DNA from: an uncultured Gammaproteobacteria bacterium
Lineage (GTDB): Bacteria > Patescibacteriota > Microgenomatia > Levybacterales > UBA12049
Assembly: GCA_964515545.1 (NCBI GenBank)
Contig: CAZERI010000001.1
Location: 2,803 to 66,802 of the forward strand
Reading direction: 5' to 3'
Length of the DNA: 64,000 nucleotides
Shown here piece after piece: positions 1 through 64,000 of this stretch (its first letter is position 1; each line of letters begins with the position of its first letter). The position numbers were made by a program, and so were the translations under genes. The notes below the pieces were generated by a model. It made no database searches. It saw nothing but the letters and a program-made list of their open reading frames with translations, and was not told where the DNA came from.

Positions 1-1065
1 ATCTTTCTTGATCGCTTGCTTATATAAAATAGGGTTAGTTTTGATAGACTCATCAGGATCTTTTCCATTTGGGAGAAGAATGATGGTTGCCTGTAATCCT
101 TTCTTTTCAATGAGAGGCAAGCTTCTTTTTATTGCCTCCTGTCCTGCATTATCGCCATCAAAACAGATACTAATCTTGGCTGCATACCGAGCAATGAGGC
201 TAATCTGCATCTCAGTTAAAGCAGTCCCTTTAACAGCAACTACATTACTGACTCCTTCCTGAAAAGAGGAAATGACATCAAATTCTCCTTCCATAAGGAT
301 GGCCTGACCTGCCTTACGAATAGCGTCTTTTGTTATATTAAGCCCATAAAATCCTTCGCCTTTATGATAAATAAGTGTCTCCCTCGTATTAATATATTTT
401 GAAGTCTTCGTCTCCTTATCTAAAACTCTTCCGGAAAATCCGACAACATTATCTCTATGATCAATAAGCGGGAACATCAATCTTCCTCTAAAAAAATCTA
501 CTGCGTCTTTCCCCCTTGGAAAACTCAGCCCTGCTTCGACAAGATCATCAACACTATAGCCTTTCTTTTTTATAAGGTACGTTGAGAGCGCATTACCAAC
601 TCCTGGAGCAAATCCTAATTGGAATGTCTCAATAAGCTTGTCAGTAAGACCACGTTCTAAAAGATATTTTCTAGCTTTTTCTCCTACTTTATGGCGAGTT
701 AAGATGTAGTGATAATATTCACGAGCTAAACTATTTAGCCCATAGAGACGCTCTTTTTTGGAAGCAATCCCCATTTGTTCTTTCGATTGGATGAGTTCAA
801 TCCCTGCCCTTTTAGCAAGAATTCTCAGGGCTTCAGGGAATTCAACCTTTTCATACTCCATAAGAAAGGTATAGATGTCTCCTCCCTTTCCACAACCAAA
901 ACAATGCCAGACCTGTCTTTCTGGGGAAACCATAAATGAGGGAGATTTCTCATTATGAAATGGGCAGACAGCTTTAAAATTCCGTCCTGCTTTTTTAAGA
1001 GTTATAAACTCTGAAAGAAAAGAAACTATATCAATTTTTTCGCGGATTTGTGCTACTTGATCCAT
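1..1065 (-). CDS. dnaG: DNA primase DnaG, N-terminal zinc-binding plus TOPRIM region (partial; C-terminus lies beyond window start)
   Basis: Reverse translation from ATG at 1065..1063 gives MDQVAQIREKIDIVSFLSEFITLKKAGRNFKAVCPFHNEKSPSFMVSPERQVWHCFGCGKGGDIYTF, i.e. a CHC2 zinc finger. Further on come EGEFDV and DGDNAG TOPRIM motifs. The frame stays open to position 1. It is absent from the ORF track because it is truncated at the window edge. Confidence 0.85.
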   Translation of the reverse strand, partial: MDQVAQIREKIDIVSFLSEFITLKKAGRNFKAVCPFHNEKSPSFMVSPERQVWHCFGCGKGGDIYTFLMEYEKVEFPEALRILAKRAGIELIQSKEQMGIASKKERLYGLNSLAREYYHYILTRHKVGEKARKYLLERGLTDKLIETFQLGFAPGVGNALSTYLIKKKGYSVDDLVEAGLSFPRGKDAVDFFRGRLMFPLIDHRDNVVGFSGRVLDKETKTSKYINTRETLIYHKGEGFYGLNITKDAIRKAGQAILMEGEFDVISSFQEGVSNVVAVKGTALTEMQISLIARYAAKISICFDGDNAGQEAIKRSLPLIEKKGLQATIILLPNGKDPDESIKTNPILYKQAIKKD

Positions 1066-1224
1066 AGTCCAACTGCTTACGGCTAACAACTTACTTCCTC
1101 CATCGGAGCGTTAGTTAGTTATCACTTGTAGGCCTGCCTATTGTAGCATGTTAAAAAATATCATTTTTATACAATATTGCTTACAGACTTCCATGATTTT
1201 TTTTGTATACTATATAAACTGCCG

Positions 1225-1992
1225 ATGAAATATAAAGCAATTATTCTTGATGTAGATGGAACACTAGTCACCTACGACTACAACGCATTACCTTCTCAAA
1301 AAGTACAAGAATTTATCAATAAAGCTCTCGAACATGTTGCTGTGTGTATTGCCACAGGAAGATCATTTGCATTTGTTGAGCCAATTTTGCACTCACTCGG
1401 TATTACATATGGTCTCGCTATCGTTAATAATGGTGCGCAGGTTATCGATATTGAGACAAAAAAATCGTATTATAACCAACCCCTCCAGAGTACAGATATA
1501 CAAACAATAATTTCGATTCTTGCTGAAGAAAAAATTTCATTTTTTATGAATGCTGGAAAAGAAGACTTCCGTTATCAAGGGAACTATCTTCCGCCAGCTG
1601 TTTTTAATATCTATAGTAGAGATCTTTTCTCTCAGAAAAAGATCCGACGGGTTATTAAAAAACTACGTAAATACCCAAAAATCAGTATCTTAGAAACAAC
1701 ACACTCTGAACCAGGACTTGGTGGATTTGTTATTACTCATGCACTTGCTACTAAACAACAAGGTATCTGGGAAGCAGCTAAGCTTCTGGATTTGAAACCG
1801 GATGAAATGGTGGGAGTAGGAGATGGATATAATGACTTCCCATTACTGAGAGCCTGTGGATTAAAAGTAGCTATGGGAAATGCAAATGATGATTTGAAAG
1901 AAATTGCTGATTATGTCGCTCCATCCGTTGAGAATGACGGGGTTGCACATGTTATAGAAAAGTATATACTAGCTACCATTGATGAAATATAA
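1225..1992 (+). CDS. HAD-IIB (Cof-type) sugar-phosphate phosphatase family hydrolase
   Basis: Starts MKYKAIILDVDGTLV (the DxDGT HAD motif I). The C-terminal GDGYNDFPLL and KVAMGNA are HAD motifs III/IV. Start taken at the internal Met of ORF 1177..1992. Confidence 0.8.
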   Translation: MKYKAIILDVDGTLVTYDYNALPSQKVQEFINKALEHVAVCIATGRSFAFVEPILHSLGITYGLAIVNNGAQVIDIETKKSYYNQPLQSTDIQTIISILAEEKISFFMNAGKEDFRYQGNYLPPAVFNIYSRDLFSQKKIRRVIKKLRKYPKISILETTHSEPGLGGFVITHALATKQQGIWEAAKLLDLKPDEMVGVGDGYNDFPLLRACGLKVAMGNANDDLKEIADYVAPSVENDGVAHVIEKYILATIDEI

Positions 1993-2749
1993 AGGCCTCA
2001 TGCTTGATGTAGACGGAACGATCATCCCGTATGACTACCAAGCACTTCCCTCACCAAAGGTTATCTCAAGTCTTACACGAGCACGAGAACACGTTACTAT
2101 ATGCCTTGTAACAGGCAGATCTTTTGCTTCTATCGAAAAAATCCTTCATTCACTCGATATGAAATCAGGCTATGCTGTCGTAAATAATGGGGCACATGTG
2201 ATAGATATCGCAACAAAAGACATACTTTATGAAAAGTTGATAAATCCTGATATCACAAAAAAAATAATAATGATATTAAGAAGAGAGAACATTCCATTTG
2301 CTATAAAAGGAAGTCCTTTTAAGCAGGAATATGTTAACTTAGCAGACCAAACTATTCCAGATAGTATGAGTACTCCTATGTTCTTTACCAATGAACTTTT
2401 CTCATCAGAAAAAGCTGACCTCTTAATGAGAGAACTTTCTTCGCTCCCTGATATCTCCTGCCACAAAACACATCATCGAGAACCAAATAAATTTGGTGTA
2501 ATTATTAATCACGTCAATGCCACCAAACAAAATGGAATCTATGAATTAGAAAAATACCTTGGGATAGATCGTGAGCTCATGATTGGGGTAGGGGACGGGT
2601 ATAATGATTTTCCATTACTTATGGCTTGTGGATTAAAAGTAGCTATGGGAAATGCTACCCCTGATCTCAAAGAAATTGCTGATTATGTCGCTCCATCCGT
2701 TGAGAAAGATGGACTCTCCAATGTGGTAGAGAGATTTATCCTCAGCTAA
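1979..2749 (+). CDS. HAD-IIB (Cof-type) hydrolase, tandem paralog
   Basis: MMKYKGLMLDVDGTII ... GDGYNDFPLLMACGLKVAMGNA. The C-terminal 40 aa are almost identical to the upstream paralog. It overlaps the upstream gene by 14 nt. Confidence 0.8.
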   Translation: MMKYKGLMLDVDGTIIPYDYQALPSPKVISSLTRAREHVTICLVTGRSFASIEKILHSLDMKSGYAVVNNGAHVIDIATKDILYEKLINPDITKKIIMILRRENIPFAIKGSPFKQEYVNLADQTIPDSMSTPMFFTNELFSSEKADLLMRELSSLPDISCHKTHHREPNKFGVIINHVNATKQNGIYELEKYLGIDRELMIGVGDGYNDFPLLMACGLKVAMGNATPDLKEIADYVAPSVEKDGLSNVVERFILS

Positions 2750-4273
2750 TTATTCCCACTCCATAGTAGCTGGCGGTTTGGTCGTGATATCATAAACTAC
2801 ACGAGATATTCCCGGCACTTCATTAACAATGCGACTGGAGATTGACTGCAATACTTCATAGGGCAGATGTACCCATTTGGATGTCATAACATCACGAGAC
2901 TCAACAACGCGGACAGCTATTACCTCACCAAAGAATCTTCCATCTCCTTTAACTGCAGTTGACTCGGCCCCTGACATGATGGCAAAAGACATAAAGACTT
3001 TTCTAAATAACCCAGCCTTTACAATTTCTTCTAAAACAATTTTATCTGCAATTCGCTCCTTTCCTAAACGCTCCTTAGTCACTTTTCCTCGTATTCTTAC
3101 TCCATACCCCGGGCCCGGAAAGACTTGCTGCCAGATGAATTCCTCTGGAAGATCCAACTCCGTACCTATCAACCGTACTTCATCTTTATAATACGTTCGT
3201 AGTGGTTCGAGAAGATCTAGTTGCATCTTCTCAGGCAGACCTCCGACATTATGATGACTCTTAATTTTTGAGGCATGTTTGGTTCCCTTGCTTTCAATAA
3301 CATCTGAATAGATCGTTCCTTGAAGTAGGTACTTTACATCGTGTCCTTCAGCCTTTAATTTTTCCATCTCCCGCTCGAACATATCTATATAAAACTTCCC
3401 TATAATCTTTCGCTTCTCCTCAGGATCACTACTATCCTTAAGGCACTCAAGCATCTCACTCTCGCACTCAATAATATCCACAGGAACTTTAAGGTGACCA
3501 AAAATTTCTTTAACTGTCTCAACAGTACCAAGGCGCATAAGACCATTATCTACATGGAAAGGGAAGAACTGTTTACCAATAGCTTTCGCTGTCAGCGCTG
3601 CTGCAACTGTCGAGTCTACGCCTCCTGATACTGCACCAATGACTACTGCATCTCCTACTCTTTGCCGTATACTTTCAATGATTTCCTCAATATCAATTTT
3701 TTTCTCTTTGATCTCAGCTCCGACCATCTCAACAAAGTTTTTTAAAATTTGATCTCCCTGCTCAGTATGTTCTACTTCTGGATGAAATAACATTCCATAA
3801 AGGCGATTAGTATCATCAACAACAACACAGTAGGGGACAGTAGCGGTGGAAGCAATTGTCTCAAAGCGATGAGGAATCCCGACTACTTCATCGCCATGAC
3901 TCATCCAGACAGTCAATTCATCAGGTAACCCTTTGAGTAAAGGATGTTCTTTTTTAATTTTCAAATGAGAGGGACCGTACTCTTTTTTGCCTGAGACAAC
4001 TTCTCCGCCATCTAAAAGCATCATAAGCTGCATTCCATAGCATATACCGAGAATCGGAATCTTACAGGTAAAAATCTCAGCATCAATTGTCGGAGAATCC
4101 TCTCCATAGACAGAGGCTGGACCGCCTGAGAGGATAATCCCTTCTACTTTATTAGCTTTTATAAAAGGGATAGCTTCTTCAGGAGGGATGAACGCAGTGG
4201 TAACTCCAAAATCTTTAATACGACGCTCAATGAGGTTAGCTGTCTGTGAGCCAAAATCGACAACAACGATCAT
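2750..4273 (-). CDS. guaA: GMP synthase (glutamine-hydrolysing)
   Basis: N-terminal class I glutamine amidotransferase (GICYGMQ, HPE). ATP pyrophosphatase P-loop SGGVDSTV. Full-length 507 aa. Confidence 0.95.
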   Translation of the reverse strand: MIVVVDFGSQTANLIERRIKDFGVTTAFIPPEEAIPFIKANKVEGIILSGGPASVYGEDSPTIDAEIFTCKIPILGICYGMQLMMLLDGGEVVSGKKEYGPSHLKIKKEHPLLKGLPDELTVWMSHGDEVVGIPHRFETIASTATVPYCVVVDDTNRLYGMLFHPEVEHTEQGDQILKNFVEMVGAEIKEKKIDIEEIIESIRQRVGDAVVIGAVSGGVDSTVAAALTAKAIGKQFFPFHVDNGLMRLGTVETVKEIFGHLKVPVDIIECESEMLECLKDSSDPEEKRKIIGKFYIDMFEREMEKLKAEGHDVKYLLQGTIYSDVIESKGTKHASKIKSHHNVGGLPEKMQLDLLEPLRTYYKDEVRLIGTELDLPEEFIWQQVFPGPGYGVRIRGKVTKERLGKERIADKIVLEEIVKAGLFRKVFMSFAIMSGAESTAVKGDGRFFGEVIAVRVVESRDVMTSKWVHLPYEVLQSISSRIVNEVPGISRVVYDITTKPPATMEWE

Positions 4274-4297
4274 ACTTTATTATATGCAATATTACTT

Positions 4298-5686
4298 TCA
4301 ATTACGATAGACTATCGCATCACGCTGAGGACCAACAGACAATACGCTAATAGGAGTACCGACGAGTTCCTCAATTTCTGCGAAATACTCCTTTGCCTCA
4401 GGCGGAAAATCAGCAAAGTCCCGAACCTGAGTCGTATCTTTTTGCCATCCCTTCATTGTCTTATAGATAGGCTTTACATCTTCCATACCTGAAGAGCTGA
4501 AATCAGGCATTCTGGAGAACTGCTGTCCCTTAATCTCATATCCAACACAAATATTAACATAGGGAAGATCGTCCAGAATATCACTTTTCGTTAACATCAG
4601 CTCAGTTATTCCCGCAGTCTGAACACCATATTTGGTCGCAACAGCGTCAAACCACCCGGTGCGACGTGGCCTTTTTGTCGTAGCTCCATACTCTCTTCCT
4701 TTTTCTCGCAGATATTCACCCATTTCATCTTCTAGCTCTGTAGGCATCGGGCCTCCACCAACTCTAGTCATATACGCTTTAGCTGTACCAATAACCCGAT
4801 CAACCTCATGAGCTCCTAAACCTGTTGAGATAAGAAAACCTGATACTCCAGGATGGCTTGAAGTAACATAAGGATAACTTCCATTTGTTAAATCAAGAAG
4901 TGCTGCTTGGCCTGCCTCTCCTAAAATAATTTTTCCATCATCATAGGCTTCACGGACTCTATTGTGAGTATTGCCTATCATAGGTCCAAGCCTCTCGGCA
5001 GCCTCTAGATATTTGGCTAGTTCGGCTTCAGGATCTTGATATCGACGGGATTTGGCATCAAAAATGACTTGTCCCAGCATATCGCTAGATAAAGTACCTA
5101 AGTCACTTGCTAATCTTTCCCCGTCAATAACACGCATAAGACGATCTTGACGGTCTGCCTCTCGTAGAAATTTTTCTGGGAATTTAGGATCTAATAAATG
5201 TCCGACTAAAAATCCGTCTCTTAACGCAAGATCTGCATAAGCTTCTCCTATGCCTCGTTTAGTCGTCCCAATACTCGAATCGCCTTTATTTTTTTCCCGA
5301 AGCCCATCCCTCTTGATATGCCATGGCATAACAAGAGGAGCCTGATTCGATATTACCAGCTGAGGGGAAGCGGGGAGACGATCTTTTGCATCATCCAGCT
5401 CGAGGAGAAGCTGAAGAGGATCAACAACTACATGTGCGCCAATAACATTTAAAACGTCCGGATTTGCAAAACCACAGGGCATAAGGTGATTTTTAAATTC
5501 ACCATACTCATTTTCTATGGTGTGTCCCGCATTAGCTCCGCCATTCGTCCTCACTACTACATCGACAAACTGCCCTGCCTCATCCACACCTTTACCTTTG
5601 CCTTCATCACCCCATTGTCCACCTGTAAGATGAGTTACTTGTTCTTTACGCCAATAATGAGCTGATGCTTCTTTAGACCCTGCCAT
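4298..5686 (-). CDS. purA: adenylosuccinate synthetase
   Basis: QWGDEGKGKGVD P-loop, GTTKRGIG and KSDILD motifs typical of PurA. Confidence 0.95.
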   Translation of the reverse strand: MAGSKEASAHYWRKEQVTHLTGGQWGDEGKGKGVDEAGQFVDVVVRTNGGANAGHTIENEYGEFKNHLMPCGFANPDVLNVIGAHVVVDPLQLLLELDDAKDRLPASPQLVISNQAPLVMPWHIKRDGLREKNKGDSSIGTTKRGIGEAYADLALRDGFLVGHLLDPKFPEKFLREADRQDRLMRVIDGERLASDLGTLSSDMLGQVIFDAKSRRYQDPEAELAKYLEAAERLGPMIGNTHNRVREAYDDGKIILGEAGQAALLDLTNGSYPYVTSSHPGVSGFLISTGLGAHEVDRVIGTAKAYMTRVGGGPMPTELEDEMGEYLREKGREYGATTKRPRRTGWFDAVATKYGVQTAGITELMLTKSDILDDLPYVNICVGYEIKGQQFSRMPDFSSSGMEDVKPIYKTMKGWQKDTTQVRDFADFPPEAKEYFAEIEELVGTPISVLSVGPQRDAIVYRN

Positions 5687-5716
5687 AAGTCGTACTGAGT
5701 TTATATTACAAATACT

Positions 5717-6796
5717 ATGCTGTCAATCCAAAGTTTACTTGACACATCAATACATTACTCTCTATACTCAGTTATGGTGGCTGATCATTTCCCTTCTTTC
5801 CCTTTGGCAGAGCTTCATGCTCATTTAGGTACTTCTATCCATCCATCGATTTTTTGGCAGATAGCCCATGACCAAGGTTTCAAACTTCCTCAGCGTGACT
5901 ATCATGAATTTAAAGACTTTGTCCGCCTTTCTCCGACAAATAAAAAACCTCTTAATCAGTATTTTGAGGAAATTTATCACCCCATTCTAGACAAACTCTC
6001 CAGTGGAACGCTCGCTGTTGAGCATGCAACCTACGAAATAATGAGTGGAGCCTATCGATCTAATAATACAACCGTTATTGAACTACGCAATAACCCTATG
6101 AAGCATAATCAGGGCGGGACAATTGATCTTGATCATATGATAATGGCAATGCTCCGTGGGATGGAGCGGGCTTTACTTGAATATCCTACGTTATCTGCAG
6201 GAATTATTTTCTGTCTAGCACGAGAATTCTCACTTGAACAGAATACTGTCATTGTTGAGAAGGCAATTAAGTACCATAGAAGGGGAGTAATAGGGATCGA
6301 TTTTGCTGGCCCTGCAACCCAAACCTTCCACTATAAGGATTATAAAAATCTCGTTAAAAAAGCTGCCTCCGCAGGACTTCGAGTCACCGCTCATAGTGGG
6401 GAAGTCAAAGAAGCAAATGATATGTGGGAAGCAATTGAGGCTATTTCACCAGAACGGATAGGACATGGTATTCATGCAGCCTACGATAAAAAATTAATGA
6501 GGGAGCTTGTCAAGCGAGATATTATCCTTGAACTATGTCCCTTATCAAATATCATGACTAAAGCTGTAGAAAATGAAGAAGAACTTCATTTTATTCTAAG
6601 GACTCTCTTAGAAAACCAAGTGAAATTCTCAATTAATACTGACTGGCCAGAGATGATTGAAAATGCCCGCCTCAAACAGCAATTTCAATTCCTCCTTGAG
6701 AAAAAAATGATGACACAGGAAGAACTAAAAAAATGTAACCACATTGCTTTTGAAAGTACCTTTATTAGAGGAAAGGGATTAGAGCCGTATTTATAA
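5717..6796 (+). CDS. adenosine/adenine deaminase family amidohydrolase
   Basis: ELHAHLG metal-binding His pair near the N-terminus. Also HSGE and SINTDWP (the SxNTDDP-like C-terminal motif). The true start may be the internal Met at 5774, which would leave a divergent promoter gap with purA. Confidence 0.75.
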   Translation: MLSIQSLLDTSIHYSLYSVMVADHFPSFPLAELHAHLGTSIHPSIFWQIAHDQGFKLPQRDYHEFKDFVRLSPTNKKPLNQYFEEIYHPILDKLSSGTLAVEHATYEIMSGAYRSNNTTVIELRNNPMKHNQGGTIDLDHMIMAMLRGMERALLEYPTLSAGIIFCLAREFSLEQNTVIVEKAIKYHRRGVIGIDFAGPATQTFHYKDYKNLVKKAASAGLRVTAHSGEVKEANDMWEAIEAISPERIGHGIHAAYDKKLMRELVKRDIILELCPLSNIMTKAVENEEELHFILRTLLENQVKFSINTDWPEMIENARLKQQFQFLLEKKMMTQEELKKCNHIAFESTFIRGKGLEPYL

Positions 6797-6810
6797 TACG
6801 CTCCTTTACA

Positions 6811-7968
6811 TTAATAATTTTCTCCGCCATTTGTGATAAGGATGTCGTGAGGATGTGACTCAGTGAGTGAGGCTTGAGTGATTTGGATAAACCTCGCTTT
6901 TTCCCAAAGCTCTGGAATCGTTTTGGCTCCCACATAGTACATACCTGATTTAATGCCTCCTACTGACTGGTCGACTAAATCCTTCACTGTACCTTTAACA
7001 GGAACCAGACCTTCGACTCCTTCTGCAACAAGTACACGATCTTTGTAATAACTTTTACCATGGAACTCATCTTCTGATTTAATTTTCGCTCCTTGTTTCA
7101 TAGCAGCAATTGAACCCATTCCTCGATATTCCTTGAATTTATACTCTTCTTTATCCGTGAGAATACTCTGGAATCGATGGGGAACTTGGGAGCGGGTAAG
7201 TGTATGTACCTTACCTGGTGACTCCAATGCAGATGCAAAAAATGATCCCATCATGACACAGCTTGCTCCAGTTGCTAAAGCTTTTACCATATCACCTGAA
7301 TACTTAATTCCGCCATCTGCCATAACGGGAATTCCATATTCCTTAGCTGCTCTCACTGTTTCTTGAAGTGCGGTAATTTGGGGTACTCCCATACCTGAGA
7401 TTACTCGCGTAGTACAGATAGCCCCAGGACCCATACCAACTCTTAGTCCATCAGCTCCTGCTTCAATGAGAGCTTTTGCTCCATCAAAGGTTGCCACACT
7501 TCCTGCTATCACCTGAAGGGAAGGGAAGTGAGATTTAATGTAGGTAAGAGTTGCGACGACATTGTCTGCATATCCATGGGCAGAATCAACTACAACAACA
7601 TCGACTCCTTCTGCAACAAGTGCTTCAACTCGCTCCTCAAAACCTTTATTTGCTCCTACTGCTGCACCTACGAGAAGTGCTTGCCCTGAGCTTGCTGGGT
7701 GGGCCTTTACTTTAGCTACCTCGTGAGCCTGATCAGAGACAGTAAGATTACGATGGATAATACCAATTCCGCCTAATTCAGCTAAGGCTATTGCTAACTC
7801 TGATTCAGTCACAGTATCCATAGGACTTGAAACAAAAGGGGAGTGGAGAAGTATTGACTGGGTGAGTGAGGTCTCTAAATTAATATCCCCTCGCGAAAAA
7901 TCACTAAATCCTGGAAGGAGGAGAACATCATCAAAGGTGAGGGCTTGAGGAAATTTTTGTGGGTCCAT
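6811..7968 (-). CDS. IMP dehydrogenase/GMP reductase family protein (CBS-less GuaB-like)
   Basis: [16 protein letters not shown] and catalytic-loop [21 protein letters not shown]. At 385 aa it lacks the CBS pair of canonical IMPDH. It sits in the guaA-purA cluster. Confidence 0.85.
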
Positions 7969-8296
7969 AATCTATGATACTCACAAAAATTTATAATGTC
8001 AACTATAGTTATCCACAATTAGCAGTCTTATAGTACTGGTGCTTGTCCTGTGAAAACTCTCTTAATTTCCGTGAAATAACTATATCATACTATGTCTTTC
8101 GTATTTTTTTCATTATAGGATGTGAGAGGTCTCTCCTCTTCCCTGTCTCTTTCTTACTTCCTTTAATAACTGGTTAAAAGAAATAAAAAAATCGTTAATG
8201 GTAGACAAAAGTACGTTATCAAAATACAGAATTACTAAGATTACCTGAAGCTCTGGTTCGTGGATTATAAGAGGGACCGCTCTTCCCTTTTCCTAG

Positions 8297-8370
8297 TAGC
8301 AGGAGTGGGGATCGAACCCACGACCTCGGCGTTATGAATGCCGTGCTCTAACCGACTGAGCCATCCTGCC
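8297..8370 (-). tRNA. tRNA-Met (CAT); elongator Met or Ile2-lysidine type
   Basis: Reverse complement GGCAGGATGGCTCAGTCGGTTAGAGCACGGCATTCATAACGCCGAGGTCGTGGGTTCGATCCCCACTCCTGCTA. Cloverleaf with anticodon loop TTCATAA and T-loop TTCGATC. Confidence 0.85.
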
Positions 8371-8577
8371 TTACTTCCCTTTTACGGGATTTAGCCTCAC
8401 AATTATAACAGTTTGACCAGCTTCAAGGCAAATGATATAATCTATTCTCCTCTAAATAGCTGTGCGCCGTCGCGCTGACGCAGTGTTACTGCGATAGCAC
8501 ATCCTTTAAGGGAAGATCGTTGGGAAAAACCCTGTCTGCCGACAGGCAGGCGTAGGTTTTGTCCCAAACGTTAGTAC

Positions 8578-8643
8578 GCGGGGTAGTGTAAGGTGCACGC
8601 GAGGCTCATAATCTTGCAGTCCTGGTTCGATCCTGGCCCCGCA
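8578..8643 (+). ncRNA. tRNA-like element with CAT anticodon loop but aberrant T-arm; part of a larger structured RNA candidate (about 8455..8646)
   Basis: GCGGGGT...GCCCCGCA forms a 7-bp acceptor helix. Loop CTCATAA is flanked by a CGAGG/TCTTG stem. GGTTCGATCC is T-loop-like, but the flanking CCTGG/CCTGG are direct, not inverted, so no T-stem forms. Only 66 nt. Upstream, TTGGGAAAAACC...GGTTTTGTCCCAA make a long-range helix enclosing the CCTGTC/GACAGG hairpin. Confidence 0.3.
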
Positions 8644-8650
8644 ACACAGT

Positions 8651-8684
8651 AGAAGATGACACCAAATTGGTGTCATCTTCTTTA
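8651..8684 (+). terminator. intrinsic terminator-like hairpin (13-bp perfect stem), possibly bidirectional
   Basis: AGAAGATGACACC-AAATT-GGTGTCATCTTCT followed by TT. It lies between the structured RNA (+) and the stop of the ftsB-like gene (-). Confidence 0.45.
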
Positions 8685-8687
8685 GAA

Positions 8688-9032
8688 TCAAAAGAAGAGA
8701 TTCCACCATTGTTGCCAGATAGGAATTACAATCTCCTTGGGAGATGATTTCTTTTGCTCTGAGTCAGAGGGTGTATTACCCATAATGACGACTTTCTCCC
8801 CTGGCTTAACCATAAATAATTTGTTTCTTGCTTCTTCTTCCACAAATTCAGTCCGCTTTACCCGATCAAGCTGATCTTGCAGCTTCTGATTCTCATTTTT
8901 TTCCTGCTGAAGTTCCTTTTGAGCCTCCCCTATGAGATCATGCTTTTGCCAAAGACTAAAAATTGAACGGATTAGGTTATTAATAATAAAGAGTGAAATG
9001 ATGAGTATGAGTAAATAAACTACCTTTTTCAT
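8688..9032 (-). CDS. ftsB: cell division protein FtsB/DivIC family (septum formation initiator)
   Basis: N-terminal TM (LLILIISLFIINNLI), a coiled coil rich in Q/E/K, then EEEARNKLFMVKPGEKVV matching the FtsB C-terminal signature. Confidence 0.7.
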   Translation of the reverse strand: MKKVVYLLILIISLFIINNLIRSIFSLWQKHDLIGEAQKELQQEKNENQKLQDQLDRVKRTEFVEEEARNKLFMVKPGEKVVIMGNTPSDSEQKKSSPKEIVIPIWQQWWNLFF

Positions 9033-9126
9033 TTTTCCTGTTATGACAAACTAATCGATGGATTTTCTACTGTCATTCTTCACTTGACTACTTGCAAATG
9101 AGCTGATATTATGGGATAATTATTCC

Positions 9127-9987
9127 ATGCAACCGACAAAAGTTCGTGACGCCCACCAAAAATTTATTGAATTCCTCAAAGGAAAGAAGCATTCCAGTAG
9201 TACTATTCTAGCATACGGTAAGGACATCGAGCAGTTAGCTTCATTTCTCGAGGAAATCGACAAACATCATGTTAGTGATGTTTCATCGGGTGACTTACAG
9301 GCATTCCTTGCTAAAATGTCTGAGCAGGGTTATACACCTAAATCATTATCAAGAAAGCTCAACTCTACCCGAACATTTTATAGGTTTTTAAAAGTCAATG
9401 AAATGATAACTGACGATCCTTCCCTCCTTGTCTCTCACCCACGCTACGAGTTGGCTCCGCCTCGTATCCTTAAACCTACCGAATATCGTGCGCTTCGCGA
9501 TGCTGCACGTCATGATGCGAGAATGTTTGCTATTATTGAGCTTCTTCTTCAGACTGGTATTAGAATTGGCGAGTTAGCAGAACTACGACTTTCTGATATT
9601 CAAGGTGATGAACTCAAAATCCGTCCTTATGAGAAGCACGAAGAACGCCTTGTTCCCCTTAACCGACCTGGTAAAGAAGCACTTAACAGTTACCTTAAAT
9701 TACGTCCTCAAGTAACTGATGACCATGTCTTTATTACTAAATCTGGTAAGCCATTCCTCGTCCGTAATATTCGTACTGCAATCGAGCGATACTTCCGTAT
9801 CGCTGAGATCGAAAATGCTAAGGTAAATGATCTTCGTCATACCTTCGTAGCACATCATTTAAAACATGGAGTATCTTTAGTACTCCTTTCTAAAATTCTT
9901 GGACACAAAAGAATCTCAACTACTGAAAGATACTTGGAATACGTCAAAGATCGTGCTAAAGACACTTCTTCCCTCTCCGAACTCTAA
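9127..9987 (+). CDS. xerC: tyrosine site-specific recombinase, XerC/XerD family
   Basis: Catalytic signature LRHTFVAHHL (R-H-x-x-R box region) and LGHKRISTTERYLEY (the H-x-x-x-TT-x-x-Y Tyr nucleophile). N-terminal core-binding domain. Confidence 0.85.
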   Translation: MQPTKVRDAHQKFIEFLKGKKHSSSTILAYGKDIEQLASFLEEIDKHHVSDVSSGDLQAFLAKMSEQGYTPKSLSRKLNSTRTFYRFLKVNEMITDDPSLLVSHPRYELAPPRILKPTEYRALRDAARHDARMFAIIELLLQTGIRIGELAELRLSDIQGDELKIRPYEKHEERLVPLNRPGKEALNSYLKLRPQVTDDHVFITKSGKPFLVRNIRTAIERYFRIAEIENAKVNDLRHTFVAHHLKHGVSLVLLSKILGHKRISTTERYLEYVKDRAKDTSSLSEL

Positions 9988-10034
9988 TACTTCCTTCATT
10001 TAGCTTGTTTTTTCTGGTACAATCGCAATACTTA

Positions 10035-10106
10035 GGGTGTGTAGCTCAGTGGTAGAGCGCGTCTCTTATAAAGCCGATGTCCTTGGTTCGATCCCAAGCA
10101 CACCCA
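10035..10106 (+). tRNA. tRNA with anticodon UAU (tRNA-Ile reading AUA) by my reading
   Basis: GGGTGTGTAGCTCAGTGGTAGAGCGCGTCTCTTATAAAGCCGATGTCCTTGGTTCGATCCCAAGCACACCCA. Acceptor GGGTGTG/CACACCC, T-arm CTTGG-TTCGATC-CCAAG, anticodon loop CTTATAA. The anticodon stem has one T-C mismatch. Confidence 0.7.
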
Positions 10107-10107
10107 C

Positions 10108-12465
10108 CTATAATCTTGCTCTTTCGGAGATTTCTGCTTCGACTACTTGGACATTACGTCCATACTTCAGACGAGACAATTCTTTAACCAGCTCTGCCAC
10201 CCGCGGATCCTTCTGGGCTGCTTCAGCTGCAATGTCTTTAGTCGTATCAAGCGAGAATGGTGGTACAGGCTCTCCTCCAACAATTGTTCTCATATAGGCA
10301 TTGAAGCGATCAATATTAATAAGATCTGCCTCGCCGAAGATAGGCTGGAATTCATGAGCTAGGTAATTTGCATCTGTCACACCGACTCTAAATGAGGCTA
10401 TTGTTCCAACATTTCCAAAGATAGCATTCTTAACTTCCTCCTCCATCTGGCCTACGAACTGATTGGCAACGATTAAATTAAGGCGATACTTACGAGCCTC
10501 GGACAGAATCTGGGCGAAATCAGGCGTTGCGAAATTCTGAAATTCGTCTACATAAAGGAAAAAGTCCTTACGGTCTTCCATCGGCATATCCTGCCTACTC
10601 ATCGCAGCAACCAAGATTTTAGGAACTAGCACAAGTCCCAAAAAGCTGGAATTCTCTTCCCCAATTTTCCCTTTGGAAAGGTTAATAAGCAAAATCTTTT
10701 TTGTATCCATTGCTTCTCTGAAATTGAATGCACTCTCAGACTGGCCAATGATATTTCGGATCATTTTATTAGTAACGAACCGGCCAAACTTCGAGACGAT
10801 ATAATCAAGCACTTCTGATTTATGGAAATCTGAAGTCTGGGCAATCTGATCTGTCCAGTAACGCCTGATAACGGGATCTTCAACGCGGGGCAAGAGTTCT
10901 TGAACGAAGTTCTGATCAGTCAGAGCACGGACAACCTCCATAAAAGTAGCTCCTGGCTGATACATACAGGTTAGCATCGCATTACGCACTGCATGCTCAA
11001 AACGGGGACCGATAATTCCTGTCTTATTAGGGTCAAACAGCTTATACATCAGCCCTATCACTGAGGTAACAACCAAATGCTTCTGCTGCTCACTATGTGC
11101 TTCAAGCATATTAAAGCCTAAAGGCTGATCAAGATCTGATGGATCAAAAAGGATGACGTCCTCTGCTCTTTCAGGTGGCATAAGTTGAAGAATATCCTCG
11201 ATTAAGTCACCATGCGGATCAATTACGGCTAATCCTTGGCCATTTTTTATATCTTGGGTGATCATTTGTTTGAGAAATTCTGACTTTCCCGTACCTGTCT
11301 TGCCGATAATATACATATGCCTCTGTCTGTCTGAAGGACTGATAAAGACCGGCTTAGTCAAACCCCTAAAGACACTCTTCCCTAAATACAGTCCCTCAGT
11401 CGGAAGATTAGCAGGAGCCGGAGCTCTCTTTGAATTTACCCAATGAATTCCCGGAGTCTGAACACTCTTATTAGGGAAATGAAAGATAGTTGCCAGTTCA
11501 TCACTGGAGAGAACCGAAGTCTGCCCTCGCAGTGGAAAGTAACGATAAATAAAATCTGTGACAAAAAGGCCTTTAAACCAATGCCTGTTTTTATAAAATT
11601 TATTTACACCAGCATATTGGCCAAATGCATTAACCATATTGGTTAAATGCGCCTCCGCTGCTTCTTTTGTGCTTGAGGAAACGACGATACGGATTACTGT
11701 ATGGAAGCCAGGCTTACTCAACTTATTCTCAATCGCTTCTAATTCTTTTGCGTCTGAGGCATACGTTGCTTTTTCTGGATTGGACTCTGTTTTCTTTGTA
11801 TGAGAAAGGTATTCTCTCCCTTCGTGTTTCCAATGATTTCCAGCAGGTTCAATAAGCATTTGAATCGCAGCTCCCTCTCCTTCCCCCATCTTGGCAAGAA
11901 TTGAAGTTAAAGAGGCCATCCCATCAACTGCCAAATCTTTAAAAACCCGAATAGGCTTATACTCGCTTTCTTTAAGAGCCAATGAGGCAAAAGCCACCTT
12001 ACCTGTCTCAGAGAAGATATTGTACTCCCCTGCTATGGTATTGCCATCTTTTTGCTTGGCTGCCGGATCATTAACCTGAACAATTTCTGCATCGGGATAT
12101 GCTCCATTAATCTGTTTTTCCACAAAGTCCCTGATAGAGGCTGGAACATTGATATAAAATCTAATATCCCCCGGCATTCCGACGACCTCAAATGAAAGAT
12201 GAGTCTGATGCTTAAAATACTCTCGCTTCTTACTTTTATGGAGAGCTGCTAAACCGGCAAAAAGTTGTTCCGCTGCATCAATCTTAATTTCATTGTCCCG
12301 AGGTAGAGAAACCTGCAGAAGTACTGACGTTACAGAAATTTTCTCTCTATCTTTATTCCGAATCCATATAGTAAATACCTTAAAAAAACCAATACAAAAA
12401 AGAACTGTAAAGATAGTCCCAAAGACGATACTCATAAAAGCTGTTAATAATGATTGTGTATCCAT
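10108..12465 (-). CDS. type IV secretion coupling protein (VirD4/TraG/TraD-like T4CP ATPase)
   Basis: N-terminal TM segments, Walker A GKTGTGKS, DPHGD and Walker B VDEFQNF. Overall TraG/TrwB-like architecture, 785 aa. Its stop abuts the tRNA at 10106. Confidence 0.85.
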   Translation of the reverse strand: MDTQSLLTAFMSIVFGTIFTVLFCIGFFKVFTIWIRNKDREKISVTSVLLQVSLPRDNEIKIDAAEQLFAGLAALHKSKKREYFKHQTHLSFEVVGMPGDIRFYINVPASIRDFVEKQINGAYPDAEIVQVNDPAAKQKDGNTIAGEYNIFSETGKVAFASLALKESEYKPIRVFKDLAVDGMASLTSILAKMGEGEGAAIQMLIEPAGNHWKHEGREYLSHTKKTESNPEKATYASDAKELEAIENKLSKPGFHTVIRIVVSSSTKEAAEAHLTNMVNAFGQYAGVNKFYKNRHWFKGLFVTDFIYRYFPLRGQTSVLSSDELATIFHFPNKSVQTPGIHWVNSKRAPAPANLPTEGLYLGKSVFRGLTKPVFISPSDRQRHMYIIGKTGTGKSEFLKQMITQDIKNGQGLAVIDPHGDLIEDILQLMPPERAEDVILFDPSDLDQPLGFNMLEAHSEQQKHLVVTSVIGLMYKLFDPNKTGIIGPRFEHAVRNAMLTCMYQPGATFMEVVRALTDQNFVQELLPRVEDPVIRRYWTDQIAQTSDFHKSEVLDYIVSKFGRFVTNKMIRNIIGQSESAFNFREAMDTKKILLINLSKGKIGEENSSFLGLVLVPKILVAAMSRQDMPMEDRKDFFLYVDEFQNFATPDFAQILSEARKYRLNLIVANQFVGQMEEEVKNAIFGNVGTIASFRVGVTDANYLAHEFQPIFGEADLINIDRFNAYMRTIVGGEPVPPFSLDTTKDIAAEAAQKDPRVAELVKELSRLKYGRNVQVVEAEISERARL

Positions 12466-12467
12466 AC

Positions 12468-12992
12468 TTATTTAGCTATTCCTTGAATTTTCTTGAGAAG
12501 ATACGCTGTGAGCGCTGCCAGCCAGTGCTTGGACTCAGTGATACTAGTCTTTTTTTCGATCTCCTTTGCCTCCAGAGGTGTGTAAGGGAGCTGAACTGTC
12601 GGCTGAGTGGGTATCGTAAGAGGTGTTGCTTCTTTCGCATGCTGGATACCGACTGCTTGATGCTCCTGAGTTAATTGGGGCTGTTCTTTGTTAGGAGCTA
12701 CTTCTACCCCAGCCTCTGCCACCTCCGGAGGAATTTGAGGCGTTACTTCACTCGGTCGGACATATTCAGAAACTGGAGCTTGCAGGATAGGCCCTGCCTC
12801 TTTATGCGGTCCGCTTATCGGATTTTGGGGCTGAGCTATTGGCTTTTGAGCAAATGGCGGAGTACTAGAGGGAACTTTTGGCTCACTCATTAAATTAGGA
12901 TCCATCGTCAACGGCTGCTGAGACACAGGAACAGGCGGAGGAGGAGCCACTTGAGAGGAGGTCTGGGCTGAAGGCTGCTGGGAATTATCCAT
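12468..12992 (-). CDS. Pro/Gln-rich hypothetical protein, translationally coupled to the T4CP gene
   Basis: Low-complexity APPPPVPVSQQP region. Its stop is 2 nt before the T4CP start codon, so they share an operon. Confidence 0.45.
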   Translation of the reverse strand: MDNSQQPSAQTSSQVAPPPPVPVSQQPLTMDPNLMSEPKVPSSTPPFAQKPIAQPQNPISGPHKEAGPILQAPVSEYVRPSEVTPQIPPEVAEAGVEVAPNKEQPQLTQEHQAVGIQHAKEATPLTIPTQPTVQLPYTPLEAKEIEKKTSITESKHWLAALTAYLLKKIQGIAK

Positions 12993-13051
12993 AATAATTA
13001 AATCTTAGCATGAATTACCAAATCAAACAAACCAAACTAGCTTCAACTCTG

Positions 13052-13213
13052 CTATTTTTTATATCTATCATCAGGTGAATTACCATAGGGGCAATTCTTA
13101 CACATACTGCCACAGCAGTATCCCCTCTTCAGATGATACTCTCTGGTAAAAACAATCTTCCCATTTTGATCAACTGAGAAATCTTCATTTTCTTTTGGTA
13201 CACTATCGCTCAT
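13052..13213 (-). CDS. small Cys-rich protein (53 aa), hypothetical
   Basis: Manual translation: MSDSVPKENEDFSVDQNGKIVFTREYHLKRGYCCGSMCKNCPYGNSPDDRYKK, with a YCCxxxCxxCPY cysteine cluster. It overlaps the upstream gene by 11 nt (coupled). It is below the ORF-track size cutoff. Confidence 0.3.
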   Translation of the reverse strand: MSDSVPKENEDFSVDQNGKIVFTREYHLKRGYCCGSMCKNCPYGNSPDDRYKK

Positions 13214-14576
13214 TTTTCTCCTCTGTCTCACGTGGACTGAAAAGGGTTACCAGAATTCCTTTTTCCAAAGATTTATTGGTAGTCTTTTTTTCTTCCTGAC
13301 TTTTGTCATTCATTTTTTCTTCCTGCATTTTTTTTAGACGCTTTTTACGCAACTCATCCTCTGATAACTCATCACAGCGAACAGAAGTACTGCACTTCAT
13401 ACATTGTTCTAAGTATCCCTCTCGAGGACGTTTATTGACATATCTACAGGTAGGACAGGCAAAAAAGAGAGAACCCTTAGAATCAGATTCTTCCTGATTC
13501 ATTGAGGAAAAATCTACCACACCAAAGGGTGAGTTATTACCAGATCTGACTGCAAAACCACTTGAGAAGCCACAACCTGTACTAACAGCTCTCACTGGCT
13601 GAGTACCTAGTACTGCCATCTGTGCCAGTGTTGCTATCCTATCCTGCTGCCAGTCAGCAAAGTATGTCCCGTCTTGGAGAGAATCTACTACTTCATCAGC
13701 TTTATTGACAATGGCGTTATATGCCTTTTTCAGAAGCTCATGGACTTTAGGCGCATTTTCAACGATAAGGAGGTATCGTTTGATGTAAGGCATACATTCT
13801 TGTTTAACAATTTCAAATGCTTCTTCACTCAAGCTGCTATCCAGATCCCGATATAAAAATTGCTGTAATTCTTCAAGAGAAGTAACAAAGCTCTCTCCCG
13901 GACGGAGTTCTACAGGATGAGATAGTAATTCAATATCATCAGGATTATCTGATAGTTCATAGTCCGGCTTGAGAAGCTTAATATTCTCTATAGTCTCCTC
14001 ACGTGTCAGGCCCGACATCGCACGGAGGACCACAATCTCGTTCTCTGACTGCTTATACTGCATATCAATAAAATTATGGCCATATATTGATTGCTCCTCA
14101 AGAGGTGTCTCCTCTGGCAGGTATTCATTACCAGGCCGTGAAGCACAGAACATTAATGTTCCAATAGGAGCCTGACTCATGGCATCCTGAATTTTTTGCT
14201 GGCCTACTATCTCAGCTTGTTCCCGTAATTGATCATGAGGCGATGATCCTTGTTCAAGGCGAGCTATCCTTCCTCGTTCATACCATTCCAAAAGAGGTTT
14301 CTTCTGGCTGCTATCGCGCATAATGCCGTCTTCATCAATAAGATCAATGCGTCGCGATACCGCTGCATTAAGCCTCTCACCAAGCATTGTAACGAGGTTA
14401 AATTCAATCGTTCCATTAAGCCCTTCTAAGCGTCTTGTATATTCATCAGGCTCGGCAAAACGGAGGTGCTGCAGTCTTGTATAAGCATCAACATCAAACT
14501 GAGGATCATACGTCAACTGCTTAGTCTCATGTAATGGCTGAAAGCCTTCAAGTGGTAGTACAAATTCTGCGCTCAT
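13203..14576 (-). CDS. uncharacterised cytoplasmic protein with C-terminal zinc ribbon; first gene downstream of a predicted cobalamin riboswitch
   Basis: 457 aa from the second Met (MSAEFVLPL...). No TM segment. C-terminal CPTCRYV...CMKCSTSVRC. An SD-containing hairpin plus U6 sits immediately 5' of this ATG. The longer ORF start at 14606 would lie inside the terminator hairpin. Confidence 0.65.
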   Translation of the reverse strand: MSAEFVLPLEGFQPLHETKQLTYDPQFDVDAYTRLQHLRFAEPDEYTRRLEGLNGTIEFNLVTMLGERLNAAVSRRIDLIDEDGIMRDSSQKKPLLEWYERGRIARLEQGSSPHDQLREQAEIVGQQKIQDAMSQAPIGTLMFCASRPGNEYLPEETPLEEQSIYGHNFIDMQYKQSENEIVVLRAMSGLTREETIENIKLLKPDYELSDNPDDIELLSHPVELRPGESFVTSLEELQQFLYRDLDSSLSEEAFEIVKQECMPYIKRYLLIVENAPKVHELLKKAYNAIVNKADEVVDSLQDGTYFADWQQDRIATLAQMAVLGTQPVRAVSTGCGFSSGFAVRSGNNSPFGVVDFSSMNQEESDSKGSLFFACPTCRYVNKRPREGYLEQCMKCSTSVRCDELSEDELRKKRLKKMQEEKMNDKSQEEKKTTNKSLEKGILVTLFSPRETEEKNER

Positions 14577-14757
14577 AAAAAAACTCCTCTTCCGAGAGGA
14601 GTACATGCTTGCACTTCTGCTCGGAAGTCCGCTCCGTCATCTGACGGGTGGCGGATTGGGGATCTGACTTTAGCCTTCGATTTACTCAGGCTATCCTGAG
14701 CGTGTCGAAGGATTACAGTTGCGGCACAGTACCGGAATTTCACCAGTTTCACCCGTT
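14577..14757 (-). promoter_or_regulatory. cobalamin (B12) riboswitch candidate with terminator/SD-sequestering expression platform
   Basis: Minus-strand read GGGTGAAACTGGTGAAATTCCGGTACTGTGCCGCAACTGTAA matches the conserved cobalamin-riboswitch core as I recall it (GGTGnAAnTCC...CCGCnACTGTnA). Then a B12-box-like AGTCAGA...CCGCC. It ends with CTCCTCT-CGGA-AGAGGAG plus TTTTTT directly followed by ATG. Confidence 0.55.
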
Positions 14758-14759
14758 AT

Positions 14760-15299
14760 TTATTGTTGTGACCAGATTGTCTCTTTTTTCTTTTCCTTAT
14801 GATTAACAAAACGAGCCATAGTAAAGAGGAGGTCTGACAAGCGATTAATGTATGTAACTACGTACTGATCGAGATCTGCCTGCTGCATTAATGCCACCAA
14901 TCTTCTTTCAGATCGTCTACAAACAGTTCGTGCCTGGTGGAGACTCGCACCTACTCTTCCTCCTCCTGGCAAAATAAAATTATGCAGCTCAGGCATCTGA
15001 GATGTCATAGCATCAATAGCTTTCTCAAACTCAGTGATACGCTCTTCCAGGCGTTTTATTGGCGGAGATGCAGGGTTGGCTAAATACGATCCTATATCAA
15101 ATAGATCGTGCTGAATTTTCTCAAGTTCTTTGGCTAATTTTATGTGTCTTGTCTCGATGGTAGCAACAACTATCCCTACTAAACTATTTAATTCATCAAT
15201 TGTGCCATAGGTATCTACTCTTAGATCTGACTTGAGGACGCGCTGTCCGCCAAATAATGATGTCTTACCACGATCTCCAGTACGAGTATAAATTGGCAT
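14760..15299 (-). CDS. ATP:cob(I)alamin adenosyltransferase, PduO-type
   Basis: N-terminal MPIYTRTGDRGKTSL is the TRTGDxGxTSL PduO/MMAB signature. About 180 aa. Confidence 0.85.
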   Translation of the reverse strand: MPIYTRTGDRGKTSLFGGQRVLKSDLRVDTYGTIDELNSLVGIVVATIETRHIKLAKELEKIQHDLFDIGSYLANPASPPIKRLEERITEFEKAIDAMTSQMPELHNFILPGGGRVGASLHQARTVCRRSERRLVALMQQADLDQYVVTYINRLSDLLFTMARFVNHKEKKKETIWSQQ

Positions 15300-15841
15300 T
15301 ATTGTCTCTTCGCCAACGCAGGCTGCCTCCTCCTAATAAGGTATTCCAGGAATTCAAATAATAAAATAAAACTTGTGGTATAAAGAAGATCTCCAGAAAT
15401 TGTATTTTTAAAAAACGGTAACGCCATAGCAAAACATTCCAAAAGCCCTTTAAGATCTTTTGAGTACATATGTCCTACCAGCCATACTCCAAAATTCGTA
15501 ATAAGAAAGAATAGAACTGAGGCCAGAAGGGTTACGCTAAGAATCCTTCCTGCTGTTTTCTGTTTACGTGCCCAAAGTCCTAATAGACCTGACAGAATAA
15601 AACTCCCATAGACGAAAAATATCGTATCGTGAAAGCCGAGGAAAAAATCTGAAATGATCATAATAGTAAGAGGAACAATAAGTGCATATTTTTTATCCAG
15701 GTATAATCCTCCAAAAAGAGCCAGGGCTGTAATTGGCGCGACATTGGGCATGTGAGGTAAAAGGCGCATCAAAACACCAAAAACAATTATGAAGGTGGGA
15801 AGGAATACTCTATCTCGCATTAGTAAGTCTCTATCCTCCAT
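15299..15841 (-). CDS. polytopic membrane protein, ECF-transporter S-component-like (cobalamin-related by context)
   Basis: 180 aa with 5-6 hydrophobic helices (FLPTFIIVFGVLMRLL...ITALALFGGLYL...). Its stop overlaps the PduO start. It shares an operon with the DUF4430 protein behind a B12 riboswitch. The functional call is inference. Confidence 0.5.
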   Translation of the reverse strand: MEDRDLLMRDRVFLPTFIIVFGVLMRLLPHMPNVAPITALALFGGLYLDKKYALIVPLTIMIISDFFLGFHDTIFFVYGSFILSGLLGLWARKQKTAGRILSVTLLASVLFFLITNFGVWLVGHMYSKDLKGLLECFAMALPFFKNTISGDLLYTTSFILLFEFLEYLIRRRQPALAKRQ

Positions 15842-16233
15842 TCAATCTGGTCACTATCCTTTGTCAGATAATCTGCCGGACCAACTTCTGCCATCTTACC
15901 ATTAACAAAAAATGACCAGTATTCTTTGTTACTCGCATCTGCCTTGCGTTTATTAATAGCTGTTACCAATCCTGTGGAATTCTGCTCTACTGATGTCTGC
16001 TGCTTTAATAATGTCAGCGCATCAACACCTTCCTTACCTGAATATCTAAAAATGTCTGCTGCAACTTTATCATGATTTTGCTGCAGTGTAGGGGTAGGAA
16101 CTCCTTGAGAAGATGTCACATGCTGACGGGACCATACCGCCCCGCCTACCATAATGACAAACAAAAACCCTATGACAAAGATAATGATAGGTGTCCTTTT
16201 AAAAGTCGGTATTCCTTTATTTTTTTCAGCCAT
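15820..16233 (-). CDS. DUF4430-type (transcobalamin-like, BtuG-like) B12-binding protein, membrane-anchored
   Basis: MAEKNKG..., one N-terminal TM, then GVDALTLLKQ...TGLVTAINKRKADASNKEYWSFFVNGKMAEVGPADYLTKDSDQIEWRIETY. This matches the DUF4430 pattern (ALxLL...fVtsI.G...YW.f.VNG...vG...y.lkdgD.I.W). Confidence 0.7.
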   Translation of the reverse strand: MAEKNKGIPTFKRTPIIIFVIGFLFVIMVGGAVWSRQHVTSSQGVPTPTLQQNHDKVAADIFRYSGKEGVDALTLLKQQTSVEQNSTGLVTAINKRKADASNKEYWSFFVNGKMAEVGPADYLTKDSDQIEWRIETY

Positions 16234-16437
16234 AAAAAATCCCTCTCTCCCGAGAAGGACGTACAAACGTTGTTTTCCTGTCTGGCGGAGCCAGACCTCG
16301 CTTCGCGAGGCTCGGGTGTTACTGAAATATTCGTTTTCTGTCTTTACAGTAGCGGCACTGAGAGGGATTTACACCCTACTTACCAAAATATTTCTCTGTT
16401 GTTTTTACACTATTTAGCCTTCTGTTACAAGAAGGAA
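16234..16437 (-). promoter_or_regulatory. cobalamin (B12) riboswitch candidate upstream of the DUF4430/S-component/PduO operon
   Basis: Minus-strand read TAGGGTGTAAATCCCTCTCAGTGCCGCTACTGTAAAG matches the same recalled core (GGTGnAAnTCC....CnGnnCCGCnACTGTnA). Downstream GGTCTGGCTCCGCCAGAC is a B12-box-like segment. It ends with CCTTCTC-GGGA-GAGAGGG hairpin plus ATTTTTT directly before ATG of the DUF4430 gene. Confidence 0.6.
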
Positions 16438-18906
16438 TTAGCACTCACTATAGCCACAGCCATAGCATTTCTTGCAACCTTCTTCGTAAGCAAAACTAGC
16501 AGCTCCACACTCAGGACAAATATCAAATAAATTAGTATTTGTCGTATTTGCCATTGTCTCAACAGGAACAGTTGCTGCAGCAAAACCTAACTGCTGACCA
16601 GCTACTTCTGGTTCATCAACTTTCGTCAGAAAATTTGCAGGCGTTGAGACAGGATGACCATTACCATTACTCACTCCATTCGCCTCCTCTGAGACAGACT
16701 CAGTAACGGACGCATCTGCCTGAATAGGAGTTACTGGCCTGTCCTCTACTTTGCCGTTCACTCTAAAATTTGCGTGCTTGGCGAGTACTTTTGCAACTGC
16801 ATCGGGAAGCGATCTAACTCTATTTTCTCCAAAGCCTACTGATCTAGCTCCACCGATACCTGTCAGCTCTGAAACAACTTCTCTCATACGCTCCCGAGCT
16901 GGTACTGGGCTATGAATCCGAAGAACAAAGGAGATCATACGGCCAAGAGCATCTGCCATTGCCATCACATCTGAACCTGCTTTTCCACCATTAACAAAGA
17001 CTTCAAAAGCATGATCCTTCTCATCATGATTGATCGTAACGTAGACATTACCGATAGGACTTTCTGCTTTATAGGTAGCTCCATGCAGAACTAATGGCCG
17101 TGAGATACGAGGCGTAGCAGGAGCAGGCACGACAGGAGTAACTTCCTTTACTTCTTCTTTCTTCTCAGGCAGGCGTTCTAGAACTCCCATACGTGACCCA
17201 TCCCGCATATAGGTAATGCCTTTAAGACCATAGTCATATGCCTTCATGTAGAGTTCTTTTACATCTTCAACTGTATGAGCTGTTGGAGCATTAACAGTCT
17301 TTGAGATTGAGGAGTCAATGTATTCCTGTGCGACAGCCTGAACTTTAACATGTTCTTCGGGTGTTAAGTCATTAGCTGAAACAAAATAATCTGGTCTTGC
17401 CTCTCCCTCATGCTCTTTTCTCCACTCATCAAAGAGAGGATGATACATAATTTCTTCTCCGCCTCTCCACTTACGTTTAAAGGTAAATTCATAAACAGGC
17501 TCAATACCTGAAGACACACCTGAGACAAGGGACGTCGTACCAGTTGGTGCAATAGTTAATAAGACTGCGTTACGAATCCCCTGATCTGCAATCTTTTTAC
17601 GAAGCTCTTTAGAAAGCTGCTTGATAAAGTAACCATTGAGGTATTTTTCCTTATCAAACATTGGGAAAGCGCCTTTCTCAGCTGCAAGATCAGAACTCGC
17701 ATCATAAGCACTATCACGAAGTGTCTTAAAGATCTTTTCAATAACAGGAAGAGATTTTTTAGATCCATAAGGGAGCTTCATCTTAATAAGAGCATCGCCA
17801 AGCCCCATGATGCCAAGACCCGTACGTCTAATATCTTTAGCGCATTTTTCATTTTCTTTAAAGAAATAATACGTCTGATCAATGACGTTATCAAGCATAC
17901 GCATTGCGACTTTTACGTCTTTACCAAAATTATCAAAGTCGAATTTCTCGTCTTTCACATATGCAGCTAAGTTCATAGCTCCTAGGTTACAAACAGCCCA
18001 CGCCCCGAGTGGCTGTTCCCCACAAGGATTGGTCGCAATGAGGCGTTCAAAATAGTTAGTATTGCTTCTCTTATTAGATCTCTCCATGAAGTGAAGTCCT
18101 GGCTCTGCACTTCTCCAAGCAGCAGTACAGATAAGGTCCCACAACTCCCGTGCTTTTACTGTCTTATAAACGACAACTTTTTTACCAAGAGCCTTCCATT
18201 TATCAATTTCTCCATCCCATTTCTCATCGTATTCAGGATCTGCAATATCAGGATAAACCAGATCCCAATCAGTATCTGCCTTAACGGCCTCCATAAATGC
18301 ATCAGAGATACAGACTGAGAGGTTGGCCCCATTAATCTTGCTAAGGTCTTCCTTAACAGTAATAAACTCCTCCACATCTGGATGCCAGTCCCAGAGCATA
18401 AGCATGGTAGCTCCCCGTCTACTTCCTCCCTGCTGAACAATGTCATGAGTTGCTACTGAAAAAAGTGTCGCCCAATTAACAGGACCCGAACTGGTTCCAT
18501 TTACTTTTTTAACGCGGGCTCCTTTGGGTCTGAGGGATGAGAGATTAAGGCCTACTCCTCCTGATCTTGCCTGAATCTCAACTAGTTGTCCCAAAGACTC
18601 TAAGATACCATGACGTGAGTCTTTAGGACTTGGAATTACAAAGCAGTTGAAGTACGTTACTTGATACTCTGTACCTGCCCCAGAAAGAATTCTGCCTGCA
18701 GGGACGAATTTAAAATCCTCCATGACACGATAGAATTCTTTTTGCCACTTCTTCTGATCAGTTTTCTTCTCTGTTGCAGCAATTCCTCTCGCAACACGTC
18801 TCCACATCTCTTCAGGAGTGCTTTCAATTCGCTCACCGTTTTTATCCTTCAAGGCATAGCGATCTAAAAATACTTTTTGTCTGATTCCGTCAAGTTGTAT
18901 AGCCAT
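16438..18906 (-). CDS. nrdJ: ribonucleotide reductase, class II (adenosylcobalamin-dependent)
   Basis: 822 aa. TNPCGEQPL active-site motif of class II RNR. C-terminal zinc ribbon CPECGAASFAYEEGCKKCYGCGYSEC. Confidence 0.93.
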   Translation of the reverse strand: MAIQLDGIRQKVFLDRYALKDKNGERIESTPEEMWRRVARGIAATEKKTDQKKWQKEFYRVMEDFKFVPAGRILSGAGTEYQVTYFNCFVIPSPKDSRHGILESLGQLVEIQARSGGVGLNLSSLRPKGARVKKVNGTSSGPVNWATLFSVATHDIVQQGGSRRGATMLMLWDWHPDVEEFITVKEDLSKINGANLSVCISDAFMEAVKADTDWDLVYPDIADPEYDEKWDGEIDKWKALGKKVVVYKTVKARELWDLICTAAWRSAEPGLHFMERSNKRSNTNYFERLIATNPCGEQPLGAWAVCNLGAMNLAAYVKDEKFDFDNFGKDVKVAMRMLDNVIDQTYYFFKENEKCAKDIRRTGLGIMGLGDALIKMKLPYGSKKSLPVIEKIFKTLRDSAYDASSDLAAEKGAFPMFDKEKYLNGYFIKQLSKELRKKIADQGIRNAVLLTIAPTGTTSLVSGVSSGIEPVYEFTFKRKWRGGEEIMYHPLFDEWRKEHEGEARPDYFVSANDLTPEEHVKVQAVAQEYIDSSISKTVNAPTAHTVEDVKELYMKAYDYGLKGITYMRDGSRMGVLERLPEKKEEVKEVTPVVPAPATPRISRPLVLHGATYKAESPIGNVYVTINHDEKDHAFEVFVNGGKAGSDVMAMADALGRMISFVLRIHSPVPARERMREVVSELTGIGGARSVGFGENRVRSLPDAVAKVLAKHANFRVNGKVEDRPVTPIQADASVTESVSEEANGVSNGNGHPVSTPANFLTKVDEPEVAGQQLGFAAATVPVETMANTTNTNLFDICPECGAASFAYEEGCKKCYGCGYSEC

Positions 18907-18937
18907 ATAAGTATAATTTGTAAATCCTAATTAGTAA

Positions 18938-19387
18938 TTAATGTATTAACTTCTTTACTTCTTTTTCAAAGTCTTCAACATCTACAAAGCGTCTAAAGAC
19001 ACTCGAAAATCTAATATATGCAATCTTATTTGTCTTTTTTAAGTGATCTGCGACTAACTGCCCAATCCGCTCACTCTGAATTTCTGCTGTATCCTCCCCC
19101 CGCAGCTCATGGATAATATCAGTTAAGATTCTTTCTATCGTATCGAGTGAAACCGTTGTCTTCTCACAAGCGCGAATTAAACCTGCCTTTAATTTCTCTC
19201 TGTTGAACTGTTCTCTCCTGCCGTCTTTTTTTATGACGTGAAGATTAACAGTCTCTATACGCTCATACGTCGTAAATCTACGTTGACACTTATGACATGC
19301 TCGGCGTCTTCTAATCGCGTCCATGTCTTCGCTATCTCTAGTCTCTACTACTTCTGATTCCTGGCTTCCGCAATAGGGACAATGCAT
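18938..19387 (-). CDS. nrdR: transcriptional repressor NrdR
   Basis: MHCPYCGSQESEVVETRDSEDMDAIRRRRACHKCQRRFTTYE zinc ribbon plus ATP-cone. Confidence 0.95.
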   Translation of the reverse strand: MHCPYCGSQESEVVETRDSEDMDAIRRRRACHKCQRRFTTYERIETVNLHVIKKDGRREQFNREKLKAGLIRACEKTTVSLDTIERILTDIIHELRGEDTAEIQSERIGQLVADHLKKTNKIAYIRFSSVFRRFVDVEDFEKEVKKLIH

Positions 19388-19406
19388 ACTCTCAATTTAG
19401 AATTTA

Positions 19407-19447
19407 AAATAGATAATTCTTAACTCTAAATTTTGAATTATCTATTT
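19407..19447 (-). promoter_or_regulatory. perfect 13-bp inverted repeat upstream of nrdR-nrdJ (operator candidate, possibly an NrdR box pair)
   Basis: AAATAGATAATTC (19407-19419) ... 15 nt ... GAATTATCTATTT (19435-19447), AT-rich, immediately 5' of the nrdR start. Confidence 0.4.
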
Positions 19448-19588
19448 AGTGTCCTAAAAGACTATATGGCTCTACCAGTATCTCTGTCAATAGAAAAAAA
19501 TACATAAAACTGCATCTAGGAAATTTCTCGGGAAACAATAGCTTCAACGCTGTAAAAACTCTTACAAATCTTTTCACAGAGGCAGAAA

Positions 19589-20137
19589 TCAATTTTTCAC
19601 CTGGACGATCTGGAGTTGATACGATTGCATACGCGCTTTAAGGCGGGAGAGTTCTTCCCGCTGATCGGGAAGAACCTTTTGAAGGTTTGTCATAAGTAAG
19701 ATATGTTTGGCAGCTGCTCGATCTAATTCATGAAGAAAATTCCCTACATCTCGTCCTTCTTTCTGGAGAGCTGAAGCATCTGTTACCGCATCGTGATAGT
19801 AGTTTTCTCCCTTTTCGATAGTGATCACTGCCAGCTTTCCATTCTTCTTATCTTCATTAACAAGAAAAATAGCTGCTTCAATTCGCTTGTCAGCTTGAAG
19901 AAGGTTAAATTGAGCTTTTTTATAGGGATCAGTTATAAGAAGTAAAATAATTTTGTCCCGCAGCATCTTTATCGGATAGAGAGGATTATTAGGAAGAATG
20001 CCAGGATATGGAAGCGGATAGTCAGAAACAGGAGCGGGAGATGGGATAATCGGGACTGTACCATCTTCCTGTGCCAAACTTTTGCCGGGAAGAAGAAATA
20101 TACTAAGTACTATAACACAAAGAAACCAGTACTTCAT
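19589..20137 (-). CDS. secreted hypothetical protein (signal peptide; DUF5667-like LPxxPLYPxK motif)
   Basis: MKYWFLCVIVLSIFLLPGKSLA signal peptide, then ILPNNPLYPIKMLRDK. Confidence 0.55.
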   Translation of the reverse strand: MKYWFLCVIVLSIFLLPGKSLAQEDGTVPIIPSPAPVSDYPLPYPGILPNNPLYPIKMLRDKIILLLITDPYKKAQFNLLQADKRIEAAIFLVNEDKKNGKLAVITIEKGENYYHDAVTDASALQKEGRDVGNFLHELDRAAAKHILLMTNLQKVLPDQREELSRLKARMQSYQLQIVQVKN

Positions 20138-20180
20138 TTCTCCGAAATCATAGTTGATATTGATGCCTAATGCAAGAGAT

Positions 20181-20777
20181 CTACTTCTTTATCCCTAGAT
20201 GTTCCAAAACCATAGCTAATGCTTCATCCTGATTATGGAAGTAAGTATTAATCACCAGATCATAGTAACTTTTATCGTAATATACCCAATGTGGATCGCC
20301 ATTCGCATATAACTTTCGCCATTTTTCAAGATCATTTATCTCTCTTTTAATTACTTCCTCCTTTGCTTCCTGAATCGAAGCACCTTCCCTATTAACCAGA
20401 CGATCTATACGGATAGATGTCTGATCCACTCCATTTTTATCTTCACAAACTACTAAAATCTTACAGATGTTATCAATCCCTTGAGCATTAAACCCTGCTA
20501 ATTTTGTCTCAACAACCACGTGCTCATCTTCTTGCAGAATCTTTTTTAATTGACGATCAAAAAGGACATCCTCCTCATCCGGGCGTAAATCAGTATCTTT
20601 AGGATCAAGCCCCATTCTTTTTCGGACTGCTTCCCAAAAAATCTCTCCACCTTCTAAGTGTCGCCAGTGGAGCTGATGGGCTAACTTCTTAGCTAGCGTA
20701 GTTGAACCTGAGGCAATTCTGCCAGACAAAGTGACGAGTCTGTAATGGGGAATATCTATCGCATTTCCTGTATTCAT
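20181..20777 (-). CDS. cytidylate kinase-like P-loop NMP kinase family protein
   Basis: LSGRIASGSTTLAKKLAHQLHWRHLEGGEIFWEAV resembles the Cmk N-terminus (GxxGxGKST-like; LxWxxLDSGxIYR). Confidence 0.5.
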   Translation of the reverse strand: MNTGNAIDIPHYRLVTLSGRIASGSTTLAKKLAHQLHWRHLEGGEIFWEAVRKRMGLDPKDTDLRPDEEDVLFDRQLKKILQEDEHVVVETKLAGFNAQGIDNICKILVVCEDKNGVDQTSIRIDRLVNREGASIQEAKEEVIKREINDLEKWRKLYANGDPHWVYYDKSYYDLVINTYFHNQDEALAMVLEHLGIKK

Positions 20778-20795
20778 AGGCTAAAGTATAGCAGA

Positions 20796-21833
20796 TTAGA
20801 CACCTATCATGCGCACTTCTTCAATAAGCCGATTTGCATACCCATATTCATTGTCATACCAGGCAATAACCTTCGCCAATGTCCCACCTACCACTTGAGT
20901 TAAGGACAGATCAATGATACTAGAGTGAGGATTGCCGATAATATCACTTGAGACTAATGGGTCTTCAGTGACTGCCATAATTCCTTTCCACACTGGAGTC
21001 TGGGCTTCGTGCCTGAAGATAGTATTAATTTCCTCTTTACTGGTTGCTTTGCTCAAAACAAAAGTACAATCAGCTAACGAACCGACTGGCACAGGGATCC
21101 GCAAAGAAAGTCCTAAAAATTTTCCTTCAAGTTCTGGAACTGCCTTAGCAGCTGCATCCGTAGCACCGGTTGAGGTGGGAATAATATTGATCCCAGCTGC
21201 TCGTGCCCTTCTATAATCTTTATGACCGCCATCCTGAAGTCTTTGGTCTGAAGTATAGCCATGAACAGTAGTCATCATTGCTTTTTCGACACCGAAATGA
21301 TCCTGCATAATTTTGGCAACAGGTGCAATGCAGTTAGTCGTACAAGAAGCATTACTCACTGTCTTCTGTCCAGAAAATGTAGTGTTGTTAACGCCTAGAA
21401 CTATCGTTGAGGTACCTTCTCCTTTGGCAGGGGCTGACAAAACGACTGCTTTTGCTCCAGCTGTAAGATGTTTTTGTAGATCTTCCTGGGTTTTGAAATG
21501 GCCTGTAGACTCAATAACGACATCTACTCCTACCTCGCCCCAGGGAAGCTTAGTAGGATCTTTCTGTGAATAGATAGGTATTCTTTTATCAGCTATTACC
21601 AATCTCCCTAGGAGATCTTCGGGGTCTTGAGGCAGTTTCTCCTCTATTTCTAAAGGCAGCAACAAGGGACCATAGACTGAATCATACTGCAGCAGGTACT
21701 TCCATCCCTTCAAGTCTGTTGAAGAACCAGCGTTAATTGCTACCACTTCTAAAGCATCTGTATGCTTTTGCAAAATCACCCGATGGGCAACTCTCCCTAT
21801 CCTTCCATACCCATTGATAGCAACACGGATCAT
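20796..21833 (-). CDS. gap: glyceraldehyde-3-phosphate dehydrogenase, type I
   Basis: MIRVAINGYGRIGR Rossmann start. Catalytic SCTTNCIAP. WYDNEYGY near the C-terminus. Confidence 0.95.
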   Translation of the reverse strand: MIRVAINGYGRIGRVAHRVILQKHTDALEVVAINAGSSTDLKGWKYLLQYDSVYGPLLLPLEIEEKLPQDPEDLLGRLVIADKRIPIYSQKDPTKLPWGEVGVDVVIESTGHFKTQEDLQKHLTAGAKAVVLSAPAKGEGTSTIVLGVNNTTFSGQKTVSNASCTTNCIAPVAKIMQDHFGVEKAMMTTVHGYTSDQRLQDGGHKDYRRARAAGINIIPTSTGATDAAAKAVPELEGKFLGLSLRIPVPVGSLADCTFVLSKATSKEEINTIFRHEAQTPVWKGIMAVTEDPLVSSDIIGNPHSSIIDLSLTQVVGGTLAKVIAWYDNEYGYANRLIEEVRMIGV

Positions 21834-21947
21834 ATTCCTAGTATAGCAAAGACCTGATCTTCTCGTGCAAGCCTTATTCTAGTTGACGCACTTTGTAAAA
21901 TCAGCGTATTATGGAAACAGGCTGTCTTTTCAAAGACAGATATTGCT

Positions 21948-22847
21948 GTGAATAAAAAACTAATCATCTCACTTCTCATAGTTCTTCTGCTTGTTATGGG
22001 AGTTTTTGTAGGAGTGTTTCTCTCTCAGCAAAATCAAGATATTCAGCAGCATGCCTCTACTGACACGTCATTAGTAGCAACTGTGGATAATGCACCCGTA
22101 ACCGAACAGGAAATAAAAACCGCCACACGTGAACAATATAATGATAAGGCAATTAATCAAGAAACACTCTCTGATACTCTTGATACTGTTATAGAAAATA
22201 AATTGATTGCTTCTGAGGCAAAGAAAAAAGGCATATCAGTATCAGAACAAGAAGTAGCAGAACGCGCTAAGGTTCTGGGTGGCACTGCCTCAGGGCAAGC
22301 CAGTATTAAAAATCAAGCTCGTGCTGAGATCTTAAAAGAAAAAGTCAGTCAGGTAGTAACTAAAACCCGTCAGGTAGAGTCAGTAGGGTTTTGGTTACCG
22401 CCAGCTAATTATGGGGCACCCCTTACTGCAGCTGAAGCCCAAACGGTAGCATCACAAAAGGCTCAAAAGACTGCAGTCCTCACAGAAATAAAACAAAAAT
22501 TCGATGCTAATAAAGACCCTCTCGCTATAGCTCAGGAGATTCAGAAGAAGTATCCCCTCTTTGCTCCCATCATTGCTGTCAATGGTTATGTTGTCTCCAA
22601 AACTCCAGACACTACCCTTATGACACAGCCAAAGCTCTATACCTATCAGGATGATTTTAAAACCAATACCTATCTCTCACAGATTTTTACTATGAATGAT
22701 GGCGAAGTAAACACTGTTTTAACAGACGCAAATGCTGGAGGAGTGGTCGTCAAAATAATAAATAGTAGTAATGGACAGTATGCAAGCTTTGAGGATTGGC
22801 TTGATAAAAATAAATCCTCCCGTACTAGAATAGTAAAACAACCATGA
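21948..22847 (+). CDS. secreted/membrane-anchored SurA-N-terminal-domain-like chaperone protein
   Basis: N-terminal TM/signal. SurA_N-like helical region (VATVDNAPVTEQEI...LDTVIENKLIASEAKKKGISVSEQEV). No clear PPIase domain. Confidence 0.5.
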   Translation: MNKKLIISLLIVLLLVMGVFVGVFLSQQNQDIQQHASTDTSLVATVDNAPVTEQEIKTATREQYNDKAINQETLSDTLDTVIENKLIASEAKKKGISVSEQEVAERAKVLGGTASGQASIKNQARAEILKEKVSQVVTKTRQVESVGFWLPPANYGAPLTAAEAQTVASQKAQKTAVLTEIKQKFDANKDPLAIAQEIQKKYPLFAPIIAVNGYVVSKTPDTTLMTQPKLYTYQDDFKTNTYLSQIFTMNDGEVNTVLTDANAGGVVVKIINSSNGQYASFEDWLDKNKSSRTRIVKQP

Positions 22848-23563
22848 AATATATAGCGCTTATACTAGTTTTTGTTTCACTCTTCTTTCCTACAACATCT
22901 GTAGATGCTGCCGGAAGTAATCCTTATTGTGTAGGAATGTCCGGAAAGTTTACTGCGACAAATTGGCCAGGTGGCTCAATCATGGTTGCCTGTGCAGGAG
23001 ATACTGGTACGGCTGGCTGTCGAGGAGAGATAGCTACGATTAAACCTGGAGAGTCGTTTGACTTTAATAATTGCACCTGCCCTCCTTATGCAAGTGAAAG
23101 TATTTTTGGAAAATCTGGATGTCTAGTCATCGGAAAAAATCTTAAGATAACCCAACTCAGCAATGGGAATCGTCCAGTACAAGGAGACACTTCTCTTCCT
23201 GAAGGATGTACCCTCAACAAGCCTCAACCAGTTGCGTGTGGAGTAAATGGAGATGTTATCAATGCTCCATTTAGCATCACCTGTACAGCACCTTCGCCGA
23301 CACCTACTCCAAGCCCAACTCCAACACCCACCAGTACTCCTACGCCTACCCCAAGCCCGACCCCAACACCATCGCCAACTTTAACGCCAACACCTACTCC
23401 TACACCATCTTCCTGCCCAATACCAGGAGTCGTCCCTAATATCCATATCACTTGCCCTAACTGCACAGCTGCAGATGCAACTCCAACACCCACCAGTACT
23501 CCTACACCTACTCCACTCATTGTCTCTCCTACAATAACCGTAGTTCCAACCCTGACGCCATGA
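22844..23563 (+). CDS. secreted Cys-rich protein with Pro/Thr-rich repeat tail
   Basis: Signal peptide, 14 Cys, and a (TPTPSP)n low-complexity tail. Start overlaps the upstream stop (coupled). Confidence 0.6.
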   Translation: MKYIALILVFVSLFFPTTSVDAAGSNPYCVGMSGKFTATNWPGGSIMVACAGDTGTAGCRGEIATIKPGESFDFNNCTCPPYASESIFGKSGCLVIGKNLKITQLSNGNRPVQGDTSLPEGCTLNKPQPVACGVNGDVINAPFSITCTAPSPTPTPSPTPTPTSTPTPTPSPTPTPSPTLTPTPTPTPSSCPIPGVVPNIHITCPNCTAADATPTPTSTPTPTPLIVSPTITVVPTLTP

Positions 23564-23564
23564 T

Positions 23565-25022
23565 ATGAAAGCACATAAAAAAGTAATTATCGGCTTTATC
23601 ATCACTATCATCCTTCTTATCGGAGCATTTGTCGCGTACTATCTCTCTCAAAAGCCACAGGAAGTTCGTCAGCACGCTGCCGAAAAACCATTTGGTAAGG
23701 CTGCAGTCTTTTCAGCAACTAACTCTGCTACTGAACCTGTAACAACAGTTAATACCGTGACTCATGACAAGGATTTCACTCTTGAATTTTGGGTCAACCC
23801 AACAGGAGTTCGTGGTCCTGATGGGAATAATTTCATGCCTTTTGTGGAGACAGCTACGCCACATAATTCTTCTAGCTGTGTCGATCAATTTGTCATCGGT
23901 GGAGAACGGAATACAGAAACTAATACCTATTCTGTCCATGCGAGTACTTTCCCTCCAAGTGGTAGTAATGTTCTGCTTACTTCAGACTCCAGTCCAATCA
24001 GGTTGAACGAATGGGCCCATGTCGCTTTTAGCATTAATAATACGACCCATGTCGCCAAATTATTTGTTAATGGCAAACAAATGGACGCAGGAGCAATTCC
24101 TCAGACATTTTGTAGTGATCTCACGTATAGATTGGGCTATGACATAGCAGACGATGGCGATAATTCTCCTATAAACTATGTCGGACAGATGGATGAGATG
24201 AGGCTCTCAGACACTATTCGTTATGATTCTGATTTCACACCAAGTAATACACCCTTTCTCCCTGATTCTCAGACATTAGGTCTCTGGCACTTTGACGGTA
24301 ACCTCAACAATGAGTTTGATAATCAGCCAATGAATGATCCTACTAATGCGGTTACCTATACTGATTCTACCCTACCAGTGACTGCAACTCCTCCAGCTTG
24401 TCAAGCCAACATTTCAACCTGTTCCTGGGATGCAGTCGATACAGCAGTTTCCTACCACTATAAAATCACCCAAATAATAACTGATGATGATGCAATCCCT
24501 ACTCCAGGTGCAAATATCATTAAAGAAGGCGATATCCAGTCACCTGGAACTAGCGTCACATTTGTTTCAGAAGCAAATGCTACTTATACTTGTGAGGTAG
24601 CAGCAACAAATGCTTGCGGTACTGGAGAAAAAGCTTCAGCAACAGCAACTTGTGCTGTACCTACTGCTACTCCAACACCTACTCCTACCACTACTCCTAT
24701 TCCTTCTGCAACGCCTACCTCCAGTCCAACCCCAACACCCACCAGTACTCCTACACCAACGCCTGTTCCATCTGCTACTCCAACACCTACCAAACCTCCT
24801 GTTATTCCTACCTCTACAGTAGTCCCACCTACACCAACAACTGTCGTACCAACTGCAACTCCTGTGCCACCAACCGCAACAGCTGTGGTACCAACAAACA
24901 CAGTAGGGCCTAATACCCCAACGCCTACCTTACCAAGTCCTGGAAGTGCTGTTCAGACCCTCACCATTGCAGGAGGAATTATCTTTACTATTGTTGGAGC
25001 GTTAATCCTCTTTATTCTCTAG
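23565..25022 (+). CDS. surface protein with LamG/concanavalin-A-like lectin domain, PT-rich stalk and C-terminal TM anchor
   Basis: FTLEFWVNPTG ... WAHVAFSINNTTHVAKLFVNGKQ ... GQMDEMRLSDTIRY, typical of a LamG fold. Long PT repeat. C-terminal LTIAGGIIFTIVGALILFIL. Confidence 0.7.
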   Translation: MKAHKKVIIGFIITIILLIGAFVAYYLSQKPQEVRQHAAEKPFGKAAVFSATNSATEPVTTVNTVTHDKDFTLEFWVNPTGVRGPDGNNFMPFVETATPHNSSSCVDQFVIGGERNTETNTYSVHASTFPPSGSNVLLTSDSSPIRLNEWAHVAFSINNTTHVAKLFVNGKQMDAGAIPQTFCSDLTYRLGYDIADDGDNSPINYVGQMDEMRLSDTIRYDSDFTPSNTPFLPDSQTLGLWHFDGNLNNEFDNQPMNDPTNAVTYTDSTLPVTATPPACQANISTCSWDAVDTAVSYHYKITQIITDDDAIPTPGANIIKEGDIQSPGTSVTFVSEANATYTCEVAATNACGTGEKASATATCAVPTATPTPTPTTTPIPSATPTSSPTPTPTSTPTPTPVPSATPTPTKPPVIPTSTVVPPTPTTVVPTATPVPPTATAVVPTNTVGPNTPTPTLPSPGSAVQTLTIAGGIIFTIVGALILFIL

Positions 25023-25034
25023 AAGTGAAGCTAC

Positions 25035-26102
25035 CTAATTCGTAAATTCCTGTACATACATCTTGCCATAAATTCCACCATCAATAACTCCGATTCCTAC
25101 TTTTTTGTAATCAGGAGAAAGAATATTTGCTCTATGCCCGGGACTATTCATCAGGCCTTGATGGGCAAGCTCAGTACTGGGAGCTAATGCTAAATTTTCT
25201 CCTGCATGGGTATAGGTAATACCTGATTCATTCATTCGATCAAAAGGTGATTTACCATCAGGTGTGTAGTGGGAAAAATATCCCTCTGCAAACATCTTTG
25301 ATGCATAGGATCTTGCCAAAATAAGAAGTGAGGCATCTGCTTTAACCGGAGACAATCCTCGAATGGTACGCTCATGATTGACTAAATTAAACATCTGCAC
25401 TTCCGCTGGCTCATCAAAGCTTGCCTGAGTAACTGTAAAATGAAGTGCAATACTTTCCCCACTCTCAGGCTTTACCGTCATTACATTGAGAGTGTCATTA
25501 ATAGCCCCACCAAAAACACTTTGGAGAGAATGCTGTACGCTGACAGTATGTGAAACAAGGGTCTCACCAAGCTTGGAATTAGTTACCAGCTGCTTAAGAG
25601 CAGGCGAAGAAGGCAAAGCAATAACAATAGTGAGCAGGAATGAGAGAATTACATAACTCGAAGCAAGCCCTGGGAGGATTCCTAAGGGATGGTTAAGAGA
25701 CGAAAGGAGGCGAGAAAGAGGATTTTTCTTGGGAAACTCAGGTAATCTATTTATGATTTTTCTCGACAGAAAAACCAGTAGTATCTCACTTAAAAAGGCT
25801 ACCAGAAAAAAGGCAATGGCATTTGCAAAACCTTGAGGAAGTGCAAAAAGACTCACAAGTCCAGCACTTACCTGAGAGAAAAAAATGAGCCCAAGGAGGA
25901 ATGAAAGGATAAAGCAGATAAAGTCGAGTCCTGCAAACCATATTCCAAGCATATATCCTTCATACGAATAAAAAAGTATAACTCCAATGATAAAAACATC
26001 TAAAATATTAATGCCTGCATAACTTACGGAGAGAATACTAATAAAAAATGAAATTATATTACTAAAATACGACATAAGGAGACTGCTACTTATTATAAGC
26101 AT
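25035..26102 (-). CDS. CvpA-family membrane protein fused to C-terminal CAP/SCP (YkwD-like) domain
   Basis: N-terminal 4-TM CvpA-like region. The C-terminus GENLA...MNSPGHRANILSPDYKKVGIGV matches CAP-domain motifs. Confidence 0.7.
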   Translation of the reverse strand: MLIISSSLLMSYFSNIISFFISILSVSYAGINILDVFIIGVILFYSYEGYMLGIWFAGLDFICFILSFLLGLIFFSQVSAGLVSLFALPQGFANAIAFFLVAFLSEILLVFLSRKIINRLPEFPKKNPLSRLLSSLNHPLGILPGLASSYVILSFLLTIVIALPSSPALKQLVTNSKLGETLVSHTVSVQHSLQSVFGGAINDTLNVMTVKPESGESIALHFTVTQASFDEPAEVQMFNLVNHERTIRGLSPVKADASLLILARSYASKMFAEGYFSHYTPDGKSPFDRMNESGITYTHAGENLALAPSTELAHQGLMNSPGHRANILSPDYKKVGIGVIDGGIYGKMYVQEFTN

Positions 26103-26176
26103 TCTATTTCCCTCCTGCTAGAGCGGATCTTGAGTAATTATTTGTGACTCACTCCCCTTGATGCTATTATTAACAA

Positions 26177-28336
26177 ATGACAAAAATAACAAAGATCAAA
26201 AAAATCGTACCTAAAAAACGCTGGAAAGTACTCTTTTTTCTTGTTCCTGTCCTGCTTCTTGCTCTTTTTCTTTATTTCTTTATTTTTCGAGATCTCCCTT
26301 CCCCCACGCGCTTAAGCAGCACCTCACTTCCGCAATCCACTAAGATCTATGATCGAAATGGGATACTCCTCTATACTATATATTCTGATAAAAATCAGTC
26401 TTTTGTTCCGCTAACTAAAATTCCCCAGACACTTCAGCATGCAACAATAGCAATTGAGGATAAGGATTTTTACAAACATGGCCCTGTAGATATTAGAGGT
26501 ATTCTGAGAGCAGCATATGCCACACTTTTTAAAAAGCAACTCCAAGGAGGCTCTACACTCACCCAACAGTTAGTTAAAACAAGTCTTCTTACTCCTGAAA
26601 GGACACTCCAACGTAAGGCGAAAGAACTTTTTGAATCCATTGCCACTGAACTTATCTATCCAAAAAATAAAATCTTGGAAATGTATCTGAATCAGGTTCC
26701 CTACGGCGGAACTGCGTATGGCGTTGACGCTGCATCACAAACCTATTTTGGTAAAAGCGCTGCCCAACTCACGCTACCTGAGGCAGCGCTCCTGGCAGGT
26801 CTTCCTGAATCTCCTACCACCTTCTCGCCTTTTGGATCACATCCCGAGTTGGCAAAAAAACGTCAGCTTGACGTCCTTGCTGCTATGTATAGTGAGGGCT
26901 ATATTACTAAAACAGAATATGAAAAGGCCAAAACTTCCCCTCTTATCTATAAAAAGATCAGCAATCCTATCCTTGCCCCTCATTTCGTCCTGTATGTTAA
27001 AGATTTACTAGTTAAGAAATATGGTTCAAAGACTGTGGAACAAGGAGGATTAAATGTTACTACCAGCCTTGACTTAAATCTCCAGAACTTTACCCAGGAT
27101 ACTGTAGCCAGTGAAGTTGCTAAATTAGATAATTATCACGTAGGCAATGGCGCTGCTCTTATCACCAACCCGGGAACCGGAGAAATATTAGCTATGGTAG
27201 GGAGCAAAAATTACTTTGATGAGGCCTCTGATGGGAATGTAAATGTCACCCTAGCTCTACGTCAGCCTGGATCCTCCATTAAACCAATTAATTACGCCGT
27301 AGGACTTATTAAAGGGTATACGGCAGCTACTCCTTTTATTGATAAAGCGACCTGTTATCCCAATCCAGGAGGAAGTCCTTATTGTCCTAAAAATTATGAT
27401 GGCAAGTTCCATGGTGTTGTTCAGATGCGTTATGCTCTCGGCAACTCGATTAATACCTCTGCTGTTCAGATGTTAAAACTGAATGGAATTGAGGCCATGA
27501 TTGCAACAGCGAGTGCTATGGGTATTACTGAATATGAAAAAGATCCCTCACGATATGGCTTATCATTGACATTAGGAGGAGGCGAAGTAACCATGCTTGA
27601 AATGGCAACTGCTTATGGAGTCTTTGCGAATAGCGGTTATCGGATAGACCTCCACCCAATCTTAAAAGTAACAGATAATCATGGCAGGACACTTGAGCAA
27701 TACTCTCCACCAACAAGTCCTATCTTTGGTAAACGTGTTCTCCCTTCGGGTGTCTCTTTCATCATTTCTAGTATCCTCTCTGATAATGGAGCCCGTCTTC
27801 TTGAGTTTGGACCTTCATCTGAACTGAAAATTGGTAAAAATCTACCAGTATCAGTCAAAACAGGAACTACTAATGATTTTCGGGACAACTGGACAATTGG
27901 GTATACCCCATCAGTCGTTGTCGCCACATGGGTGGGTAATAATGATAATACGCCTATGAGTAACATTGTCTCTGGTGTCACAGGAGCAGCCCCTATCTGG
28001 CATACATTAATGACTCATGTTCTAGGCGACAAGCCTCTCGAAACACCCGTTAAGCCTAGTAATGTAGTAGGCATGAATGTCTGTTCTACATCAGGACTTT
28101 TACCTCCTTCACCTGATAAAGGTAGCTGCCCCACCCGTTTTGAATACTTTATAAAAGGAACACAGCCTAGAAGATCTGATGCTGGACTTCAGAAGGTCTT
28201 TATTGATAAAACAACAAATGATTTAGCCAAACCTGGCCAGACAGAAAATGTTGAAGAACGTGAAGAAGTTATCATTACTGATGCGCTCAACAATCGCTAC
28301 TGTGTCACCTGCTCTCACCCTACTCCAACACCTTGA
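26177..28336 (+). CDS. class A penicillin-binding protein (bifunctional glycosyltransferase/transpeptidase, PBP1)
   Basis: GT51 motifs AIEDKDFYKHGPVD and GGSTLTQQL. Transpeptidase SSIKP (SxxK), SIN (SxN), KTGTT (KTG). Confidence 0.9.
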   Translation: MTKITKIKKIVPKKRWKVLFFLVPVLLLALFLYFFIFRDLPSPTRLSSTSLPQSTKIYDRNGILLYTIYSDKNQSFVPLTKIPQTLQHATIAIEDKDFYKHGPVDIRGILRAAYATLFKKQLQGGSTLTQQLVKTSLLTPERTLQRKAKELFESIATELIYPKNKILEMYLNQVPYGGTAYGVDAASQTYFGKSAAQLTLPEAALLAGLPESPTTFSPFGSHPELAKKRQLDVLAAMYSEGYITKTEYEKAKTSPLIYKKISNPILAPHFVLYVKDLLVKKYGSKTVEQGGLNVTTSLDLNLQNFTQDTVASEVAKLDNYHVGNGAALITNPGTGEILAMVGSKNYFDEASDGNVNVTLALRQPGSSIKPINYAVGLIKGYTAATPFIDKATCYPNPGGSPYCPKNYDGKFHGVVQMRYALGNSINTSAVQMLKLNGIEAMIATASAMGITEYEKDPSRYGLSLTLGGGEVTMLEMATAYGVFANSGYRIDLHPILKVTDNHGRTLEQYSPPTSPIFGKRVLPSGVSFIISSILSDNGARLLEFGPSSELKIGKNLPVSVKTGTTNDFRDNWTIGYTPSVVVATWVGNNDNTPMSNIVSGVTGAAPIWHTLMTHVLGDKPLETPVKPSNVVGMNVCSTSGLLPPSPDKGSCPTRFEYFIKGTQPRRSDAGLQKVFIDKTTNDLAKPGQTENVEEREEVIITDALNNRYCVTCSHPTPTP

Positions 28337-28370
28337 CAGGCTATAGTGATTTAGCTTAGTATGAATACAC

Positions 28371-28973
28371 ATGCGAAACTCCCTTTTTGTATCTTTCTTC
28401 TCACTTTTTTTTATTGTTTCACCTTCTCTGGTGGCAGCTCAAACCCTGACCCCAACTACTCATCAACAAATCCAGACGTTAAAGAATGATTATCAACAAG
28501 CTAGATCAACTGCCCGCACTGCCTTTAAAGAAAAACTTACCCGCATTAAAGATACACGCAAACAAACAATTGTTGATAAAGTAGATACCCGTATACAGGA
28601 AATTAATACTAAGCGTACCACTCAGATGAGTGAAGCTCTTACTCGTTTAACTGCAATTCTTGATAAAGTAGAGACAAAAATAGCAACAGACACCCCTCAG
28701 CCTACCAAAGACATGATCACTGCTGCTCGAACAAAGATAGAAACCGCCCAGGCTTCGGTTGAAACTCAAAAAAATAAGGATTATGTCATTCAAATAACAA
28801 CTGATGCGACACTTGGCCAGGCAGTACGGGCAACACTTCAGACATTCTCTGCAGATATTAATGCAACTCATAAGACAGTCTCTGATGCACGTCTGGCTGT
28901 CATCGAAGCAATAAAAGCATTAGAGACAGCAACTATTTCTCCAACAACAACAGGAGAGGAGGATAACCTCTAA
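28371..28973 (+). CDS. secreted coiled-coil hypothetical protein
   Basis: Signal peptide ending VAAQT, then a heptad-rich sequence. Confidence 0.5.
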   Translation: MRNSLFVSFFSLFFIVSPSLVAAQTLTPTTHQQIQTLKNDYQQARSTARTAFKEKLTRIKDTRKQTIVDKVDTRIQEINTKRTTQMSEALTRLTAILDKVETKIATDTPQPTKDMITAARTKIETAQASVETQKNKDYVIQITTDATLGQAVRATLQTFSADINATHKTVSDARLAVIEAIKALETATISPTTTGEEDNL

Positions 28974-28975
28974 TT

Positions 28976-29395
28976 ATGGATCCTAATACTCAATCTCCAG
29001 CTCAACAGGTACCACCAGTTTCACCTCCAGTTACGGAGACGCCTCCTCCACCAGTTTCGCCGGAGGTAGCTTCGCCCATACAGTCTCCACCGCCTCCTCC
29101 CCAACCTCTTAATAAAGAGGCAAATAAAAAATCAGTAATTCTCATTAGTGGAATTATCATTCTTATTATTATTTTTGTTATTTTGAGTATTGTCCTCCTG
29201 ATGAGAAATGGTGCTTCTGCCCCTAAGGCTGCAACCCAGACACTCAACCAGACTCCTACCTCCATACCAACAGTAACACCACTTCCTTCTCCTGAAGCAA
29301 CTACTTCCAGTGATCTGGATGAGGCTACACAGGTAGATACCGGTGACCCAGCTACTGATATTACTGAGGTCCAACAGGAAGCAGCTCAGCTCTAA
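28976..29395 (+). CDS. Pro-rich single-pass membrane protein, hypothetical
   Basis: PPVSPPVTETPPPPVSP then TM ILISGIIILIIIFVILSIVLL. Coupled to the upstream gene (3-nt gap). Confidence 0.5.
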   Translation: MDPNTQSPAQQVPPVSPPVTETPPPPVSPEVASPIQSPPPPPQPLNKEANKKSVILISGIIILIIIFVILSIVLLMRNGASAPKAATQTLNQTPTSIPTVTPLPSPEATTSSDLDEATQVDTGDPATDITEVQQEAAQL

Positions 29396-29500
29396 TTTCC
29401 ACTTTTACTCCTTTTCAAGCTAAATATCCTTTAGTATAATCATGCGGACCCTGTCCTAAGCAAGAAATTTTGTCTTGATTTTTTGTCGTGACAAATTATT

Positions 29501-31726
29501 ATGCATCTTTTATTTTACTTAATAAGTTGGTTAGGCCTCTTCCTCATCACTATTGGTGATGTTGTTTTTGCTGTCATTTCAGTACTATTTTTTATCCTTT
29601 CAGTATTTTTTAAGTCAATAAAAAGAATTCTTGGCGGAATAACCACTGGCGTTAGAAAAAGCTTTTCACGTGTTGGCAGTCTATTAAGAAAGCCGCGAAC
29701 ATCCCCTCACTACATTCATAAAAATAAAACCCATAGCACGAAAAAGAAACACTATCAAACACTATCACCTATTCTGACTAAATTGCGTTACTTCTTCATC
29801 GGCTTTCTTTTCTCTGCCTTCTTCATTTTTCTCCCCCTCGTTATGTATGTGTTTCTCCAAGACTTACCTCATCCTAATGAATTGGTTACACGGCAAATTC
29901 CCCAGACTACCAAAATATACGATAGGCATGGAACACTCCTGTATGAGTTATATGCAAGCCAAAATCGTACCCTTGTCCCTCTTTCAAGTATTCCAAAGAC
30001 ACTTCAGCAGGCAACCCTCGCTATCGAAGATAAAAATTTCTATAAACATCCAGGTTTTGATATATCGTCAATTATCCGTGCATTAAAAGAAGATCATGAG
30101 GCAGGGAGAATTCTTCAAGGAGGATCCACTATCACCCAGCAATTGATTAAGTCTTCTATGCTTACCCCTGAACAGAGTATTACCAGAAAAGCTAAAGAAA
30201 TCATTCTAGCTTTTTGGGCTGAGAGAACCTACAGTAAAGATAAAATCTTAGAAATGTACTTCAATCAAGTCCCCTACGGCGGAACTGCATGGGGTATAGA
30301 GGCAGCATCGGAAACATATTTTGATAAGAGTGTGGCAGACCTAGATCTAGCACAAAGCGCCTTTTTAGCTGGCCTCACGCAATCTCCCACTACGTATTCT
30401 CCCTATGGTGAAAACCCAACATTATGGAAAAAGCGTCAAAAAGAAGTCCTTTCGCGTATGGTCGCCCTTAAATATATTACTGAAAAACAGGCTAAAGAAG
30501 CTGAAAAAGAACAGTTAGAATTTAGCCGGAATCAAGACGCTTTTAAAGCACCTCATTTTGTTAATTATGTCAAAGATTATCTGGTTAAAAAATACGGTCT
30601 TGCCATGGTTGAAAAAGGCGGACTACATGTTATAACAAGCCTTGACTTACCACTCCAAAATAAAGTGCAGGAAATCGTCAGAGAGGAAGTCAACAAAGAT
30701 GCGTATCTTAATTTAACTAATGGCGCAGCAGTTGTATCAGATCCAAAAAATGGCGATATTTTAGCCATGGTTGGAAGTAAGGATTTTAATGACCCAAATG
30801 GTGGTAATGTCAATGTAACGACCTCTCTTCGTCAACCTGGATCTTCTATAAAACCCGTTACCTATAGCGCTGCTTTGTCTAACGGCTTTACTGCAGCCTC
30901 AATCCTCGATGATTCTCCAGTAAGTTTTCCTACTGGAAGCGGAACATACAGTCCCGTTAACTATGATGGTAAATTCCATGGAAAAATTTCTTTACGATTG
31001 TCACTTGCTAACTCTTTAAATATTCCTGCCGTAAAAACCTTACAAGCAGTCGGTGTACCAACTATGGTTCATTTAGCACGAGATATGGGAGTGAAGAACT
31101 GGGATCCAGATGGAGATTATGGTCTATCAATAACCCTAGGGGCTGCTGAGGTAACTATGCTTGATATGGTAACAGTAAATGGAACACTTGCAAATGGAGG
31201 AAAGCGGGTCGATCTTAACCCTATTCTTAAAATTACTAACTTCAAAGGAGAAGTCTTAGATGATAAAAAAACTATCCCCTCCCGACAAATCTTACAGCCA
31301 GGCGTTGCGTATATTATTTCAAGTATTCTTTCAGACAATACAGCTCGGTCTATGGAATTTGGCCCTAATTCTCCTCTTAATATTCCAGGCCACACAGTGT
31401 CTGTTAAGACAGGTACCACTGATAACAAACGTGATAATTGGACAAACGGCTATACCCCCGATTATGTTGTAAGTGTATGGGTAGGCAATAATGATAACAG
31501 CCCTATGAGCCAAGCACTCGCCTCAGGTATTACTGGTGCTGCACCGATCTGGAATCGGATTATGACTCTTCTTCTGAGTAATAAACCTGATAATAAGATA
31601 CCTATGCCTGATGATATTATTGGCATTCCCTGCAACGGAAGAACTGAGTATTTCCTCAAAGGCACTGAATCCACCGCAAATTGTAGGCAATTCTTTTTTA
31701 CGTCTACTCCCAAGCCGAGTCGCTAG
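29501..31726 (+). CDS. class A penicillin-binding protein, second paralog
   Basis: Same GT51 (LAIEDKNFYKHPGFD, GGSTITQQL) and TP (SSIKP, SLN, KTGTT) motifs. About 45 percent identical to the PBP at 26177. Confidence 0.9.
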   Translation: MHLLFYLISWLGLFLITIGDVVFAVISVLFFILSVFFKSIKRILGGITTGVRKSFSRVGSLLRKPRTSPHYIHKNKTHSTKKKHYQTLSPILTKLRYFFIGFLFSAFFIFLPLVMYVFLQDLPHPNELVTRQIPQTTKIYDRHGTLLYELYASQNRTLVPLSSIPKTLQQATLAIEDKNFYKHPGFDISSIIRALKEDHEAGRILQGGSTITQQLIKSSMLTPEQSITRKAKEIILAFWAERTYSKDKILEMYFNQVPYGGTAWGIEAASETYFDKSVADLDLAQSAFLAGLTQSPTTYSPYGENPTLWKKRQKEVLSRMVALKYITEKQAKEAEKEQLEFSRNQDAFKAPHFVNYVKDYLVKKYGLAMVEKGGLHVITSLDLPLQNKVQEIVREEVNKDAYLNLTNGAAVVSDPKNGDILAMVGSKDFNDPNGGNVNVTTSLRQPGSSIKPVTYSAALSNGFTAASILDDSPVSFPTGSGTYSPVNYDGKFHGKISLRLSLANSLNIPAVKTLQAVGVPTMVHLARDMGVKNWDPDGDYGLSITLGAAEVTMLDMVTVNGTLANGGKRVDLNPILKITNFKGEVLDDKKTIPSRQILQPGVAYIISSILSDNTARSMEFGPNSPLNIPGHTVSVKTGTTDNKRDNWTNGYTPDYVVSVWVGNNDNSPMSQALASGITGAAPIWNRIMTLLLSNKPDNKIPMPDDIIGIPCNGRTEYFLKGTESTANCRQFFFTSTPKPSR

Positions 31727-32378
31727 CGGTAGTAAGAAGCTGGTGATAGCGAGCCTCTGGATTTTCTCCAAAAAGGAAACTCGTGCTTACAAAACGACTT
31801 GCTCCCGCCTGCAAACCTTGCTTTATTGTATGAGTATTAATTCCCCCATCTATCTCAACAGGAAAAAGACCCTCCTCAGCTACTTCCCTGACCTTTCCCA
31901 GATGTTCCGGTATAAATGTCTGGCCAGAAAAACCAGCATTAATTGTCATAATGAGCACAGTATCTAAGTCCTGATGGCTTACTTTGATCTGATCAAGACT
32001 TGTCTTTCCATCAACAGCGAGACCGACTTGACCCATATTTTCTGCCCGCGCCACAAAGCTAGCCTGGTTACTCATCTTTTCAATATGGCCAATAAAACGC
32101 CGAAATCCTGCTTTGCTCCACTCTTCAAGGTAAGCTTCCGGCTCCTCAACCATCATGTGTAACTCAAAGAGCATGTCTTGGGTGTATTTGGCAAAAGGTT
32201 TGGGGTCTAAAAAAGTCTCCTGAGGAGCGAATTTGCCATCACAGATATCAATATGGACACTTTTGGCAAAAGGCTTTATAAGTTCTATCTTTTTCTCATT
32301 TGAAGCCCAGTCTTTTTCAGAGATACCAATACCGGGGAGAATATCAATCATGGTTTTCAAGCTCCATTGTTTTGGCAA
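31704..32378 (-). CDS. rpe: ribulose-phosphate 3-epimerase
   Basis: HIDICDGKFAP, LHMMVEEP, MTINAGFSGQ, EIDGGIN. Confidence 0.9.
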   Translation of the reverse strand: MPKQWSLKTMIDILPGIGISEKDWASNEKKIELIKPFAKSVHIDICDGKFAPQETFLDPKPFAKYTQDMLFELHMMVEEPEAYLEEWSKAGFRRFIGHIEKMSNQASFVARAENMGQVGLAVDGKTSLDQIKVSHQDLDTVLIMTINAGFSGQTFIPEHLGKVREVAEEGLFPVEIDGGINTHTIKQGLQAGASRFVSTSFLFGENPEARYHQLLTTASDSAWE

Positions 32379-32787
32379 TACGTCTGATAAATCTTTCCTC
32401 GGGGGAAAACTCTGTATTCAAAAAGGCTTTGACAATATCTACGGCCTCATCTTGAGAGATAAAATCTGACGGCAGAGCAAGAACATTAAGATCATCATCA
32501 TGACGGCTGGCTCTTGCTTCTTCACTAGAATGACAAACACTGCACCTAATTCCATTTATTTTATTAGCTGCGATACACACTCCTGCTCCGCTTCCACAAA
32601 TTAAAATTCCTCGCGCATCTTTATCACTTGCTACTTTCTGTCCCACAAGTGCTGCAAAATCGACGGCATCATCTTGAGGAGCATACTCGTAAGCTCCCAT
32701 ATCCATAACATCATGACCAGTTAATGTATCTTTTAAAAATTCTTTGAGTTGATACCCTCTATGATCTGCACCTAGATAAATATTCAT
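32344..32787 (-). CDS. rpiB: ribose-5-phosphate isomerase B
   Basis: MNIYLGADHRGYQLKEFL ... ILICGSGAGVCIAANK. 147 aa. Confidence 0.9.
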   Translation of the reverse strand: MNIYLGADHRGYQLKEFLKDTLTGHDVMDMGAYEYAPQDDAVDFAALVGQKVASDKDARGILICGSGAGVCIAANKINGIRCSVCHSSEEARASRHDDDLNVLALPSDFISQDEAVDIVKAFLNTEFSPEERFIRRIAKTMELENHD

Positions 32788-33725
32788 CGTTGTTCTAACT
32801 CCTCAAGAGTTAATAATCCTTTCTGTGAACCGATCTTACTAATAACTGACGCTGCATTATGAGTTCCCCACCTCATACACTCAGCAATTGTCTTTTTCTT
32901 AAGATAAGCTGCTAAAAATCCTGCTGCGTATGCATCTCCAGCTCCTGTTCGTTCGACGACTGGAATATGTAACGCTTCTTTGTGATATATACTACCACGT
33001 TCATCAATACAGTACGAGCCCTTTTCTCCATCGGTAATGACAACGATACGTGGTCCTTTATCTTTCAAGAGCGGTAATAATTCCTTGGCGTCTTCTTTCC
33101 TAGTGGCGATCTTTTCTGCTTCCTCTTTATTAATAAATAGAATAGTCGTAAGAGGCAAGAGAAAGGAGAATGTAGTAACTCCATCCTTAAACTGCAGAGA
33201 GCCAGGATTGAATGCCAAAACCGTTTCATGCTCTTTTGCAACAAAGTGAGCAATTCTCTCGTATACATGCGTCCATGTATGTCCGAGGGAGGTAAGATAG
33301 ATAAGATCAGTCTTAATCGTATCAAAAAAGAAAGGATGCTCTCTTTCCTGATGCTCAACAAAGAGTGTCCGCTCTCCTTGGAAGTTAATTCCGATACTAA
33401 AGGATGACTGCCCTTTATTACGAATAATGTGAGATAAATCTACTTTTTCTTCTTTTAATCCATTAAGTATCTTTTCTGAGAACTCATCTGTTGCTAGCTC
33501 CGCAACTAGCGCTGTAGTAAAACCTGCACGTCTTAACCCAACCCCTACATTACATGCATTACCACCCAGCAAAAATTCAGATGAGCTCAGAAGGATTTTT
33601 TGACCATATGGAACGCCTAATAAGCGTTCAGGTTTATTAAGTTTGATCGTATGATCGTTATCTTGGAGCGTAAGGAATGCATCAATTACTGCATTACCCA
33701 CAGTGATACAGTCGAATGTGGACAT
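32784..33725 (-). CDS. PfkB-family carbohydrate kinase (ribokinase/fructokinase-like)
   Basis: GGNACNVGVGL N-terminal motif. TGAGDAYAAGFL C-terminal PfkB signature. Confidence 0.85.
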   Translation of the reverse strand: MSTFDCITVGNAVIDAFLTLQDNDHTIKLNKPERLLGVPYGQKILLSSSEFLLGGNACNVGVGLRRAGFTTALVAELATDEFSEKILNGLKEEKVDLSHIIRNKGQSSFSIGINFQGERTLFVEHQEREHPFFFDTIKTDLIYLTSLGHTWTHVYERIAHFVAKEHETVLAFNPGSLQFKDGVTTFSFLLPLTTILFINKEEAEKIATRKEDAKELLPLLKDKGPRIVVITDGEKGSYCIDERGSIYHKEALHIPVVERTGAGDAYAAGFLAAYLKKKTIAECMRWGTHNAASVISKIGSQKGLLTLEELEQR

Positions 33726-33737
33726 AGTGAGATAGGA

Positions 33738-34307
33738 TTATTCTGTTCCTACTATCACTATAGCATCTGAGTCTGCAGTTTCAGCAAGTGTCTGGATTTT
33801 AGGATCGACACTATAATCAGCAGATAAATCAGCCTTAAGCTGAGATGCAAATTGATTTTTGCTCTTTTTAATTTGAATTACTGTCTGGGTATAATCAAAC
33901 GTCTCAGCATTTCCGGTAGAAGTAACTGTATACCCTGCATTTTTAAGAAGGGTTGCCACCTTACCTGCCTGACCCGAGACACCTGAACCATTAAGGACTT
34001 CGATCTCAAGAGATTTAGTAGTGGTAGTCGGAGTTACTTTTCCTGAAGGAGTAGGAGTCACTTTTCCACTTGGTGTTGCTGAAAGCTCTGGCGTAGGGGT
34101 GGGAGTAGCTTCGATAGTCGGAGTTGGAGTCGGCGTTGGAGTAGGTATCGGGGTAGCCTTCTGTGAGAGAAAATAATTACCGGCAAAAATAGCTGCACCT
34201 ATAATAAGAATAAAAAGGATAACATAGATAAAAGCTTTTCGCTTGGGCGAAGATGCTTGCCGGGGAGAAGAATTAAAATTGCTTAAATTGCTAAATTGGT
34301 TGTCCAT
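33738..34307 (-). CDS. LytR_C (LytR cell-envelope-related attenuator C-terminal) domain protein with PT-rich linker
   Basis: TM anchor, TPTPTPT linker, then LEIEVLNGSGVSGQAGKVATLLKNAGYTVTSTGNA. Confidence 0.6.
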   Translation of the reverse strand: MDNQFSNLSNFNSSPRQASSPKRKAFIYVILFILIIGAAIFAGNYFLSQKATPIPTPTPTPTPTIEATPTPTPELSATPSGKVTPTPSGKVTPTTTTKSLEIEVLNGSGVSGQAGKVATLLKNAGYTVTSTGNAETFDYTQTVIQIKKSKNQFASQLKADLSADYSVDPKIQTLAETADSDAIVIVGTE

Positions 34308-34423
34308 ATAATCTTTTCGTGCCTTAAATCACCAATGAGTTTAGCATACTTTTACATTTTTGCAACTTGAGCTTAAATTTACTCCTATAATAGTAGAGCT
34401 TAATTATTTGCTATAATGGGTAG

Positions 34424-36172
34424 ATGCCCAAGCTCCAGCGTTTTCTACTGTTTATCTTTTCGGTTATTTTAATCGTTGCTTCGCTTCCTGTTCCTCGCTC
34501 CTATTCTGATGAGCTTGATGATATCAATAAGCAAATAAATGAGTTGACGACTGCACTTAATGAATCAGTGGCAGCCACAAAACCTCTTGAGTCTCAACTC
34601 AATGCAATGCAGTCACAGGTTCAAGGCATTAAGAATCGAGTAAGTGCAATTGAGGCAGATATGGTTGTAAAGAAAAAAAATATCGATAATGGTTATAAAG
34701 ATCTAACGGCTAAAGAGCAGCTTCTTAACCAAACTGTTAGAGACTACTATATTAAAAGTTATTACAATACTCCTCTTCAGCTCTTCTTCTCTGCAGGCTC
34801 TGCCTCAGAAATAACCCAAATTTTGGCTTACCAGCGGGCCAAAACTAATCAAGATAAGAGTGTCATTACTAGTATCGCACTTACTATTACTGATCTGGAA
34901 CAACGTAAAATAGCCTTAGAGGATGAACAAAAGCGCCTCGTATCCTTAAAGGCAACGCTGGATGAACAAACGAAAAAATTAGCCAGCATTGTCGGTGGAG
35001 CTAAGGCCTACCAAAGCCAACTTAATTCTAAAATTGCAGCTCTTACCGCAGAACAGCAGCAATTCATCGCACAAAAACAAGGCACTCTTAATATCCCAAC
35101 CTCTGCCTATACCACTCAAGGAGGATGTTCAAGCGACTTAACCAATGGTAAGGATCCAGGCTTTAGTCCCCGCTTTGCTCTCTTTACCTATGGCGTTCCT
35201 CACCGAGTTGGAATGAGTCAATATGGAGCAAAAGGCCGAGCTGAAGCGGGACAGAACTACCAAGCCATTCTCTCTGCTTATTTTCCTAACACATCTTTTG
35301 GAAGTATCGATCAAGGAACACAGATCCATGTTAAAGGAACAAATGAATATGGACAAAGCTTTGATGATACCTGGAATATAGAAGAATACACCAAGCATAT
35401 CTATGAGATTCCTGCGAGCTGGCCTGGAGAGACGCTTAAAGCACAAGCAATCGCAGCACGTACCTATGGATACAAGATACAAAAAGATAAAGGCTACGTC
35501 TTACCTTCCCAATCGGATCAGGTAGTAAAGAAAGAACTTAATGCTGATTCCTGGATCCAGGCAGTAAATGCTACTGCTGGCCAAATCCTTACCTATAATG
35601 GAGAGCCTATCCAAGCCTGGTTCTCCTCAACTGCAGGAGGTTATACCTTCAGCAGTGGCAGTGTCTGGGGTAGTGACAAACCATGGACCAAGAATGGACC
35701 TGACGCTAATGGCGGGATCAACAGCTGGAGTGATCTTACCAATAACGCCTATGATAAGCAGTCTCCTTGGTTTTACTGCGACTGGGGCGGTAGGAGTCAG
35801 TATAGCGGGACAGCCTGGCTGAAAAGCGATGAGCTTGCAGATATTGCCAACGTCATCTTGCTCGCCCGAAAAGACTCTGGAACTCGCGACCATCTGTACC
35901 AGACTGATAAATCCAATCCCAAAGGGACAGATACTTGGGATGCAAATCGTGTCAAACAGGAGCTAAAAAATCGAGGAGGAAGTCCTTATAACTCTATATC
36001 TGGAGGATCCGTAAGTCCAAACTTCGGATCAGGTACTACATCTTCTATAACACTAAATGGTGATGCCGGCTCAACTACTTTCGATGGGAATGAATTTAAG
36101 AATTTCTTTAATTTAAGAGCTCCTGCTAATATCAATATTGTTGGCCCTCTCTTTAACCTTGAGCAGCGCTGA
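34424..36172 (+). CDS. SpoIID/LytB-domain protein with N-terminal coiled coil (peptidoglycan remodelling)
   Basis: GVPHRVGMSQYGAKGRAEAG and TLKAQAIAARTYGY are the SpoIID/LytB signatures. EnvC-like coiled-coil N-terminus. Confidence 0.75.
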   Translation: MPKLQRFLLFIFSVILIVASLPVPRSYSDELDDINKQINELTTALNESVAATKPLESQLNAMQSQVQGIKNRVSAIEADMVVKKKNIDNGYKDLTAKEQLLNQTVRDYYIKSYYNTPLQLFFSAGSASEITQILAYQRAKTNQDKSVITSIALTITDLEQRKIALEDEQKRLVSLKATLDEQTKKLASIVGGAKAYQSQLNSKIAALTAEQQQFIAQKQGTLNIPTSAYTTQGGCSSDLTNGKDPGFSPRFALFTYGVPHRVGMSQYGAKGRAEAGQNYQAILSAYFPNTSFGSIDQGTQIHVKGTNEYGQSFDDTWNIEEYTKHIYEIPASWPGETLKAQAIAARTYGYKIQKDKGYVLPSQSDQVVKKELNADSWIQAVNATAGQILTYNGEPIQAWFSSTAGGYTFSSGSVWGSDKPWTKNGPDANGGINSWSDLTNNAYDKQSPWFYCDWGGRSQYSGTAWLKSDELADIANVILLARKDSGTRDHLYQTDKSNPKGTDTWDANRVKQELKNRGGSPYNSISGGSVSPNFGSGTTSSITLNGDAGSTTFDGNEFKNFFNLRAPANINIVGPLFNLEQR

Positions 36173-36222
36173 TCTCCCTTTTATGCAGCCAGCTTATTGA
36201 TAAGGTATAATACAGAGGATTT

Positions 36223-36882
36223 ATGGTCAATCTCTATACAGCTGATGAACCTCTGCCCAAAGTAAAACCTAACGCCCATTCTGTATCTTCTCCTGAAGGG
36301 GCTCCAGGACAAGTCAAACTCGGCAAGAATGAACCTCATATACTAGCCAGTTTTCATGAAAATCCTGAAGGGATACGGTTTGCCAACCAAGATTCAGGGG
36401 AAGAGGTCCTGCTGTTCCTCCGTCGCCACTATGTAACTAACCTCTCGTGGCAGATCTCAACTATCATTTTTGTAATATTGCCACTCCTCGCATTTGCCAC
36501 TTTCCCTTACCTCAACCTATCCCTTCCTATTGAAATCCCTTCTAAATACATCCTTATCTTAGTCCTTTTCTACTATCTTATTGTCTTTGGTTATGCCTTT
36601 GTCAGCTTTGTTGTCTGGTTTTATAATGTCGGAATTATCTCCAATCATCGTGTTATTGATATTGATATCAATGGGATTAGCTCAAAAGATGTAGCTGCTA
36701 CTGAACTCAAGGATATTATTGATATTTCCTACAAACAAGCCGGATTAAAACAAAGTCTTTTTGATTATGGGGACGTATTTATGGAGACTGAAGCAGAAAA
36801 ACCCAACTTCGAATTTATCAATGTCCCCCATCCTGCTAAAGTAACTGATCTTATTACTAGACTTAATGTTAACAACCGATGA
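36223..36882 (+). CDS. bPH_2 (bacterial PH domain, YdbS/YdbT-like) membrane protein
   Basis: TM hairpin followed by SNHRVIDIDINGISSKDVAATELKDIIDISYKQAGLKQSLFDYGDVFMETEAE, the bPH_2 pattern. Confidence 0.55.
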   Translation: MVNLYTADEPLPKVKPNAHSVSSPEGAPGQVKLGKNEPHILASFHENPEGIRFANQDSGEEVLLFLRRHYVTNLSWQISTIIFVILPLLAFATFPYLNLSLPIEIPSKYILILVLFYYLIVFGYAFVSFVVWFYNVGIISNHRVIDIDINGISSKDVAATELKDIIDISYKQAGLKQSLFDYGDVFMETEAEKPNFEFINVPHPAKVTDLITRLNVNNR

Positions 36883-37112
36883 TGACACTACCTACCTTTG
36901 CTTTTGATATTGCATTACTGATTAAGCTTCTTTTCCTTGTAATTATAGGTTTGTATGTCCTATTCGTTTTTATTGTTTTTACCAATGTCCGATCATTAAC
37001 AAAGCTTGTGCTGATTAAAAGCTCATCAGGATCTCAGCTGATTACTCTTCTGACATTGATTTACTTAGTACTCACGATTTTCCTTTTTATCCTTGCACTT
37101 GTTATACTATAG
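36879..37112 (+). CDS. small 2-TM membrane protein, hypothetical
   Basis: 77 aa, two hydrophobic helices. Overlaps the upstream stop (coupled). Confidence 0.4.
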   Translation: MMTLPTFAFDIALLIKLLFLVIIGLYVLFVFIVFTNVRSLTKLVLIKSSSGSQLITLLTLIYLVLTIFLFILALVIL

Positions 37113-37116
37113 TGGC

Positions 37117-38928
37117 ATGAGCGGGACAAATTTAAGTTTTGCCAAAGTAGTTGCAACTCCAACTTCCGCCAGCTGGTCACAAGCCTACAATGCTGGAAGT
37201 CTTTTTATTGTTCTCTCGCTCTCAAGTGATAAAGAGGAATTACAGCAAGAATTACCTCAAAAAGGCAAACAAATCCTTACCAACTTAGAAGTAGAGTTCT
37301 TCGGGCTGGAAGAGAAAACGATTGAATCTATCAAGAAAGCTATTGCTACTTCGCTTGGTGAACTTGATGAAGAGATTGTTCTCTCTCTTAGTCTTACTTA
37401 TTGTAAGGATGATGCCTTGTATTGCTTTATCGTAGGAAATGGCCGTATTACTCTTAAAAGAGGCGACAAGGTAGGGGTTATTTTAGAAGAACTTGATGCG
37501 TCTGGACGTGATATGAGAAGTTCTTCAGGCTACCTGGAAACTGATGATTTGATTCTCATCCAGACTTCACAGTTTGCAGAAAGCGTGCCAGCCAAAATAA
37601 TTGGAGAGGCTCTTGATAATACGCTTCCTAATGATATCGCTGAAACAATTTCTCCTAGTGTTCATGGAGGAGATGAAGGCGGTGCTTCAGCAATTATTCT
37701 CTCCTATAAAGGCATGGTACACACCCTTGATGAAGAGACTTTCGAAAAAGATGAGCCAGAGAGTCCGCCTATGGCGACCCCTGAGACTACTCCCCGTTTC
37801 CCAATCAATCAGCCCCCTGATTTAACAAAAGATATTCCTGAGCGTACCTCTCAGATAGATCGTCCCGAGGCTTCTCAAGAAATTGACGAAGAATCAGAAT
37901 CCTCTTCCCGGTTGGGTTCTCTCTTTGACCGCCTCCCTCATATTCCAAGCTATCGCCTACCCCGCCAAAAAAAGCTTCTCCTAGGTGTTACGTTTCTTTT
38001 AGTAGGACTATTAATCGTGAGTATTTTTGTTGTTCAGAGACATAGCCAATCGAATAAAGATCATGCACTATTTGTCCAATTATATAACTCAGCAAAAAAA
38101 GACTATGACGAAGGAGAAGGTCTTCTCTCACTTAATAAAACACTCGCACTTGATGACTATAAATCTGCTAAAACCACTCTGGACCGTGCTTCGGGAAAAT
38201 TCAAGCTAGGTTCACAAGATGCCCAACAGATAGCTGAACTAACAGCTAAGGTTGATGCGAGACTCAATGAATTAAGTGGCTCAACTGCGTCGTCTGTCAG
38301 TGAAGTAAAGGCAGACTCAGCTCCTGTCCTTAAAGCACTACTTGATGAACCTACACTTCTGGGAGCAACGAAGGAAGACGGTATCGTCTATACTCTCTCA
38401 AGCAAGTCTATCTCCAATGATTCAAAAGAACTTATTAAAAATGATAATGACTGGAAAAACGCCAAAGCATTAGGTACCTTTTCCGGGAATTTCTACGTCC
38501 TAGATCAGAAGGAAGGACTTCTTAAATTTGTTCCTGCGGGAGATGGCTATGCAACCTCTACCTATTTCAAGGAAGATAACCCTGATTTAAGTAACGCTAT
38601 TAGTATGGCAATTGATAGTTCAATCTATATCCTTTTTAGCAATGGAGAGCTTTCAAAATATACTAAAGGGGTAAAGGATAGCTTTACGATAAGCGGTGTA
38701 ACCAAACCATTCTCATCTCCCAAAAATATCTATACCTCTCCAGAGATTGAAAATCTTTATGTACTAGACTCCACTAACTCGCGCATCGTCAAGCTGGATA
38801 AAGCAGGCACTTTTGTTGCTGAATATACCTCTGATACTCTCAAAAACACCAAAGCCATTACTATTAGTGATGATGAGAAGACAGCCTATCTTCTCTCAGG
38901 CAATAAGATCTATAAACTTCCGCTCTAA
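37117..38928 (+). CDS. hypothetical membrane protein (central TM; C-terminal beta-rich extracytoplasmic domain)
   Basis: Start set at MSGTNLSF. TM LLLGVTFLLVGLLIVSIFVV. No confident domain match. Confidence 0.5.
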   Translation: MSGTNLSFAKVVATPTSASWSQAYNAGSLFIVLSLSSDKEELQQELPQKGKQILTNLEVEFFGLEEKTIESIKKAIATSLGELDEEIVLSLSLTYCKDDALYCFIVGNGRITLKRGDKVGVILEELDASGRDMRSSSGYLETDDLILIQTSQFAESVPAKIIGEALDNTLPNDIAETISPSVHGGDEGGASAIILSYKGMVHTLDEETFEKDEPESPPMATPETTPRFPINQPPDLTKDIPERTSQIDRPEASQEIDEESESSSRLGSLFDRLPHIPSYRLPRQKKLLLGVTFLLVGLLIVSIFVVQRHSQSNKDHALFVQLYNSAKKDYDEGEGLLSLNKTLALDDYKSAKTTLDRASGKFKLGSQDAQQIAELTAKVDARLNELSGSTASSVSEVKADSAPVLKALLDEPTLLGATKEDGIVYTLSSKSISNDSKELIKNDNDWKNAKALGTFSGNFYVLDQKEGLLKFVPAGDGYATSTYFKEDNPDLSNAISMAIDSSIYILFSNGELSKYTKGVKDSFTISGVTKPFSSPKNIYTSPEIENLYVLDSTNSRIVKLDKAGTFVAEYTSDTLKNTKAITISDDEKTAYLLSGNKIYKLPL

Positions 38929-38957
38929 TTTACAATCTCTTCCTGATCCTCTATCAT

Positions 38958-39401
38958 ATGCTCATGAAAATAAGTAATAAACGTGCCTATTATGATTACG
39001 AACTCATGGAGACTTTTGAGGCTGGGATCAATCTTCAAGGCCAAGAAGTAAAAGCAGTCAGGGAGGGTCATGCCGACCTTACAGGCAGTTTTGCCAGAAT
39101 CGTCGGCAGTGAAGCATATCTAGTCAATGCCAAGATCTTTCCCTATGAATATGCGAGGACTTCAGACTATGATCAAAATCGAACAAGAAAATTACTCCTT
39201 CATAAGAAGCAGATCATCAGTATCAAGGCTAAAACAGACGGCTCAAACTTGACAATCGTGCCTGTTTCATTGTATACTACGCGTAATCTCATTAAGGTCG
39301 AACTCGCACTTGGAAAGTCACGAAAACAATTTAACAAGCGCGAACAGAAAAAACGGCGAGATTTGGACCGAGAGACACAAGCTCTCCTCAAATCCCGCTA
39401 A
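38958..39401 (+). CDS. smpB: SsrA-binding protein SmpB
   Basis: KRAYYDYELMETFEAGINLQGQEVKAV ... typical SmpB. tmRNA is immediately downstream. Confidence 0.9.
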   Translation: MLMKISNKRAYYDYELMETFEAGINLQGQEVKAVREGHADLTGSFARIVGSEAYLVNAKIFPYEYARTSDYDQNRTRKLLLHKKQIISIKAKTDGSNLTIVPVSLYTTRNLIKVELALGKSRKQFNKREQKKRRDLDRETQALLKSR

Positions 39402-39465
39402 AGATCTTAATTTAAAATCAGTATTCGCTTATGCTCTTTGAGACCGGAACGCTTGAAGAGTATAA

Positions 39466-39885
39466 GGGGATGAACTGATTCGACGAGATCTGTACTTTAA
39501 AAACTGCAAGCCGACATTGATTAGCTGTCGTAAAACATGATCAAAAAAATAAATGCTAAAAATAGCATTGAAGCTTTAAGAGCTGAGAAGGATGCGATTC
39601 TCGCAGAACTTCAATCTCTTACTGCTCCTCGCGCTTACGCTTTCGCAGCTTAAGAGCATATGAGGTGTCTTTCTGGTCTTTCTTAACGGGATCTTAAAGG
39701 CATAATATAAGTTGAGTGATGTCATAAAGTTTGGTTTGGCTTTGTGACTAATCTTAAGCAAACCTAGATGAAGTTATACCTGTTCGTTGGTTACGGCTTC
39801 ACCACACTTATGAACGGACTACGCTTGTAGATGTTTTTAATTTACTTTTTCGGACTCCGGATCACACCCGGACATCTCCACACCA
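39466..39885 (+). ncRNA. ssrA: tmRNA (SsrA)
   Basis: 5' GGGGATGAACTGATTCGACG consensus. Internal tag reading frame ...GCTCCTCGCGCTTACGCTTTCGCAGCTTAA (...APRAYAFAA*, stop at 39651-39653). 3' tRNA-like end with T-arm TCCGG-ATCACAC-CCGGA and acceptor CATCTCC pairing GGGGATG, then ACCA. Confidence 0.85.
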
Positions 39886-39888
39886 AAA

Positions 39889-39913
39889 GCCACTTGGAAA
39901 CAAGTGGTTTTTT
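39889..39913 (+). terminator. rho-independent terminator after tmRNA
   Basis: GCCACTTG-GAAA-CAAGTGG followed by TTTTTT. Confidence 0.75.
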
Positions 39914-39931
39914 ATTTGCTATACTGAGCTA

Positions 39932-40531
39932 ATGGACTGGGAGATACTTCTTAATAACACTCCTCATACGTTCACTGCTGAGGATTTACCTGCCTTAATC
40001 CATGGAGAAAAAGGTGCAGGAACCTCCCTCTTCTCCCTCCAACTCTTAACGCAACTCTATGAACAGGGAGAGCCATTCTTAGTCCTCAGTAGCAGTGGTG
40101 AGGTAAAAAATGCAGTTCTTACAACAATAAAAAAAGCTGATGAGTTCAGTGAAATTATGGATGAGAATGATATTCCAACCCTGCATGACAAACAGATATT
40201 GTACATGGGAAGTGAAATGGAGCATCTCACTTCTAAAGTCATTTCAGACTTAGAGGACTTCTCAGAACGGATTGTTCTTATTAATAAATTTGAAGGATTT
40301 ACCAATGACACTCTCGCACTCTTCTATGGTCACGCCAAGACAATATATTGCGGAGATCTGAACATATCGGATGCGAAAGAACCGCTCCTCCAGCTTAAAT
40401 ACAATACTAAGGTTTTCTACTCTCCACTCCACAACGACTTTCGTCTTACTCTTCCTGAACTTGAGAGATATCATGGCTACTATCAAGGACGAATAGATCA
40501 AGGTACCATTAGCCTCCAGCAGAGAAGCTAG
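39932..40531 (+). CDS. hypothetical protein (degenerate RecA/KaiC-like P-loop-like segment GEKGAGTS lacking Lys)
   Basis: ORF only. No confident motif. Confidence 0.45.
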   Translation: MDWEILLNNTPHTFTAEDLPALIHGEKGAGTSLFSLQLLTQLYEQGEPFLVLSSSGEVKNAVLTTIKKADEFSEIMDENDIPTLHDKQILYMGSEMEHLTSKVISDLEDFSERIVLINKFEGFTNDTLALFYGHAKTIYCGDLNISDAKEPLLQLKYNTKVFYSPLHNDFRLTLPELERYHGYYQGRIDQGTISLQQRS

Positions 40532-40556
40532 TTCTTTCTGCTACAATGAGCATTCA

Positions 40557-41429
40557 ATGGCCCATATCCTTAACTCACTCCACTTCTCACCCCAACAACC
40601 ACAAGGTAAAGAGGATACAATTACTCTCCCGCTTCTCACAAAACTTGGTGTTCCTCACGCTATCTCCATTGGTCCTCAGGCTCACAACATGGCTGAATTA
40701 TTTAATCATTCACATGAGGATCTTAAAGCGCGACAGAACGAATTTTTATCTAAAAACAACCTCGAAACTCTTGATAAAGCATATTTCAGCACAGTCCCGA
40801 CGGAAAAAGACAAGACAATTGAAGATATTGTACTCCCCAATAACTCGTCACAGGCAATTGCTTTACCTGCTGATGTTGTCTTTACTCAAGTAGCCTTGAC
40901 TCCTCTTATTCATAAACCAGCTGACTGCCCCACAGCAATTATCTATGCAGAAAAAGATGATAACTCTATTTTAGGACTCGCTCATTTAGGAAGACCTCAG
41001 GTAAATAAACGAGTTACTGAGCAGGCTATCGATCATTTATTCAATCATTATCAGATTAAGCCTCAGGATATTTATATCGCAATAAGTCCAAGTATTGGAC
41101 CAAAGCACTACTTTATAAAAGCAAAGGATCAGGAGATACATCACTTTATCGACAGAGAATACTGGAGAGAATATGCATGGAAAGATACTCTACAAAATGA
41201 AACCATCATCCGAATAGATGTCCTAGGGAAAATCCTCTCTATCTTAGAGAAGAAAGGTATTCCTCCAGAAAATATTGAGGCTTATGGGCATGATGATACA
41301 GTGGATACCTATGAGTTGGCATCTCTTATTCCTCAATTATCCTTTTCTCACCGCTTTGCTATAGGAACTAATCAACCTCAGAAAAATGGTAGAGTTATGG
41401 TAGCTGCCCAACTAGAGCCCATGAGCTAA
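40557..41429 (+). CDS. hypothetical protein (weak resemblance to YfiH/PgeF-like fold; unconfirmed)
   Basis: 290-aa ORF. LAHLGRPQVNKRVTEQAI...ISPSIGPKHY. No catalytic Cys/His pattern verified. Start uncertain. Confidence 0.4.
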   Translation: MAHILNSLHFSPQQPQGKEDTITLPLLTKLGVPHAISIGPQAHNMAELFNHSHEDLKARQNEFLSKNNLETLDKAYFSTVPTEKDKTIEDIVLPNNSSQAIALPADVVFTQVALTPLIHKPADCPTAIIYAEKDDNSILGLAHLGRPQVNKRVTEQAIDHLFNHYQIKPQDIYIAISPSIGPKHYFIKAKDQEIHHFIDREYWREYAWKDTLQNETIIRIDVLGKILSILEKKGIPPENIEAYGHDDTVDTYELASLIPQLSFSHRFAIGTNQPQKNGRVMVAAQLEPMS

Positions 41430-42101
41430 TGCTACTCCATAAACTGATTTGGCCCCAGCTCTTTTTAGGACACCTGCTGCTTCATTAAGAGTGGCTCCTG
41501 AGGTTACGACATCATCCACAAGAAAAACAGTCTTCCCCTGAACCAACTGTCTATTCTTACAGGCAAAGATACCTTTGATATTCTGTCTCCTCTCTAGCTG
41601 AGTTTTACCTACCTGAGATGGAGTTGCTTTCACTCTCACTAGTGCCTCTTGTGTGGTGATGCTTAATTTTTTACTTAACCCCTGAGACAAAATCAGCGCT
41701 TGGTTGTAGCCTCTTTCCCTCTGTCTCCTACCATGAAGTGGTATAGGAACAAAAAGCGAATCGGCTATACATTTTTTAATAAATACTTCTTGCTGAATGA
41801 GTCCCTCATATAATAAATCCACTAGCAGTGAGGAAAGCGTATGAAGATAAGGAGCGAATTTAAATTGATAAACAAGCTTTTTGGTAAGCCCTTTATAGAC
41901 AAGACTCGCAAAAATACCATCTATGGTATACCGATTTCTACACGGTGGGTGTGTTAAACCACTGACAGCCTGTCTTCCACATACACCACAGATAAATGTG
42001 ACATCAAAATCTAATAAGACAAAACAGTTGGAACAGAGATACTCACCAAACTTTTTGCAGTTAATACACTTCTTAGGAAAGAATACAGCTAACAGATCCA
42101 C
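41412..42101 (-). CDS. comF: ComF-family protein (competence protein F, phosphoribosyltransferase domain)
   Basis: N-terminal 4-Cys zinc finger (CINCKK...CSNC...CGVCG). C-terminal PRTase motif VFLVDDVVTSGATL. Confidence 0.8.
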   Translation of the reverse strand: MDLLAVFFPKKCINCKKFGEYLCSNCFVLLDFDVTFICGVCGRQAVSGLTHPPCRNRYTIDGIFASLVYKGLTKKLVYQFKFAPYLHTLSSLLVDLLYEGLIQQEVFIKKCIADSLFVPIPLHGRRQRERGYNQALILSQGLSKKLSITTQEALVRVKATPSQVGKTQLERRQNIKGIFACKNRQLVQGKTVFLVDDVVTSGATLNEAAGVLKRAGAKSVYGVALAHGL

Positions 42102-42182
42102 ACCTCAAGTGTAGCAAAGACACATTTGATGATATAATCCATACACGAATCGTCTCTCATACAAATTACGAGCAATTTGAGA

Positions 42183-42270
42183 GGAGGGGTCGCATAGCTG
42201 GTCTAGTGCGCACGCTTGGAAAGCGTGTATGCCCGCAAGGGTATCGGGGGTTCGAATCCCCCCTCCTCCG
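42183..42270 (+). tRNA. tRNA-Ser (GGA)
   Basis: GGAGGGGTCGCATAGCTGGTCTAGTGCGCACGCTTGGAAAGCGTG + long variable arm + GGGGG-TTCGAAT-CCCCC + CTCCTCC-G. Anticodon loop TTGGAAA. Discriminator G. Confidence 0.85.
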
Positions 42271-42392
42271 CCTTCGGTCGCCAAAGTGACCTACGGCGGA
42301 CATAGTCCGCTTATAAAGTCGCGAAGGAGACTAATACCATATAAAAAAGACTCCATGTACATGGAGTCTTTTTTAATTTACCCATAAAAGCA

Positions 42393-42845
42393 TTACTTAC
42401 TAGTTGGTTCTACTTTTTTTGCCCCTGATTTGCTTGCTACCCTAATTTTCTTTGGTTCAGCTTTTTGGACTTTTTTGAATGTTAGTTTGAGAACACCATC
42501 TTCAAGCTCTGCTTTAGGCTCCTCATCACTTACAACTCCCTGAGGAAGACGGAAGGAATAATTGTAGGATGATGCCATTGAAGTCATGAAGTATCGTCTT
42601 TTATCTTTTTCCTCCTGACGATCCTCACTAGCTGCTGTAACGCGGACTACTCCTTCATCAATGGAGACGTCAACGTTATTTCCCGAAATACCAGGAAGTG
42701 CAGCTTCTGCAACGATTGATTCTTCAGTCTCATAAAGGTTGAGACCCTGCCCCATCATACGAGAAATACCAGGGAGAGTTGGGACGTCCCAATCATCATC
42801 AAGCATGGATTGAAGATTCCATGGATTCCAGCGGATTATTGCCAT
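42393..42845 (-). CDS. Hsp20/alpha-crystallin family small heat-shock protein
   Basis: MAIIRWNPWNLQSMLDDDW ... GVLKLTFKK. 150 aa. Confidence 0.9.
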   Translation of the reverse strand: MAIIRWNPWNLQSMLDDDWDVPTLPGISRMMGQGLNLYETEESIVAEAALPGISGNNVDVSIDEGVVRVTAASEDRQEEKDKRRYFMTSMASSYNYSFRLPQGVVSDEEPKAELEDGVLKLTFKKVQKAEPKKIRVASKSGAKKVEPTSK

Positions 42846-42937
42846 GTAGATTCACCTCCTTTAATCAAGTTTGACTTGATTAGCACTTTTATACCACGAG
42901 TGCTAATATCTTGTCAAGAGGCGCTCCGGACAAAGGC

Positions 42938-43028
42938 GGAGGAGACAGGATTCGAACCTGCGCGAGCCCTTTTAGAGGCTCAGAGGCTTAGCATGCCCCC
43001 GCAATGGACCAACTATGCGACTCCTCCC
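42938..43028 (-). tRNA. tRNA-Ser (GCU)
   Basis: Reverse complement GGAGGAGTCGCATAGTTGGTCCATTGCGGGGGCATGCTAAGCCTC + long variable arm + GCAGG-TTCGAAT-CCTGT + CTCCTCC-G. Anticodon loop ATGCTAA. Confidence 0.85.
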
Positions 43029-43037
43029 AAAAAACGT

Positions 43038-43109
43038 ACCTCTGGCGGGAATCGAACCCGCAGCTCAGGATCCGGAATCCCGTGGTTTATCCATTAGCCT
43101 ACAGAGGCG
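43038..43109 (-). tRNA. tRNA-Arg (CCG)
   Basis: Reverse complement GCCTCTGTAGGCTAATGGATAAACCACGGGATTCCGGATCCTGAGCTGCGGGTTCGATTCCCGCCAGAGGTA. Anticodon loop TTCCGGA. T-arm GCGGG-TTCGATT-CCCGC. Confidence 0.8.
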
Positions 43110-43138
43110 ATTCTCTATCTACAACTACTTTAACGAGG

Positions 43139-43222
43139 CGGAGGGAGGGAGATTTCCGACTCGCTTTGCTTCCTGGACTGCCTTGCCTATGGCTCGGCTT
43201 GCTTCTCATCTCCCTCCTCTCG
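43139..43222 (-). pseudogene. decayed tRNA-Ser-like remnant (partial duplicate of the adjacent tRNA-Ser 3' and 5' ends)
   Basis: GCGGAGGGAGGGAGATT (17 nt identical to the 3' end of tRNA-Ser(CGA)) followed by degenerate T-loop TCCGACTC, and ...CATCTCCCTCCTC resembling the 5' acceptor. No cloverleaf. Confidence 0.35.
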
Positions 43223-43231
43223 TTGTTTTGC

Positions 43232-43322
43232 GGAGGGAGGGAGATTCGAACTCCCGGTCTAGAAAAAGATCCAGACGGCGGTTTTCGAAACCGCTGCACT
43301 AAACCACTATGCGATCCCTCCC
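43232..43322 (-). tRNA. tRNA-Ser (CGA)
   Basis: Reverse complement GGAGGGATCGCATAGTGGTTTAGTGCAGCGGTTTCGAAAACCGC + long variable arm + GGGAG-TTCGAAT-CTCCC + TCCCTCC-G. Anticodon loop TTCGAAA. Confidence 0.85.
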
Positions 43323-43335
43323 ACTTTTTCTTAGT

Positions 43336-43409
43336 ACTCTCGAGAAGATTCGAACTTCCGACCTCAACGTCCGCAACGTTGCGCTCTATCCAACTGAGCT
43401 ACGAGAGCT
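43336..43409 (-). tRNA. tRNA-Arg, anticodon GCG by my reading (needs tRNAscan confirmation)
   Basis: Reverse complement GCTCTCGTAGCTCAGTTGGATAGAGCGCAACGTTGCGGACGTTGAGGTCGGAAGTTCGAATCTTCTCGAGAGTA. Perfect anticodon stem CAACG/CGTTG with loop TTGCGGA. Confidence 0.65.
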
Positions 43410-43472
43410 TATTAAGGCTAAAATAGTGTGTGTATTGTACCCAATATTATGATGTGAAGCAAATAACTATAG

Positions 43473-44066
43473 CTATAAACGATGCTCTAAGGGGAAATTC
43501 TTCTCAAGCCAGCTGGCTGATTTTTCCATAAAGGTAGGCTTAACATACTCCCTATAAGGAAGGAAGTGTAAAAGGACATCGCGAACTTGTTCCTGATGCA
43601 TATTCCCCAAGACAAGAGTCAACTCTCCAGGATACCACGCTTTGGTTCCGACGATCAGAGTAGTTACTCCATTTTGGGTCTTAAAATAAAAGTCATAAAG
43701 CTCTTGCCATAAGAAAAAATGGTCCTCTACCATGAGTCCCTCTGAAGTTACTTTATAGTGGAAGTCATGTGGCGCAACAGTATTAAGAGCATATACCAAA
43801 AATACAAGAGCCAGTACCAGTGCCATGAGGACGTATTGCGAAAAGAGGAAAAGAATAATCTCTAGCAAAAGCATAATGATTAAAATATTGAGGAAATACT
43901 CCCTATTCTTTTTCTGAAAAGGTCTTCCTGGCGCAGACCATGCTAGAAGAGTTTTTAATTCATAAAGGGAAGAGTCTTCAAAGTCTGGTGTGAAAGATCC
44001 AGTGGCATGTTCTGGGAGAAGCTCTTCATGGGGAGCTTCAATGAGTAGTTCTTTATTTGATTCCAT
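43473..44066 (-). CDS. membrane protein, probable bPH_2-type (TM hairpin plus PH-like domain), hypothetical
   Basis: Two TM helices (ILIIMLLLEIILFLF / LMALVLALVFLVYAL) followed by a soluble domain. Confidence 0.5.
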   Translation of the reverse strand: MESNKELLIEAPHEELLPEHATGSFTPDFEDSSLYELKTLLAWSAPGRPFQKKNREYFLNILIIMLLLEIILFLFSQYVLMALVLALVFLVYALNTVAPHDFHYKVTSEGLMVEDHFFLWQELYDFYFKTQNGVTTLIVGTKAWYPGELTLVLGNMHQEQVRDVLLHFLPYREYVKPTFMEKSASWLEKNFPLEHRL

Positions 44067-44150
44067 ACTTTTACTCTATAAGAGTAAAGCGTTCCGGTCA
44101 AGTCGTGCCTTGTTCTTGCTTTGGCTGATCTGATATACTTTGTATCCGTT

Positions 44151-44240
44151 GGAGAGGTCGCATAGTGGTCTAGTGCGGATGTCTTGAAAACATCTGAGGG
44201 TTCACGCCCTCCGCGAGTTCGAATCTCGCCCTCTCCGCCA
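44151..44240 (+). tRNA. tRNA-Ser (UGA), CCA encoded
   Basis: GGAGAGGTCGCATAGTGGTCTAGTGCGGATGTCTTGAAAACATC + long variable arm + GCGAG-TTCGAAT-CTCGC + CCTCTCC-G-CCA. Anticodon loop CTTGAAA. Confidence 0.85.
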
Positions 44241-44308
44241 AGTTCGCGAAAGAGGATATCCATTCCTCTCAACTTGACAGGATCTAGGAAATCCAGCACA
44301 CTGATTCT

Positions 44309-46600
44309 ATGTCCTTTTCTGCCCGATTACTACGCTTTCTTTGTGCTTTTATTTTATTCATTGCAGTAGCTCCTCTACCAGCTTTTGCTCAATCCGTTCA
44401 AACGCCTTTTCAACAATCTGAACAGACCTCTAAACAAATTCAAGTAATCCTGGTAGGATTTAGTGGAACCGCAATTTGTGCATTATCAGGAATCGATATT
44501 TTCCATCCAGGCTATAACTGTCTTGGACAAAAGATAATTAAGGATGGAACTACTCCCTCCTCACAAATTAACACCCAGCCTCTGGGAGCACTTGGACTTC
44601 TAACCAGCGGGATAGGAGCTCTCTATCAAAAGCCATTTAGCACTGAAGATTCTGTAAAGTATTTTGCTAATAATTTCGGCATCGCTAAAAAAACGTTAGC
44701 CCAAGGCCAACCAAGCACTAATCCTCAGGATGGAACTACGGGAGGTTTTCAATCATTTTCATTCGTCCAAGATATGTTCTTAACGCTAAGAAACATCAGC
44801 TTCCTTTCACTTGTATTCGTTTTTATTTTAATAGGAATTGCTATTATGCTCCGTTTTAAGATCGATCCTCGTACAGTCATGAGTCTCCAAAATCAAATTC
44901 CAAAAATTATTATCGGCATTCTCATGATCACTTTCTCTTTCTCCATTGCAGGGATATTGGTTGATGGAATGTGGATTGTGACCTATTTTGGAATAAATAC
45001 CATAGGAAGTATCGCTCAAAAGGATTGCACTGATGGGACAGATGGAACTACATTTGCCGGAGTTGCCACTCGACAGATTTTAAATAACCCTGTCGCCTTT
45101 ACCTCACATGTCTTCTCTGATGCTGGATGCTTTGGCACTCTTAGTGGGATAGGTGGTATATCAAAAGATATAGGATCTGCTATGAGCTCGGGAATTACTG
45201 ATGCCATACTCACCTCACTCAACTTTGATAATCAATCTGACCTAAACTGCGGAACAGGTTTAAAAATTGGGATTTTAGGAGGAAGTGGAAGTATTGGAGA
45301 CTGTATCCAAAAAGGAATTTACAGCTTTCTAACCTGGCTTATAAGTATTGTTGCATTTCTTATCGTCCTTATCGCCATTTTTGTAGCCCTTATTAGACTA
45401 TGGATAACGTTAGTGAAAGCATATGTGTATATCATCCTTGATGTTATCACCGCACCCCTTCAAATTTTGGTTGGTATACTTCCTGGTGGAAAAATGGGAT
45501 TTGGCAAGTGGTTCCGCCATATTACCGGCTACCTTCTCCTCTTCCCTGCCAGTGCTATACTTATTTTCCTTGCTTTAGCTTTTGCTCTCAATCCTGGACT
45601 GAAAGATCCCTCAAATACCACCGATACGTTTTTCCCTCCATTAATTGGCGTACCTGGCACATCAGGCAATTTAGGGGTTCTTGTCGCTTTTGGTCTTATT
45701 ATGATCTTGCCCGAAGCACTTGAAATGATTAAAGAAGCTTTGCAGATTAAGAGTAATAGTAGAGTCTCATCAGCAATTGTCGGCGGATTTGGCCGTGGAG
45801 TCGGCCCTGCGCAAGCACTTGGAGGAGTAGGAAGCGGACTCTTCGGTAAGGATAAGAATGGCAATCCTCAAGTTGGAAGACTTATTGCGGGACGTATCTG
45901 GACAAATAAAATGGGTCCCCAATCTGCCATGGGGAATAAACGCCCTATGAGCTGGTATTATCGAACCCGACGAGATTTTGATGATCGTAAGCGAAGACTC
46001 ATTAATGAAGACAGAGGAAATATTAGACAGCAAGCTGAACAGTATGCACAACATCAAGCACTTTATAACGGGAGAGACCGTACCGAGGCATTTACCGAGT
46101 TTATGGATAAGCATTACTATCAGAGGCAGTCGTCTCACCAGGCTAATCAAGCCACGAATAATAATCCTAATCAGCACGCCAATGCTGCTACCCCTGGCGC
46201 AGGGGGTTCTCCAGCACCTTCTACGGGAAGTCATCCTCACGGAGGAACTTCTACAGGCGGACATGGAGGAGCAGCTTCTAGCGGTACTACCCATACTCCA
46301 TCAGGAGCTTCGGGTACATCTGCCACTGGACACACGTCTTCACCTCCTACAGAATCTCCTCCAGTCGGAGGAGCTACGCCGGGAGCAGGAGATAACTCTC
46401 CTATTGCCCGCTTAAAAGTCAAGTGGTTTGGAAATGATCTTAAGTTTGAAGATGGAACTGGTACAGTATTTGCCCAAAAATCAGGTACTAGCTATAAAGT
46501 AGAGACCCCTACATCAACTGGCATTACTACCAAGTATCTGAGTCGATCAGACTTTAATCGCTGGCTAAGTGATCACAACTACGAAGAAGTCACCGCTTAA
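44309..46600 (+). CDS. polytopic membrane protein, VirB6/TrbL-like T4SS channel component candidate with Gly/Ser/Thr-rich C-terminal tail
   Basis: Signal peptide, then at least 5 long hydrophobic segments (e.g. IYSFLTWLISIVAFLIVLIAIFVALIRLWITLVKAYVYIILDVITAPLQILVGILPG). C-terminal 250 aa low-complexity (GGTSTGGHGGAASSGTTHTPSGASGTS). Confidence 0.55.
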   Translation: MSFSARLLRFLCAFILFIAVAPLPAFAQSVQTPFQQSEQTSKQIQVILVGFSGTAICALSGIDIFHPGYNCLGQKIIKDGTTPSSQINTQPLGALGLLTSGIGALYQKPFSTEDSVKYFANNFGIAKKTLAQGQPSTNPQDGTTGGFQSFSFVQDMFLTLRNISFLSLVFVFILIGIAIMLRFKIDPRTVMSLQNQIPKIIIGILMITFSFSIAGILVDGMWIVTYFGINTIGSIAQKDCTDGTDGTTFAGVATRQILNNPVAFTSHVFSDAGCFGTLSGIGGISKDIGSAMSSGITDAILTSLNFDNQSDLNCGTGLKIGILGGSGSIGDCIQKGIYSFLTWLISIVAFLIVLIAIFVALIRLWITLVKAYVYIILDVITAPLQILVGILPGGKMGFGKWFRHITGYLLLFPASAILIFLALAFALNPGLKDPSNTTDTFFPPLIGVPGTSGNLGVLVAFGLIMILPEALEMIKEALQIKSNSRVSSAIVGGFGRGVGPAQALGGVGSGLFGKDKNGNPQVGRLIAGRIWTNKMGPQSAMGNKRPMSWYYRTRRDFDDRKRRLINEDRGNIRQQAEQYAQHQALYNGRDRTEAFTEFMDKHYYQRQSSHQANQATNNNPNQHANAATPGAGGSPAPSTGSHPHGGTSTGGHGGAASSGTTHTPSGASGTSATGHTSSPPTESPPVGGATPGAGDNSPIARLKVKWFGNDLKFEDGTGTVFAQKSGTSYKVETPTSTGITTKYLSRSDFNRWLSDHNYEEVTA

Positions 46601-46613
46601 GGAGTAGATAGGC

Positions 46614-49388
46614 TTATTTAAGACTTTTTAAGAGGGCTTTAAAGAAGTTCTTCCCTGTACTTGCCGTCGTTTTAGCAACAGCTATTCCTCCATCTCTAAA
46701 GCCACGTCGCACCTCACCAACATTGGCGATACTGCGAAGCCACTTAATATCTTCTCTCGTAAAGAAGCGTCCTGGGATCACGGTATTTTTGAGATCATTT
46801 TCATCTACTAAAAGATCTCCTGGTATGATTTCAAGCGCCCTGATAACAGCCTCTATAGTCGCTCCATCCCATTTAGGATAGGGGCTATTGTGGTCGATAT
46901 GAGAATAAATATCTGCTGCTACTCTTCCTAAGGCTATTTGTTTGAACATCTGAATTCTTCCTTTATCTGTGTCTATTAGACGTGGATCTACGACATGATT
47001 GAGGACTTTCCCTGTCGGATTCCCATCTTTATCCTTTATTTCCTTACCATCCTTATCATACTGAGGCAGACGCATCCAGAACTGCTCCCGATCAATAAGC
47101 TCATGTCCGAACATAGAATCAGCAAGTGACATATCTGCAAATACATGAGGCGTACCATTCACATCAACCTGAGGAAGACCTTGATGGATCTTAGGATCAT
47201 ACTCAACGATATCTCTGACTTGCTTGCTATAAAGATTAGGCCACCCCTGATATCCATAACGGAGAGGCTTAAGGAATCCTTCCTGAATTTTTTGACCAAA
47301 AGATGCTGGATCGTAGAGTATCCCTCCAAATCGAGCCTGTTCAACTATTTTATCCAAATGCAACTCATCTGCTCCGATGAAGGACTTATATTCCTGTACC
47401 CAGCGAAAAATACCATTGTTGTAAAGGTTGACTTCACTCAGATCAGGGAATGTCAATTCACTAAGGATACGTCTGGATTCAGCAGTCTCTTCCTCAACCT
47501 TTCGCTCTTCAGCCTCTGTAAGAGTTCCCATACCATTTCTCTCATCAATTTCAAGTGCTGGAGGAGTAATACGGGCTAAATCTTCAATAATTTCGCGAAC
47601 TAGCTTCCCATCCTGATTACGAATCGAATCCAGGTAATTTACTCCCAACGTCTTAATGAGGCCGACATTGTACATGTTCCCAAACATCCCACCCTTGCTA
47701 GGGCCAGCTAATTTTTTCCGGTAATTTTGGAAACGAAGCCATTTCGCTTGAGCATCATAAGCAGTTCCTCCTAAATCGTTACGAGTTGCAATTCCTGTCC
47801 AGCGAGTTGTCAAAAATGCATAGTCTTCTGCCATCTCAGTGGTGTCTGTATCCATCACAAAGCCTCCATTCTCACGGAGGTATTCCCCATCTTTACCCCT
47901 CAGATACATGTGATACTTATGACCGATAGCGTCTTGGATCAGTCCCCGTACCATTCCTCTTACACGAGGATCTACCTGAGCTTGAGGGAAGATATTCATA
48001 TACTTAATGAATGCTTCTCTATTTTTTACTTTGCCGTCAGGGCCGAATATCGTATCTAAATTCGCATTAGAGATATATTTTTCCTCCAGGTGACCGAGAC
48101 TTTCTCCTGAAAATCTATTAGATTCATTTTCCTTACCAGCCAAATGTGAACGCACTCTTTCAAAGCCTTTTCGGGTAAAGAAGTCTGAATTCCCGCCTAT
48201 CATCTCTTGAAGCTTTTCATAATCTGCTAAGTGATAATATGCAGCGATAGCCGTAGCGATACTTTGTCCCATTCGGGTATCCTGCTTCTTATAATCTCTT
48301 ACATATTTTCTGTGCTCATGATGCCCCTCGCCTTCATGTCCCTGATGGGCTTGGAGAGTCTCTCCTTCATGAAGCGGTGGATCAAGTTTGGCTTTAGCCT
48401 CCATTGGCATTTCCAAAAGCCAATGCCACATACTTTTCCCATTCCAAGTATTACGAGTCATATTGTTGTCTTTGAAAATAGACTGCATCACTCCGTCTAT
48501 TCCGCCCTCATCACTCATACCCTTTCCACCTGTTCGGTAGGTAATATCACGACCGCGTACGATCATACGGACGAATAATTCACGACGAATTTGTTGGGCA
48601 AGCTCGGCATGAACTGCTCCATCCTGATCAGTAAAGAACTTCTCATCATCTTCGAGGATCTGACTCATGTGAATATGTCTATTACCAAAAGGGATACCTA
48701 CTTTAGCAAAGTAGTTGACTGGAGTATCTGGGCCATCCTCTCCCTCAAAAAAGACCATACGCTTACGAATCCAGCGCAGGAAATTAGCTTCATTAATGAC
48801 TGTTCTTTCACGTTCTTTTCCATCCTCATCTATATAAGTGCCTTCTTTTTTAAAAAGCGGGAACTTGTCCTGGAACTCCGGCTCATACTCAGCAATTGAA
48901 CGTACCAGCTCATTAATAGTATTTGGCTGCCTGTAAGATTTGTTTAGCTCCTTACGTTCTTTTGAGGTTAATTCATCATCATCTGCTAATGCTCTTCTTG
49001 GGTCTATAAACTGTCTATGGAGAGACTCAGGAGATTGTGCTCCAGAAGAAGCAGGATTTTCTAAGCGGGGTTCTACAAGACTTTGAAGAATTCTATTTCT
49101 TAGGAGTGCTTGTTCCTGAGGAGTAAGTTCACGACCAAGGTTTGCTTCCTGAGCAGCTCTCTCCTGACTCATGATCACATCAAGCATCTGCCTCATATTC
49201 TCCGTAGCTGGCTGTGGAGTAGACGGTGCTGCGCCTGTTAATTCATCAATTTCCCATGCGGGAATCTCTGGTGTAGGACTACTTGATGCCATAAATTCTC
49301 CTGTACCACTAGCATACGATCTATGAGGCTGTGAAGTCAACGCATCCCCCTCCCCTGGGACAAAGTTGTGAGGTCTATATTCTTTCAT
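46614..49388 (-). CDS. large (924 aa) soluble protein of unknown function
   Basis: Long ORF with coding-like composition, no TM and no motif I can assign. His-rich patch HQGHEGEGHHEHRK. Downstream of, and co-oriented with, the ATPase-wHTH gene. Confidence 0.65.
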   Translation of the reverse strand: MKEYRPHNFVPGEGDALTSQPHRSYASGTGEFMASSSPTPEIPAWEIDELTGAAPSTPQPATENMRQMLDVIMSQERAAQEANLGRELTPQEQALLRNRILQSLVEPRLENPASSGAQSPESLHRQFIDPRRALADDDELTSKERKELNKSYRQPNTINELVRSIAEYEPEFQDKFPLFKKEGTYIDEDGKERERTVINEANFLRWIRKRMVFFEGEDGPDTPVNYFAKVGIPFGNRHIHMSQILEDDEKFFTDQDGAVHAELAQQIRRELFVRMIVRGRDITYRTGGKGMSDEGGIDGVMQSIFKDNNMTRNTWNGKSMWHWLLEMPMEAKAKLDPPLHEGETLQAHQGHEGEGHHEHRKYVRDYKKQDTRMGQSIATAIAAYYHLADYEKLQEMIGGNSDFFTRKGFERVRSHLAGKENESNRFSGESLGHLEEKYISNANLDTIFGPDGKVKNREAFIKYMNIFPQAQVDPRVRGMVRGLIQDAIGHKYHMYLRGKDGEYLRENGGFVMDTDTTEMAEDYAFLTTRWTGIATRNDLGGTAYDAQAKWLRFQNYRKKLAGPSKGGMFGNMYNVGLIKTLGVNYLDSIRNQDGKLVREIIEDLARITPPALEIDERNGMGTLTEAEERKVEEETAESRRILSELTFPDLSEVNLYNNGIFRWVQEYKSFIGADELHLDKIVEQARFGGILYDPASFGQKIQEGFLKPLRYGYQGWPNLYSKQVRDIVEYDPKIHQGLPQVDVNGTPHVFADMSLADSMFGHELIDREQFWMRLPQYDKDGKEIKDKDGNPTGKVLNHVVDPRLIDTDKGRIQMFKQIALGRVAADIYSHIDHNSPYPKWDGATIEAVIRALEIIPGDLLVDENDLKNTVIPGRFFTREDIKWLRSIANVGEVRRGFRDGGIAVAKTTASTGKNFFKALLKSLK

Positions 49389-49457
49389 GGCCAGAGTATA
49401 TGGCCAGAAGCATCCTAGTCCTTGAGAAAATCCTTATAAAATCCTTTTAGAGCGCCT

Positions 49458-50771
49458 TTACTGACTAAATTTTACGCCTCTTCCTTTAAGAGTATGGAGA
49501 AAATGAGGATGAGTGGGGTTACTTTCTATTTTTCTTCTTAGTCTAAAAAGAAGCTGATCTATCGCCTGATCTGAAATCCCTTCACTTGATTTATCTTCTT
49601 TCCAAACGATATGGATGATAGTCTCTCTGTCTACTACCTCTCCGACGTGCTGGAGCAGATAACGGAAAAGTCTAAATTCCCCCTTCGTTAGATCATCTGA
49701 GAACACTACCTCTCCCCGCTTAATGGTATTGGTAGCCTCATCATAGACGAACTTAGCCTGATTTTGGCTGAATAGCCCTGCCTCTATGGCATCTTTAAAA
49801 AGAGGGAGGCAAAGCGTATTAGCCTTTACAAGACCTACTGCTTCTAAGTAAGGATTAGTACTAAAATCACCAGCCATGATGCTGGCCTGCTCCGAAGGAC
49901 TTAATTCCTGCCAAAGACTGATAAGTGCTGTCTGAAGTGTTTTTTGATTGAGTAAGAATTTAGATATATTATCCGGCATCTCCGAAAGGGTGATGAGTGC
50001 TTCAAGCGAAACAATTAAAAGCCTCATATGTCCTCCTGTTACATATATCAACTCTTCCTTTACTCGCTGGGGAACTTTCTTACCCACTAACTTCTCCAGA
50101 TAGCTAATCCGAAATTCACTACTCTCTCTGTCTAGTAGCGGAAGATAAATAGTATGTCCTACTACAAAGTCACTAAAAATAGATATGATCTGTGGTTCAA
50201 GCGTCTCCTCAAGTGGTCTTGCAACTGAAAAAATAGCTGCAAAACGATACTTAGCCTTATCTTGAAGTGAGCGGAGGAGGATAAAAAAACGGTCATTTAC
50301 CTGAGGAATATAATCATCGAAATTCTGGCAGAGAAAAATTACTGTTAACTTTTTTTCAATTGCCAAATACTCAATCGTATTTTTGAGATACTGAGCATAG
50401 ACCAGCTCATCGTTATAGGAAAGAGCATCTTTGAAAAGAGCGTCTGTTTTTTCATATTCTTCACTCATCTCCCGCTCGCGAAGAGAATTTAAAAGACACA
50501 AAAAAATATACTTCAAGATATCAGGATATGATCTTTGTCTTACTTCAGAAAAGTTAATCATGACAAAATGGACGATGCCATGATATTTAGGGAAATGCCT
50601 CAGCCTTACTGCCTTGTTATAAGCCAAAAGTCCTAATATATTTGATCTTCCCACCCCAGGCAGGCCAATGAGTTGAGAGGAATTCCCTTCTTTAATAAAG
50701 CTAACTGTCTTTTCAAGTTCGTTATCCCAGCTTTCCTCAGGATAAAGTGACTCGAAGTATTTTACTTCCAT
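49458..50771 (-). CDS. one-component regulator: N-terminal STAND/AAA-like P-loop NTPase fused to C-terminal OmpR/PhoB-type winged-helix DNA-binding domain
   Basis: P-loop IGLPGVGRSNILGLL. C-terminus LTKGEFRLFRYLLQHVGEVVDRETIIHIVWK...DQLLFRLRRKIE...LHTLKGRGVKF matches Trans_reg_C. Confidence 0.7.
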   Translation of the reverse strand: MEVKYFESLYPEESWDNELEKTVSFIKEGNSSQLIGLPGVGRSNILGLLAYNKAVRLRHFPKYHGIVHFVMINFSEVRQRSYPDILKYIFLCLLNSLREREMSEEYEKTDALFKDALSYNDELVYAQYLKNTIEYLAIEKKLTVIFLCQNFDDYIPQVNDRFFILLRSLQDKAKYRFAAIFSVARPLEETLEPQIISIFSDFVVGHTIYLPLLDRESSEFRISYLEKLVGKKVPQRVKEELIYVTGGHMRLLIVSLEALITLSEMPDNISKFLLNQKTLQTALISLWQELSPSEQASIMAGDFSTNPYLEAVGLVKANTLCLPLFKDAIEAGLFSQNQAKFVYDEATNTIKRGEVVFSDDLTKGEFRLFRYLLQHVGEVVDRETIIHIVWKEDKSSEGISDQAIDQLLFRLRRKIESNPTHPHFLHTLKGRGVKFSQ

Positions 50772-50849
50772 ACATAACTATTGTATGGCATCCTCCTAGG
50801 ATGTTCAAACCAACTTGCAAAGTAATCTCAAGCTATCTACTATGAATAT

Positions 50850-52760
50850 ATGCGCAAAGTTCTACTTTTATTGGTCTCCCTTTTCTTTAGCATTATTTAT
50901 CTTACTAACTCTACTATTGCAGAAGCAGATTCAGTCACAGTAGGCGACAATGCTACACTCACGTCGACCTTCCCCCTGTTTGATAATAATAAGGTTGTCA
51001 GCGACGTAGAGTTTGTCATAAATACATCATCTGACGGTAGTGGTACAGATCTTGACACAATCCGTTATCTTATTGGTGGAGATGGTTGTAAATTGCAGAA
51101 TTCAGAAACTCAAAATTTTAGCAATCTCAAATGCTATTTTAATAAAAGATACGCTCCTGATACCCAAGTTACGATTCAGCAAGATTTCCAAACAGGCTCA
51201 CTAACCCCCGACTCCTTCCCTACAACCTATTATTATTTTGTACGCAAGACAAATGGAGGACCTTATAGCCAAGTCATACCTCTAACCCTTAATCAACCTT
51301 CCGATGTTGCAAAAATCAACCTATCTGCATCAGGAGCTGTATGGGGCAAAAAGGGAACAATTACTCTAGGCAATCTCCCTAAGGCATTTTCTCAACAAAA
51401 AGCTACTATTACTATCCACCGAAACGCTGGCGGAATGGATGATAAGCACTTCTCAGTATTTGTCAACGGCGATAAGGAGAAGAGCAAGGCTATCTGCTCC
51501 AGTCCTTCAGGAGATGACATCTTTGCCTTTAATGATAAAGACTGTTCAGACGGTAAGTTTGTTGTTGATGTCAATTATCTGGTCTCTGTATTCCCACAGC
51601 CCGCAACAGTAGTTAATATCCCTGTTCCTCAAGCATCACTTCAGGATACCTATACACTCTCTCTTGCAGGACCTAATACTGCATCTACTACTCTCGTTGT
51701 ATTATATAGTCCAACTGGTGTAACTCTGGAGGCTAGTCAAACTTCGGTGACTACTGGGACAAAAGTTTCATTTACCGCAAGTGGTTGCCCTGATGGATCA
51801 AAGATTGATTTTGCTTATGGATCTGATACCTCAACAAAAGATGTCAAAGATGGTAAGGCAACTTTTGAAAAGACATTGGAGGGACAAGGCGGTGAAGCTT
51901 TTTCAGTTACTGCTACCTGCCAGGCAACCGGCAGAAGGTCAAATACTGTCTCTGTAACAATAGATAAGCCAGGTGAGGAAAGAACAGAAATTGATCCTCC
52001 TCTTCCTATCGCTGCTGATACCCCCTTCACCATCATTGTTCATGGTATGGAAAGTGATGGGCAATGCTACTTTATCGAAATAAAAGATGTGAACGCTGAT
52101 AAATATCTTGATCCTGGAAATAGGGACGCTCTCCTGGGGGGGGATTGTAGTAGTGGAGTAGATGATGGAGGCAAAAATCCCGCTTCAGTCACTCTCGGAG
52201 GGACAGCTCACCATACTGAGCAATTATATGACCTCTTTAAGTCCAATAATGATACTTATACTGTAACTTTTGATAAAGGTCTCCCTGATGGGGCATATCA
52301 ATTCAGACTTTATACATCCAACAAAGGGACCAGCCCCTGCTGGCCATATGACTGCCGAAATGAGGCTGATGACCCTCATCACTCTGCCGACCTTGATTTT
52401 ATTATTGGGAATGGGGAGTTTACAGCAATTGCTGCTCCCTCTCCTGCTTGCGGAGAGACCAACGACGTCGGAGAATGTACCTCTGTAAATACGGCTATCG
52501 GCCCGCTCCCAATCCAACTCTCAGAATTTACTAAGACTATTTTTTCTGTCCTTCTTAGTATCTCAGGCATTATCATACTCTACATTGTCATTCGTTCTGG
52601 CTATATCCTCCTCTTCTCCCAAGGAAATGCTGAGAAAGTAAAAGAAGCGCAAGATAGACTAACCTCTGCTGTTGTTGGCCTCCTCTTTCTCATCTTCTCC
52701 CTCATTGTCCTCCAGACTATAGGTGTTGATATACTCCATATACCTGGATTCGGCGCATGA
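50850..52760 (+). CDS. large secreted protein with C-terminal VirB2/TrbC-like pilin domain (pilin-fused adhesin/minor pilin candidate)
   Basis: Signal peptide. About 540-aa extracellular Cys-containing region. The C-terminus TIFSVLLSISGIIILYIVIRSGYILLFSQGNAEKVKEAQDRLTSAVVGLLFLIFSLIVLQTIG is homologous to the downstream pilin paralogs. Confidence 0.65.
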   Translation: MRKVLLLLVSLFFSIIYLTNSTIAEADSVTVGDNATLTSTFPLFDNNKVVSDVEFVINTSSDGSGTDLDTIRYLIGGDGCKLQNSETQNFSNLKCYFNKRYAPDTQVTIQQDFQTGSLTPDSFPTTYYYFVRKTNGGPYSQVIPLTLNQPSDVAKINLSASGAVWGKKGTITLGNLPKAFSQQKATITIHRNAGGMDDKHFSVFVNGDKEKSKAICSSPSGDDIFAFNDKDCSDGKFVVDVNYLVSVFPQPATVVNIPVPQASLQDTYTLSLAGPNTASTTLVVLYSPTGVTLEASQTSVTTGTKVSFTASGCPDGSKIDFAYGSDTSTKDVKDGKATFEKTLEGQGGEAFSVTATCQATGRRSNTVSVTIDKPGEERTEIDPPLPIAADTPFTIIVHGMESDGQCYFIEIKDVNADKYLDPGNRDALLGGDCSSGVDDGGKNPASVTLGGTAHHTEQLYDLFKSNNDTYTVTFDKGLPDGAYQFRLYTSNKGTSPCWPYDCRNEADDPHHSADLDFIIGNGEFTAIAAPSPACGETNDVGECTSVNTAIGPLPIQLSEFTKTIFSVLLSISGIIILYIVIRSGYILLFSQGNAEKVKEAQDRLTSAVVGLLFLIFSLIVLQTIGVDILHIPGFGA

Positions 52761-53086
52761 AAGACTTACTAGCACTTACTATTGGGACTACCCCTATTGA
52801 GGCCCCTAATGGAATCCCTACAGGAGGCCTGCCAAAAGCCTATGATATCGGCTCAAGTATCCTTCTGCTTATCTTTGTCGTTGCCATCCTCCTAGCCCTT
52901 GCTTTTATCATCTGGGGGAGTATCAGATGGATTATGTCAGGAGGAGATAAAACCAAAGTTCAAAGCGCCCGCAATACGCTTATTTATGCTGTGGTAGGGC
53001 TTATTTTTATTTTCCTTTCTTTCCTTATCATCAACCTCATCACGTACTTCTTCAACGTTCCTTCTGTCACTACTTTACCCCAGTAA
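52757..53086 (+). CDS. VirB2/TrbC-like T4SS pilin paralog 1
   Basis: Two hydrophobic helices separated by IWGSIRWIMSGGDKTKVQSARNTLIYAVVGL. Overlaps the upstream stop. Confidence 0.6.
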   Translation: MKDLLALTIGTTPIEAPNGIPTGGLPKAYDIGSSILLLIFVVAILLALAFIIWGSIRWIMSGGDKTKVQSARNTLIYAVVGLIFIFLSFLIINLITYFFNVPSVTTLPQ

Positions 53087-53131
53087 ATTTGCCTATTGAC
53101 AACTCTTTTAGACTCTGCCTAATATAGATAT

Positions 53132-53551
53132 ATGTTAAACAAATTGAAATCTACCACAGGTCTTACAGCTCTTGCTTTTGCTGCTTCTACTGCTGTGCCG
53201 ATGCTTGCTTCTGCAGCTACATATGATCTTTGTCCTAGAAAATCAGGCGGAGACTTTAGTGTACTCTGTAATCTTAACTTTAACGGTACGTTTGGCAATA
53301 TCATCACTATTGTCTTTATCGTTGCTATTATCCTCGCTCTTGCTTATCTTATCTGGGGTGGTATCAAATGGGTCCTCTCAGGTGGTGACAAAGCTAAAGT
53401 GGATGCTGCCCGTCAGGCAATCGTCGCTGCTATTGTAGGGCTTGTAATCGTCTTTTTGGCCTACTTTATCATTAATATCGTTGTCCCTATCTTTGTCCCT
53501 AATTTTAGCCTACAAACCCTTTCTCTCCCTACTATCAACCAGCAGCAGTAA
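53132..53551 (+). CDS. VirB2/TrbC-like T4SS pilin paralog 2
   Basis: Signal peptide (AVPMLASAAT), then IITIVFIVAIILALAYLIWGGIKWVLSGGDKAKVDAARQAIVAAIVGLVIVFLAYFIINIVV. Confidence 0.65.
   Translation: MLNKLKSTTGLTALAFAASTAVPMLASAATYDLCPRKSGGDFSVLCNLNFNGTFGNIITIVFIVAIILALAYLIWGGIKWVLSGGDKAKVDAARQAIVAAIVGLVIVFLAYFIINIVVPIFVPNFSLQTLSLPTINQQQ
53287..53436. repeat. 150-bp tract identical to 54134..54283 (pilin core, copy A)
   Basis: Read directly: TACGTTTGGCAATATCATCACTATTGTC...GCAATCGTCGCTGCTATTGT is identical in both copies. Flanks are diverged, about 85 percent downstream and unrelated upstream. Confidence 0.9.
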
Positions 53552-53606
53552 TCTTCTGAGAAATCTTTTGTCTTGTTATTCTTTTTGTATTTGTTACTAT
53601 TAATAT

Positions 53607-53933
53607 ATGTTTCATGATTGGGAAGGCTGTCTAGCAGGGCCTGACAATACAATTCCTACTATCCAGTGTGTTTTCCCTCTTTTTCAAAACATCGTTTCAG
53701 CTGCTTTGCTATTAGGAGGAGTAACTGCGCTTATTTTCCTTATCTGGGGTGGATTCAAGCTTCTGAGATCCCAAGGCGACCAAAAGCAAGTCCAGGGAGC
53801 CCGCCAGACGATAACCTATGCTCTTATTGGGCTTATCCTTATCTTCCTCTCATTCTTTATCATAAATACCATAGCCACTCTTACTGGCTTTGAATGTATA
53901 AAGACACTAAGTAGCTTCCAGGACTGTAAATAA
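53607..53933 (+). CDS. VirB2/TrbC-like T4SS pilin paralog 3
   Basis: LLLGGVTALIFLIWGGFKLLRSQGDQKQVQGARQTITYALIGLILIFLSFFIINTI. Confidence 0.6.
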   Translation: MFHDWEGCLAGPDNTIPTIQCVFPLFQNIVSAALLLGGVTALIFLIWGGFKLLRSQGDQKQVQGARQTITYALIGLILIFLSFFIINTIATLTGFECIKTLSSFQDCK

Positions 53934-53945
53934 GAGCTAGGTTAC

Positions 53946-54473
53946 TTGACAAGCCCCTCTGCCTCCACCTATCATGGACTCATGCTTAAGAAAGCATTAT
54001 CCTTTATTGGATTCTCCGGCTTTATTGGTATCCTTTCTGGCATACTGCCTCTGCCTGCTCTAGCTGGGATTTGTCCTACCAGTACTGGAGGGGCGAACTT
54101 TAGCGGACTTTGTAACCTCAGTTTCTCTGGTAATACGTTTGGCAATATCATCACTATTGTCTTTATCGTTGCTATTATCCTCGCTCTTGCTTATCTTATC
54201 TGGGGTGGTATCAAATGGGTCCTCTCAGGTGGTGACAAAGCTAAAGTGGATGCTGCCCGTCAGGCAATCGTCGCTGCTATTGTGGGGCTTATCTTTGTTT
54301 TCCTGTCCTACTTTATCATCAATATCGTTGTGCCTATCTTTGTCCCTGGCTTCTCCCTGCAAAAGCTTTCCTTGCCAACTATTAATGGGGACGGCGGAGA
54401 CCATAGTAGCGATCCACTTGAATGTTCAAGGGCCGGAGGATCTTGGGACTCATCTACAAATACCTGTAACTAA
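53946..54473 (+). CDS. VirB2/TrbC-like T4SS pilin paralog 4 with extra C-terminal Cys-containing extension
   Basis: The core is identical at protein and DNA level to paralog 2. Unique N-terminal region and C-terminal tail DGGDHSSDPLECSRAGGSWDSSTNTCN. Confidence 0.65.
   Translation: MTSPSASTYHGLMLKKALSFIGFSGFIGILSGILPLPALAGICPTSTGGANFSGLCNLSFSGNTFGNIITIVFIVAIILALAYLIWGGIKWVLSGGDKAKVDAARQAIVAAIVGLIFVFLSYFIINIVVPIFVPGFSLQKLSLPTINGDGGDHSSDPLECSRAGGSWDSSTNTCN
54134..54283. repeat. 150-bp tract identical to 53287..53436 (pilin core, copy B)
   Basis: Same as above. Even the spurious antisense/alternate-frame ORFs (53172.. and 54139..) share identical peptides. Confidence 0.9.
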
Positions 54474-54486
54474 TATCTTCCATAGC

Positions 54487-54855
54487 TTAGCTATTAGCTA
54501 CCTGCTTTTCAGTCATTACCTGCTGTAATTGTCCACGAATACTTGAAAGATTAGTCTGAGGATCTCCTATCACTGTGTGCTCCAACTTCTCCATTTCCAT
54601 CTTTGTCTGCTCTTTTATAGTTTTATAAAAGGCTTCATCGACATTCGTCTCAGGAGGAAGCTTGTCTATAGCCATCTGCACATTGCGTTGATAGTGAAGT
54701 GAGAAAATCGAGTCATAAAGACCTCGGATAATTGCCTCAATGGCTGCTGATCGTTCCAGGTCAAGGGTAGGCAGTACTCTCAGGAGATCTGCCTTATAAA
54801 GGGTATCAAAAGGAAGTGTCTTGATGATATCTTCGAGCTTGAGATTGCTATCCAT
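54487..54855 (-). CDS. small cytoplasmic protein, member of a local two-gene paralog pair, unknown function
   Basis: 122 aa. IIKTLPFDTLYKADLL...IRGLYDSIFSLHYQRNVQMAIDK is paralogous to the next gene. Confidence 0.5.
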   Translation of the reverse strand: MDSNLKLEDIIKTLPFDTLYKADLLRVLPTLDLERSAAIEAIIRGLYDSIFSLHYQRNVQMAIDKLPPETNVDEAFYKTIKEQTKMEMEKLEHTVIGDPQTNLSSIRGQLQQVMTEKQVANS

Positions 54856-54876
54856 ATATTTATCCAGCTGTGGAGA

Positions 54877-55236
54877 TTAGTGAGTAGCTGGAGACTTTTT
54901 TTGCAAAATTTGATCTATCTTAGATCTAGCATCAGATAAATCTACTGAGATAGTAGTATCTACAAATTCGCTAAGCAGATCCTGCTCTGTCTTCTCTTTA
55001 ACTTTTTTATAGAAATCTTTTGTTAAAGGGTTGTCTTTATCATTACTCTTCTCCATTTCAAGACGAATATTCTCTTGGAGTTTTAGCTCATATAATCCAT
55101 CATATAAGTCCCAAATAACGCGCTCTATTGAGAACTTCTGATCAGGATCAAGATTATCAAATGAACCCATCAGGCTTTCCTTAAATTCATTATCAAAAGG
55201 GAGAATCTTTATAATATTTTTAGTCGTTAATTCCAT
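54877..55236 (-). CDS. small cytoplasmic protein, paralog of 54487..54855
   Basis: MELTTKNIIKILPFDNEFKESL...VIWDLYDGLYELKLQENIRLEMEK. Start 2 nt after the stop of the 972-aa gene (coupled). Confidence 0.5.
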   Translation of the reverse strand: MELTTKNIIKILPFDNEFKESLMGSFDNLDPDQKFSIERVIWDLYDGLYELKLQENIRLEMEKSNDKDNPLTKDFYKKVKEKTEQDLLSEFVDTTISVDLSDARSKIDQILQKKSPATH

Positions 55237-55237
55237 A

Positions 55238-58156
55238 TTACGATAAAGCCAGCGCCTCCTCCTGCAATCTATCCATAATAGCAGCAAATCCTACGCGAAG
55301 ATGCCTTCGATCAAGTGTTCCTCTTTCTATTCGTGTATTCATCTCTGTAAAGACAGCAGGCAGACTATTTCTAACACCTAAGTTGAGGCTCTGATTTAAT
55401 AACCGAGCCAGCTTATCTGGAGGTAACACTGTCGATATCTGACTGAAGTACTCACTTCTATTTCGATCTGAACGGCTGCGGTAATCAAAGAAAAGATCCA
55501 TGAGTTCAAAATATCCCTTTGGGGGATGCTTCTTATCAACCAGGTCTTGCTCGCTTTGTGAAAGTATTGCCCTATCAGCTGCTGCATATCGGGCAAGGTT
55601 GGTAACTTTATCTCTTGCTGCTGCCTCATGGGTGATCTCCTGAGAGGCGATAAAGAGTGACTCCTGTCTCTCAATCATGTCAAGAGAAAGCTGGAGCTGT
55701 ACCTTCTCAGCACTCAGAGTAGGTGCAAGATCTTTAGCTTTAGTATCTATTGCTTCTATCTGCTTATCATCATCTTTAATTCCTTCTTCAAGTCCTGCCC
55801 GATACCTATTGCGAAGCATCCGAGCTGCTTCTGGTTTAGCAAGAGCCAGCTCAGCCCTTACGTCACTTCCCCTTCTAGCCAATCTTGCTCTTAATACAGC
55901 ATAGGCTGCATCCGTAGAAAGAATATGAATAAGCTCGGCATCTGACTTTGTATTAAGCAGATCATCTAACGTAATCCGTAATCCTGCCACAATCTCGGCT
56001 AAAGCCAGGCGCTGATCTCTGGGACTTGGGTCAACTATCTCCTCCCGTCTTGCCTTAAGCTCAGACTTAGCCTGAATTATCATCTTTCGGAGAGCAGCCT
56101 TCTCATCAGGTGTGCTGTTAGGAAAAGAATATGGTGGAGCTACAGCCATAATGATGAGCTGATCAACAGTCTGTGATTCTAAAAGGGCATCAGTAATCGT
56201 CGCACCTGTCGTCCGGCGCAAAGTCTCATAGGATAGACGAGTGGCTACAAGCTCTTTAGGAGCTTGCACCAGGAGTTCTCTCTGAGCCTCCTCAAATGTT
56301 TTGGTTGTATCTCTAAAGGTATCATCTAGCCCCTGTAACCCCTCTCTTTTACTCTTAAGCTCGGCTATCTCTTCCTCGAGCCTCCGTATCTCATCTCCAT
56401 ACACTGAGTTGGCATGATCAGCAGCTTCTTGCTTTATATCGTTTTGTATGTCAGGAGTCAGTTTGTCAGAAGGACCAAGAGCCGCTCTTGTAGCAGCTAG
56501 ACGTCGTGTCCGCTCAGCCTCAAGTTCCCGGTTGTAGTTATTTTTTGCAGTCTCTAACTCGACTTCTTTTCCTGTATTAGGAGTAGCTGTTCTATCTCTT
56601 AATGAGGTATTAATTGTCGTTATTTCGACAGTTACAGCTGCATTGACCTGTCCACTGGTGGGATTAGGTGGAATGGTGGTAAGTCCATAGGGAGGCTTCT
56701 CCAATTTATCAACCGTCTCCTTCAAAGTCTTTAATGCTTCGTCGCTAGCTTTAAACCGATCAAGCTCTGCCTGCCTTCCATCTCTCTCGCCTGCCAGAGT
56801 CTGCCTCCGCTCATTCTCCTGCTTCATCCTCCGCTCAAGTACACGTGAGGCATCCCCATTATATTCACTCAGTCTAGTCCTCAAAGTAGCTACCGGACGA
56901 TCTTTGGATCTGGTTTTTATATCCGCTTCATTTCTAATATTCTCCTTGGCATATTTCGTCATTACTTTAGATCGAGCTTTAGTCATCCGATCCTGATTCT
57001 CTGCAAGAGTATGAGCAGCTGGATCATACCCGCCTTCATAATACGCATCGATGATATCTTTACCTACCAGCGAAGAGGATTGTTCAAATCCGCCCAGTGT
57101 TGTATTCTCAAAAAGATTTAACTCAGGCATGGTGTCTAATCGGTCTTCCGGTACGCCTAAGTCTTTGTATAAATCTCTGCGGAGTTCTAATGCCTGGAGT
57201 CCTTCATCTCTCAAGCGACTCACATACTGTTTATCTCCGTTGGGTTCCACTGTTTGATTCGCTACATCGACATTAAACTTAGTAAGATCGATGTTATACA
57301 TGATCTTGAAGTACTCTACCTCATCGGCATTAGTCTGAAGAGCAGCTAAGGCATCAACTGATCTTTTAATCTCAAGGGTCTTACCCGTCCTAAATAACTT
57401 TCCTGTCTCATTACCTCCAACCAACCCTGCAACTCCTGCAGCAAAACCCACTCCTCCTCCTACTACAAAACCACGGAGTCCATCAGCTTTTCCCCCAATA
57501 TCTGCTCCAGCCATCGCAGAGCCAGCTAATGTTCCCACCACTGCTCGGAATTTACCCAAATGCTCTTCTGGCCCAATTTCATGCAGCTTCGGTCGAAGAG
57601 TGCCATGCCAAGCGCGGTTAGCAGCCCCTTGCCCCTGATCTTTTCCCTGCCTGTATACTCCTGGATCAACGACGTCATCTCGCTCCCCAGGTCTATTCGT
57701 TGTAGCATATGCTCCTACGACTTGCAGCTTACGACTACCAAGCTGCTGCAAAAGACCATCCGCAAATTTGAGACCGTTGGTACTGCCTAAGAAATCAGCT
57801 ATTTTTGCTGCACGCACATCAGCATTTTCATCACCCATCAGAATCCAGGCTTGTCTTTCCTCCTCATGCCCGGGGATATCTAAAAGAGCAGGATTTTTTT
57901 CCTGAACCCTCGCTAAATTATCCATGTACTGATCAAGTTGCTTTCGTAGTCTTTGAATGACAACTTCACTTATTTCCGAGTATTCCGATTTTGTAAGATT
58001 ATCTTTACCAGTTAGCTTTTTCTTATCCAGCTCATTGCCAGGATTATCCTCAAAAAGGAAAGCATCACGACGAACTGAGATAGTCTGTCCCTCCGCGACA
58101 TTTTTGCCAGCGGGACGACTAGGTTGTGCTGTTTCTAGATGACCTAAATCAGCCAT
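55238..58156 (-). CDS. giant (972 aa) coiled-coil-rich protein with internal Gly-rich hydrophobic segment, unknown function
   Basis: Long E/R/K/L/A-rich helical regions. GLRGFVVGGGVGFAAGVAGLVGG segment. No recognised catalytic motif. Confidence 0.65.
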   Translation of the reverse strand: MADLGHLETAQPSRPAGKNVAEGQTISVRRDAFLFEDNPGNELDKKKLTGKDNLTKSEYSEISEVVIQRLRKQLDQYMDNLARVQEKNPALLDIPGHEEERQAWILMGDENADVRAAKIADFLGSTNGLKFADGLLQQLGSRKLQVVGAYATTNRPGERDDVVDPGVYRQGKDQGQGAANRAWHGTLRPKLHEIGPEEHLGKFRAVVGTLAGSAMAGADIGGKADGLRGFVVGGGVGFAAGVAGLVGGNETGKLFRTGKTLEIKRSVDALAALQTNADEVEYFKIMYNIDLTKFNVDVANQTVEPNGDKQYVSRLRDEGLQALELRRDLYKDLGVPEDRLDTMPELNLFENTTLGGFEQSSSLVGKDIIDAYYEGGYDPAAHTLAENQDRMTKARSKVMTKYAKENIRNEADIKTRSKDRPVATLRTRLSEYNGDASRVLERRMKQENERRQTLAGERDGRQAELDRFKASDEALKTLKETVDKLEKPPYGLTTIPPNPTSGQVNAAVTVEITTINTSLRDRTATPNTGKEVELETAKNNYNRELEAERTRRLAATRAALGPSDKLTPDIQNDIKQEAADHANSVYGDEIRRLEEEIAELKSKREGLQGLDDTFRDTTKTFEEAQRELLVQAPKELVATRLSYETLRRTTGATITDALLESQTVDQLIIMAVAPPYSFPNSTPDEKAALRKMIIQAKSELKARREEIVDPSPRDQRLALAEIVAGLRITLDDLLNTKSDAELIHILSTDAAYAVLRARLARRGSDVRAELALAKPEAARMLRNRYRAGLEEGIKDDDKQIEAIDTKAKDLAPTLSAEKVQLQLSLDMIERQESLFIASQEITHEAAARDKVTNLARYAAADRAILSQSEQDLVDKKHPPKGYFELMDLFFDYRSRSDRNRSEYFSQISTVLPPDKLARLLNQSLNLGVRNSLPAVFTEMNTRIERGTLDRRHLRVGFAAIMDRLQEEALALS

Positions 58157-58171
58157 ATAGTATCAGCATAG

Positions 58172-59530
58172 TTGAAGTTACCTCTCTTTTCAAGTAAGAT
58201 TGATCCTATGGAAACCTCTGCCGAAACACCCATCACACCACCAGTGGAGGAGGTATCTCCACCTACTACAGGATCCTCTTCAGAGACACCTGACGAATCC
58301 CCTACCGATACGCCTGAAGGTGGAGCTGACACCTCAGAGAAGAAAAGAGATGTAAGCTCTGAACAACAAAGACGCGAGTTAGGATATGTAGCCGATACTC
58401 TGCGAAATAGAAAAATAGAAGCTGCTCTTGCCAAGCTAGAAACCGGCGAGTCTCTGAGCGAGGGAGAAAAAAAACTTATTGGACTTCATAATTTAGTTAC
58501 TAAAGAAGAGGGAGACTATACAAGCGAGGGTGCTGAAGGGGTGGATAACAGCATTCCCTTTACAGAGGGTAAGCCTGTCTTTATTGAGGTCAGCTCAGGG
58601 GTAAAACGTCAGCTTCTTTCGATTACAGGACGGCACACAACAGCAGATAATCAATCCTATTTTTCCTGCCAATTCAAAGCTGTCGACGAAGGGACAATCT
58701 TTGGGAGAGACATCCCTGTAAGTGAGGTCATAAAAGCACAATATCTTTCTGAAGCAGCAGTGATTGCCCAGGATTTTACGCCCGCAGAGCAGCAGCTTCT
58801 CAATCTCCACAACGATATTCTCCGCGATGGCGAATCTGCGCTAACATCACAAAAGACAGAAGAGATAAATGAACTTATTACTAACGTTTCTGAGGAGCAA
58901 GGGATCATCACATCAGGAGATATTGTCGGCCTTCTGGACTCTCAAGCTGAGACTATTCCCCCCGAACAACAGGCACAACTCCAACAGGCTCGAGCAGCAC
59001 TTGAGAAGATGAATGTTATAACAGATGGATCGCAAATGGCTGAAGTACTGACTACTCTTGGCATTAGCCAAGAAGGCTTAGCTACTGAAACGAGTAAGGT
59101 ATCTGAAGAACTCCAACAACTTCAAGAGCAATTAGCCAAAACCCCAGACGATGAAGCACTCAAAGAACAACTTACTAAGAAGCAAAAGTACCTAGAAACT
59201 ATGCAATCCATCCAAGAACAAGTCGCTTCGGGGCTAGACTTTAGCAAATACTTCGAAAACGTTAGAACAGGAAAAGTAACACCTGAACAGCGTCAAGCCT
59301 TAGCTGAAGCTATGCGTAAAGGAGATATCCAAGGAATGCTTGCTGCTATGCCCGAATTCGCTGATGATCCAACTGATACTCCCGAAGAAAAAGCAGAAAA
59401 AGAAGCCCAAAGAAAGGCATTGGCTGAAAGGATGGCCACTGGCGGGCTTATAGGCCTGGGAGCCATCCTCGGTATCATGTGGCAAGTCGTCTCTGTTGAA
59501 TCCAAAGAACTCAAGAAATCCCTGAGATAA
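58172..59530 (+). CDS. acidic coiled-coil protein with C-terminal TM anchor, unknown function
   Basis: E/Q-rich, PT-rich N-terminus. C-terminal GGLIGLGAILGIMWQVVSV. Divergent from the 972-aa gene with a 15-bp gap. Confidence 0.5.
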   Translation: MKLPLFSSKIDPMETSAETPITPPVEEVSPPTTGSSSETPDESPTDTPEGGADTSEKKRDVSSEQQRRELGYVADTLRNRKIEAALAKLETGESLSEGEKKLIGLHNLVTKEEGDYTSEGAEGVDNSIPFTEGKPVFIEVSSGVKRQLLSITGRHTTADNQSYFSCQFKAVDEGTIFGRDIPVSEVIKAQYLSEAAVIAQDFTPAEQQLLNLHNDILRDGESALTSQKTEEINELITNVSEEQGIITSGDIVGLLDSQAETIPPEQQAQLQQARAALEKMNVITDGSQMAEVLTTLGISQEGLATETSKVSEELQQLQEQLAKTPDDEALKEQLTKKQKYLETMQSIQEQVASGLDFSKYFENVRTGKVTPEQRQALAEAMRKGDIQGMLAAMPEFADDPTDTPEEKAEKEAQRKALAERMATGGLIGLGAILGIMWQVVSVESKELKKSLR

Positions 59531-59647
59531 TTTTCACAGAAATTGGTACTATTTACATCCTCTTTTGACACACTTTGAATGGCTTGAAAGCAGATTTTTC
59601 ACGTTATAGCATGTTATTATCACTACTTATTAGTGTGATCACTGTCT

Positions 59648-60868
59648 ATGGAAAATCATCCTATCCCACAAGATGTAACAGGATTTCAGTTTAAGCTTAT
59701 CGGCAATATGACGGTAAAGCAGTTTGCCTACTTAGCAGCTGGAGGAGTCATTGCCGTCCTCTTTTACTATCTGCCTGTTTTTATTCTCCTTAAGCTGGTA
59801 ATCATGGTCTTAGGCGGAGGGTTAGGGGCTGCCCTTGCCTTTCTTCCTGTTGAGGGACGTCCACTAGATCTTATGATTACCAATTTCATTCGAGATCTCT
59901 TTGCCCCCACTCAATATATGTACCATAAAGAGGGAGGCATGCTGGCTATTTCCATGATTTCTCTCACACCACCCAAACCCGAAAAAAAAACTACCTCTCA
60001 AAAAAAGAAAACTGAAGATAAGCAGTTTGAACGCGAGGTTAAACTTAATGAGTTTCTTAGTCATTTAGCAAAAAGTGCCCACACTAAATTAGATGAGAGA
60101 GAAGATCTGTACTTATCGGCTATCTTTAACCCTAATGCTACTCCGCAGTTAGTCTCTCTTTTTGAACAAAAGGCAGCTGCCGGACACGAGTTATCAGACG
60201 AGGAAGCTCTCCGCGTGAAGATGATCCAGTCCCCTGAGGATATGGAGCATCAGCTGGAGAGAGAATCCGAAGCTATCAAACAGGAACTTGCCTTAGCGGT
60301 AAAAGAAGAACAAACACTTCAAGAGAAGCACCAATCAACTGCTGAGGTGCATGTCCATGTCGGAGATCTGGAAAAACAACTCCAAGACATGCTCCAACAG
60401 AAGCAGCAGCTCGAACAGGAACTTTTAAAGCTGAAAGGACAACAGCCAGTAAATCCTCCTCAAAACCAAGAAACACCCTCTCAGAAGCCTGCTACTCAGG
60501 ATTCCCAAAATGTACGCGTTGTTCCCACTGACAAAGCATCCAGCATCGGACTTCCTGCAGTGCCTGATGTTCCTAATATCGTCCTAGGAATTGTTAAAGA
60601 TCCAAGGGGAAATGTTCTCTCGGGAATTCTCGTTGAGATTCGTGATAAAGACGGCAGTCCCGTCCGCGCATTTAAGACAAATGGTCTTGGCCAATTTGCC
60701 TCAGCCACCCCCCTGAGTAATGGAGTCTATACAGTAGAATTTGAAGACCCTAAAGGCAAGCAGCAATTTGAAGTCGTACAAATTGAAGCGAAAGGAGAGA
60801 TAATGCTGCCTCTTGAGATTATTTCTCATGACGCCAGAGAGCAACTAAGAAAAGAGCTTTTTAACTAA
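59648..60868 (+). CDS. membrane protein with N-terminal 2-TM domain (VirB3/PrgI-like position and topology), central coiled coil and C-terminal beta domain
   Basis: FKLIGNMTVKQFAYLAAGGVIAVLFYYLPVFILLKLVIMVLGGGLGAALAFLPV. Located two genes upstream of virB4. Confidence 0.5.
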   Translation: MENHPIPQDVTGFQFKLIGNMTVKQFAYLAAGGVIAVLFYYLPVFILLKLVIMVLGGGLGAALAFLPVEGRPLDLMITNFIRDLFAPTQYMYHKEGGMLAISMISLTPPKPEKKTTSQKKKTEDKQFEREVKLNEFLSHLAKSAHTKLDEREDLYLSAIFNPNATPQLVSLFEQKAAAGHELSDEEALRVKMIQSPEDMEHQLERESEAIKQELALAVKEEQTLQEKHQSTAEVHVHVGDLEKQLQDMLQQKQQLEQELLKLKGQQPVNPPQNQETPSQKPATQDSQNVRVVPTDKASSIGLPAVPDVPNIVLGIVKDPRGNVLSGILVEIRDKDGSPVRAFKTNGLGQFASATPLSNGVYTVEFEDPKGKQQFEVVQIEAKGEIMLPLEIISHDAREQLRKELFN

Positions 60869-60874
60869 ATCTTT

Positions 60875-61534
60875 ATGAAAACATCTGCCCAGAAAAATCA
60901 CAATTCAACCCAAAAATTCACTGAGATTGTTGATATCGTTGATGATATCGTTCTCTTCTCAGGAGGAACTGCCGGCATTGTTATTGAGATTACTGCCAGT
61001 AACTTTGCCCTTCTTTCTAAAAAAGAACAGGATGCTAAAATCTATGCCTATGCCTCTCTTCTCAATTCGCTTACGTTCCCTATCCAAATTATCATTCGTA
61101 ACAAACGTATGGATATCAGCTCATACTTAAAGGATCTCGAGGAGCAGGAACTAGGAACAAAAAATGATCTTCTGGCTCGTCACATCGCTATGTATCGTGA
61201 CTTTGTCCGCGAGATGGTAAAAGTTAATGTAGTTTTAAATAAAGCCTTCTATGTCGTCATAGGATTTTCTTCTCTCGAGGCAGGCCTAAGCGGAGTAAAA
61301 TCACAAGTGGCTAGAAATGAAGTCGAAAAAGAAGCATTTGTCACTGCAGCTCAGAAGGCGTTATATAACAAAGCTGATTCTGTCCATCAACAGCTTGGCA
61401 AGCTGGCTGTGACTGCCAAAACACTTGAGAAGGAAGAGCTCATTAAACTCTTCTATGATATTTTTAATGATGCTCCTATCCAAGGTACCCAGGCTGATTC
61501 AGATATTAATACGCCTTTAATAAAACCTGCCTAA
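60875..61534 (+). CDS. hypothetical cytoplasmic protein immediately upstream of virB4
   Basis: 219-aa ORF, coupled to the VirB4 start (1-nt gap). Confidence 0.5.
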   Translation: MKTSAQKNHNSTQKFTEIVDIVDDIVLFSGGTAGIVIEITASNFALLSKKEQDAKIYAYASLLNSLTFPIQIIIRNKRMDISSYLKDLEEQELGTKNDLLARHIAMYRDFVREMVKVNVVLNKAFYVVIGFSSLEAGLSGVKSQVARNEVEKEAFVTAAQKALYNKADSVHQQLGKLAVTAKTLEKEELIKLFYDIFNDAPIQGTQADSDINTPLIKPA

Positions 61535-61535
61535 T

Positions 61536-63623
61536 ATGGGATTATTTAATAAAAAACAGCCAGTACCTCAGCCAGCAGCCCAGACTGGAACACCTGCTGT
61601 GCCTTCCACCCAACCGACAGCAGCCTCGAGTGTTAAAGCAACAAAAAGTTCTACACCTCAGGCAAATGGTATTCAAAAACTTGAGAAGGGCATGATGTCA
61701 CTTGTTGATCTCATTGCTCCTTCCTCAGTTGAGGTAGATTTCCGTTACATCAGGGTGGGAGAGAAATTTTATTCGACATTGTTTATCGTCGGCTATCCCC
61801 GTTTTGTCTCACCAAACTGGCTGCAGCCTATTATTGACTACGACCATACGTTGGATATCTCCATGTTTTGTTATCCTACTCAATCAGGGGATGTTCTCTC
61901 AGATCTCCGGCGTAAAATTGCTGAGATGGAAGCAACCATTATGTCTGATGAGGAGAATGGCAAACCAGCTAATCCTACTGTCCAAGCAGCACTTGAGGAC
62001 GCTCTGGCTCTCCAGGAAGAATTAGCAAAAGGTGTAGAGAGATTTTTTCAGTTTAGCTTCTATATCAACCTCTCAGCAGATAGTGTCGGTGAGTTAGAGG
62101 AAGCAACCAAGCAACTCCGGACAACTCTCGCCTCTCTTCTTCTCACAGCCAAGACAGCTACACTCCAGATGGAAGAGGGCTTTAAATCAAGTATTCCTAT
62201 GGCCCAGGATCGCCTTTTTATTACCAGAAATATGGATACTACTTCCCTTGCCTCAACTTTCCCTTTCACATCCGCTGTACTGACACAAAATAAGGGCGTG
62301 ATGTATGGAGTCAACCAGCAGAATGGCTCTCTTATTATCTTTGATCGTTTCTCCCTAGAGAACGCCAATGAGGTAGTACTCGGTAAATCTGGAGCCGGAA
62401 AATCTTATCTTATTAAGCTTGAGATCATGCGTCAATTTATGTTAGGAACTGAGGTTATTGTGGTAGATCCAGAAGGTGAGTATGAGACATTGGTGGGAGA
62501 ATTAGGTGGAGAGATCGTAGAATTCTCATCTGCCTCCCCTATCAAAATTAATCCTTTTGATCTCTCTCAACTCTATGAACCAGGAGAAAATGAATTAGGG
62601 CTTAAGATTCTCTCTCTCCATGGACTCATGAAACTAATTATGGGAACCTTAGATGCTGAACACGATGCAATCCTTGATAGAGCGTTAGTTGAGACATATC
62701 ATCAGAAAGGCATTACCCCCGATCCTGCTACTCAAAAACTAACTCCACCACTTCTTGAGGATCTTTATAAGACTCTTCTCGGTATGGAGACTCAAGCAGG
62801 TAAAGAAATGGCATTTCAGCTTGAAAAATTTATTAAAGGAAGTGCCTCAGGTATTTTTAACCAAGCCTCAAATTTCGATATCACAAATCCCTTAACTGTA
62901 TTTAATATTAAAAATCTTGAGGAAGAGTTACGCCCTATTGCCATGCATATTATTCTTGATTTCGTCTGGACAAAGGTTAAGAAATCTCTTAAAAAGCGAC
63001 TCCTCGTTTTAGACGAAGCGTGGTATATGATGAAGTTTGAAGACTCAGCTTCATTTGTCTACTCTATTGCCAAGAGAGCACGTAAATATTACTTGGGACT
63101 TACTACCGCGACACAAGACGTAGAAGACTTCCTCAAAACGGATTATGGTAAAGCAGTTCTTACTAATTCATCTATCCAAATTCTTCTTAAGCAGGGAACT
63201 GCTGAGGTTGATTTAGTGGGAGAAACCTTTTACTTATCAGAAGGCGAGCGTGAACTCCTCCTTTCTGCGGATATTGGAGAAGGACTCTTCTTTGCCGGAC
63301 AAAATCACGTAGCACTCAAGGTACTTGGTGCCCCATTTGAACATGATCTTATTACTTCCAACCCAGAGGAGCTTATCCATAATCAGCAGCCTCTCTCTCA
63401 AGAGGTGCAGACTCCCGTGCCTGAAACTACTCTCCCTGATGGAATTCCAGACAATACGACTCCACCCCTACCTGTCCCTGATCAGTCAGTACCTGTAGCA
63501 GCACCGGAAACTCCTGCTACGCCTGCTGCTCCTCCATCATCAAACGTATCAGGAGAGACTCCGCCTCCAGCCAACAACCCTTCCTTAAATGGAATTCCTA
63601 CCCCTTCAAATCAGGTTCAATAA
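61536..63623 (+). CDS. virB4: type IV secretion ATPase VirB4/TrbE family
   Basis: Walker A VVLGKSGAGKSYLIK, VVVDPEGEY, Walker B LLVLDEAWYMM, RKYYLGLTTATQ. 695 aa with PT-rich C-tail. Confidence 0.9.
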   Translation: MGLFNKKQPVPQPAAQTGTPAVPSTQPTAASSVKATKSSTPQANGIQKLEKGMMSLVDLIAPSSVEVDFRYIRVGEKFYSTLFIVGYPRFVSPNWLQPIIDYDHTLDISMFCYPTQSGDVLSDLRRKIAEMEATIMSDEENGKPANPTVQAALEDALALQEELAKGVERFFQFSFYINLSADSVGELEEATKQLRTTLASLLLTAKTATLQMEEGFKSSIPMAQDRLFITRNMDTTSLASTFPFTSAVLTQNKGVMYGVNQQNGSLIIFDRFSLENANEVVLGKSGAGKSYLIKLEIMRQFMLGTEVIVVDPEGEYETLVGELGGEIVEFSSASPIKINPFDLSQLYEPGENELGLKILSLHGLMKLIMGTLDAEHDAILDRALVETYHQKGITPDPATQKLTPPLLEDLYKTLLGMETQAGKEMAFQLEKFIKGSASGIFNQASNFDITNPLTVFNIKNLEEELRPIAMHIILDFVWTKVKKSLKKRLLVLDEAWYMMKFEDSASFVYSIAKRARKYYLGLTTATQDVEDFLKTDYGKAVLTNSSIQILLKQGTAEVDLVGETFYLSEGERELLLSADIGEGLFFAGQNHVALKVLGAPFEHDLITSNPEELIHNQQPLSQEVQTPVPETTLPDGIPDNTTPPLPVPDQSVPVAAPETPATPAAPPSSNVSGETPPPANNPSLNGIPTPSNQVQ

Positions 63624-63659
63624 CCATGATTTGTGCTAAGATAGAGCTACTTACTGCCT

Positions 63660-64000
63660 ATGGTTGATGATACTCTGCCACCAGAAAATGATATCCCTCA
63701 AGAAGATCAACCTGATCTTAATAACCCTGATGATCAGGATCATGAACAAAGCCACTCGTCTCGTCCCTCTCCAAAAAAGACCTACGACCAGCTTAAAAAC
63801 CTAAAAAACCTGCGAGGGACACCTAAGCCTCCTTTAGGAACACCAGCTCCGACAGCCGGAGTAGGATCTGCTGCTGCTGGAGAAGGAGCCACGGCAGGAA
63901 CTGGAGTAGCGGGAAGTACTGGTACTGGTGCTGCTGCTACAAGTGCAGGAACGGCTGCAGGAAGTACAGGCGCTGCAGCCTCAGGTGCCGGAGCTGCAGC
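63660..64000 (+). CDS. partial ORF, acidic N-terminus then Gly/Ala/Thr-rich low-complexity region (continues beyond window)
   Basis: ATG at 63660. Open to window end: MVDDTLPPENDIPQED...GTPAPTAGVGSAAAGEGATAGTG. Confidence 0.4.
   Translation, partial: MVDDTLPPENDIPQEDQPDLNNPDDQDHEQSHSSRPSPKKTYDQLKNLKNLRGTPKPPLGTPAPTAGVGSAAAGEGATAGTGVAGSTGTGAAATSAGTAAGSTGAAASGAGAA

Follow-up and report, generated by a model that had tools for sequence, protein, structure and literature searches.

The window analysed here, a 64-kb stretch of DNA, carries on its minus strand a compact run of genes comprising nrdR, a class II nrdJ, a cobalamin riboswitch (RS1), a DUF4430 gene, a DUF6580 gene and pduO. Family-model matches place on that strand every gene named in the original prediction (NrdR, NrdJ, a DUF4430 protein, a membrane protein and PduO), to which a second riboswitch followed by a further gene, RS2 and X467, must be added. 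From 5' to 3' along the minus strand the features are:

19461..19490, minus strand: putative sigma-70-like promoter, TTGACA-18-TATAGT, 5' of nrdR, by consensus match alone
19407..19447, minus strand: 13-bp perfect inverted repeat, AAATAGATAATTC / GAATTATCTATTT, with a 15-nt spacer, read from the sequence
18938..19387, minus strand: nrdR, repressor of ribonucleotide reductase genes (TIGR00244, PF22811, PF03477)
16438..18906, minus strand: nrdJ, class II ribonucleotide reductase (TIGR02504, PF02867, PF00317, PF12637)
16324..16397, minus strand: RS1, short cobalamin riboswitch aptamer of the Cbl-II/AdoCbl-II type, without P6 extension (RF01689, model R1)
16233..16316, minus strand: RS1 expression platform (terminator scan, minimum-free-energy folds)
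15820..16233, minus strand: gene for a membrane-anchored DUF4430 protein of 137 aa (PF14478)
15299..15841, minus strand: gene for the DUF6580 membrane protein (PF20221)
14760..15299, minus strand: pduO, PduO-type ATP:cob(I)alamin adenosyltransferase (TIGR00636, PF01923)
14651..14791, minus strand: RS2, cobalamin riboswitch aptamer with a long P6 extension hairpin (RF00174, model R1)
14577..14650, minus strand: RS2 expression platform (terminator scan, minimum-free-energy fold)
13203..14576, minus strand: X467, a cytoplasmic protein of 457 aa, downstream of RS2
13052..13231, minus strand: small Cys-rich DUF5522 ORF of 59 aa (PF17653, 63.9 bits)

The candidate promoter upstream of nrdR matches the consensus at 11 of 12 positions and is the top site between 12900 and 19700. 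The inverted repeat sits between its -10 hexamer and the nrdR ATG and may be an operator or a 5' UTR hairpin. NrdR combines a zinc ribbon with an ATP-cone and scores 189.8 bits against TIGR00244 (cut-off 124.65). NrdJ passes the equivalog model TIGR02504 (595.9 bits, cut-off 399.95) and also, at a lower score of 374.8, the class I model TIGR02506; it ends in a TSCPD domain and a Cys-rich tail, and is predicted to be an adenosylcobalamin-dependent class II enzyme. PduO is equally well identified, by TIGR00636 (197.1 bits, cut-off 108.45) and by PF01923 (203.8 bits against 24). The DUF4430, DUF6580 and pduO genes are coupled by TAATG start/stop overlaps. The DUF4430 gene begins with the ATG at 16233, an upstream TTG start having been rejected. 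Counted from its first ATG the DUF6580 protein has 180 aa, but translation probably begins at Met8 (15820), giving 173 aa and an overlap with the DUF4430 stop codon; pduO likewise begins in overlap with the stop codon of DUF6580. The order of the salvage genes is kept in about 25–34 related loci.

Neither riboswitch is reported at the Rfam gathering thresholds, both being 0.4 bits short: RS1 scores 36.1 bits against RF01689 (gathering 36.5; E 6.4e-6 in a 5.4-kb search) and RS2 31.1 bits against RF00174 (gathering 31.5; E 3.7e-5, at 14791..14672). Orthologous elements were used to build a covariance model (R1), whose seed contains RS1 but not RS2 and whose only matches in the window are these two elements. 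RS1, itself in the seed, reaches 74.4 bits, while RS2, from outside the seed, reaches 55.5 bits (E 1e-14, 14766..14651). On comparative grounds RS1 is real although it lies under the Rfam cut-off, since compensatory base-pair changes are seen among its orthologues in other genomes. Across 17 orthologues, which show covariation in P3, P4 and P5, 93.3% of the cells are paired, compared with 32–45% in slid-partner controls; compensatory changes occur in 8 of 15 pairs, and the observed covariation score was reached by none of 500 shuffles. The candidate, at 16394..16324, falls inside the interval 16437-16234 in which a riboswitch had been predicted, and includes the core quoted for it. The conserved core is present, helices P3–P6 are backed by covariation, and RS1 and RS2 each lie, with an expression platform, 5' of genes for B12 transport or metabolism. 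RS2 starts within the last codons of pduO and has orthologues 3' of pduO in ten loci.

The two platforms are built alike. In that of RS1, a CCCGAG motif (16316..16311) conserved in our alignment can pair with CUCGGG of the terminator, an alternative that appears in the minimum-free-energy folds. The terminator hairpin itself (16260..16239) is followed by a U-run ending at the ATG, and its 3' arm, GAGAGGGA, resembles a Shine-Dalgarno sequence. RS2 repeats this layout, a change on one side of the pairing being matched on the other (UCCGAG:CUCGGA in place of CCCGAG:CUCGGG). Here the terminator's CUCGGAAG is a possible pairing partner of CUUCCGAG (14627..14620), U7 comes after the hairpin (14602..14583) and immediately precedes the ATG at 14576, and the minimum-free-energy fold is the antiterminator. 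The two best terminator-like hairpins that the scan returned for the region are precisely those directly 5' of the two start codons. From these predicted folds we infer that both elements switch between terminator and antiterminator. Candidate-phyla copies also carry a conserved CCGAGCAGGA motif 3' of the aptamer, to which no described element was matched.

The DUF4430 protein (50.5 bits against PF14478, cut-off 23.8) consists of one N-terminal hydrophobic helix and a domain resembling the transcobalamin beta-domain; the hydrophobic N-terminus, which forms the anchor, is found in every orthologue. A profile of 30 orthologues matches nothing in the PDB but the beta-domains of transcobalamin-1/2 and intrinsic factor, plus 3u7z, the best match being transcobalamin-1 (E 1.2e-4). 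Among the matches is the 108-residue transcobalamin-2 chain of 5no0, at residues 26-105, an isolated beta-domain that still binds cobalamin. The protein is predicted to be an extracytoplasmic corrinoid binder. It had been described beforehand as BtuG/transcobalamin-like, a label of which the second half holds and the first does not, BtuG being a beta-propeller. Beta-propeller proteins of the PF16819 (DUF5074) family do adjoin the TonB-dependent receptor in Bacteroidota loci. In some related loci a protein of 450-600 aa combining DUF4430 with an alpha/alpha toroid domain is found instead.

The membrane protein belongs to DUF6580 (PF20221, 167 bits), a family with 5,048 homologues of the window protein at E 1e-5 in a word-indexed search and mentioned in no paper in the literature searched. 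Its AlphaFold2 model (pLDDT 90.5) has six helices, and the best real matches found by Foldseek, PanT, FolT, ThiT and RibU, are all ECF S-components (TM 0.54-0.63 and probability up to 0.99, with weak E-values of 0.25-3). The modelled fold is that of an ECF S-component. When the DUF6580 profile was run against the whole PDB with hmmsearch (E<=10), only 6fnp_A, the B12 S-component CbrT, was found (E 5.7e-4); the solitary B12 S-component BtuM (6FFV) was not matched even at that threshold. Profile-profile alignment with the CbrT family by hhalign extends over 161 columns (95.2%, E 2.7e-8) at about 19% identity. At the level of Pfam the two families are separate: the window protein matches only PF20221 at E<=0.01 and not PF12822, the model for CbrT, while a CbrT fragment matches PF12822 and PF07155 but not PF20221. 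A few members of each family do match the model of the other, among them some CbrT homologues that match PF20221. We propose that DUF6580 is a sister family of CbrT. The protein matched no non-B12 family, being neither BioY nor QueT, and the riboswitch is present, so the outcome that the original prediction had set as its refutation did not arise.

The genomic company of DUF6580 points the same way. We inspected the 80 loci with the DUF6580 genes closest to that of the window (41-62% identity), from candidate phyla radiation bacteria, Bacteroidota, Ignavibacteriota and Omnitrophota. A cobalamin riboswitch is present in 68 of them, spread over several phyla; it lies upstream on the same strand in 52, and 3' of the DUF6580 gene rather than 5' in 15. 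The neighbours include DUF4430 (34 loci), NrdJ (34), TonB-dependent receptors (26, commonly adjoining DUF6580 in Bacteroidota, Ignavibacteriota and Omnitrophota), PduO (25) and CobA/BtuR (13), with a PduO or CobA adenosyltransferase in 38. ABC-type ATPases number only 3 across all 80 loci, BtuCD and ECF modules being essentially absent, and none is encoded in the 64-kb window, in agreement with the earlier statement that it lacks EcfA/T genes. Genes for assembly of the corrin ring or nucleotide loop are missing from the Pfam-annotated neighbour clusters. The guess that the membrane protein might be an unrecognised cobalamin S-component gains support from its predicted fold, its CbrT homology and its linkage to riboswitches and B12 genes in these loci; a corrinoid is its probable substrate. 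The same data suggest that the DUF6580 family as a whole imports B12; since the 80 loci are those most similar to the window protein, the riboswitch linkage may not hold family-wide.

Readings differ on how such a protein would be energised. DUF6580 could be an ordinary ECF-dependent S-component, a CbrT orthologue in function whose EcfAA'T module is encoded elsewhere in the genome; it would then dock on that module, and uptake would consequently be ATP-driven and not the work of a solitary carrier. We consider this a serious possibility, if a doubtful one. ECF S-components of group II usually have their genes at a distance from those of the module, so that a missing module nearby does not show independence. 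Moreover, homology over the full length is to a protein that does work with an ECF module (PMC5997447). On the other hand, the near-absence of ABC ATPases extends from the window to the 80 loci, and DUF6580 is common beside TonB-dependent receptors in three phyla. In Bacteroidota, Ignavibacteriota and Omnitrophota, ECF modules are uncommon. The Ala-x3-Ala pattern of CbrT helix 1 (ALLTA) lacks a counterpart in the DUF6580 consensus when the alignments are read by eye, and the adjacent adenosyltransferase mirrors the situation of solitary BtuM.

The cargo might also be something other than a complete corrinoid, namely cobalt, a lower-ligand base, alpha-ribazole or cobinamide only. In other bacteria cobalamin riboswitches control cobalt and precursor transporters as well, and metals are the cargo of some S-components. 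This nevertheless seems unlikely in view of the missing assembly genes, of partners that handle complete corrinoids (the transcobalamin beta-like domain, TonB-dependent receptors, adenosyltransferases and NrdJ) and of the closest characterised relative, CbrT, which transports cobalamin and cobinamide (PMC5997447). That DUF6580 is no carrier at all, but a membrane receptor or corrinoid-processing protein with an S-component fold, would be in line with the occurrence of this fold in histidine kinase sensor domains (PMC11109136) and with the decyanase chemistry of BtuM (PMC6072759). We hold it to be quite improbable: the protein, of about 173 aa, is no more than a six-helix unit lacking an output domain, a proven transporter subunit is among its homologues, and in Gram-negative loci it is the sole inner-membrane candidate beside the TonB-dependent receptor. 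Finally, the idea that RS1 and RS2 are degenerate or chance matches, leaving the genes after nrdJ constitutive or under NrdR only, can appeal to their scores just below the gathering values, yet it is largely refuted and scarcely credible given the E-values (6e-6 and 4e-5), the recurrence of orthologous elements at both positions in many loci, compensatory changes unequalled in the shuffles, and matching terminator/antiterminator platforms.

The gene behind RS2 is the other novelty of the locus. X467 matches no Pfam or NCBIfam model, and its AlphaFold2 model (pLDDT 74.6) has no fold match in the PDB (TM at most 0.14). Its family comprises 607 representatives at E<=1e-3. The protein has an invariant TGCGxSGG motif, an HNFxD motif and a C-terminal CxxC...CxxC ribbon. 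Even homologues at 29-33% identity invariably lie 3' of pduO and a riboswitch. X467 is presumably a further salvage or processing factor. The DUF5522 ORF overlaps the 3' end of X467 and possibly closes the operon; DUF5522 also comes after X467 homologues in two other loci, and downstream of an X467 homologue in a third.

Taken as a whole, the best explanation is that the minus strand from about 19490 to 13050 forms one operon for corrinoid use and salvage, a reading in which we have good though not full confidence. The promoter 5' of nrdR would drive nrdR and nrdJ, and NrdJ would be the consumer of adenosylcobalamin. Transcription continuing past nrdJ would meet RS1, where bound cobalamin would favour the terminator hairpin whose 3' arm is the ribosome-binding site and so shut off the three translationally coupled genes for DUF4430, DUF6580 and PduO. 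When these are expressed, the tethered DUF4430 protein would capture corrinoid outside the cell, the DUF6580 protein would carry it across the membrane, and PduO would adenosylate it and thereby trap it for NrdJ. RS2, with the same terminator-at-ATG layout, would gate X467. The salvage route foreseen in the original prediction (capture, import, adenosylation and use by NrdJ) fits the conserved gene order and the TAATG overlaps. Operation without an ECF module would presumably amount to facilitated diffusion with metabolic trapping, as has been proposed for BtuM. A broader reading joins two claims, that DUF6580 is a widespread ECF-independent corrinoid importer and that X467 is a corrinoid-processing enzyme of new fold; taken together they are put forward only tentatively. 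Single-membrane bacteria of the candidate phyla would then pair DUF6580 with a tethered transcobalamin-like binder, Bacteroidota, Ignavibacteriota and Omnitrophota would pair it with a TonB-dependent receptor, and X467 would play a CblC-like role ahead of PduO, switched on only when B12 is scarce.

Systems of this general kind are already known, and what is new is the DUF6580 assignment together with X467. The riboswitches share with the class II cobalamin riboswitches (RF01689, AdoCbl-II, in clan CL00101 with RF00174) the core of GGUGNAANUCC hairpin, GCCGCNACUGU and AGNCAGA, helices P3-P6, the location 5' of B12 uptake genes and a platform combining a terminator with sequestration of the ribosome-binding site. 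They differ in lying within the operon, after nrdJ and after pduO, and not at its 5' end.

The nearest transport system is ECF-CbrT of Lactobacillus delbrueckii (PDB 6FNP), a proven cobalamin/cobinamide carrier that works with EcfAA'T (Santos et al. 2018, PMC5997447). DUF6580 shares its S-component fold, full-length profile homology and the motifs R..PNv.P at the end of helix 1, S(D/N)..LGF, and F...(G)(D/N)L near the C-terminus. It has invariant or near-invariant residues of its own (His30, His71, Thr115-Asn116, Arg145) and different partners, DUF4430, an adenosyltransferase or a TonB-dependent receptor, whereas no ECF module lies near any DUF6580 gene in the 80 loci.

BtuM of Thiobacillus denitrificans (PDB 6FFV), for which B12 import without an ECF module and metabolic trapping have been proposed, is encoded close to BtuB and an adenosyltransferase (Rempel et al. 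2018, PMC6072759). It is likewise a small protein of S-component fold in a context of the same logic. However, its invariant cobalt-ligating Cys80 (PMC6072759) has no counterpart in DUF6580, as no cysteine is conserved in an alignment of 41 sequences, and BtuM is mostly proteobacterial, unlike the DUF6580 loci seen here. With the BtuB-BtuFCD pathway of E. coli and Bacteroides (PMC13616437), the locus has in common riboswitch-controlled corrinoid import followed by adenosylation, but BtuC and BtuD are lacking; in Gram-negative relatives DUF6580 accompanies the TonB-dependent receptor, and in some of them a BtuF-like PF01497 protein is present as well. According to Rempel et al. (PMC6072759), BtuCDF predictions cover only about half of the bacteria dependent on external B12, which leaves the inner-membrane step unexplained in many of the rest. 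On the broader reading above, DUF6580 would account for part of these "missing" inner-membrane transporters in bacteria that cannot produce B12. Its assignment to B12 would add a third type of S-component-fold B12 carrier beside CbrT and BtuM. For a family still listed as of unknown function, it would also improve predictions of vitamin dependency in the candidate phyla and several Gram-negative phyla.

The C-terminal beta-domain of transcobalamin, haptocorrin and intrinsic factor (Pfam DUF4430) has its counterpart in the window protein, which differs from them in its single transmembrane helix, serving as a tether, and in lacking the alpha/alpha-barrel domain. In its transcobalamin-like domain and PduO-type adenosyltransferase, the operon resembles the human route of B12, in which MMAB is the PduO-type adenosyltransferase. 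By this likeness, X467 becomes a candidate for the processing step that in the human route stands between carrier and adenosyltransferase.

Every gene of interest between window positions 13000 and 19500 is carried by the minus strand, in the following order:

19387..18938, minus strand: nrdR (TIGR00244, 190 bits against a cut-off of 125)
18906..16438, minus strand: nrdJ, class II ribonucleotide reductase (TIGR02504, 596 bits against 400)
16233..15820, minus strand: gene for a DUF4430 protein (PF14478, 50.5 bits)
15841 or 15820..15299, minus strand: gene for a six-helix membrane protein (PF20221, that is DUF6580, 167 bits, sole match)
15299..14760, minus strand: pduO-type adenosyltransferase gene (TIGR00636, 197 bits against 108)
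14576..13203, minus strand: open reading frame of 457 aa, here called X467 (no Pfam or NCBIfam family)
13052-13231, minus strand: Cys-rich DUF5522 open reading frame of 59 aa, overlapping the 3' end of X467

The nrdJ product has a TSCPD domain and a Cys-rich C-terminus. The top database matches come from Levybacteria and other Microgenomates of Patescibacteria, which assigns the window to a bacterium of the candidate phyla radiation (CPR). The stop codon of the DUF4430 gene overlaps the likely DUF6580 start as TAATG; this start, Met8, is the one called in the closest database copy of the protein (P0001, 173 aa). The start codon of pduO overlaps the stop codon of DUF6580 in the same way, so that the three genes are translationally coupled. 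Just 5' of nrdR is TTGACA-18-TATAGT, which ranks first among the promoter-like sites of the region. The stretch from its predicted -10 hexamer to the start of nrdR contains a 13-bp inverted repeat without mismatches (AAATAGATAATTC, 15 nt, GAATTATCTATTT; 19407-19447, minus strand), possibly an operator or leader hairpin, that bears no obvious resemblance to the NrdR-box consensus.

The AlphaFold2 model of the DUF6580 protein (input of 41 homologues) shows six helices at a pLDDT of 90.5. In Foldseek, every one of the best real matches is an ECF S-component, namely PanT, FolT, ThiT and RibU, with probabilities up to 0.99, TM-scores of 0.54-0.63 and weak E-values, the latter being usual for small helical bundles. 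In the whole PDB, the family profile matches a single entry, chain 6fnp_A (E 5.7e-4). This entry is the Lactobacillus delbrueckii transporter for vitamin B12, ECF-CbrT (PMC5997447), and its chain A of 182 residues matches the CbrT homologues retrieved. Aligning the DUF6580 profile with that of 20 CbrT homologues gave a probability of 95.2 % (E 2.7e-8, 161 columns), and three motif blocks are common to both families. CbrT is assigned to PF12822 and not to PF20221; a few members of each family match the other's model. The original prediction had named non-B12 families such as BioY or a queuosine transporter as possible identities that would speak against it; since DUF6580 is the only Pfam match, BioY, QueT and other S-component families are set aside. 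Membership of BtuM, the solitary B12 S-component, was likewise rejected: BtuM (6FFV) is not matched by the profile in the PDB search, and its cobalt-ligand cysteine is without counterpart, there being no conserved cysteine in DUF6580. The 6fnp_A match, the profile homology to CbrT, the separate Pfam models and the missing BtuM match therefore make DUF6580 a sister family of CbrT, which by its sequence is placed outside both the CbrT model and BtuM. In some loci (Saccharibacteria/Berkelbacteria-like and Roizmanbacteria), a second, short DUF6580-like reading frame of about 105-120 aa accompanies the full-length gene, either directly after it (loci L032, L037, L045, L066, L067 and L071) or about 2 kb off on the opposite strand (L047, L049, L057 and L080); this may reflect a split gene, a paralogue or a gene fragment.

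At the N-terminus of the DUF4430 protein is a single hydrophobic helix, shared by all 37 orthologues inspected. A phmmer search of the PDB with the single protein returned nothing and a profile was needed: built from 30 orthologues, it matched the C-terminal beta-domains of transcobalamin-1 (E 1.2e-4), transcobalamin-2 and intrinsic factor, the sole other match being a small Ruminococcus protein. The C-terminal domain of transcobalamin-type proteins is a DUF4430 (PMC4350170), whereas BtuG is a beta-propeller (PMC13616437). Of the two likenesses initially proposed for this protein, the one to transcobalamin thus holds while the label “BtuG-like” is wrong in detail, and the predicted role of an extracytoplasmic corrinoid binder stands. 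In eight of the 80 related loci considered below (L003, L004, L009, L061, L064, L070, L072 and L077; e.g., L077:4307-5863), patescibacterial proteins of 450-600 aa join DUF4430 to a prenyltransferase/squalene-cyclase-like alpha/alpha toroid domain, and their genes adjoin DUF6580 behind a cobalamin riboswitch. Eukaryotic transcobalamin has the same two domain types; in the fusions DUF4430 comes first.

At its gathering thresholds, Rfam gives no cobalamin riboswitch anywhere in the window, but reporting by E-value on 14400-19800 brought out two cobalamin elements missed at these thresholds. RS1, 5' of the DUF4430 gene, corresponds to the riboswitch candidate already proposed and matches RF01689 (AdoCbl-II) at 16394..16324 with 36.1 bits, below the gathering value of 36.5 (E 6.4e-6). 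RS2, whose 5' end falls within the final codons of pduO, matches RF00174 at 14791..14672 with 31.1 bits against 31.5 (E 3.7e-5). A core pattern search found the same element 5' of DUF6580 or after pduO in about 20 related loci. On a first, untrimmed alignment RNAalifold recovered helix P4 alone; the RF01689 helices were imposed by hand on an alignment of 17 elements and then tested. In this alignment 93.3 % of cells pair, compared to 32-45 % with slid partners, compensatory changes are seen in 8 of 15 pairs, and the observed covariation score was reached by none of 500 shuffles. A covariance model built from the same alignment has two hits and no others across the 64 kb of the window: RS1 with 74 bits, this element being part of the seed, and RS2, outside the seed, with 55.5 bits (E 1e-14, 14766..14651). 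RS1 has no P6 extension, that of RS2 is long.

Both aptamers are followed by a common expression platform in which a conserved CCGAG motif precedes a G+C-rich hairpin and a U-run up to the start codon, and a terminator scan ranks the two hairpins as the top terminator-like sites of the region. The CCCGAG of RS1 is able to pair with CUCGGG of its terminator, and the UCCGAG of RS2 with CUCGGA. The RS2 antiterminator is the minimum-free-energy fold, and in RS1 the Shine-Dalgarno-like sequence doubles as the 3' arm of the terminator. We infer that RS1 and RS2 are OFF switches acting via termination and probably also at the level of translation. The motif CCCGAGCAGGA is kept about 20-30 nt after short cobalamin aptamers of candidate-phyla bacteria (riboswitch alignment A2). 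It occurs in the window at 16311-16316 and 14620-14627, where it can pair with the terminator, and in many loci the Shine-Dalgarno sequence immediately ahead of the start codon lies within it.

The 80 closest DUF6580 loci, from a scan that covered a single genome for each species, are nearest relatives and not a random sample of the family; they belong to Patescibacteria, Ignavibacteriota, Bacteroidota, Omnitrophota, Rokubacteria and Planctomycetes. Our covariance model and Rfam at gathering thresholds place a cobalamin riboswitch in 68 of them: upstream on the same strand in 52, directly after DUF6580 and before the next gene in 15, and on the opposite strand in one. In loci outside the CPR, the Rfam scores leave no ambiguity (50-121 bits). 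The neighbour genes, when clustered, include DUF4430 directly upstream of DUF6580 and NrdJ (34 loci each), NrdR (27-28), a TonB-dependent receptor (26), PduO (25), the CobA/BtuR adenosyltransferase (13) and a DUF5074 beta-propeller (8). The layout is NrdR-NrdJ-RS-DUF4430-DUF6580-PduO-RS-X467 in Microgenomates, RS-DUF6580-RS-receptor-propeller in Bacteroidota, CobA-DUF6580-RS-receptor-TonB in Omnitrophota and RS-receptor-DUF6580 in Ignavibacteriota. A motif search detected no ABC ATPase in the window and three ABC-type ATPases in all 80 loci, and no BtuC-like cluster is among the neighbour-gene clusters. Directly upstream of DUF6580, three loci encode a BtuF-like PF01497 protein with no BtuC/BtuD nearby (L038:5004-6002, L059:4862-5890, L068:4235-5155), a hint from gene order that a binding protein may pass corrinoid to DUF6580 in some Gram-negative bacteria. 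One contig labelled Candidatus Nanoarchaeia (L056, DATBWR010000004.1) carries a bacterial NrdR-NrdJ-riboswitch-DUF4430-DUF6580 cluster and is probably mis-binned Patescibacteria.

RS2 sits before X467, and this family of about 600 representatives always follows pduO in related loci. A word-indexed search gave 14 homologues and a full profile search 607 representatives at E<=1e-3; a Pfam scan of ten of these found no family in any. Invariant motifs are HNFxD, TGCGxSGG and a C-terminal zinc-ribbon-like CxxC...CxxC. The AlphaFold2 model has a pLDDT of 74.6 (84-94 in the core), and Foldseek found no fold match for it in the PDB (best TM 0.14). At 29-33 % identity, homologues still have pduO and a riboswitch immediately ahead of them, and one of these distant loci lacks DUF6580 altogether. 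We therefore regard X467 as a cytoplasmic protein family with predicted repression by B12 and a link to NrdJ and PduO. By the usual regulon logic, a protein under such control could stand in for NrdJ independently of B12, but X467 is very unlikely to be such a ribonucleotide reductase, since its model shows a small sheet in place of a ten-stranded barrel and reductase motifs are missing. With low confidence, we propose that it processes or reduces corrinoid before PduO acts. L005, L008 and L036 likewise have the small DUF5522 reading frame 3' of their X467 homologues.

After the B12 operon, at 10108-12992 (minus strand), a 785-aa TraG/VirD4-like ATPase and a 174-aa Pro/Gln-rich protein are encoded in an order that is kept in 15-18 loci, with no evident B12 link; the ATPase orthologue of L081 matches DUF8128 and TrwB-type models. 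Elsewhere in the window, a tmRNA (39466-39883, plus strand, 124 bits) differs from the Rfam consensus by an insertion of about 60 nt beside the tag-coding region, and two neighbouring secreted or anchored proteins (22844-25022, plus strand) have long Pro-Thr/Pro-Ser low-complexity linkers (PTPTPSPTPT...).

The gene identities, the covarying aptamers, the S-component fold, the CbrT homology and the linkage to B12 genes are established by this analysis. As for the mechanism, the tethered DUF4430 domain would capture corrinoid at the cell surface and DUF6580 would move it through the membrane by toppling, which is how S-components work. PduO would then adenosylate the corrinoid for use by NrdJ, and an excess of cobalamin would close RS1 and RS2. 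DUF6580 may require an ECF module, as CbrT does: genes of group II S-components are normally unlinked to their module, which leaves room for such a dependence. The DUF6580 neighbourhoods, the phyla involved and the lack in DUF6580 of the ALLTA pattern seen in CbrT lean the other way, towards DUF6580 working independently of an ECF module.

B12 uptake operons under riboswitch control are of a known kind, as are S-component B12 carriers and PduO. The literature searched on DUF6580, on BtuM- or CbrT-like proteins and on B12 salvage in candidate phyla contained no earlier description of the system and no mention of DUF6580. What is new is the well-supported prediction of a B12 function for DUF6580, so far a family of unknown function, together with the partners it is paired with (a tethered transcobalamin-like domain or TonB-dependent receptors), and X467. 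The prediction of BtuM in the literature rested on the same kind of context reasoning as is used here for DUF6580, and Rempel et al. proposed a pairing of BtuM with an adenosyltransferase for metabolic trapping (PMC6072759).

What the first reader, a model, noticed from the sequence alone, without database searches (positions are those of the whole stretch)
44309..64000. Type IV secretion / conjugative-pilus-like locus dominated by proteins of unknown function
About 20 kb encode a VirB6/TrbL-like polytopic protein, four tandem VirB2/TrbC-like pilins, a pilin-fused giant secreted protein, a VirB3/PrgI-like membrane protein, VirB4 and a dedicated ATPase-wHTH regulator. A VirD4-type coupling ATPase sits 32 kb away at 10108..12465. 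Half of the locus is giant proteins with no detectable domains (924, 972 and 452 aa). No relaxase, VirB11 or VirB9/10 homolog is recognisable, and the host looks like a reduced-genome (CPR-like) bacterium. That combination suggests a surface appendage or host-interaction machine rather than a classical conjugation system. The unknown large proteins are candidates for novel structural or effector components.
Basis: partly seen in the sequence, partly recalled or inferred. Interest (0 to 1): 0.8.

Follow-up and report, generated by a model that had tools for sequence, protein, structure and literature searches.

The report
Patescibacterial type IV secretion locus
This is the chromosomal type IV secretion system that ultra-small Patescibacteria (here a Levybacterium) carry next to their replication origin; the kind is already described in the literature, its role is still unknown, and only some of the large "unknown" genes in it turn out to be conserved parts of it.

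Summary
Window 44309-64000 holds a divergent VirB6/TrbL-like protein, a P-loop/wHTH regulator and a 636-aa pilin fusion. It also holds four VirB2-type pilins, a PrgI/VirB3-like protein, a separate TrsD-like ORF and a VirB4 ATPase. A VirD4-type coupling protein lies at 10108-12465. I found no relaxase, VirB9/10 or VirB11.

The locus continues about 5.7 kb past the window. That stretch holds bitopic membrane proteins and an Amidase_2 hydrolase, and it ends at dnaN-dnaA.

The closest relatives are Levybacteria (Microgenomatia) genomes. This is the Patescibacteria-type, MPF-FATA-derived T4SS already published (Wang 2023; Quinonero-Coronel 2025). Those papers describe the pilin arrays, the missing relaxase, the distant T4CP and the origin-proximal position. 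So it is a new member of a known kind.

The analysis here adds the following:
- The 924-aa protein belongs to a conserved, domain-less family of about 308 cluster representatives. It sits beside the regulator and the VirB6-like gene in 17 of 19 assessable relatives.
- The 972-aa, 452-aa and two small paralogous genes form a 5.2-kb lineage-specific insertion. None of them was found in any of the 35 related genomes.
- No known fold was found for either giant protein.

Function remains inferred: host interaction rather than conjugation.

The parts
44309..46600 (+). 763-aa polytopic membrane protein, a divergent VirB6/TrbL-like protein. It has a signal peptide, about 8 TM segments and a low-complexity G/S/T/H-rich C-terminal tail.
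   Evidence: TM profile. No direct Pfam or NCBIfam hit. Among 40 homologues, 8 match PF04610 TrbL, best E 5.6e-08, and no other family is matched. Conserved upstream of the g924 family in relatives.
46614..49388 (-). 924-aa conserved protein of unknown fold ('g924 family'). It has no signal peptide, no TM segment and no Cys. The protein is acidic with a basic amphipathic C-terminal helix (GKNFFKALLKSLK).
49458..50771 (-). 437-aa regulator. The N-terminal domain is P-loop-like, with a conserved GxPGVxRS motif (Lys replaced by Arg). The C-terminal domain is an OmpR/PhoB-type winged helix. There is no receiver domain.
   Evidence: PF00486 at 57.5 bits over residues 360-434. PDB hits cover only the wHTH. 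The motif is conserved in 21 homologues. The gene lies head to head with the pilin operon and directly upstream of g924 on the same strand.
50850..52760 (+). 636-aa pilin fusion. It has a signal peptide, a Cys/Thr/Ser-rich extracellular region of about 530 aa and a C-terminal VirB2-type two-helix pilin domain.
   Evidence: PF18895 at 23.1 bits over residues 557-623, below the cut-off of 26.6. NF045849 pilin-like, E 5e-4. Matched by the pilin HMM built here. Comparable fusions of 356-411 aa occur only in the four closest loci, L007, L008, L011 and L012.
52757..54473 (+). Array of four VirB2/TrbC-type pilin genes at 52757-53086, 53132-53551, 53607-53933 and 53946-54473.
   Evidence: All four match PF18895 at or above the cut-off. 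Pilins 2 and 4 are 74% identical. The other pairs are 21-44% identical. Most relatives carry three pilins.
54487..55287 (-). Two small paralogous helical proteins (122 aa and about 119-136 aa) downstream of the 972-aa gene. They are lineage-specific.
   Evidence: The paralogues are 32% identical, E 4e-18. No family hit. Absent from the 35 relatives. Present with g972 in its four known contexts.
55238..58156 (-). 972-aa lineage-specific, all-helical coiled-coil protein. It has a glycine zipper (8 GxxxG motifs in residues 208-252), no signal peptide and no Cys.
   Evidence: Only 4 clusters among 5.8 billion proteins, at 58-100% identity. Always in the same slot. dN/dS is 0.16 against a sister strain, so it is a real gene under purifying selection. 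Strain differences concentrate in 56501-57000. The AF2 model is poor (pLDDT 54). No fold match. Glycine zipper.
58172..59530 (+). 452-aa (or 440-aa) very acidic helical protein with a single C-terminal TM anchor. Lineage-specific.
   Evidence: TM at residues 422-440 and net charge -34. No family hit. No homologue in the 35 relatives. 63% identical in L042.
59648..60868 (+). 406-aa PrgI/VirB3-like membrane protein with a long C-terminal extension that ends in a CarboxypepD_reg-like beta-sandwich.
   Evidence: PF12666 at 37.9 bits over residues 5-91. PF13620 at 30.3 bits, below its cut-off. Present in 33 of 35 relatives directly upstream of trsD-virB4.
60875..61534 (+). 219-aa TrsD-like protein, homologous to the N-terminal domain of VirB4 and encoded as a separate ORF (TAA stop at 61532-61534; ATG at 61536).
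   Evidence: Precomputed PF26593 TraC-like hit. Weak hits to TraC_F_IV, the VirB4_plasma N-terminal region and TrsD. Sequence at the junction. Present in 33 of 35 relatives.
61536..63623 (+). 695-aa VirB4 ATPase of the MPF-FATA (CD1110/CTn2-like) type.
   Evidence: NF045971 at 388.5 bits against a cut-off of 325. PF19044 at 92.6 bits. PDB 4ag5 at E 7e-43. Walker A GKSGAGKS and Walker B LLVLDE.
63660..64000 (+). Start of a 455-aa bitopic protein, cut by the window end. Beyond the window lie genes for proteins of 528, 161 and 166 aa (the last PEGA-like), a 473-aa secreted Amidase_2 hydrolase and a 216-aa protein. dnaN, dnaA, rpmH, rnpA and yidC follow.
   Evidence: L001 gene table. Pfam on the L001 ORFs. 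The same layout is seen in relatives: one large bitopic protein followed by 2-6 small proteins with an N-terminal TM.
10108..12465 (-). 785-aa VirD4/TraD-type coupling protein (T4CP), 32 kb from the locus. It lies next to tRNA-Ile(TAT) and a Xer-type tyrosine recombinase (9127-9987).
   Evidence: PF10412, PF02534 and PF12696 all above their cut-offs. Walker A GKTGTGKS. tRNA. Not within +-10 kb of virB4 in any of the 35 relatives.

Best explanation
**What it is.** The locus is the chromosomal, origin-proximal type IV secretion system typical of Patescibacteria, here in a Levybacterium (class Microgenomatia). It is not a conjugative element.

**Inferred working model, from the parts.**
- A VirB4 ATPase, with its N-domain supplied as a separate TrsD-like protein, docks on a PrgI/VirB3-like protein and a divergent VirB6-like polytopic protein in the single membrane.
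- Bitopic proteins and a secreted Amidase_2 hydrolase encoded downstream of virB4 open and span the wall.
- Four VirB2-type pilins, plus one pilin carrying a 530-aa extracellular domain, are polymerised into a surface filament or conduit that contacts the host cell.
- A P-loop/wHTH regulator, transcribed divergently from the pilin operon, controls expression.
- Its downstream gene, the conserved 924-aa protein, is a cytoplasmic partner. Its basic amphipathic C-terminal helix suggests that it is attached to the membrane.

**Cargo.** It is most likely protein effectors or host-derived molecules, not self-DNA, because no relaxase is present.

**The insertion.** The block of the 972-aa, 452-aa and two small genes is a lineage-specific insertion between the pilin array and prgI. 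It is accessory cargo, possibly a membrane-active substrate with helper proteins. It is not core machinery.

**Shown and inferred.** Shown: gene identities, synteny, conservation and chromosomal context. Inferred: pilus formation, the direction and nature of transport, and the roles of g924 and g972.
For: **Identity of the parts.**

**Taxon.** The 35 loci with VirB4 at 66-85% identity are mostly Levybacteria or Patescibacteria MAGs, including complete chromosomes of 1.1-1.6 Mb.

**Chromosomal context.**
- dnaN-dnaA-rpmH-rnpA-yidC lie directly downstream.
- The rest of the window is housekeeping: purine salvage, RNR, PBPs, SmpB/tmRNA and tRNAs.
- GC content is even across the window.

**Conserved order in relatives.** VirB6-like, g924 family, regulator, pilins, prgI, trsD, virB4, bitopic proteins, dnaN.

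**The insertion.**
- g972, g452, g122 and g136 have no homologue in the 35 relatives. The pilin-to-prgI gap is 91-230 nt in 26 of the 32 assessable loci.
- g972 exists in only 4 protein clusters worldwide.
- It is nevertheless under purifying selection.

**Literature.**
- The same architecture is essential for epibiotic growth of S. epibionticum. It has a pilin array and no relaxase or T4CP in the cluster (PMC10633639; its Tables S1 and S2 read).
- The Patescibacteria VirB4 clade is sister to MPF-FATA. TrsD, PrgI and VirB2 arrays, dnaA proximity and the scarcity of VirB6 hits in Microgenomatia are described (PMC12102498).
Against: - No experiment exists for any Microgenomatia T4SS.
- A pilus has not been seen for this system in any Patescibacterium, as far as the papers I read state.
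- A T4CP is encoded in the genome (10108-12465). DNA transfer or uptake therefore cannot be excluded.
- An unrecognisable relaxase could hide among the unknowns, for example the 467-aa zinc-ribbon protein next to the T4CP, or g924 itself.
- The VirB6 assignment is transitive only.
- The ATPase motif of the regulator has Arg in place of the catalytic Lys.
- Neither giant protein gave a usable structural match, so their assigned roles are positional inference.
Confidence: 0.75

Rival explanations
1. It is an import machine. The T4SS takes up DNA, RNA or nucleotides from the host cell or the medium, as the H. pylori ComB system and the archaeal Ced system do. This would feed a bacterium that cannot make nucleotides de novo.
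For: VirB4 and the T4CP give weak hits to CedB and CedD DNA-import ATPases. The comF-like gene at 41412-42101 flanks the locus, as it does in S. epibionticum. The window carries purine salvage and RNR genes rather than de novo synthesis genes. The idea is raised in PMC11665869.
Against: The Ced hits are far below their cut-offs and reflect the shared ATPase fold. In S. epibionticum comEC is dispensable while the T4SS is essential (PMC12857230). Nothing in this locus resembles ComB- or Ced-specific parts. The direction of transport cannot be read from sequence.
Confidence: 0.15
2. It is a degenerate or unconventional conjugative element (ICE). The relaxase is too divergent to be recognised, and the distant T4CP and the tyrosine recombinase at 9127-12465 are its remaining parts.
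For: The T4CP sits beside a tRNA gene and a Phage_integrase-family recombinase. Two adjacent unknown genes (174 and 467 aa, the latter with a zinc ribbon) could hide a DNA-processing function. The VirB4 belongs to a family built on conjugative elements.
Against: The locus lies between a tRNA cluster and dnaN/dnaA. It holds the same chromosomal place in 22-24 of the 35 related genomes. Composition is uniform. No repeats flank it. About 32 kb of housekeeping genes separate it from the T4CP. No relaxase family was hit in any ORF scanned. The recombinase has the Xer-type SAM-like plus catalytic architecture. Relaxases are rare across Patescibacteria (PMC12102498).
Confidence: 0.05
3. It is an adhesive filament only. 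The VirB4-driven machine assembles a multi-pilin fibre, with the 636-aa fusion as adhesin, for host attachment. No substrate is translocated.
For: There are five pilin-domain genes, including one with a large Cys-rich extracellular domain. The pilin paralogues are diversified. No T4CP lies in the cluster.
Against: Patescibacteria already use type IV pili for attachment and motility (PMC12206443, PMC11665869). The VirB6-like channel component is retained, and so is a PG hydrolase. In Gram-negative systems VirB2 is needed for transfer as well as for the pilus (PMC12857230).
Confidence: 0.05

Closest known systems
T4SS of Ca. Southlakia epibionticum ML1 (SEML1_0006-0019; Saccharimonadia), Wang et al. 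2023
   Same: It lies next to dnaA/dnaN. It has a VirB4 with a separate upstream N-domain-like ORF, a PrgI-family protein, VirB6-like protein(s) and a tandem array of PF18895 pilins. Cell-wall hydrolases and small exported PEGA-like proteins lie downstream of virB4. There is no relaxase or T4CP in the cluster. Even the far flank is shared: Hsp20, a comF-like gene and tRNA-Ser.
   Different: ML1 has two extended VirB6-like proteins of about 1000 aa and an NTF2-like protein between the pilins and prgI. It has lysozyme-like and DD-peptidase hydrolases instead of Amidase_2. It has six pilins and no pilin fusion. It has no counterpart of the P-loop/wHTH regulator plus the 924-aa protein, and none of the g972 cassette. 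The two organisms belong to different classes.
MPF-FATA conjugative T4SSs of monoderms (pGO1 TrsD/TrsE, pCF10 PrgH-I-J-K-L, CTn2 CD1110)
   Same: The VirB4 family is the same (NF045971, above its cut-off). A TrsD-like split N-domain, PrgI/VirB3, a VirB6-like protein, a wall hydrolase and bitopic proteins downstream of virB4 are shared. The VirB7/9/10 outer-membrane core is absent.
   Different: Those systems sit on plasmids or ICEs with a relaxase, an oriT and an adjacent T4CP, and they use adhesins rather than VirB2 pilins. This one is chromosomal at the origin, has a pilin array, and has no relaxase.
Effector-translocating T4SSs with VirB2 paralogue arrays (Bartonella, Anaplasma)
   Same: Tandem, sequence-diverged VirB2 genes within a host-interaction T4SS.
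   Different: Those are diderm MPF-T systems with a full VirB1-11 set. The resemblance is functional analogy only and is recalled from the discussion in PMC12102498.

Membership tests
Patescibacteria-type T4SS (Wang 2023; Quinonero-Coronel 2025) | VirB4 of MPF-FATA affinity | tested here: met
   NF045971 CD1110 family, 388.5 bits against a cut-off of 325. Best PDB match is the Firmicute VirB4 4ag5, E 7e-43.
Patescibacteria-type T4SS (Wang 2023; Quinonero-Coronel 2025) | VirB4 falls inside the monophyletic Patescibacteria clade | not tested
   No phylogeny was made. Indirect evidence: all 35 genome hits at 66-85% identity are CPR-type MAGs, mostly Levybacteria. Several carry placeholder or mismatched taxon names.
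Patescibacteria-type T4SS (Wang 2023; Quinonero-Coronel 2025) | TrsD-like ORF and PrgI/VirB3-like gene adjacent to virB4 | tested here: met
   Conserved in 33 of 35 relatives.
Patescibacteria-type T4SS (Wang 2023; Quinonero-Coronel 2025) | VirB2-like pilin array near virB4 in a monoderm-type system | tested here: met
   Four PF18895 hits at or above the cut-off, plus one fusion.
Patescibacteria-type T4SS (Wang 2023; Quinonero-Coronel 2025) | No relaxase near virB4; T4CP absent from the cluster | tested here: met
   No relaxase family in any scanned ORF of the 64-kb window or the 6-kb extension. The T4CP lies 32 kb away. Two ORFs at 1177-2749 were not scanned.
Patescibacteria-type T4SS (Wang 2023; Quinonero-Coronel 2025) | Chromosomal position near dnaA/dnaN | tested here: met
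   On L001, dnaN starts about 6.1 kb after virB4. The same holds in 22-24 of the 35 relatives.
Patescibacteria-type T4SS (Wang 2023; Quinonero-Coronel 2025) | Required for epibiotic growth | not testable with these tools
   Known only from Tn-seq in S. epibionticum (PMC10633639).
Conjugative element (ICE or plasmid MPF module) | Relaxase, oriT and an adjacent T4CP | tested here: not met
   No relaxase hit. The T4CP is 32 kb away, with housekeeping genes in between. oriT cannot be recognised without a relaxase family.
Conjugative element (ICE or plasmid MPF module) | Marks of an insertion: flanking repeats, deviant composition, variable chromosomal site | tested here: not met
   Even GC content. 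No flanking repeats around the internal insertion. The same chromosomal site in relatives.
TrbL/VirB6 (PF04610), for the 763-aa protein | Match to the family profile | tested here: inconclusive
   The window protein itself has no hit at E<=0.01. Of its 40 homologues, 8 match PF04610, best E 5.6e-08, and no other family is matched. The profile search against the PDB found nothing significant.
TrbL/VirB6 (PF04610), for the 763-aa protein | Polytopic membrane protein with 5 or more TM helices, encoded in a T4SS locus | tested here: met
   About 8 hydrophobic segments plus a signal peptide. Synteny.
OmpR/PhoB response regulators, for the 437-aa protein | C-terminal winged-helix DNA-binding domain | tested here: met
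   PF00486 at 57.5 bits. PDB WalR, YycF and OmpR effector domains.
OmpR/PhoB response regulators, for the 437-aa protein | N-terminal phospho-receiver domain | tested here: not met
   No Response_reg hit. Residues 1-340 carry a P-loop-like motif instead. It is therefore not a two-component response regulator.

The most novel reading that the evidence does not exclude
Two untested readings remain open.

(a) The 924-aa protein defines a new, Microgenomatia-wide family with an unrecognised fold. In this reading it is a cytoplasmic T4SS component tethered to the membrane by its C-terminal helix. It is co-transcribed with the regulator. It takes the substrate-recruiting role that the absent in-cluster coupling protein plays elsewhere, or it is itself the conserved substrate.

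(b) The slot between the pilin array and prgI is an exchangeable cargo site. In this lineage it holds a fast-evolving 972-aa glycine-zipper coiled-coil protein, two small paralogous helpers and a tail-anchored acidic protein. Sister lineages hold unrelated proteins of 683 and 684 aa there, each with a hydrophobic segment. These would be host-specific, membrane-active effectors delivered by the T4SS to open the host envelope.
Probability: 0.25. Interest if true: 0.6.

Novelty: new member of a known kind. Interest (0 to 1): 0.33.

Why it matters
The role of the Patescibacteria T4SS is an acknowledged open question. PMC11665869 calls it 'completely unknown', and the system is essential in the one species tested.

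This window does not answer that question. It does give a clean Microgenomatia example and sorts its dark genes into three groups:
- a conserved core set (VirB6-like protein, g924 family, regulator, pilins, PrgI, TrsD, VirB4, bitopic proteins, hydrolase);
- a lineage-specific cassette (the g972, g452, g122 and g136 genes);
- a clade-limited pilin fusion.

This tells experimenters which unknowns to pursue as machine parts and which as candidate cargo. It also recovers the VirB6-like component that profile searches reported as scarce in Microgenomatia.

Tried and rejected

**Structure of the 972-aa protein.** Only 4 homologues exist. The AF2 model was poor (pLDDT 54), so its Foldseek hits to SMC/Rad50-type coiled coils are meaningless.

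**afdb50 library.** It was not available.

**Paralogy of g924 and g972.** Rejected. The best BLASTP E-value was 0.049 over 47 residues.

**Orthology of g972 with the 683-aa and 684-aa proteins in the same slot of L007 and L008.** No similarity was found, between them and g972 or between the two of them. hhalign of the small neighbouring proteins was also negative.

**Defence-system or phage origin of the insertion.** No PADLOC or PHROGs hits and no flanking repeats.

**Hidden relaxase next to the T4CP.** The 467-aa protein has no Pfam or PDB match. This remains unresolved.

**Promoter and terminator scan.** Counts equal chance expectation, so operon structure rests on gene spacing only.

**Taxon names for distant g924-family members.** The sources give none.

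**An inconsistent figure.** The whole-overlap identity of 97.6%, 25 does not fit the roughly 86 differences counted in 500-nt bins. I did not resolve this; an indel offset is the likely cause. I rely on the per-gene and per-bin counts.


Full report
**1. What is in the sequence**

Family scans identify the following genes:
- Four small genes at 52757-54473 are PF18895 T4SS pilins, all at or above the gathering score.
- The 636-aa ORF is a signal-peptide protein that ends in the same pilin domain. It scores 23.1 bits, just under the cut-off, and is matched by a pilin HMM built here.
- ORF 59648-60868 has an N-terminal PrgI (VirB3-like) domain.
- ORF 61536-63623 is a VirB4. It scores 388.5 bits on NCBIfam NF045971 (CD1110 family, cut-off 325). 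It matches the Firmicute VirB4 structure 4ag5 at E 7e-43. It has intact Walker A and B motifs.
It is a TrsD-like relative of the VirB4 N-domain. It is separated from virB4 by a TAA stop and a single base.
- The 437-aa protein has an OmpR/PhoB-type winged helix at its C-terminus.
- Its N-terminal 340 residues carry only a Walker-A-like motif, GxPGVxRS, with Arg in place of Lys. The motif is conserved in 21 homologues. 'ATPase' is therefore unproven.
- The 785-aa protein at 10108-12465 is a VirD4/TraD-type coupling protein.
- The 924, 972 and 452-aa proteins match nothing in Pfam, NCBIfam, PADLOC or PHROGs.

**2. Extent and context**

An identical VirB4 is found on public contigs that extend past the window. 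Downstream of virB4 they encode:
- a 455-aa bitopic protein;
- a 528-aa protein;
- three small proteins with an N-terminal TM segment (161, 166 and 216 aa; the 166-aa one is PEGA-like);
- a secreted 473-aa Amidase_2 hydrolase.

These are followed by dnaN, dnaA, rpmH, rnpA and yidC. The locus is therefore about 25 kb long and abuts the replication origin.

The remainder of the window is housekeeping. It holds:
- purine salvage genes;
- a B12-dependent RNR with NrdR;
- GAPDH;
- two class A PBPs;
- SpoIID;
- SmpB and tmRNA;
- a comF-like gene;
- Hsp20;
- nine tRNAs.

GC content is even across the window. No relaxase, VirB9/10 or VirB11 family was hit anywhere.

**3. Whose genome**

A scan of one genome per species with VirB4 returned 35 loci at 66-85% identity. 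Most are labelled Candidatus Levybacteria/Levyibacteriota or 'Patescibacteria group'. They include complete chromosomes of 1.1-1.6 Mb. The host is a Levybacterium (Microgenomatia).

**4. Conserved and variable genes**

I used tblastn and HMM searches of the window proteins against these loci.

The conserved order is:
VirB6-like (+), g924 family (-), regulator (-), pilin array (+), prgI, trsD, virB4, one large bitopic protein, 2-6 small bitopic proteins, dnaN, dnaA.

The 763-aa protein:
- It has no direct TrbL hit.
- 8 of its 40 homologues match PF04610, and no other family appears.
- It has a signal peptide and about 8 TM segments.
- It is thus the divergent VirB6 that a published survey found scarce in Microgenomatia.

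The 924-aa protein:
- It has 308 cluster representatives among 1.84 billion proteins.
- It sits next to the regulator in 17 of 19 assessable relatives. The other two have a 1126-aa or >=1670-aa ORF in the same place and orientation.
- It recurs with a VirB6-like gene, a regulator and a pilin fusion in a distant genome (L046).
- It lacks a signal peptide, TM segments and Cys. It is acidic, and it ends in a basic amphipathic helix.
- Its model (pLDDT 66) matches no solved fold.

The 972, 452, 122 and 136-aa genes:
- They have no homologue in any of the 35 loci.
- The gap between the last pilin and prgI is 91-230 nt in 26 of the 32 assessable loci, and 5.2 kb here.
- g972 occurs in only four protein clusters among 5.8 billion, always in this slot with the same neighbours.
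- At 85% VirB4 identity it is already down to 58%.
- Genomes with VirB4 at 79-82% identity carry mutually unrelated proteins of 683 and 684 aa on the minus strand in that slot.
- g972 is nevertheless a real gene. Against a sister strain its dN/dS is 0.16.
- Its synonymous divergence (0.057) is 4-27 times that of the adjacent core genes. The differences pile up in 56501-57000. This suggests recombination or local hypervariability.
- It is predicted to be all-helical with long coiled coils.
- It carries a glycine zipper of eight GxxxG motifs at residues 208-252.
- g122 and g136 are paralogues.
- g452 is a very acidic tail-anchored protein.

The pilin fusion occurs only in the window's closest clade. 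Pilins 2 and 4 are a recent duplication, at 74% identity.

**5. How it probably works**

The parts fit a monoderm T4SS.
- VirB4, with TrsD, sits on PrgI/VirB3 and VirB6 in the membrane.
- Bitopic proteins and a wall hydrolase provide passage through the envelope.
- VirB2-type pilins, unusual for monoderms, form a filament or conduit.
- The fusion protein is a plausible adhesin-bearing minor pilin.
- The regulator lies head to head with the pilin operon across 78 bp that contain a palindrome.
- The regulator precedes g924 on the same strand, so g924 is probably co-expressed with it.

With no relaxase and with the T4CP 32 kb away, self-DNA export is unlikely. Protein or effector delivery to the host cell, or import of host molecules, is the likely role. 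All of this paragraph is inference from gene content and from what is known of the homologous families.

**6. Comparison with what is known**

This is the system described for Saccharibacteria and surveyed across Patescibacteria.
- In S. epibionticum ML1 the cluster SEML1_0006-0019 lies beside dnaA.
- It contains VirB4, an upstream N-domain-like ORF, PrgI, VirB6-like proteins, six pilins and hydrolases.
- It lacks a relaxase and a T4CP, and it is essential for epibiotic growth (PMC10633639).
- Even its far flank (Hsp20, a comF-like gene, tRNA-Ser) matches window 41412-44240.

The 2025 survey (PMC12102498) reports:
- the Patescibacteria VirB4 clade sister to MPF-FATA;
- TrsD and PrgI homologues;
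- VirB2 arrays of 2-11 genes, especially in Microgenomatia and Saccharimonadia;
- the rarity of relaxases;
- T4CPs far from virB4;
- proximity to dnaA/dnaN.

Reviews call the function unknown (PMC11665869, PMC12857230).

**7. Verdict**

This is a new member of a known kind. The modest additions are these:
- recognition of the divergent VirB6;
- the conserved module of regulator plus the g924 family, with no known fold;
- the finding that the 972, 452, 122 and 136-aa genes are a lineage-specific cassette rather than core machinery.

Interest is 0.33.

Noticed in passing
window 41412-44240: The flank of the T4SS locus holds a comF-like gene (Pribosyltran plus double zinc ribbon), tRNA-Ser and Hsp20. 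A cluster of four tRNA-Ser and two tRNA-Arg genes follows. The Hsp20, comF-like and tRNA-Ser part matches the flank of the pilin array in S. epibionticum ML1 (SEML1_0020-0022). This suggests very old synteny across two Patescibacteria classes.
   Followed up: partly
window 9127-14606: The T4CP gene ends one base from tRNA-Ile(TAT) and lies next to a Xer-type tyrosine recombinase. Upstream of it are two unknown genes. One encodes a Pro/Gln-rich 174-aa protein. The other encodes a 467-aa protein with a C-terminal zinc ribbon (CPTC...CMKC) and no Pfam or PDB match. They could be T4CP partners or remnants of an integrated element.
   Followed up: partly
window 56501-57000 (within the 972-aa gene): 34 of about 86 nucleotide differences between the window and a sister-strain contig (L001) over about 9.7 kb fall in this 500-nt bin. 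Synonymous divergence of g972, g136 and g122 (0.04-0.06) is 3-29 times that of g452, prgI, trsD and virB4. This points to a recombination tract or a hypervariable segment.
   Followed up: partly
window 50789-50803: The palindrome CATCCTCCTAGGATG lies in the 78-bp region between the divergently transcribed regulator and the pilin-fusion gene. It is a candidate operator. I did not compare it across relatives.
   Followed up: no
window 14760-19387: A class II (B12-dependent) ribonucleotide reductase with a TSCPD domain, together with NrdR, sits beside cobalamin adenosyltransferase, DUF6580 and DUF4430 genes. This looks like a compact cobalamin-salvage plus RNR unit.
   Followed up: no
L012 2536-7606; L026 1340-2035; L028 7187-7897; L036 2224-2907: Other relatives also have insertions at or near the same place. 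L012 has about 5 kb inside its pilin array. Three loci have a homologous 227-236-aa membrane protein with about 6 TM segments on the minus strand between the pilins and prgI. The junction appears to tolerate gene insertion repeatedly.
   Followed up: partly
L015, L034, L035, L037, L038: A second sub-architecture exists among the relatives. It has a single pilin before prgI. It has no regulator, g924-family or VirB6-like hit within 10 kb upstream. A plus-strand ORF of about 730 aa precedes the pilin instead.
   Followed up: no
window 8296-8370 and 8577-8645: Two tRNA-Met(CAT) genes lie on opposite strands about 200 nt apart, next to a DivIC/FtsB-like gene.
   Followed up: no

Follow-up and report, generated by a model that had tools for sequence, protein, structure and literature searches.

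In the 64-kb window (the whole stretch of DNA analyzed here), a 437-aa protein, regA, and a 924-aa protein, BIG, belong to a T4SS locus of Levybacteria-like Patescibacteria, and BIG is preceded by a specific 40-bp DNA element made of direct repeats with an 11-bp period. Judging from its adjacency to regA and the geometry of its repeats, this element is probably the docking site of regA, and we infer that regA acts as a regulator specific to this locus, binding the repeat array and controlling BIG. We give this model as a whole, which includes activation of a leaderless promoter (P1), about equal chances of being right or wrong.

The regA-BIG locus in the window and in its relatives

The regA and BIG reading frames are both on the minus strand and are separated by a gap of 69 bp (49389-49457). 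On its other side, regA is separated by a 78-bp divergent spacer from the gene for a 636-aa protein with a C-terminal T4SS_pilin domain, which is followed by four small pilin genes. These reading frames, the gap, the divergence from the pilin genes, and the Trans_reg_C domain at the C terminus of regA are all as described in an earlier note on this DNA. The main features of the locus are as follows.

44309..46600, plus strand: VirB6/TrbL-like polytopic membrane protein, 763 aa, ~8 TM segments, convergent with BIG (hydropathy scan)
46614..49388, minus strand: BIG, 924 aa (ORF call, translation, relatives, AF2)
49458..50771, minus strand: regA, 437 aa, AAA+ (ORC/Cdc6-like) module and C-terminal OmpR-type winged helix (ORF call, translation, homologues, AF2, Foldseek)
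50850..54473, plus strand: pilin array, 636-aa protein with C-terminal T4SS_pilin domain and four small VirB2-like pilins (Pfam PF18895)
59648..63623, plus strand: T4SS core, PrgI/VirB3-like protein of 406 aa, TraC/TrsD-like protein of 219 aa, and VirB4 ATPase of 695 aa (Pfam)

The Pfam matches of the T4SS core are to PrgI (2.7e-9) and P-loop_TraG (2.6e-26), and also to DUF87 and AAA_10, and the orthologue of the 763-aa VirB6/TrbL-like protein in a related locus (L001) has a weak TrbL match. The window contains the entire Patescibacteria MPF-FATA-like T4SS set, which is VirB4, VirB3/PrgI, a TrsD/TraC-like protein, VirB2-like pilins, and a VirB6-like protein, and related loci have this set as well. 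A chromosomal T4SS of this type was described in Patescibacteria by Quinonero-Coronel et al. 2025 (PMC12102498), and the window shares with it VirB4, the PrgI/VirB3-like and TrsD/TraC-like proteins, and the VirB2-like pilin arrays, as well as, in relatives, a position near dnaA. That study names no regulator (the words "winged" and "OmpR" are absent from its text) and finds VirB6 to be scarce in Microgenomatia, whereas the locus studied here consistently contains regA, BIG, and a VirB6-like protein that is divergent.

We compared 86 related loci, mostly from Levybacteria and representing >80 species-level genomes. In none of them is regA outside the T4SS locus, and pilin genes adjoin it in 77 (the remaining 9 are short or cut contigs). 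It is always flanked by the pilin array on one side and the BIG/VirB6-like pair on the other, although the loci have two layouts that are a regA inversion apart. In 34 loci, the layout is that of the window, while in 42 others regA is inverted, so that BIG is divergent from regA, and regA is the first gene of a pilin-PrgI-TraC-VirB4 operon, often with a gap of just 1 to 46 bp between regA and the pilin gene. The VirB6-like gene is present in 70 of the 86 loci and is invariably tail-to-tail with BIG or with its positional substitute, BIG2. From this synteny, we conclude that the Levybacteria-like T4SS locus has the regA-BIG pair as a fixed component. This co-occurrence favors a T4SS-linked regulator, one of the two roles that the earlier note had put forward for regA, while the 42 loci in which the two genes are divergent are incompatible with an obligate regA-BIG operon. 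In relatives, the locus lies near dnaA/dnaN.

The phased-repeat element and the promoters

The element and the promoters on either side of regA are listed below.

49421..49460, minus strand: phased direct repeats TAAAGGCGCTC TAAAAGGATTT TATAAGGATTT TCTCAAG, candidate regA operator (PWM, conservation)
49395..49400, minus strand: P1 -10 box TATACT, 20 nt past the element and 6 nt before ATG1 (49388) (fixed spacing across loci)
49290..49340, minus strand: P2, inside the 5' end of BIG, TTGACT (49335-49340), 18 nt, TATGCT (49311-49316) (promoter scan)
50780..50808, minus strand: regA promoter TTGAAC, 17 nt, TACAAT, 8 nt to ATG, near-leaderless (promoter scan)
50815..50843, plus strand: putative promoter of the pilin-fusion gene, TTGCAA, 17 nt, TACTAT, 6 nt to ATG at 50850 (read from the sequence)

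The family consensus of the 40-bp element is three copies of TGTAAG followed by TATCAAG, and of 69 unique regions upstream of BIG or BIG2, 66 contain the element. With a score of 21.9 bits, the window element is the sole site in the 64 kb (the next best score is -1.9). In 2.98 million scanned positions there are 97 sites of ≥20 bits, and 72 of 109 element sites in those positions are upstream of BIG or BIG2, counts obtained with a PWM trained on the same kind of sites as those scored, the nontraining sites being only partly independent. Most of the other sites are beside regA on cut contigs or are a second site within the same locus, and a pattern scan of metagenomes yielded 19 to 21 further sites adjoining regA/T4SS genes. 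The element is conserved in close relatives of the window locus, and it is kept upstream of both BIG and BIG2 despite the lack of detectable homology between these proteins. In one locus (L088), an inserted gene separates regA from BIG, and there the element stays with BIG. Its spacing to the start codon is fixed across loci (element, 20 to 21 nt, TAnACT, 6 to 9 nt, ATG). The same layout (20 nt, -10 box, 6 nt, ATG) is present on small unrelated contigs that lack regA, of which one (L091) encodes a VirD4-type coupling protein and an HTH_36 protein and another (L139) carries a sigma-70-family gene. In loci with inverted regA, the reverse complement of the element reads TTGATA, 17 to 18 nt, TACAAT, 6 nt, and the regA ATG.

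P1 has no canonical -35 box, and its geometry, as read from the sequence, implies that the predicted BIG transcript is leaderless. P2 is followed by an SD sequence, AGGAG (49298-49302), and by ATG2 at codon 33 (49290-49292), in frame with ATG1. The TTGAC of P2 is exact in 63 of 66 loci. Most of these have a -10-like box after it, then an AGGAG resembling an SD sequence and an ATG in frame, and ATG2 is in frame with ATG1 in 53 of 58 loci. The earlier note had described regA and BIG as cotranscribed, but the gap between them holds a promoter-like element that remains with BIG as gene order changes. Because no terminator was found in the 69-bp gap, read-through from regA into BIG may occur; mandatory cotranscription is doubtful.

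The spacer between regA and the pilin genes (50772-50849), which had been suggested as the place to search for a DNA-binding motif, contains merely two back-to-back promoters, with no repeated or shared motif besides the promoter hexamers, and the predicted target is instead the gap before BIG. A -10 box 6 to 9 nt ahead of the regA ATG recurs across loci, with the regA promoter conserved in L087 and L089, and the CAAGTT core of the pilin-fusion promoter is conserved in relatives. For loci with the window layout, the PWM scan detected no element copy ahead of the pilin genes, so that control of the T4SS proper by regA is at most tentative there.

Domain content of regA and BIG

Full-length homologues of regA, each ~440 aa, number >555. 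The domains and nucleotide motifs of regA, all encoded on the minus strand, are as follows.

49461..49754, minus strand: OmpR/PhoB-type winged helix-turn-helix, residues 340 to 437 (Pfam, PDB sequence, Foldseek)
49767..50771, minus strand: AAA+ base and helical lid, residues 1 to 335 (Foldseek; AAA_35/AAA_16 in relatives)
50643..50666, minus strand: Walker A-like loop GLPGVGRS, residues 36 to 43 (alignment)
50325..50339, minus strand: Walker B strand IFLCQ, residues 145 to 149 (alignment)

The Pfam match to Trans_reg_C covers regA residues 360 to 434 (57.5 bits versus a cut-off of 26.2; E 1.4e-15), and the same domain is matched by 20 of 20 regA relatives. PDB sequence matches include WalR/YycF (E 1e-12), and Foldseek aligns the C terminus with 2d1v (YycF; TMt 0.76, rmsd 2.1) and also with OmpR, RstA, and ToxR, with TMt values of 0.70 to 0.77 for the YycF, OmpR, and ToxR DNA-binding domains. 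Over 120 homologues, the recognition helix DQAxDQLxFRLRxKIE is nearly invariant. regA shares this winged helix with OmpR/PhoB regulators (WalR/YycF, OmpR, and PhoB), but differs from them in having neither a receiver domain nor a phospho-acceptor, in having a 335-residue AAA+ region as its putative input or oligomerization module, and in having no partner kinase gene in its locus. Pfam gives no Response_reg match for a CheY-like receiver, and NCBIfam response-regulator models match only through their C-terminal third and far below cut-off. We also considered a two-component response regulator, and this was rejected because the N-terminal fold is AAA+ and there is no receiver domain.

The AF2 model of regA has a pLDDT of 90.4 and a pTM of 0.85, and the best Foldseek matches of its N-terminal module are ORC4 (7tjh_D; E 4.4e-6), Orc1/Cdc6 (2qby), PAB2304 (2qen), RFC, and DnaA. 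These matches have a probability of 1.0 and E values of 4e-6 to 1e-4, with whole-chain TM scores of merely 0.3 to 0.5. In the window regA, the N-terminal NTPase has no Pfam match, while 5 to 6 of 20 relatives have weak AAA_35 and AAA_16 matches and a few have weak nSTAND matches. Based on the modeled fold, we conclude that the module of the "STAND/AAA NTPase" proposed earlier is an ORC/Cdc6-like AAA+ and not a typical STAND protein. ORC/Cdc6/Orc1, DnaA, and PAB2304-type "ATPase_2" proteins have the same order of AAA+ base, lid, and C-terminal winged helix, and in the mechanism proposed here regA would likewise assemble as several protomers on arrayed DNA sites. In contrast to ORC/Cdc6, however, the winged helix of regA is OmpR-type rather than Cdc6-type, its Walker A has Arg, its Walker B has Gln and no Glu, and its context is a secretion locus with promoter geometry rather than a replication origin. 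Like the STAND regulators SARP/AfsR and MalT, regA has a P-loop NTPase and a DNA-binding domain in one factor. Its domain order is the reverse of that of SARP/AfsR, as had been noticed earlier; its fold is nearer to ORC/Cdc6 than to NB-ARC; and it has only 437 aa, ending with the winged helix, with no BTAD, TPR, WD40, or other sensor repeats detected by Pfam.

regA has neither the canonical Walker A (GxxxxGK[ST]) nor the canonical Walker B (hhhhDE). In an alignment of 120 homologues (A2), position 42, which is the Walker A Lys position, is Arg in 117, Lys in 2, and Gln in 1, and position 149 is Asp in 105 and Gln in 8, which are the window clade. The Walker B region is IFLCQN in the window regA versus FLFDR in the family, and the next residue is Arg or Asn, never Glu. 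S182 (112/120), R185 (111/120), and R/K250 (109/120) are conserved at sites plausible for sensor 1, Arg finger, and sensor 2, positions assigned by alignment and secondary structure alone. The nucleotide gating proposed in the earlier note appears doubtful from these sequences, because Arg replaces the Walker A Lys family-wide, the Walker B Glu is missing, and the window clade has lost the Walker B Asp. With the Lys-to-Arg change and no catalytic Glu, the module would be likelier to bind nucleotide without efficient hydrolysis, or to be an oligomerization scaffold only, than to act as a motor.

BIG was rightly said to have no detectable domains, since no match was found in Pfam, NCBIfam, PADLOC, or PDB sequences, but it is not an orphan, since 249 representative relatives match it at E ≤1e-3. 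A profile search against PDB also gave no match, and the AF2 model (pLDDT 81.6, pTM 0.80) has no fold match in PDB or BFVD. BIG is disordered at residues 1 to 61 and 106 to 137, its last 40 residues have a net charge of +7, and it carries invariant polar residues, e.g., an RWTGxAxRND block. A sequence scan detected no TM segment and no signal peptide, and we conclude that BIG is soluble. No nuclease, relaxase, or defense signature was found in it by Pfam, PADLOC, fold, or profile searches. The most likely role of BIG, and of the nonhomologous proteins that take its position, is as T4SS-associated cargo or as accessory proteins.

Models of regA function

OmpR/PhoB-family domains bind direct repeats ~10 to 11 bp apart, often in place of the -35 box, and the candidate regA target resembles pho boxes in both its ~11-bp direct repeats and its location at the -35 place. 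In our model, regA would be dedicated to regulating transcription of the chromosomal T4SS locus. Its winged helices would sit head-to-tail on the TGTAAG/TATCAAG repeats upstream of BIG, and through protein-protein contacts made by the AAA+ modules, several regA molecules would assemble there. The regA-bound array would stand in for the missing -35 of P1, giving a leaderless BIG transcript, while P2 could yield an SD-led form of BIG from codon 33; with so consensus-like a promoter as P2 at BIG, an activator would be less needed. Where regA is inverted, its own -35 and -10 boxes would come from the array read in reverse complement, so that regA may autoregulate the regA-pilin-VirB4 operon and also control the divergent BIG.

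A different assignment of the target would make regA a master activator or autoregulator of the whole T4SS/pilin operon, with BIG a mere neighboring component and the element read by something else. Its place at the head of that operon in the inverted loci, with such short gaps, and its promoter back-to-back with that of the pilin genes in the window are consistent with this, but the pilin-regA spacer holds only hexamers in common, no element copy precedes the pilin genes, and the sole conserved repeat array of the locus adjoins regA at BIG, and we consider this reading fairly unlikely. That the element occurs on regA-less contigs, one of which has a sigma-70-family gene, means that another factor could read it. 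The element might then be a specialized promoter for an alternative sigma factor or for an unlinked regulator that mobile elements share, with regA binding other DNA or working mainly by protein contacts. The high scores and identical layout of the copies on L091 and L139 argue for this; however, chromosomal loci show tight linkage of the element to regA, with the two adjacent in both layouts, these loci have no sigma gene, and, from what is known of OmpR/PhoB sites, three to four repeats with an 11-bp period would suit an array of winged helices better than contact with a sigma factor at -35. We regard it as unlikely.

It is highly unlikely that regA and the array are a DNA-processing module, origin- or oriT-like, that marks DNA for a T4SS lacking a relaxase, with BIG as the processing enzyme. 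Such a module would accord with the resemblance of regA to replication initiators (ORC, Cdc6, and DnaA), which assemble on site arrays, with the proximity of dnaA/dnaN in relatives, with the absence of relaxases from patescibacterial T4SS loci (PMC12102498), and with the invariant polar residues of BIG. Nevertheless, the fixed spacing of the element to the -10 box and start codon is promoter geometry, BIG is replaceable by a nonhomologous protein at the same site and has no nuclease or relaxase signature, and the ATPase motifs of regA are degenerate. The earlier note's other suggestion, a two-gene antiphage defense system with an NTPase sensor and a large effector, has a close to negligible chance of being correct. 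It follows a general pattern in which an NTPase lies beside a large uncharacterized protein, and there is one marginal PADLOC match, in which 60 residues of the regA winged-helix region align with PDC-S04 (E 0.0014). Yet the pair is never outside the T4SS locus, its orientation is variable, regA has a classical transcription-factor domain, and BIG matches no effector type in PADLOC, Pfam, or structure. A defense role is unsupported because BIG has no nuclease or defense signature and no PADLOC match is credible.

A wider and more tentative extension of the regulator model, which we think somewhat unlikely, is that regA and the element define a small Levybacteria T4SS regulon. Its hypervariable BIG, BIG2, and second-site genes would encode T4SS substrates or effectors, and the transcription factor that turns them on would be a pseudo-ATPase derived from ORC/Cdc6, while VirD4-carrying mobile elements would use the same element to synchronize with the host machine. 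If this is true, then the substrates or effectors long sought for the patescibacterial T4SS would be BIG, BIG2, and the second-site proteins, which have no recognized fold.

Genomic setting of regA and BIG

The two minus-strand open reading frames claimed in the earlier note have exactly the coordinates that it gave and are separated by 69 bp. Divergent from regA, across a 78-bp spacer, is a gene for a 636-aa protein with a C-terminal T4SS_pilin domain (Pfam), which is followed by four small VirB2-like pilin genes (Pfam) and, beyond the pilin array, by a PrgI/VirB3-like gene, a TraC/TrsD-like gene, and a VirB4 ATPase gene. On its downstream side, BIG faces a convergent gene for a 763-aa protein with ~8 transmembrane (TM) segments by hydropathy, an ortholog of which elsewhere has a weak TrbL/VirB6 match. 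Based on the pilins, the PrgI/VirB3-like, TraC/TrsD-like, and VirB4 genes, and the VirB6-like neighbor, the setting is assigned by sequence to the chromosomal MPF-FATA-like type IV secretion system (T4SS) described in Patescibacteria (PMC12102498).

Genes and gene clusters of the window
42183-44240: cluster of six tRNA genes (four Ser, two Arg)
44151-44240: tRNA-Ser(tga), wedged between the VirB6-like gene and the gene for a 197-aa membrane protein
46614-49388, minus strand: BIG, 924 aa
49458-50771, minus strand: regA, 437 aa
50772-50849: divergent spacer between regA and the pilin-fusion gene
54487-59530: four genes without known domains (122, 136, 972, and 452 aa), between the pilin array and PrgI

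The neighborhoods of regA homologs (42 to 86% identity) were gathered by exact-protein look-ups and by a scan of one genome per species. The scan found a regA relative in at least 244 species-level genomes, and 80 loci were retained from it, with labels that are mostly Levybacteria or Levyibacteriota. The open reading frames of 86 loci were then searched with the window proteins and a BIG profile. Pilin genes adjoin regA in 77 of the 86 loci, and the remaining nine are short or cut contigs; by the earlier note's own co-occurrence test, this favors a T4SS-linked regulator. A VirB6-like protein is present in 70 loci, and PrgI, TraC, and VirB4 are reached inside the available flank in 50 to 53.

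Two layouts account for most of these loci. Type I, found in 34 loci including the window, is (VirB4< TraC< PrgI< pilins<) regA> BIG> VirB6-like<, and type II, found in 42 loci, is VirB6-like> BIG< regA> pilins> PrgI> TraC> VirB4>, the sole difference being an inversion of regA. Because the gap between regA and the first pilin gene in type II is often 1 to 46 bp, regA is predicted to stand at the head of the T4SS operon in that layout. In 19 type II loci, the position of BIG is occupied by a large open reading frame of 880 to 1600 aa with no detectable homology to BIG, which we call BIG2.

Several other features of these loci were recorded. The four-gene block at 54487-59530, in which the 122-aa and 136-aa proteins look paralogous, is common to the closest relatives (contig P0002 and locus L089) and largely missing from other loci, where the 972-aa and 122-aa proteins have no matches, the 452-aa protein matches in 3 loci, and the 136-aa protein matches in 2. 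The conserved 197-aa membrane protein (weak DUF5673 match) is present in 38 of the 86 loci. Small 23S_rRNA_IVP/bAvd-like four-helix-bundle genes are recurrent insertions around regA and inside the T4SS operon of relatives (L004, 9582-9962; L088, 3366-3686; L005, 9599-9970, 11386-11742, 14306-14692, and 15991-16362), and L004 also carries a DUF6922/AbiEii pair between regA and the pilins. Many of the Levybacteria-type locus records (L007 to L086) are titled "uncultured Gammaproteobacteria bacterium" and a few are titled Methylomirabilota, Acidiferrales, Sulfotelmatobacter, or Lysobacterales; records with such titles are probably mislabeled or misbinned metagenome-assembled genomes.

The RegA and BIG proteins

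Searches of RegA and BIG against Pfam, NCBIfam, and PADLOC matched Trans_reg_C alone. This match (57.5 bits, E 1.4e-15) lies within the C-terminal 98 residues of RegA, whose best PDB sequence matches are WalR/YycF and whose modeled fold superimposes on solved OmpR-family DNA-binding domains with TM scores of 0.70 to 0.77, so the C-terminal OmpR-type winged helix proposed in the earlier note is borne out. The N-terminal 335 residues have no Pfam match in the window protein, and a minority of relatives have weak AAA_35, AAA_16, AAA_22, ORC3_N, or nSTAND matches. A confident AF2 model (pLDDT 90.4, pTM 0.85, from a 120-sequence alignment) places this module closest to ORC4, archaeal Orc1/Cdc6, the Walker-type ATPase PAB2304, RFC subunits, and DnaA, and we model it as an ORC/Cdc6-type AAA+ base and lid. 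Of the designation "STAND/AAA NTPase", the AAA+ part is upheld by the model, but the protein is not a typical STAND with sensor repeats.

The nucleotide motifs are degenerate throughout the family. Walker A reads GxPGxGRS, its usual Lys being kept in only 2 of 120 sequences and replaced by Arg in 117, and Walker B reads hhhhD-R, without Glu, in the same alignment; the clade to which the window protein belongs has Gln (IFLCQN) in place of the Walker B Asp. S182, R185, and R/K250 are conserved at positions plausible for sensor 1, Arg finger, and sensor 2. Based on the established behavior of Walker A Lys-to-Arg mutants elsewhere, we infer that the module would at most bind nucleotide with little hydrolysis or would serve as an oligomerization scaffold. 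RegA documents a natural case of such P-loop degeneracy in a predicted transcription factor built of an ORC/Cdc6-like module and an OmpR-type winged helix. Its DNA-binding domain is that of OmpR/PhoB regulators, without their receiver domain. In fold and domain order it matches ORC/Cdc6, from which it differs in its type of winged helix and its degenerate ATPase motifs, and it resembles SARP/AfsR and MalT only in joining an NTPase to a DNA-binding domain. In the searchable literature, we did not find an ORC/Cdc6-like AAA+ module with a degenerate P-loop joined to an OmpR-type winged helix.

BIG had been described as an orphan without detectable domains. The second part agrees with our results, since Pfam, NCBIfam, and PADLOC were blank for it, as were PDB sequence searches with the single sequence and with the profile. 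The first does not, since an exhaustive HMMER search recovered 249 representative clusters at E<=1e-3, 95 of them at E<=1e-30. These relatives are 800 to 1900 aa long and share mainly residues 365 to 895; Pfam found no extra domains in six long ones (1433 to 1890 aa), and a third, word-indexed homolog search with the BIG profile added zero new sequences. A confident AF2 model (pLDDT 81.6, pTM 0.80), in which residues 1 to 61 and 106 to 137 are disordered, gave no meaningful Foldseek match (best E 1.3 in PDB and 0.033 in BFVD). BIG has a basic C-terminal tail and neither a TM segment nor a signal peptide. BIG and BIG2 were not filed as one family because their profile-profile comparison is not significant (hhalign probability 1.3%).

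The phased-repeat element and its promoters

In L087, L088, and L089, three loci with regA genes 73 to 82% identical to that of the window, there is a clear footprint in the gap between regA and BIG. It consists of the block TAAAAGGATTTTATAAGGATTT(T/C)(C/T)TCAAG, ~20 variable bases, a conserved TATACT, 6 nt, and ATG. A small gene is inserted between regA and BIG in L088, and the entire block travels with BIG. With an iteratively refined weight matrix, the element was found in 66 of 69 unique BIG/BIG2 upstream regions, with the consensus TGTAAGCATAT TGTAAGCTTTT TGTAAGGTAAA TATCAAG, which is 3 to 4 direct repeats with an 11-bp period. It is followed by 20 to 21 nt, a -10-like TAnACT, 6 to 9 nt, and ATG (usually ATGAAAGA), and these upstream regions have no canonical -35 box at the element. 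This geometry implies that the transcript from P1, the promoter at the element, would be leaderless.

Promoter elements of the window
49421-49460, minus strand: element (weight matrix, 21.9 bits), starting at the regA stop codon
49335-49340, minus strand: P2 -35 box TTGACT (sequence read)
49311-49316, minus strand: P2 -10 box TATGCT, 18 nt from TTGACT (also in promoter scan)
49298-49302, minus strand: P2 Shine-Dalgarno AGGAG (sequence read)
49290-49292, minus strand: ATG2, in-frame codon 33 of BIG
minus strand: regA promoter TTGAAC, 17 nt, TACAAT, ending 8 nt before ATG (promoter scan)
plus strand: pilin-fusion gene promoter TTGCAA, 17 nt, TACTAT, 6 nt to ATG (sequence read)

The element is the single site in the 64-kb window, where the second-ranked position scores -1.9 bits. 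Among 2.98 million scanned positions, 97 sites reach 20 bits and 109 reach 14 bits, of which 72 are upstream of BIG/BIG2; the others are mostly beside regA on cut contigs or are a second site beyond the VirB6-like gene. The matrix was trained on the BIG sites; partly independent evidence comes from the second sites and from those in metagenomes. Second sites occur in about 21 loci (L012, 17107-17146; L024, 16404-16443; L048, 17055-17094; L029, 9000-9039; L037, 2936-2975; and about 15 more), and the window has none. They are upstream of variable genes, which encode 250- to 420-aa proteins with a disordered N terminus or 110- to 140-aa helical proteins followed by a large open reading frame. The repeat signal is convincing only as a full phased array compared between loci; WAGGAY and AAGGATTTT, first assumed to be the repeat unit, are not enriched across the window.

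Metagenome contigs were scanned with the unbiased pattern TGTAA-N6-TGTAA-N5-ATATCAAG, and 80 loci of 118 stretches were listed. Of these 80, 19 to 21 are adjacent to regA or T4SS genes, ~35 are low scoring and probably chance, and ~26 are high-scoring sites on small contigs without regA (including L091, L139, L099, L106, L108, L129, L149, L150, and L168). The 17 regA-less sites inspected mostly have the element, ~20 nt, and a -10 box, several with a start codon a few bases on, and this recurrence of the layout away from regA argues that P1-type promoters are real units. L091 has two sites (3760-3788 and 4523-4551) together with genes for an HTH_36 protein and a VirD4/TraG-type coupling protein (E 4.9e-34), and a sigma-70-family gene is present on L139. 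The regA-less contigs may be plasmids, ICEs, or phages, mobile elements carried by the same Levybacteria hosts.

A further, consensus-like promoter, P2, is predicted inside the 5' end of BIG. In 63 of 66 loci, an exact TTGAC[ATC] is found within the 5' end of BIG/BIG2, and most of these 63 continue with 17 to 18 nt, a -10-like box, an AGGAG Shine-Dalgarno sequence, and an in-frame ATG. The frame from ATG1 is open throughout the 5' extension, with TTGAC falling in frame 0 at 53 of 58 loci. The open ATG1 frame together with this arrangement suggests that BIG probably has two starts, P1 with the leaderless ATG1 and P2 with the Shine-Dalgarno-led ATG2; the annotated start may instead be 32 codons too far upstream. 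BIG and BIG2 also have an apparent common N-terminal peptide, LT..Y..G.IFM. Its interpretation as a secretion signal was dropped because the embedded TTGAC -35 box, -10 box, AGGAG, and second ATG largely account for it at the DNA level.

A -10 box 6 to 9 nt before the regA ATG recurs in the upstream regions of L001 to L086, so regA appears to be leaderless generally. In the window, a -10 box stops 6 to 9 nt short of ATG at regA, BIG P1, and the pilin-fusion gene alike, which suggests that leaderless transcripts are widespread in the T4SS locus of this lineage. The divergent spacer, proposed in the earlier note as a place to look for DNA-binding motifs, holds two back-to-back promoters and little else; neither L087 nor L089 conserves its short palindrome CATCCT-N3-AGGATG.

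Candidate control by RegA

OmpR/PhoB-family winged helices bind head to tail on direct repeats ~10 to 11 bp apart, often in place of a -35 box, and AAA+ modules of the ORC/Cdc6/DnaA type assemble on site arrays. The adjacency of regA and the element is constant in both layouts, and the RegA recognition helix is nearly invariant. The regA promoter of type II loci (TTGATA, 17 to 18 nt, TACAAT, 6 nt, ATG) is the element read as its reverse complement, so that a protein bound to the array would occlude the regA promoter while lying upstream of the BIG promoter. Based on the constant adjacency, the repeat geometry, the invariant recognition helix, and the type II promoter overlap, we consider with moderate confidence that RegA is the most likely reader of the element and that BIG, joined in type II by regA itself and the T4SS operon, would be under its control.

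The main rivals divide these parts differently. RegA might regulate the pilin/T4SS operon while something else reads the element, or the element might be a specialized promoter for another factor, as its copies on small contigs that lack regA would allow; RegA itself is favored by the constant adjacency of its gene and the element. The regA/element module might also be a DNA-processing or oriT-like module. The remaining proposal, that regA and BIG form a defense system, is supported by nothing in the synteny or the searches.

Our reading is that RegA is a putative AAA+-coupled winged-helix transcription factor that is tied to one secretion locus and has a candidate operator. No regulator is named in a recent survey of T4SS loci in Patescibacteria (PMC12102498), and we found no description of a regulator of the Levybacteria-type locus in the searchable literature.

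The only patescibacterium that is genetically tractable requires its T4SS to grow epibiotically, and to our knowledge neither the substrates nor the regulation of patescibacterial T4SS are known. The regA locus yields concrete hypotheses, in which we infer every functional step, for this important and experimentally difficult system. It provides handles for a large uncultured lineage: a predicted locus-specific DNA-binding protein, a precise 40-bp candidate operator, and putatively coregulated proteins without known fold, which are candidate T4SS cargo.
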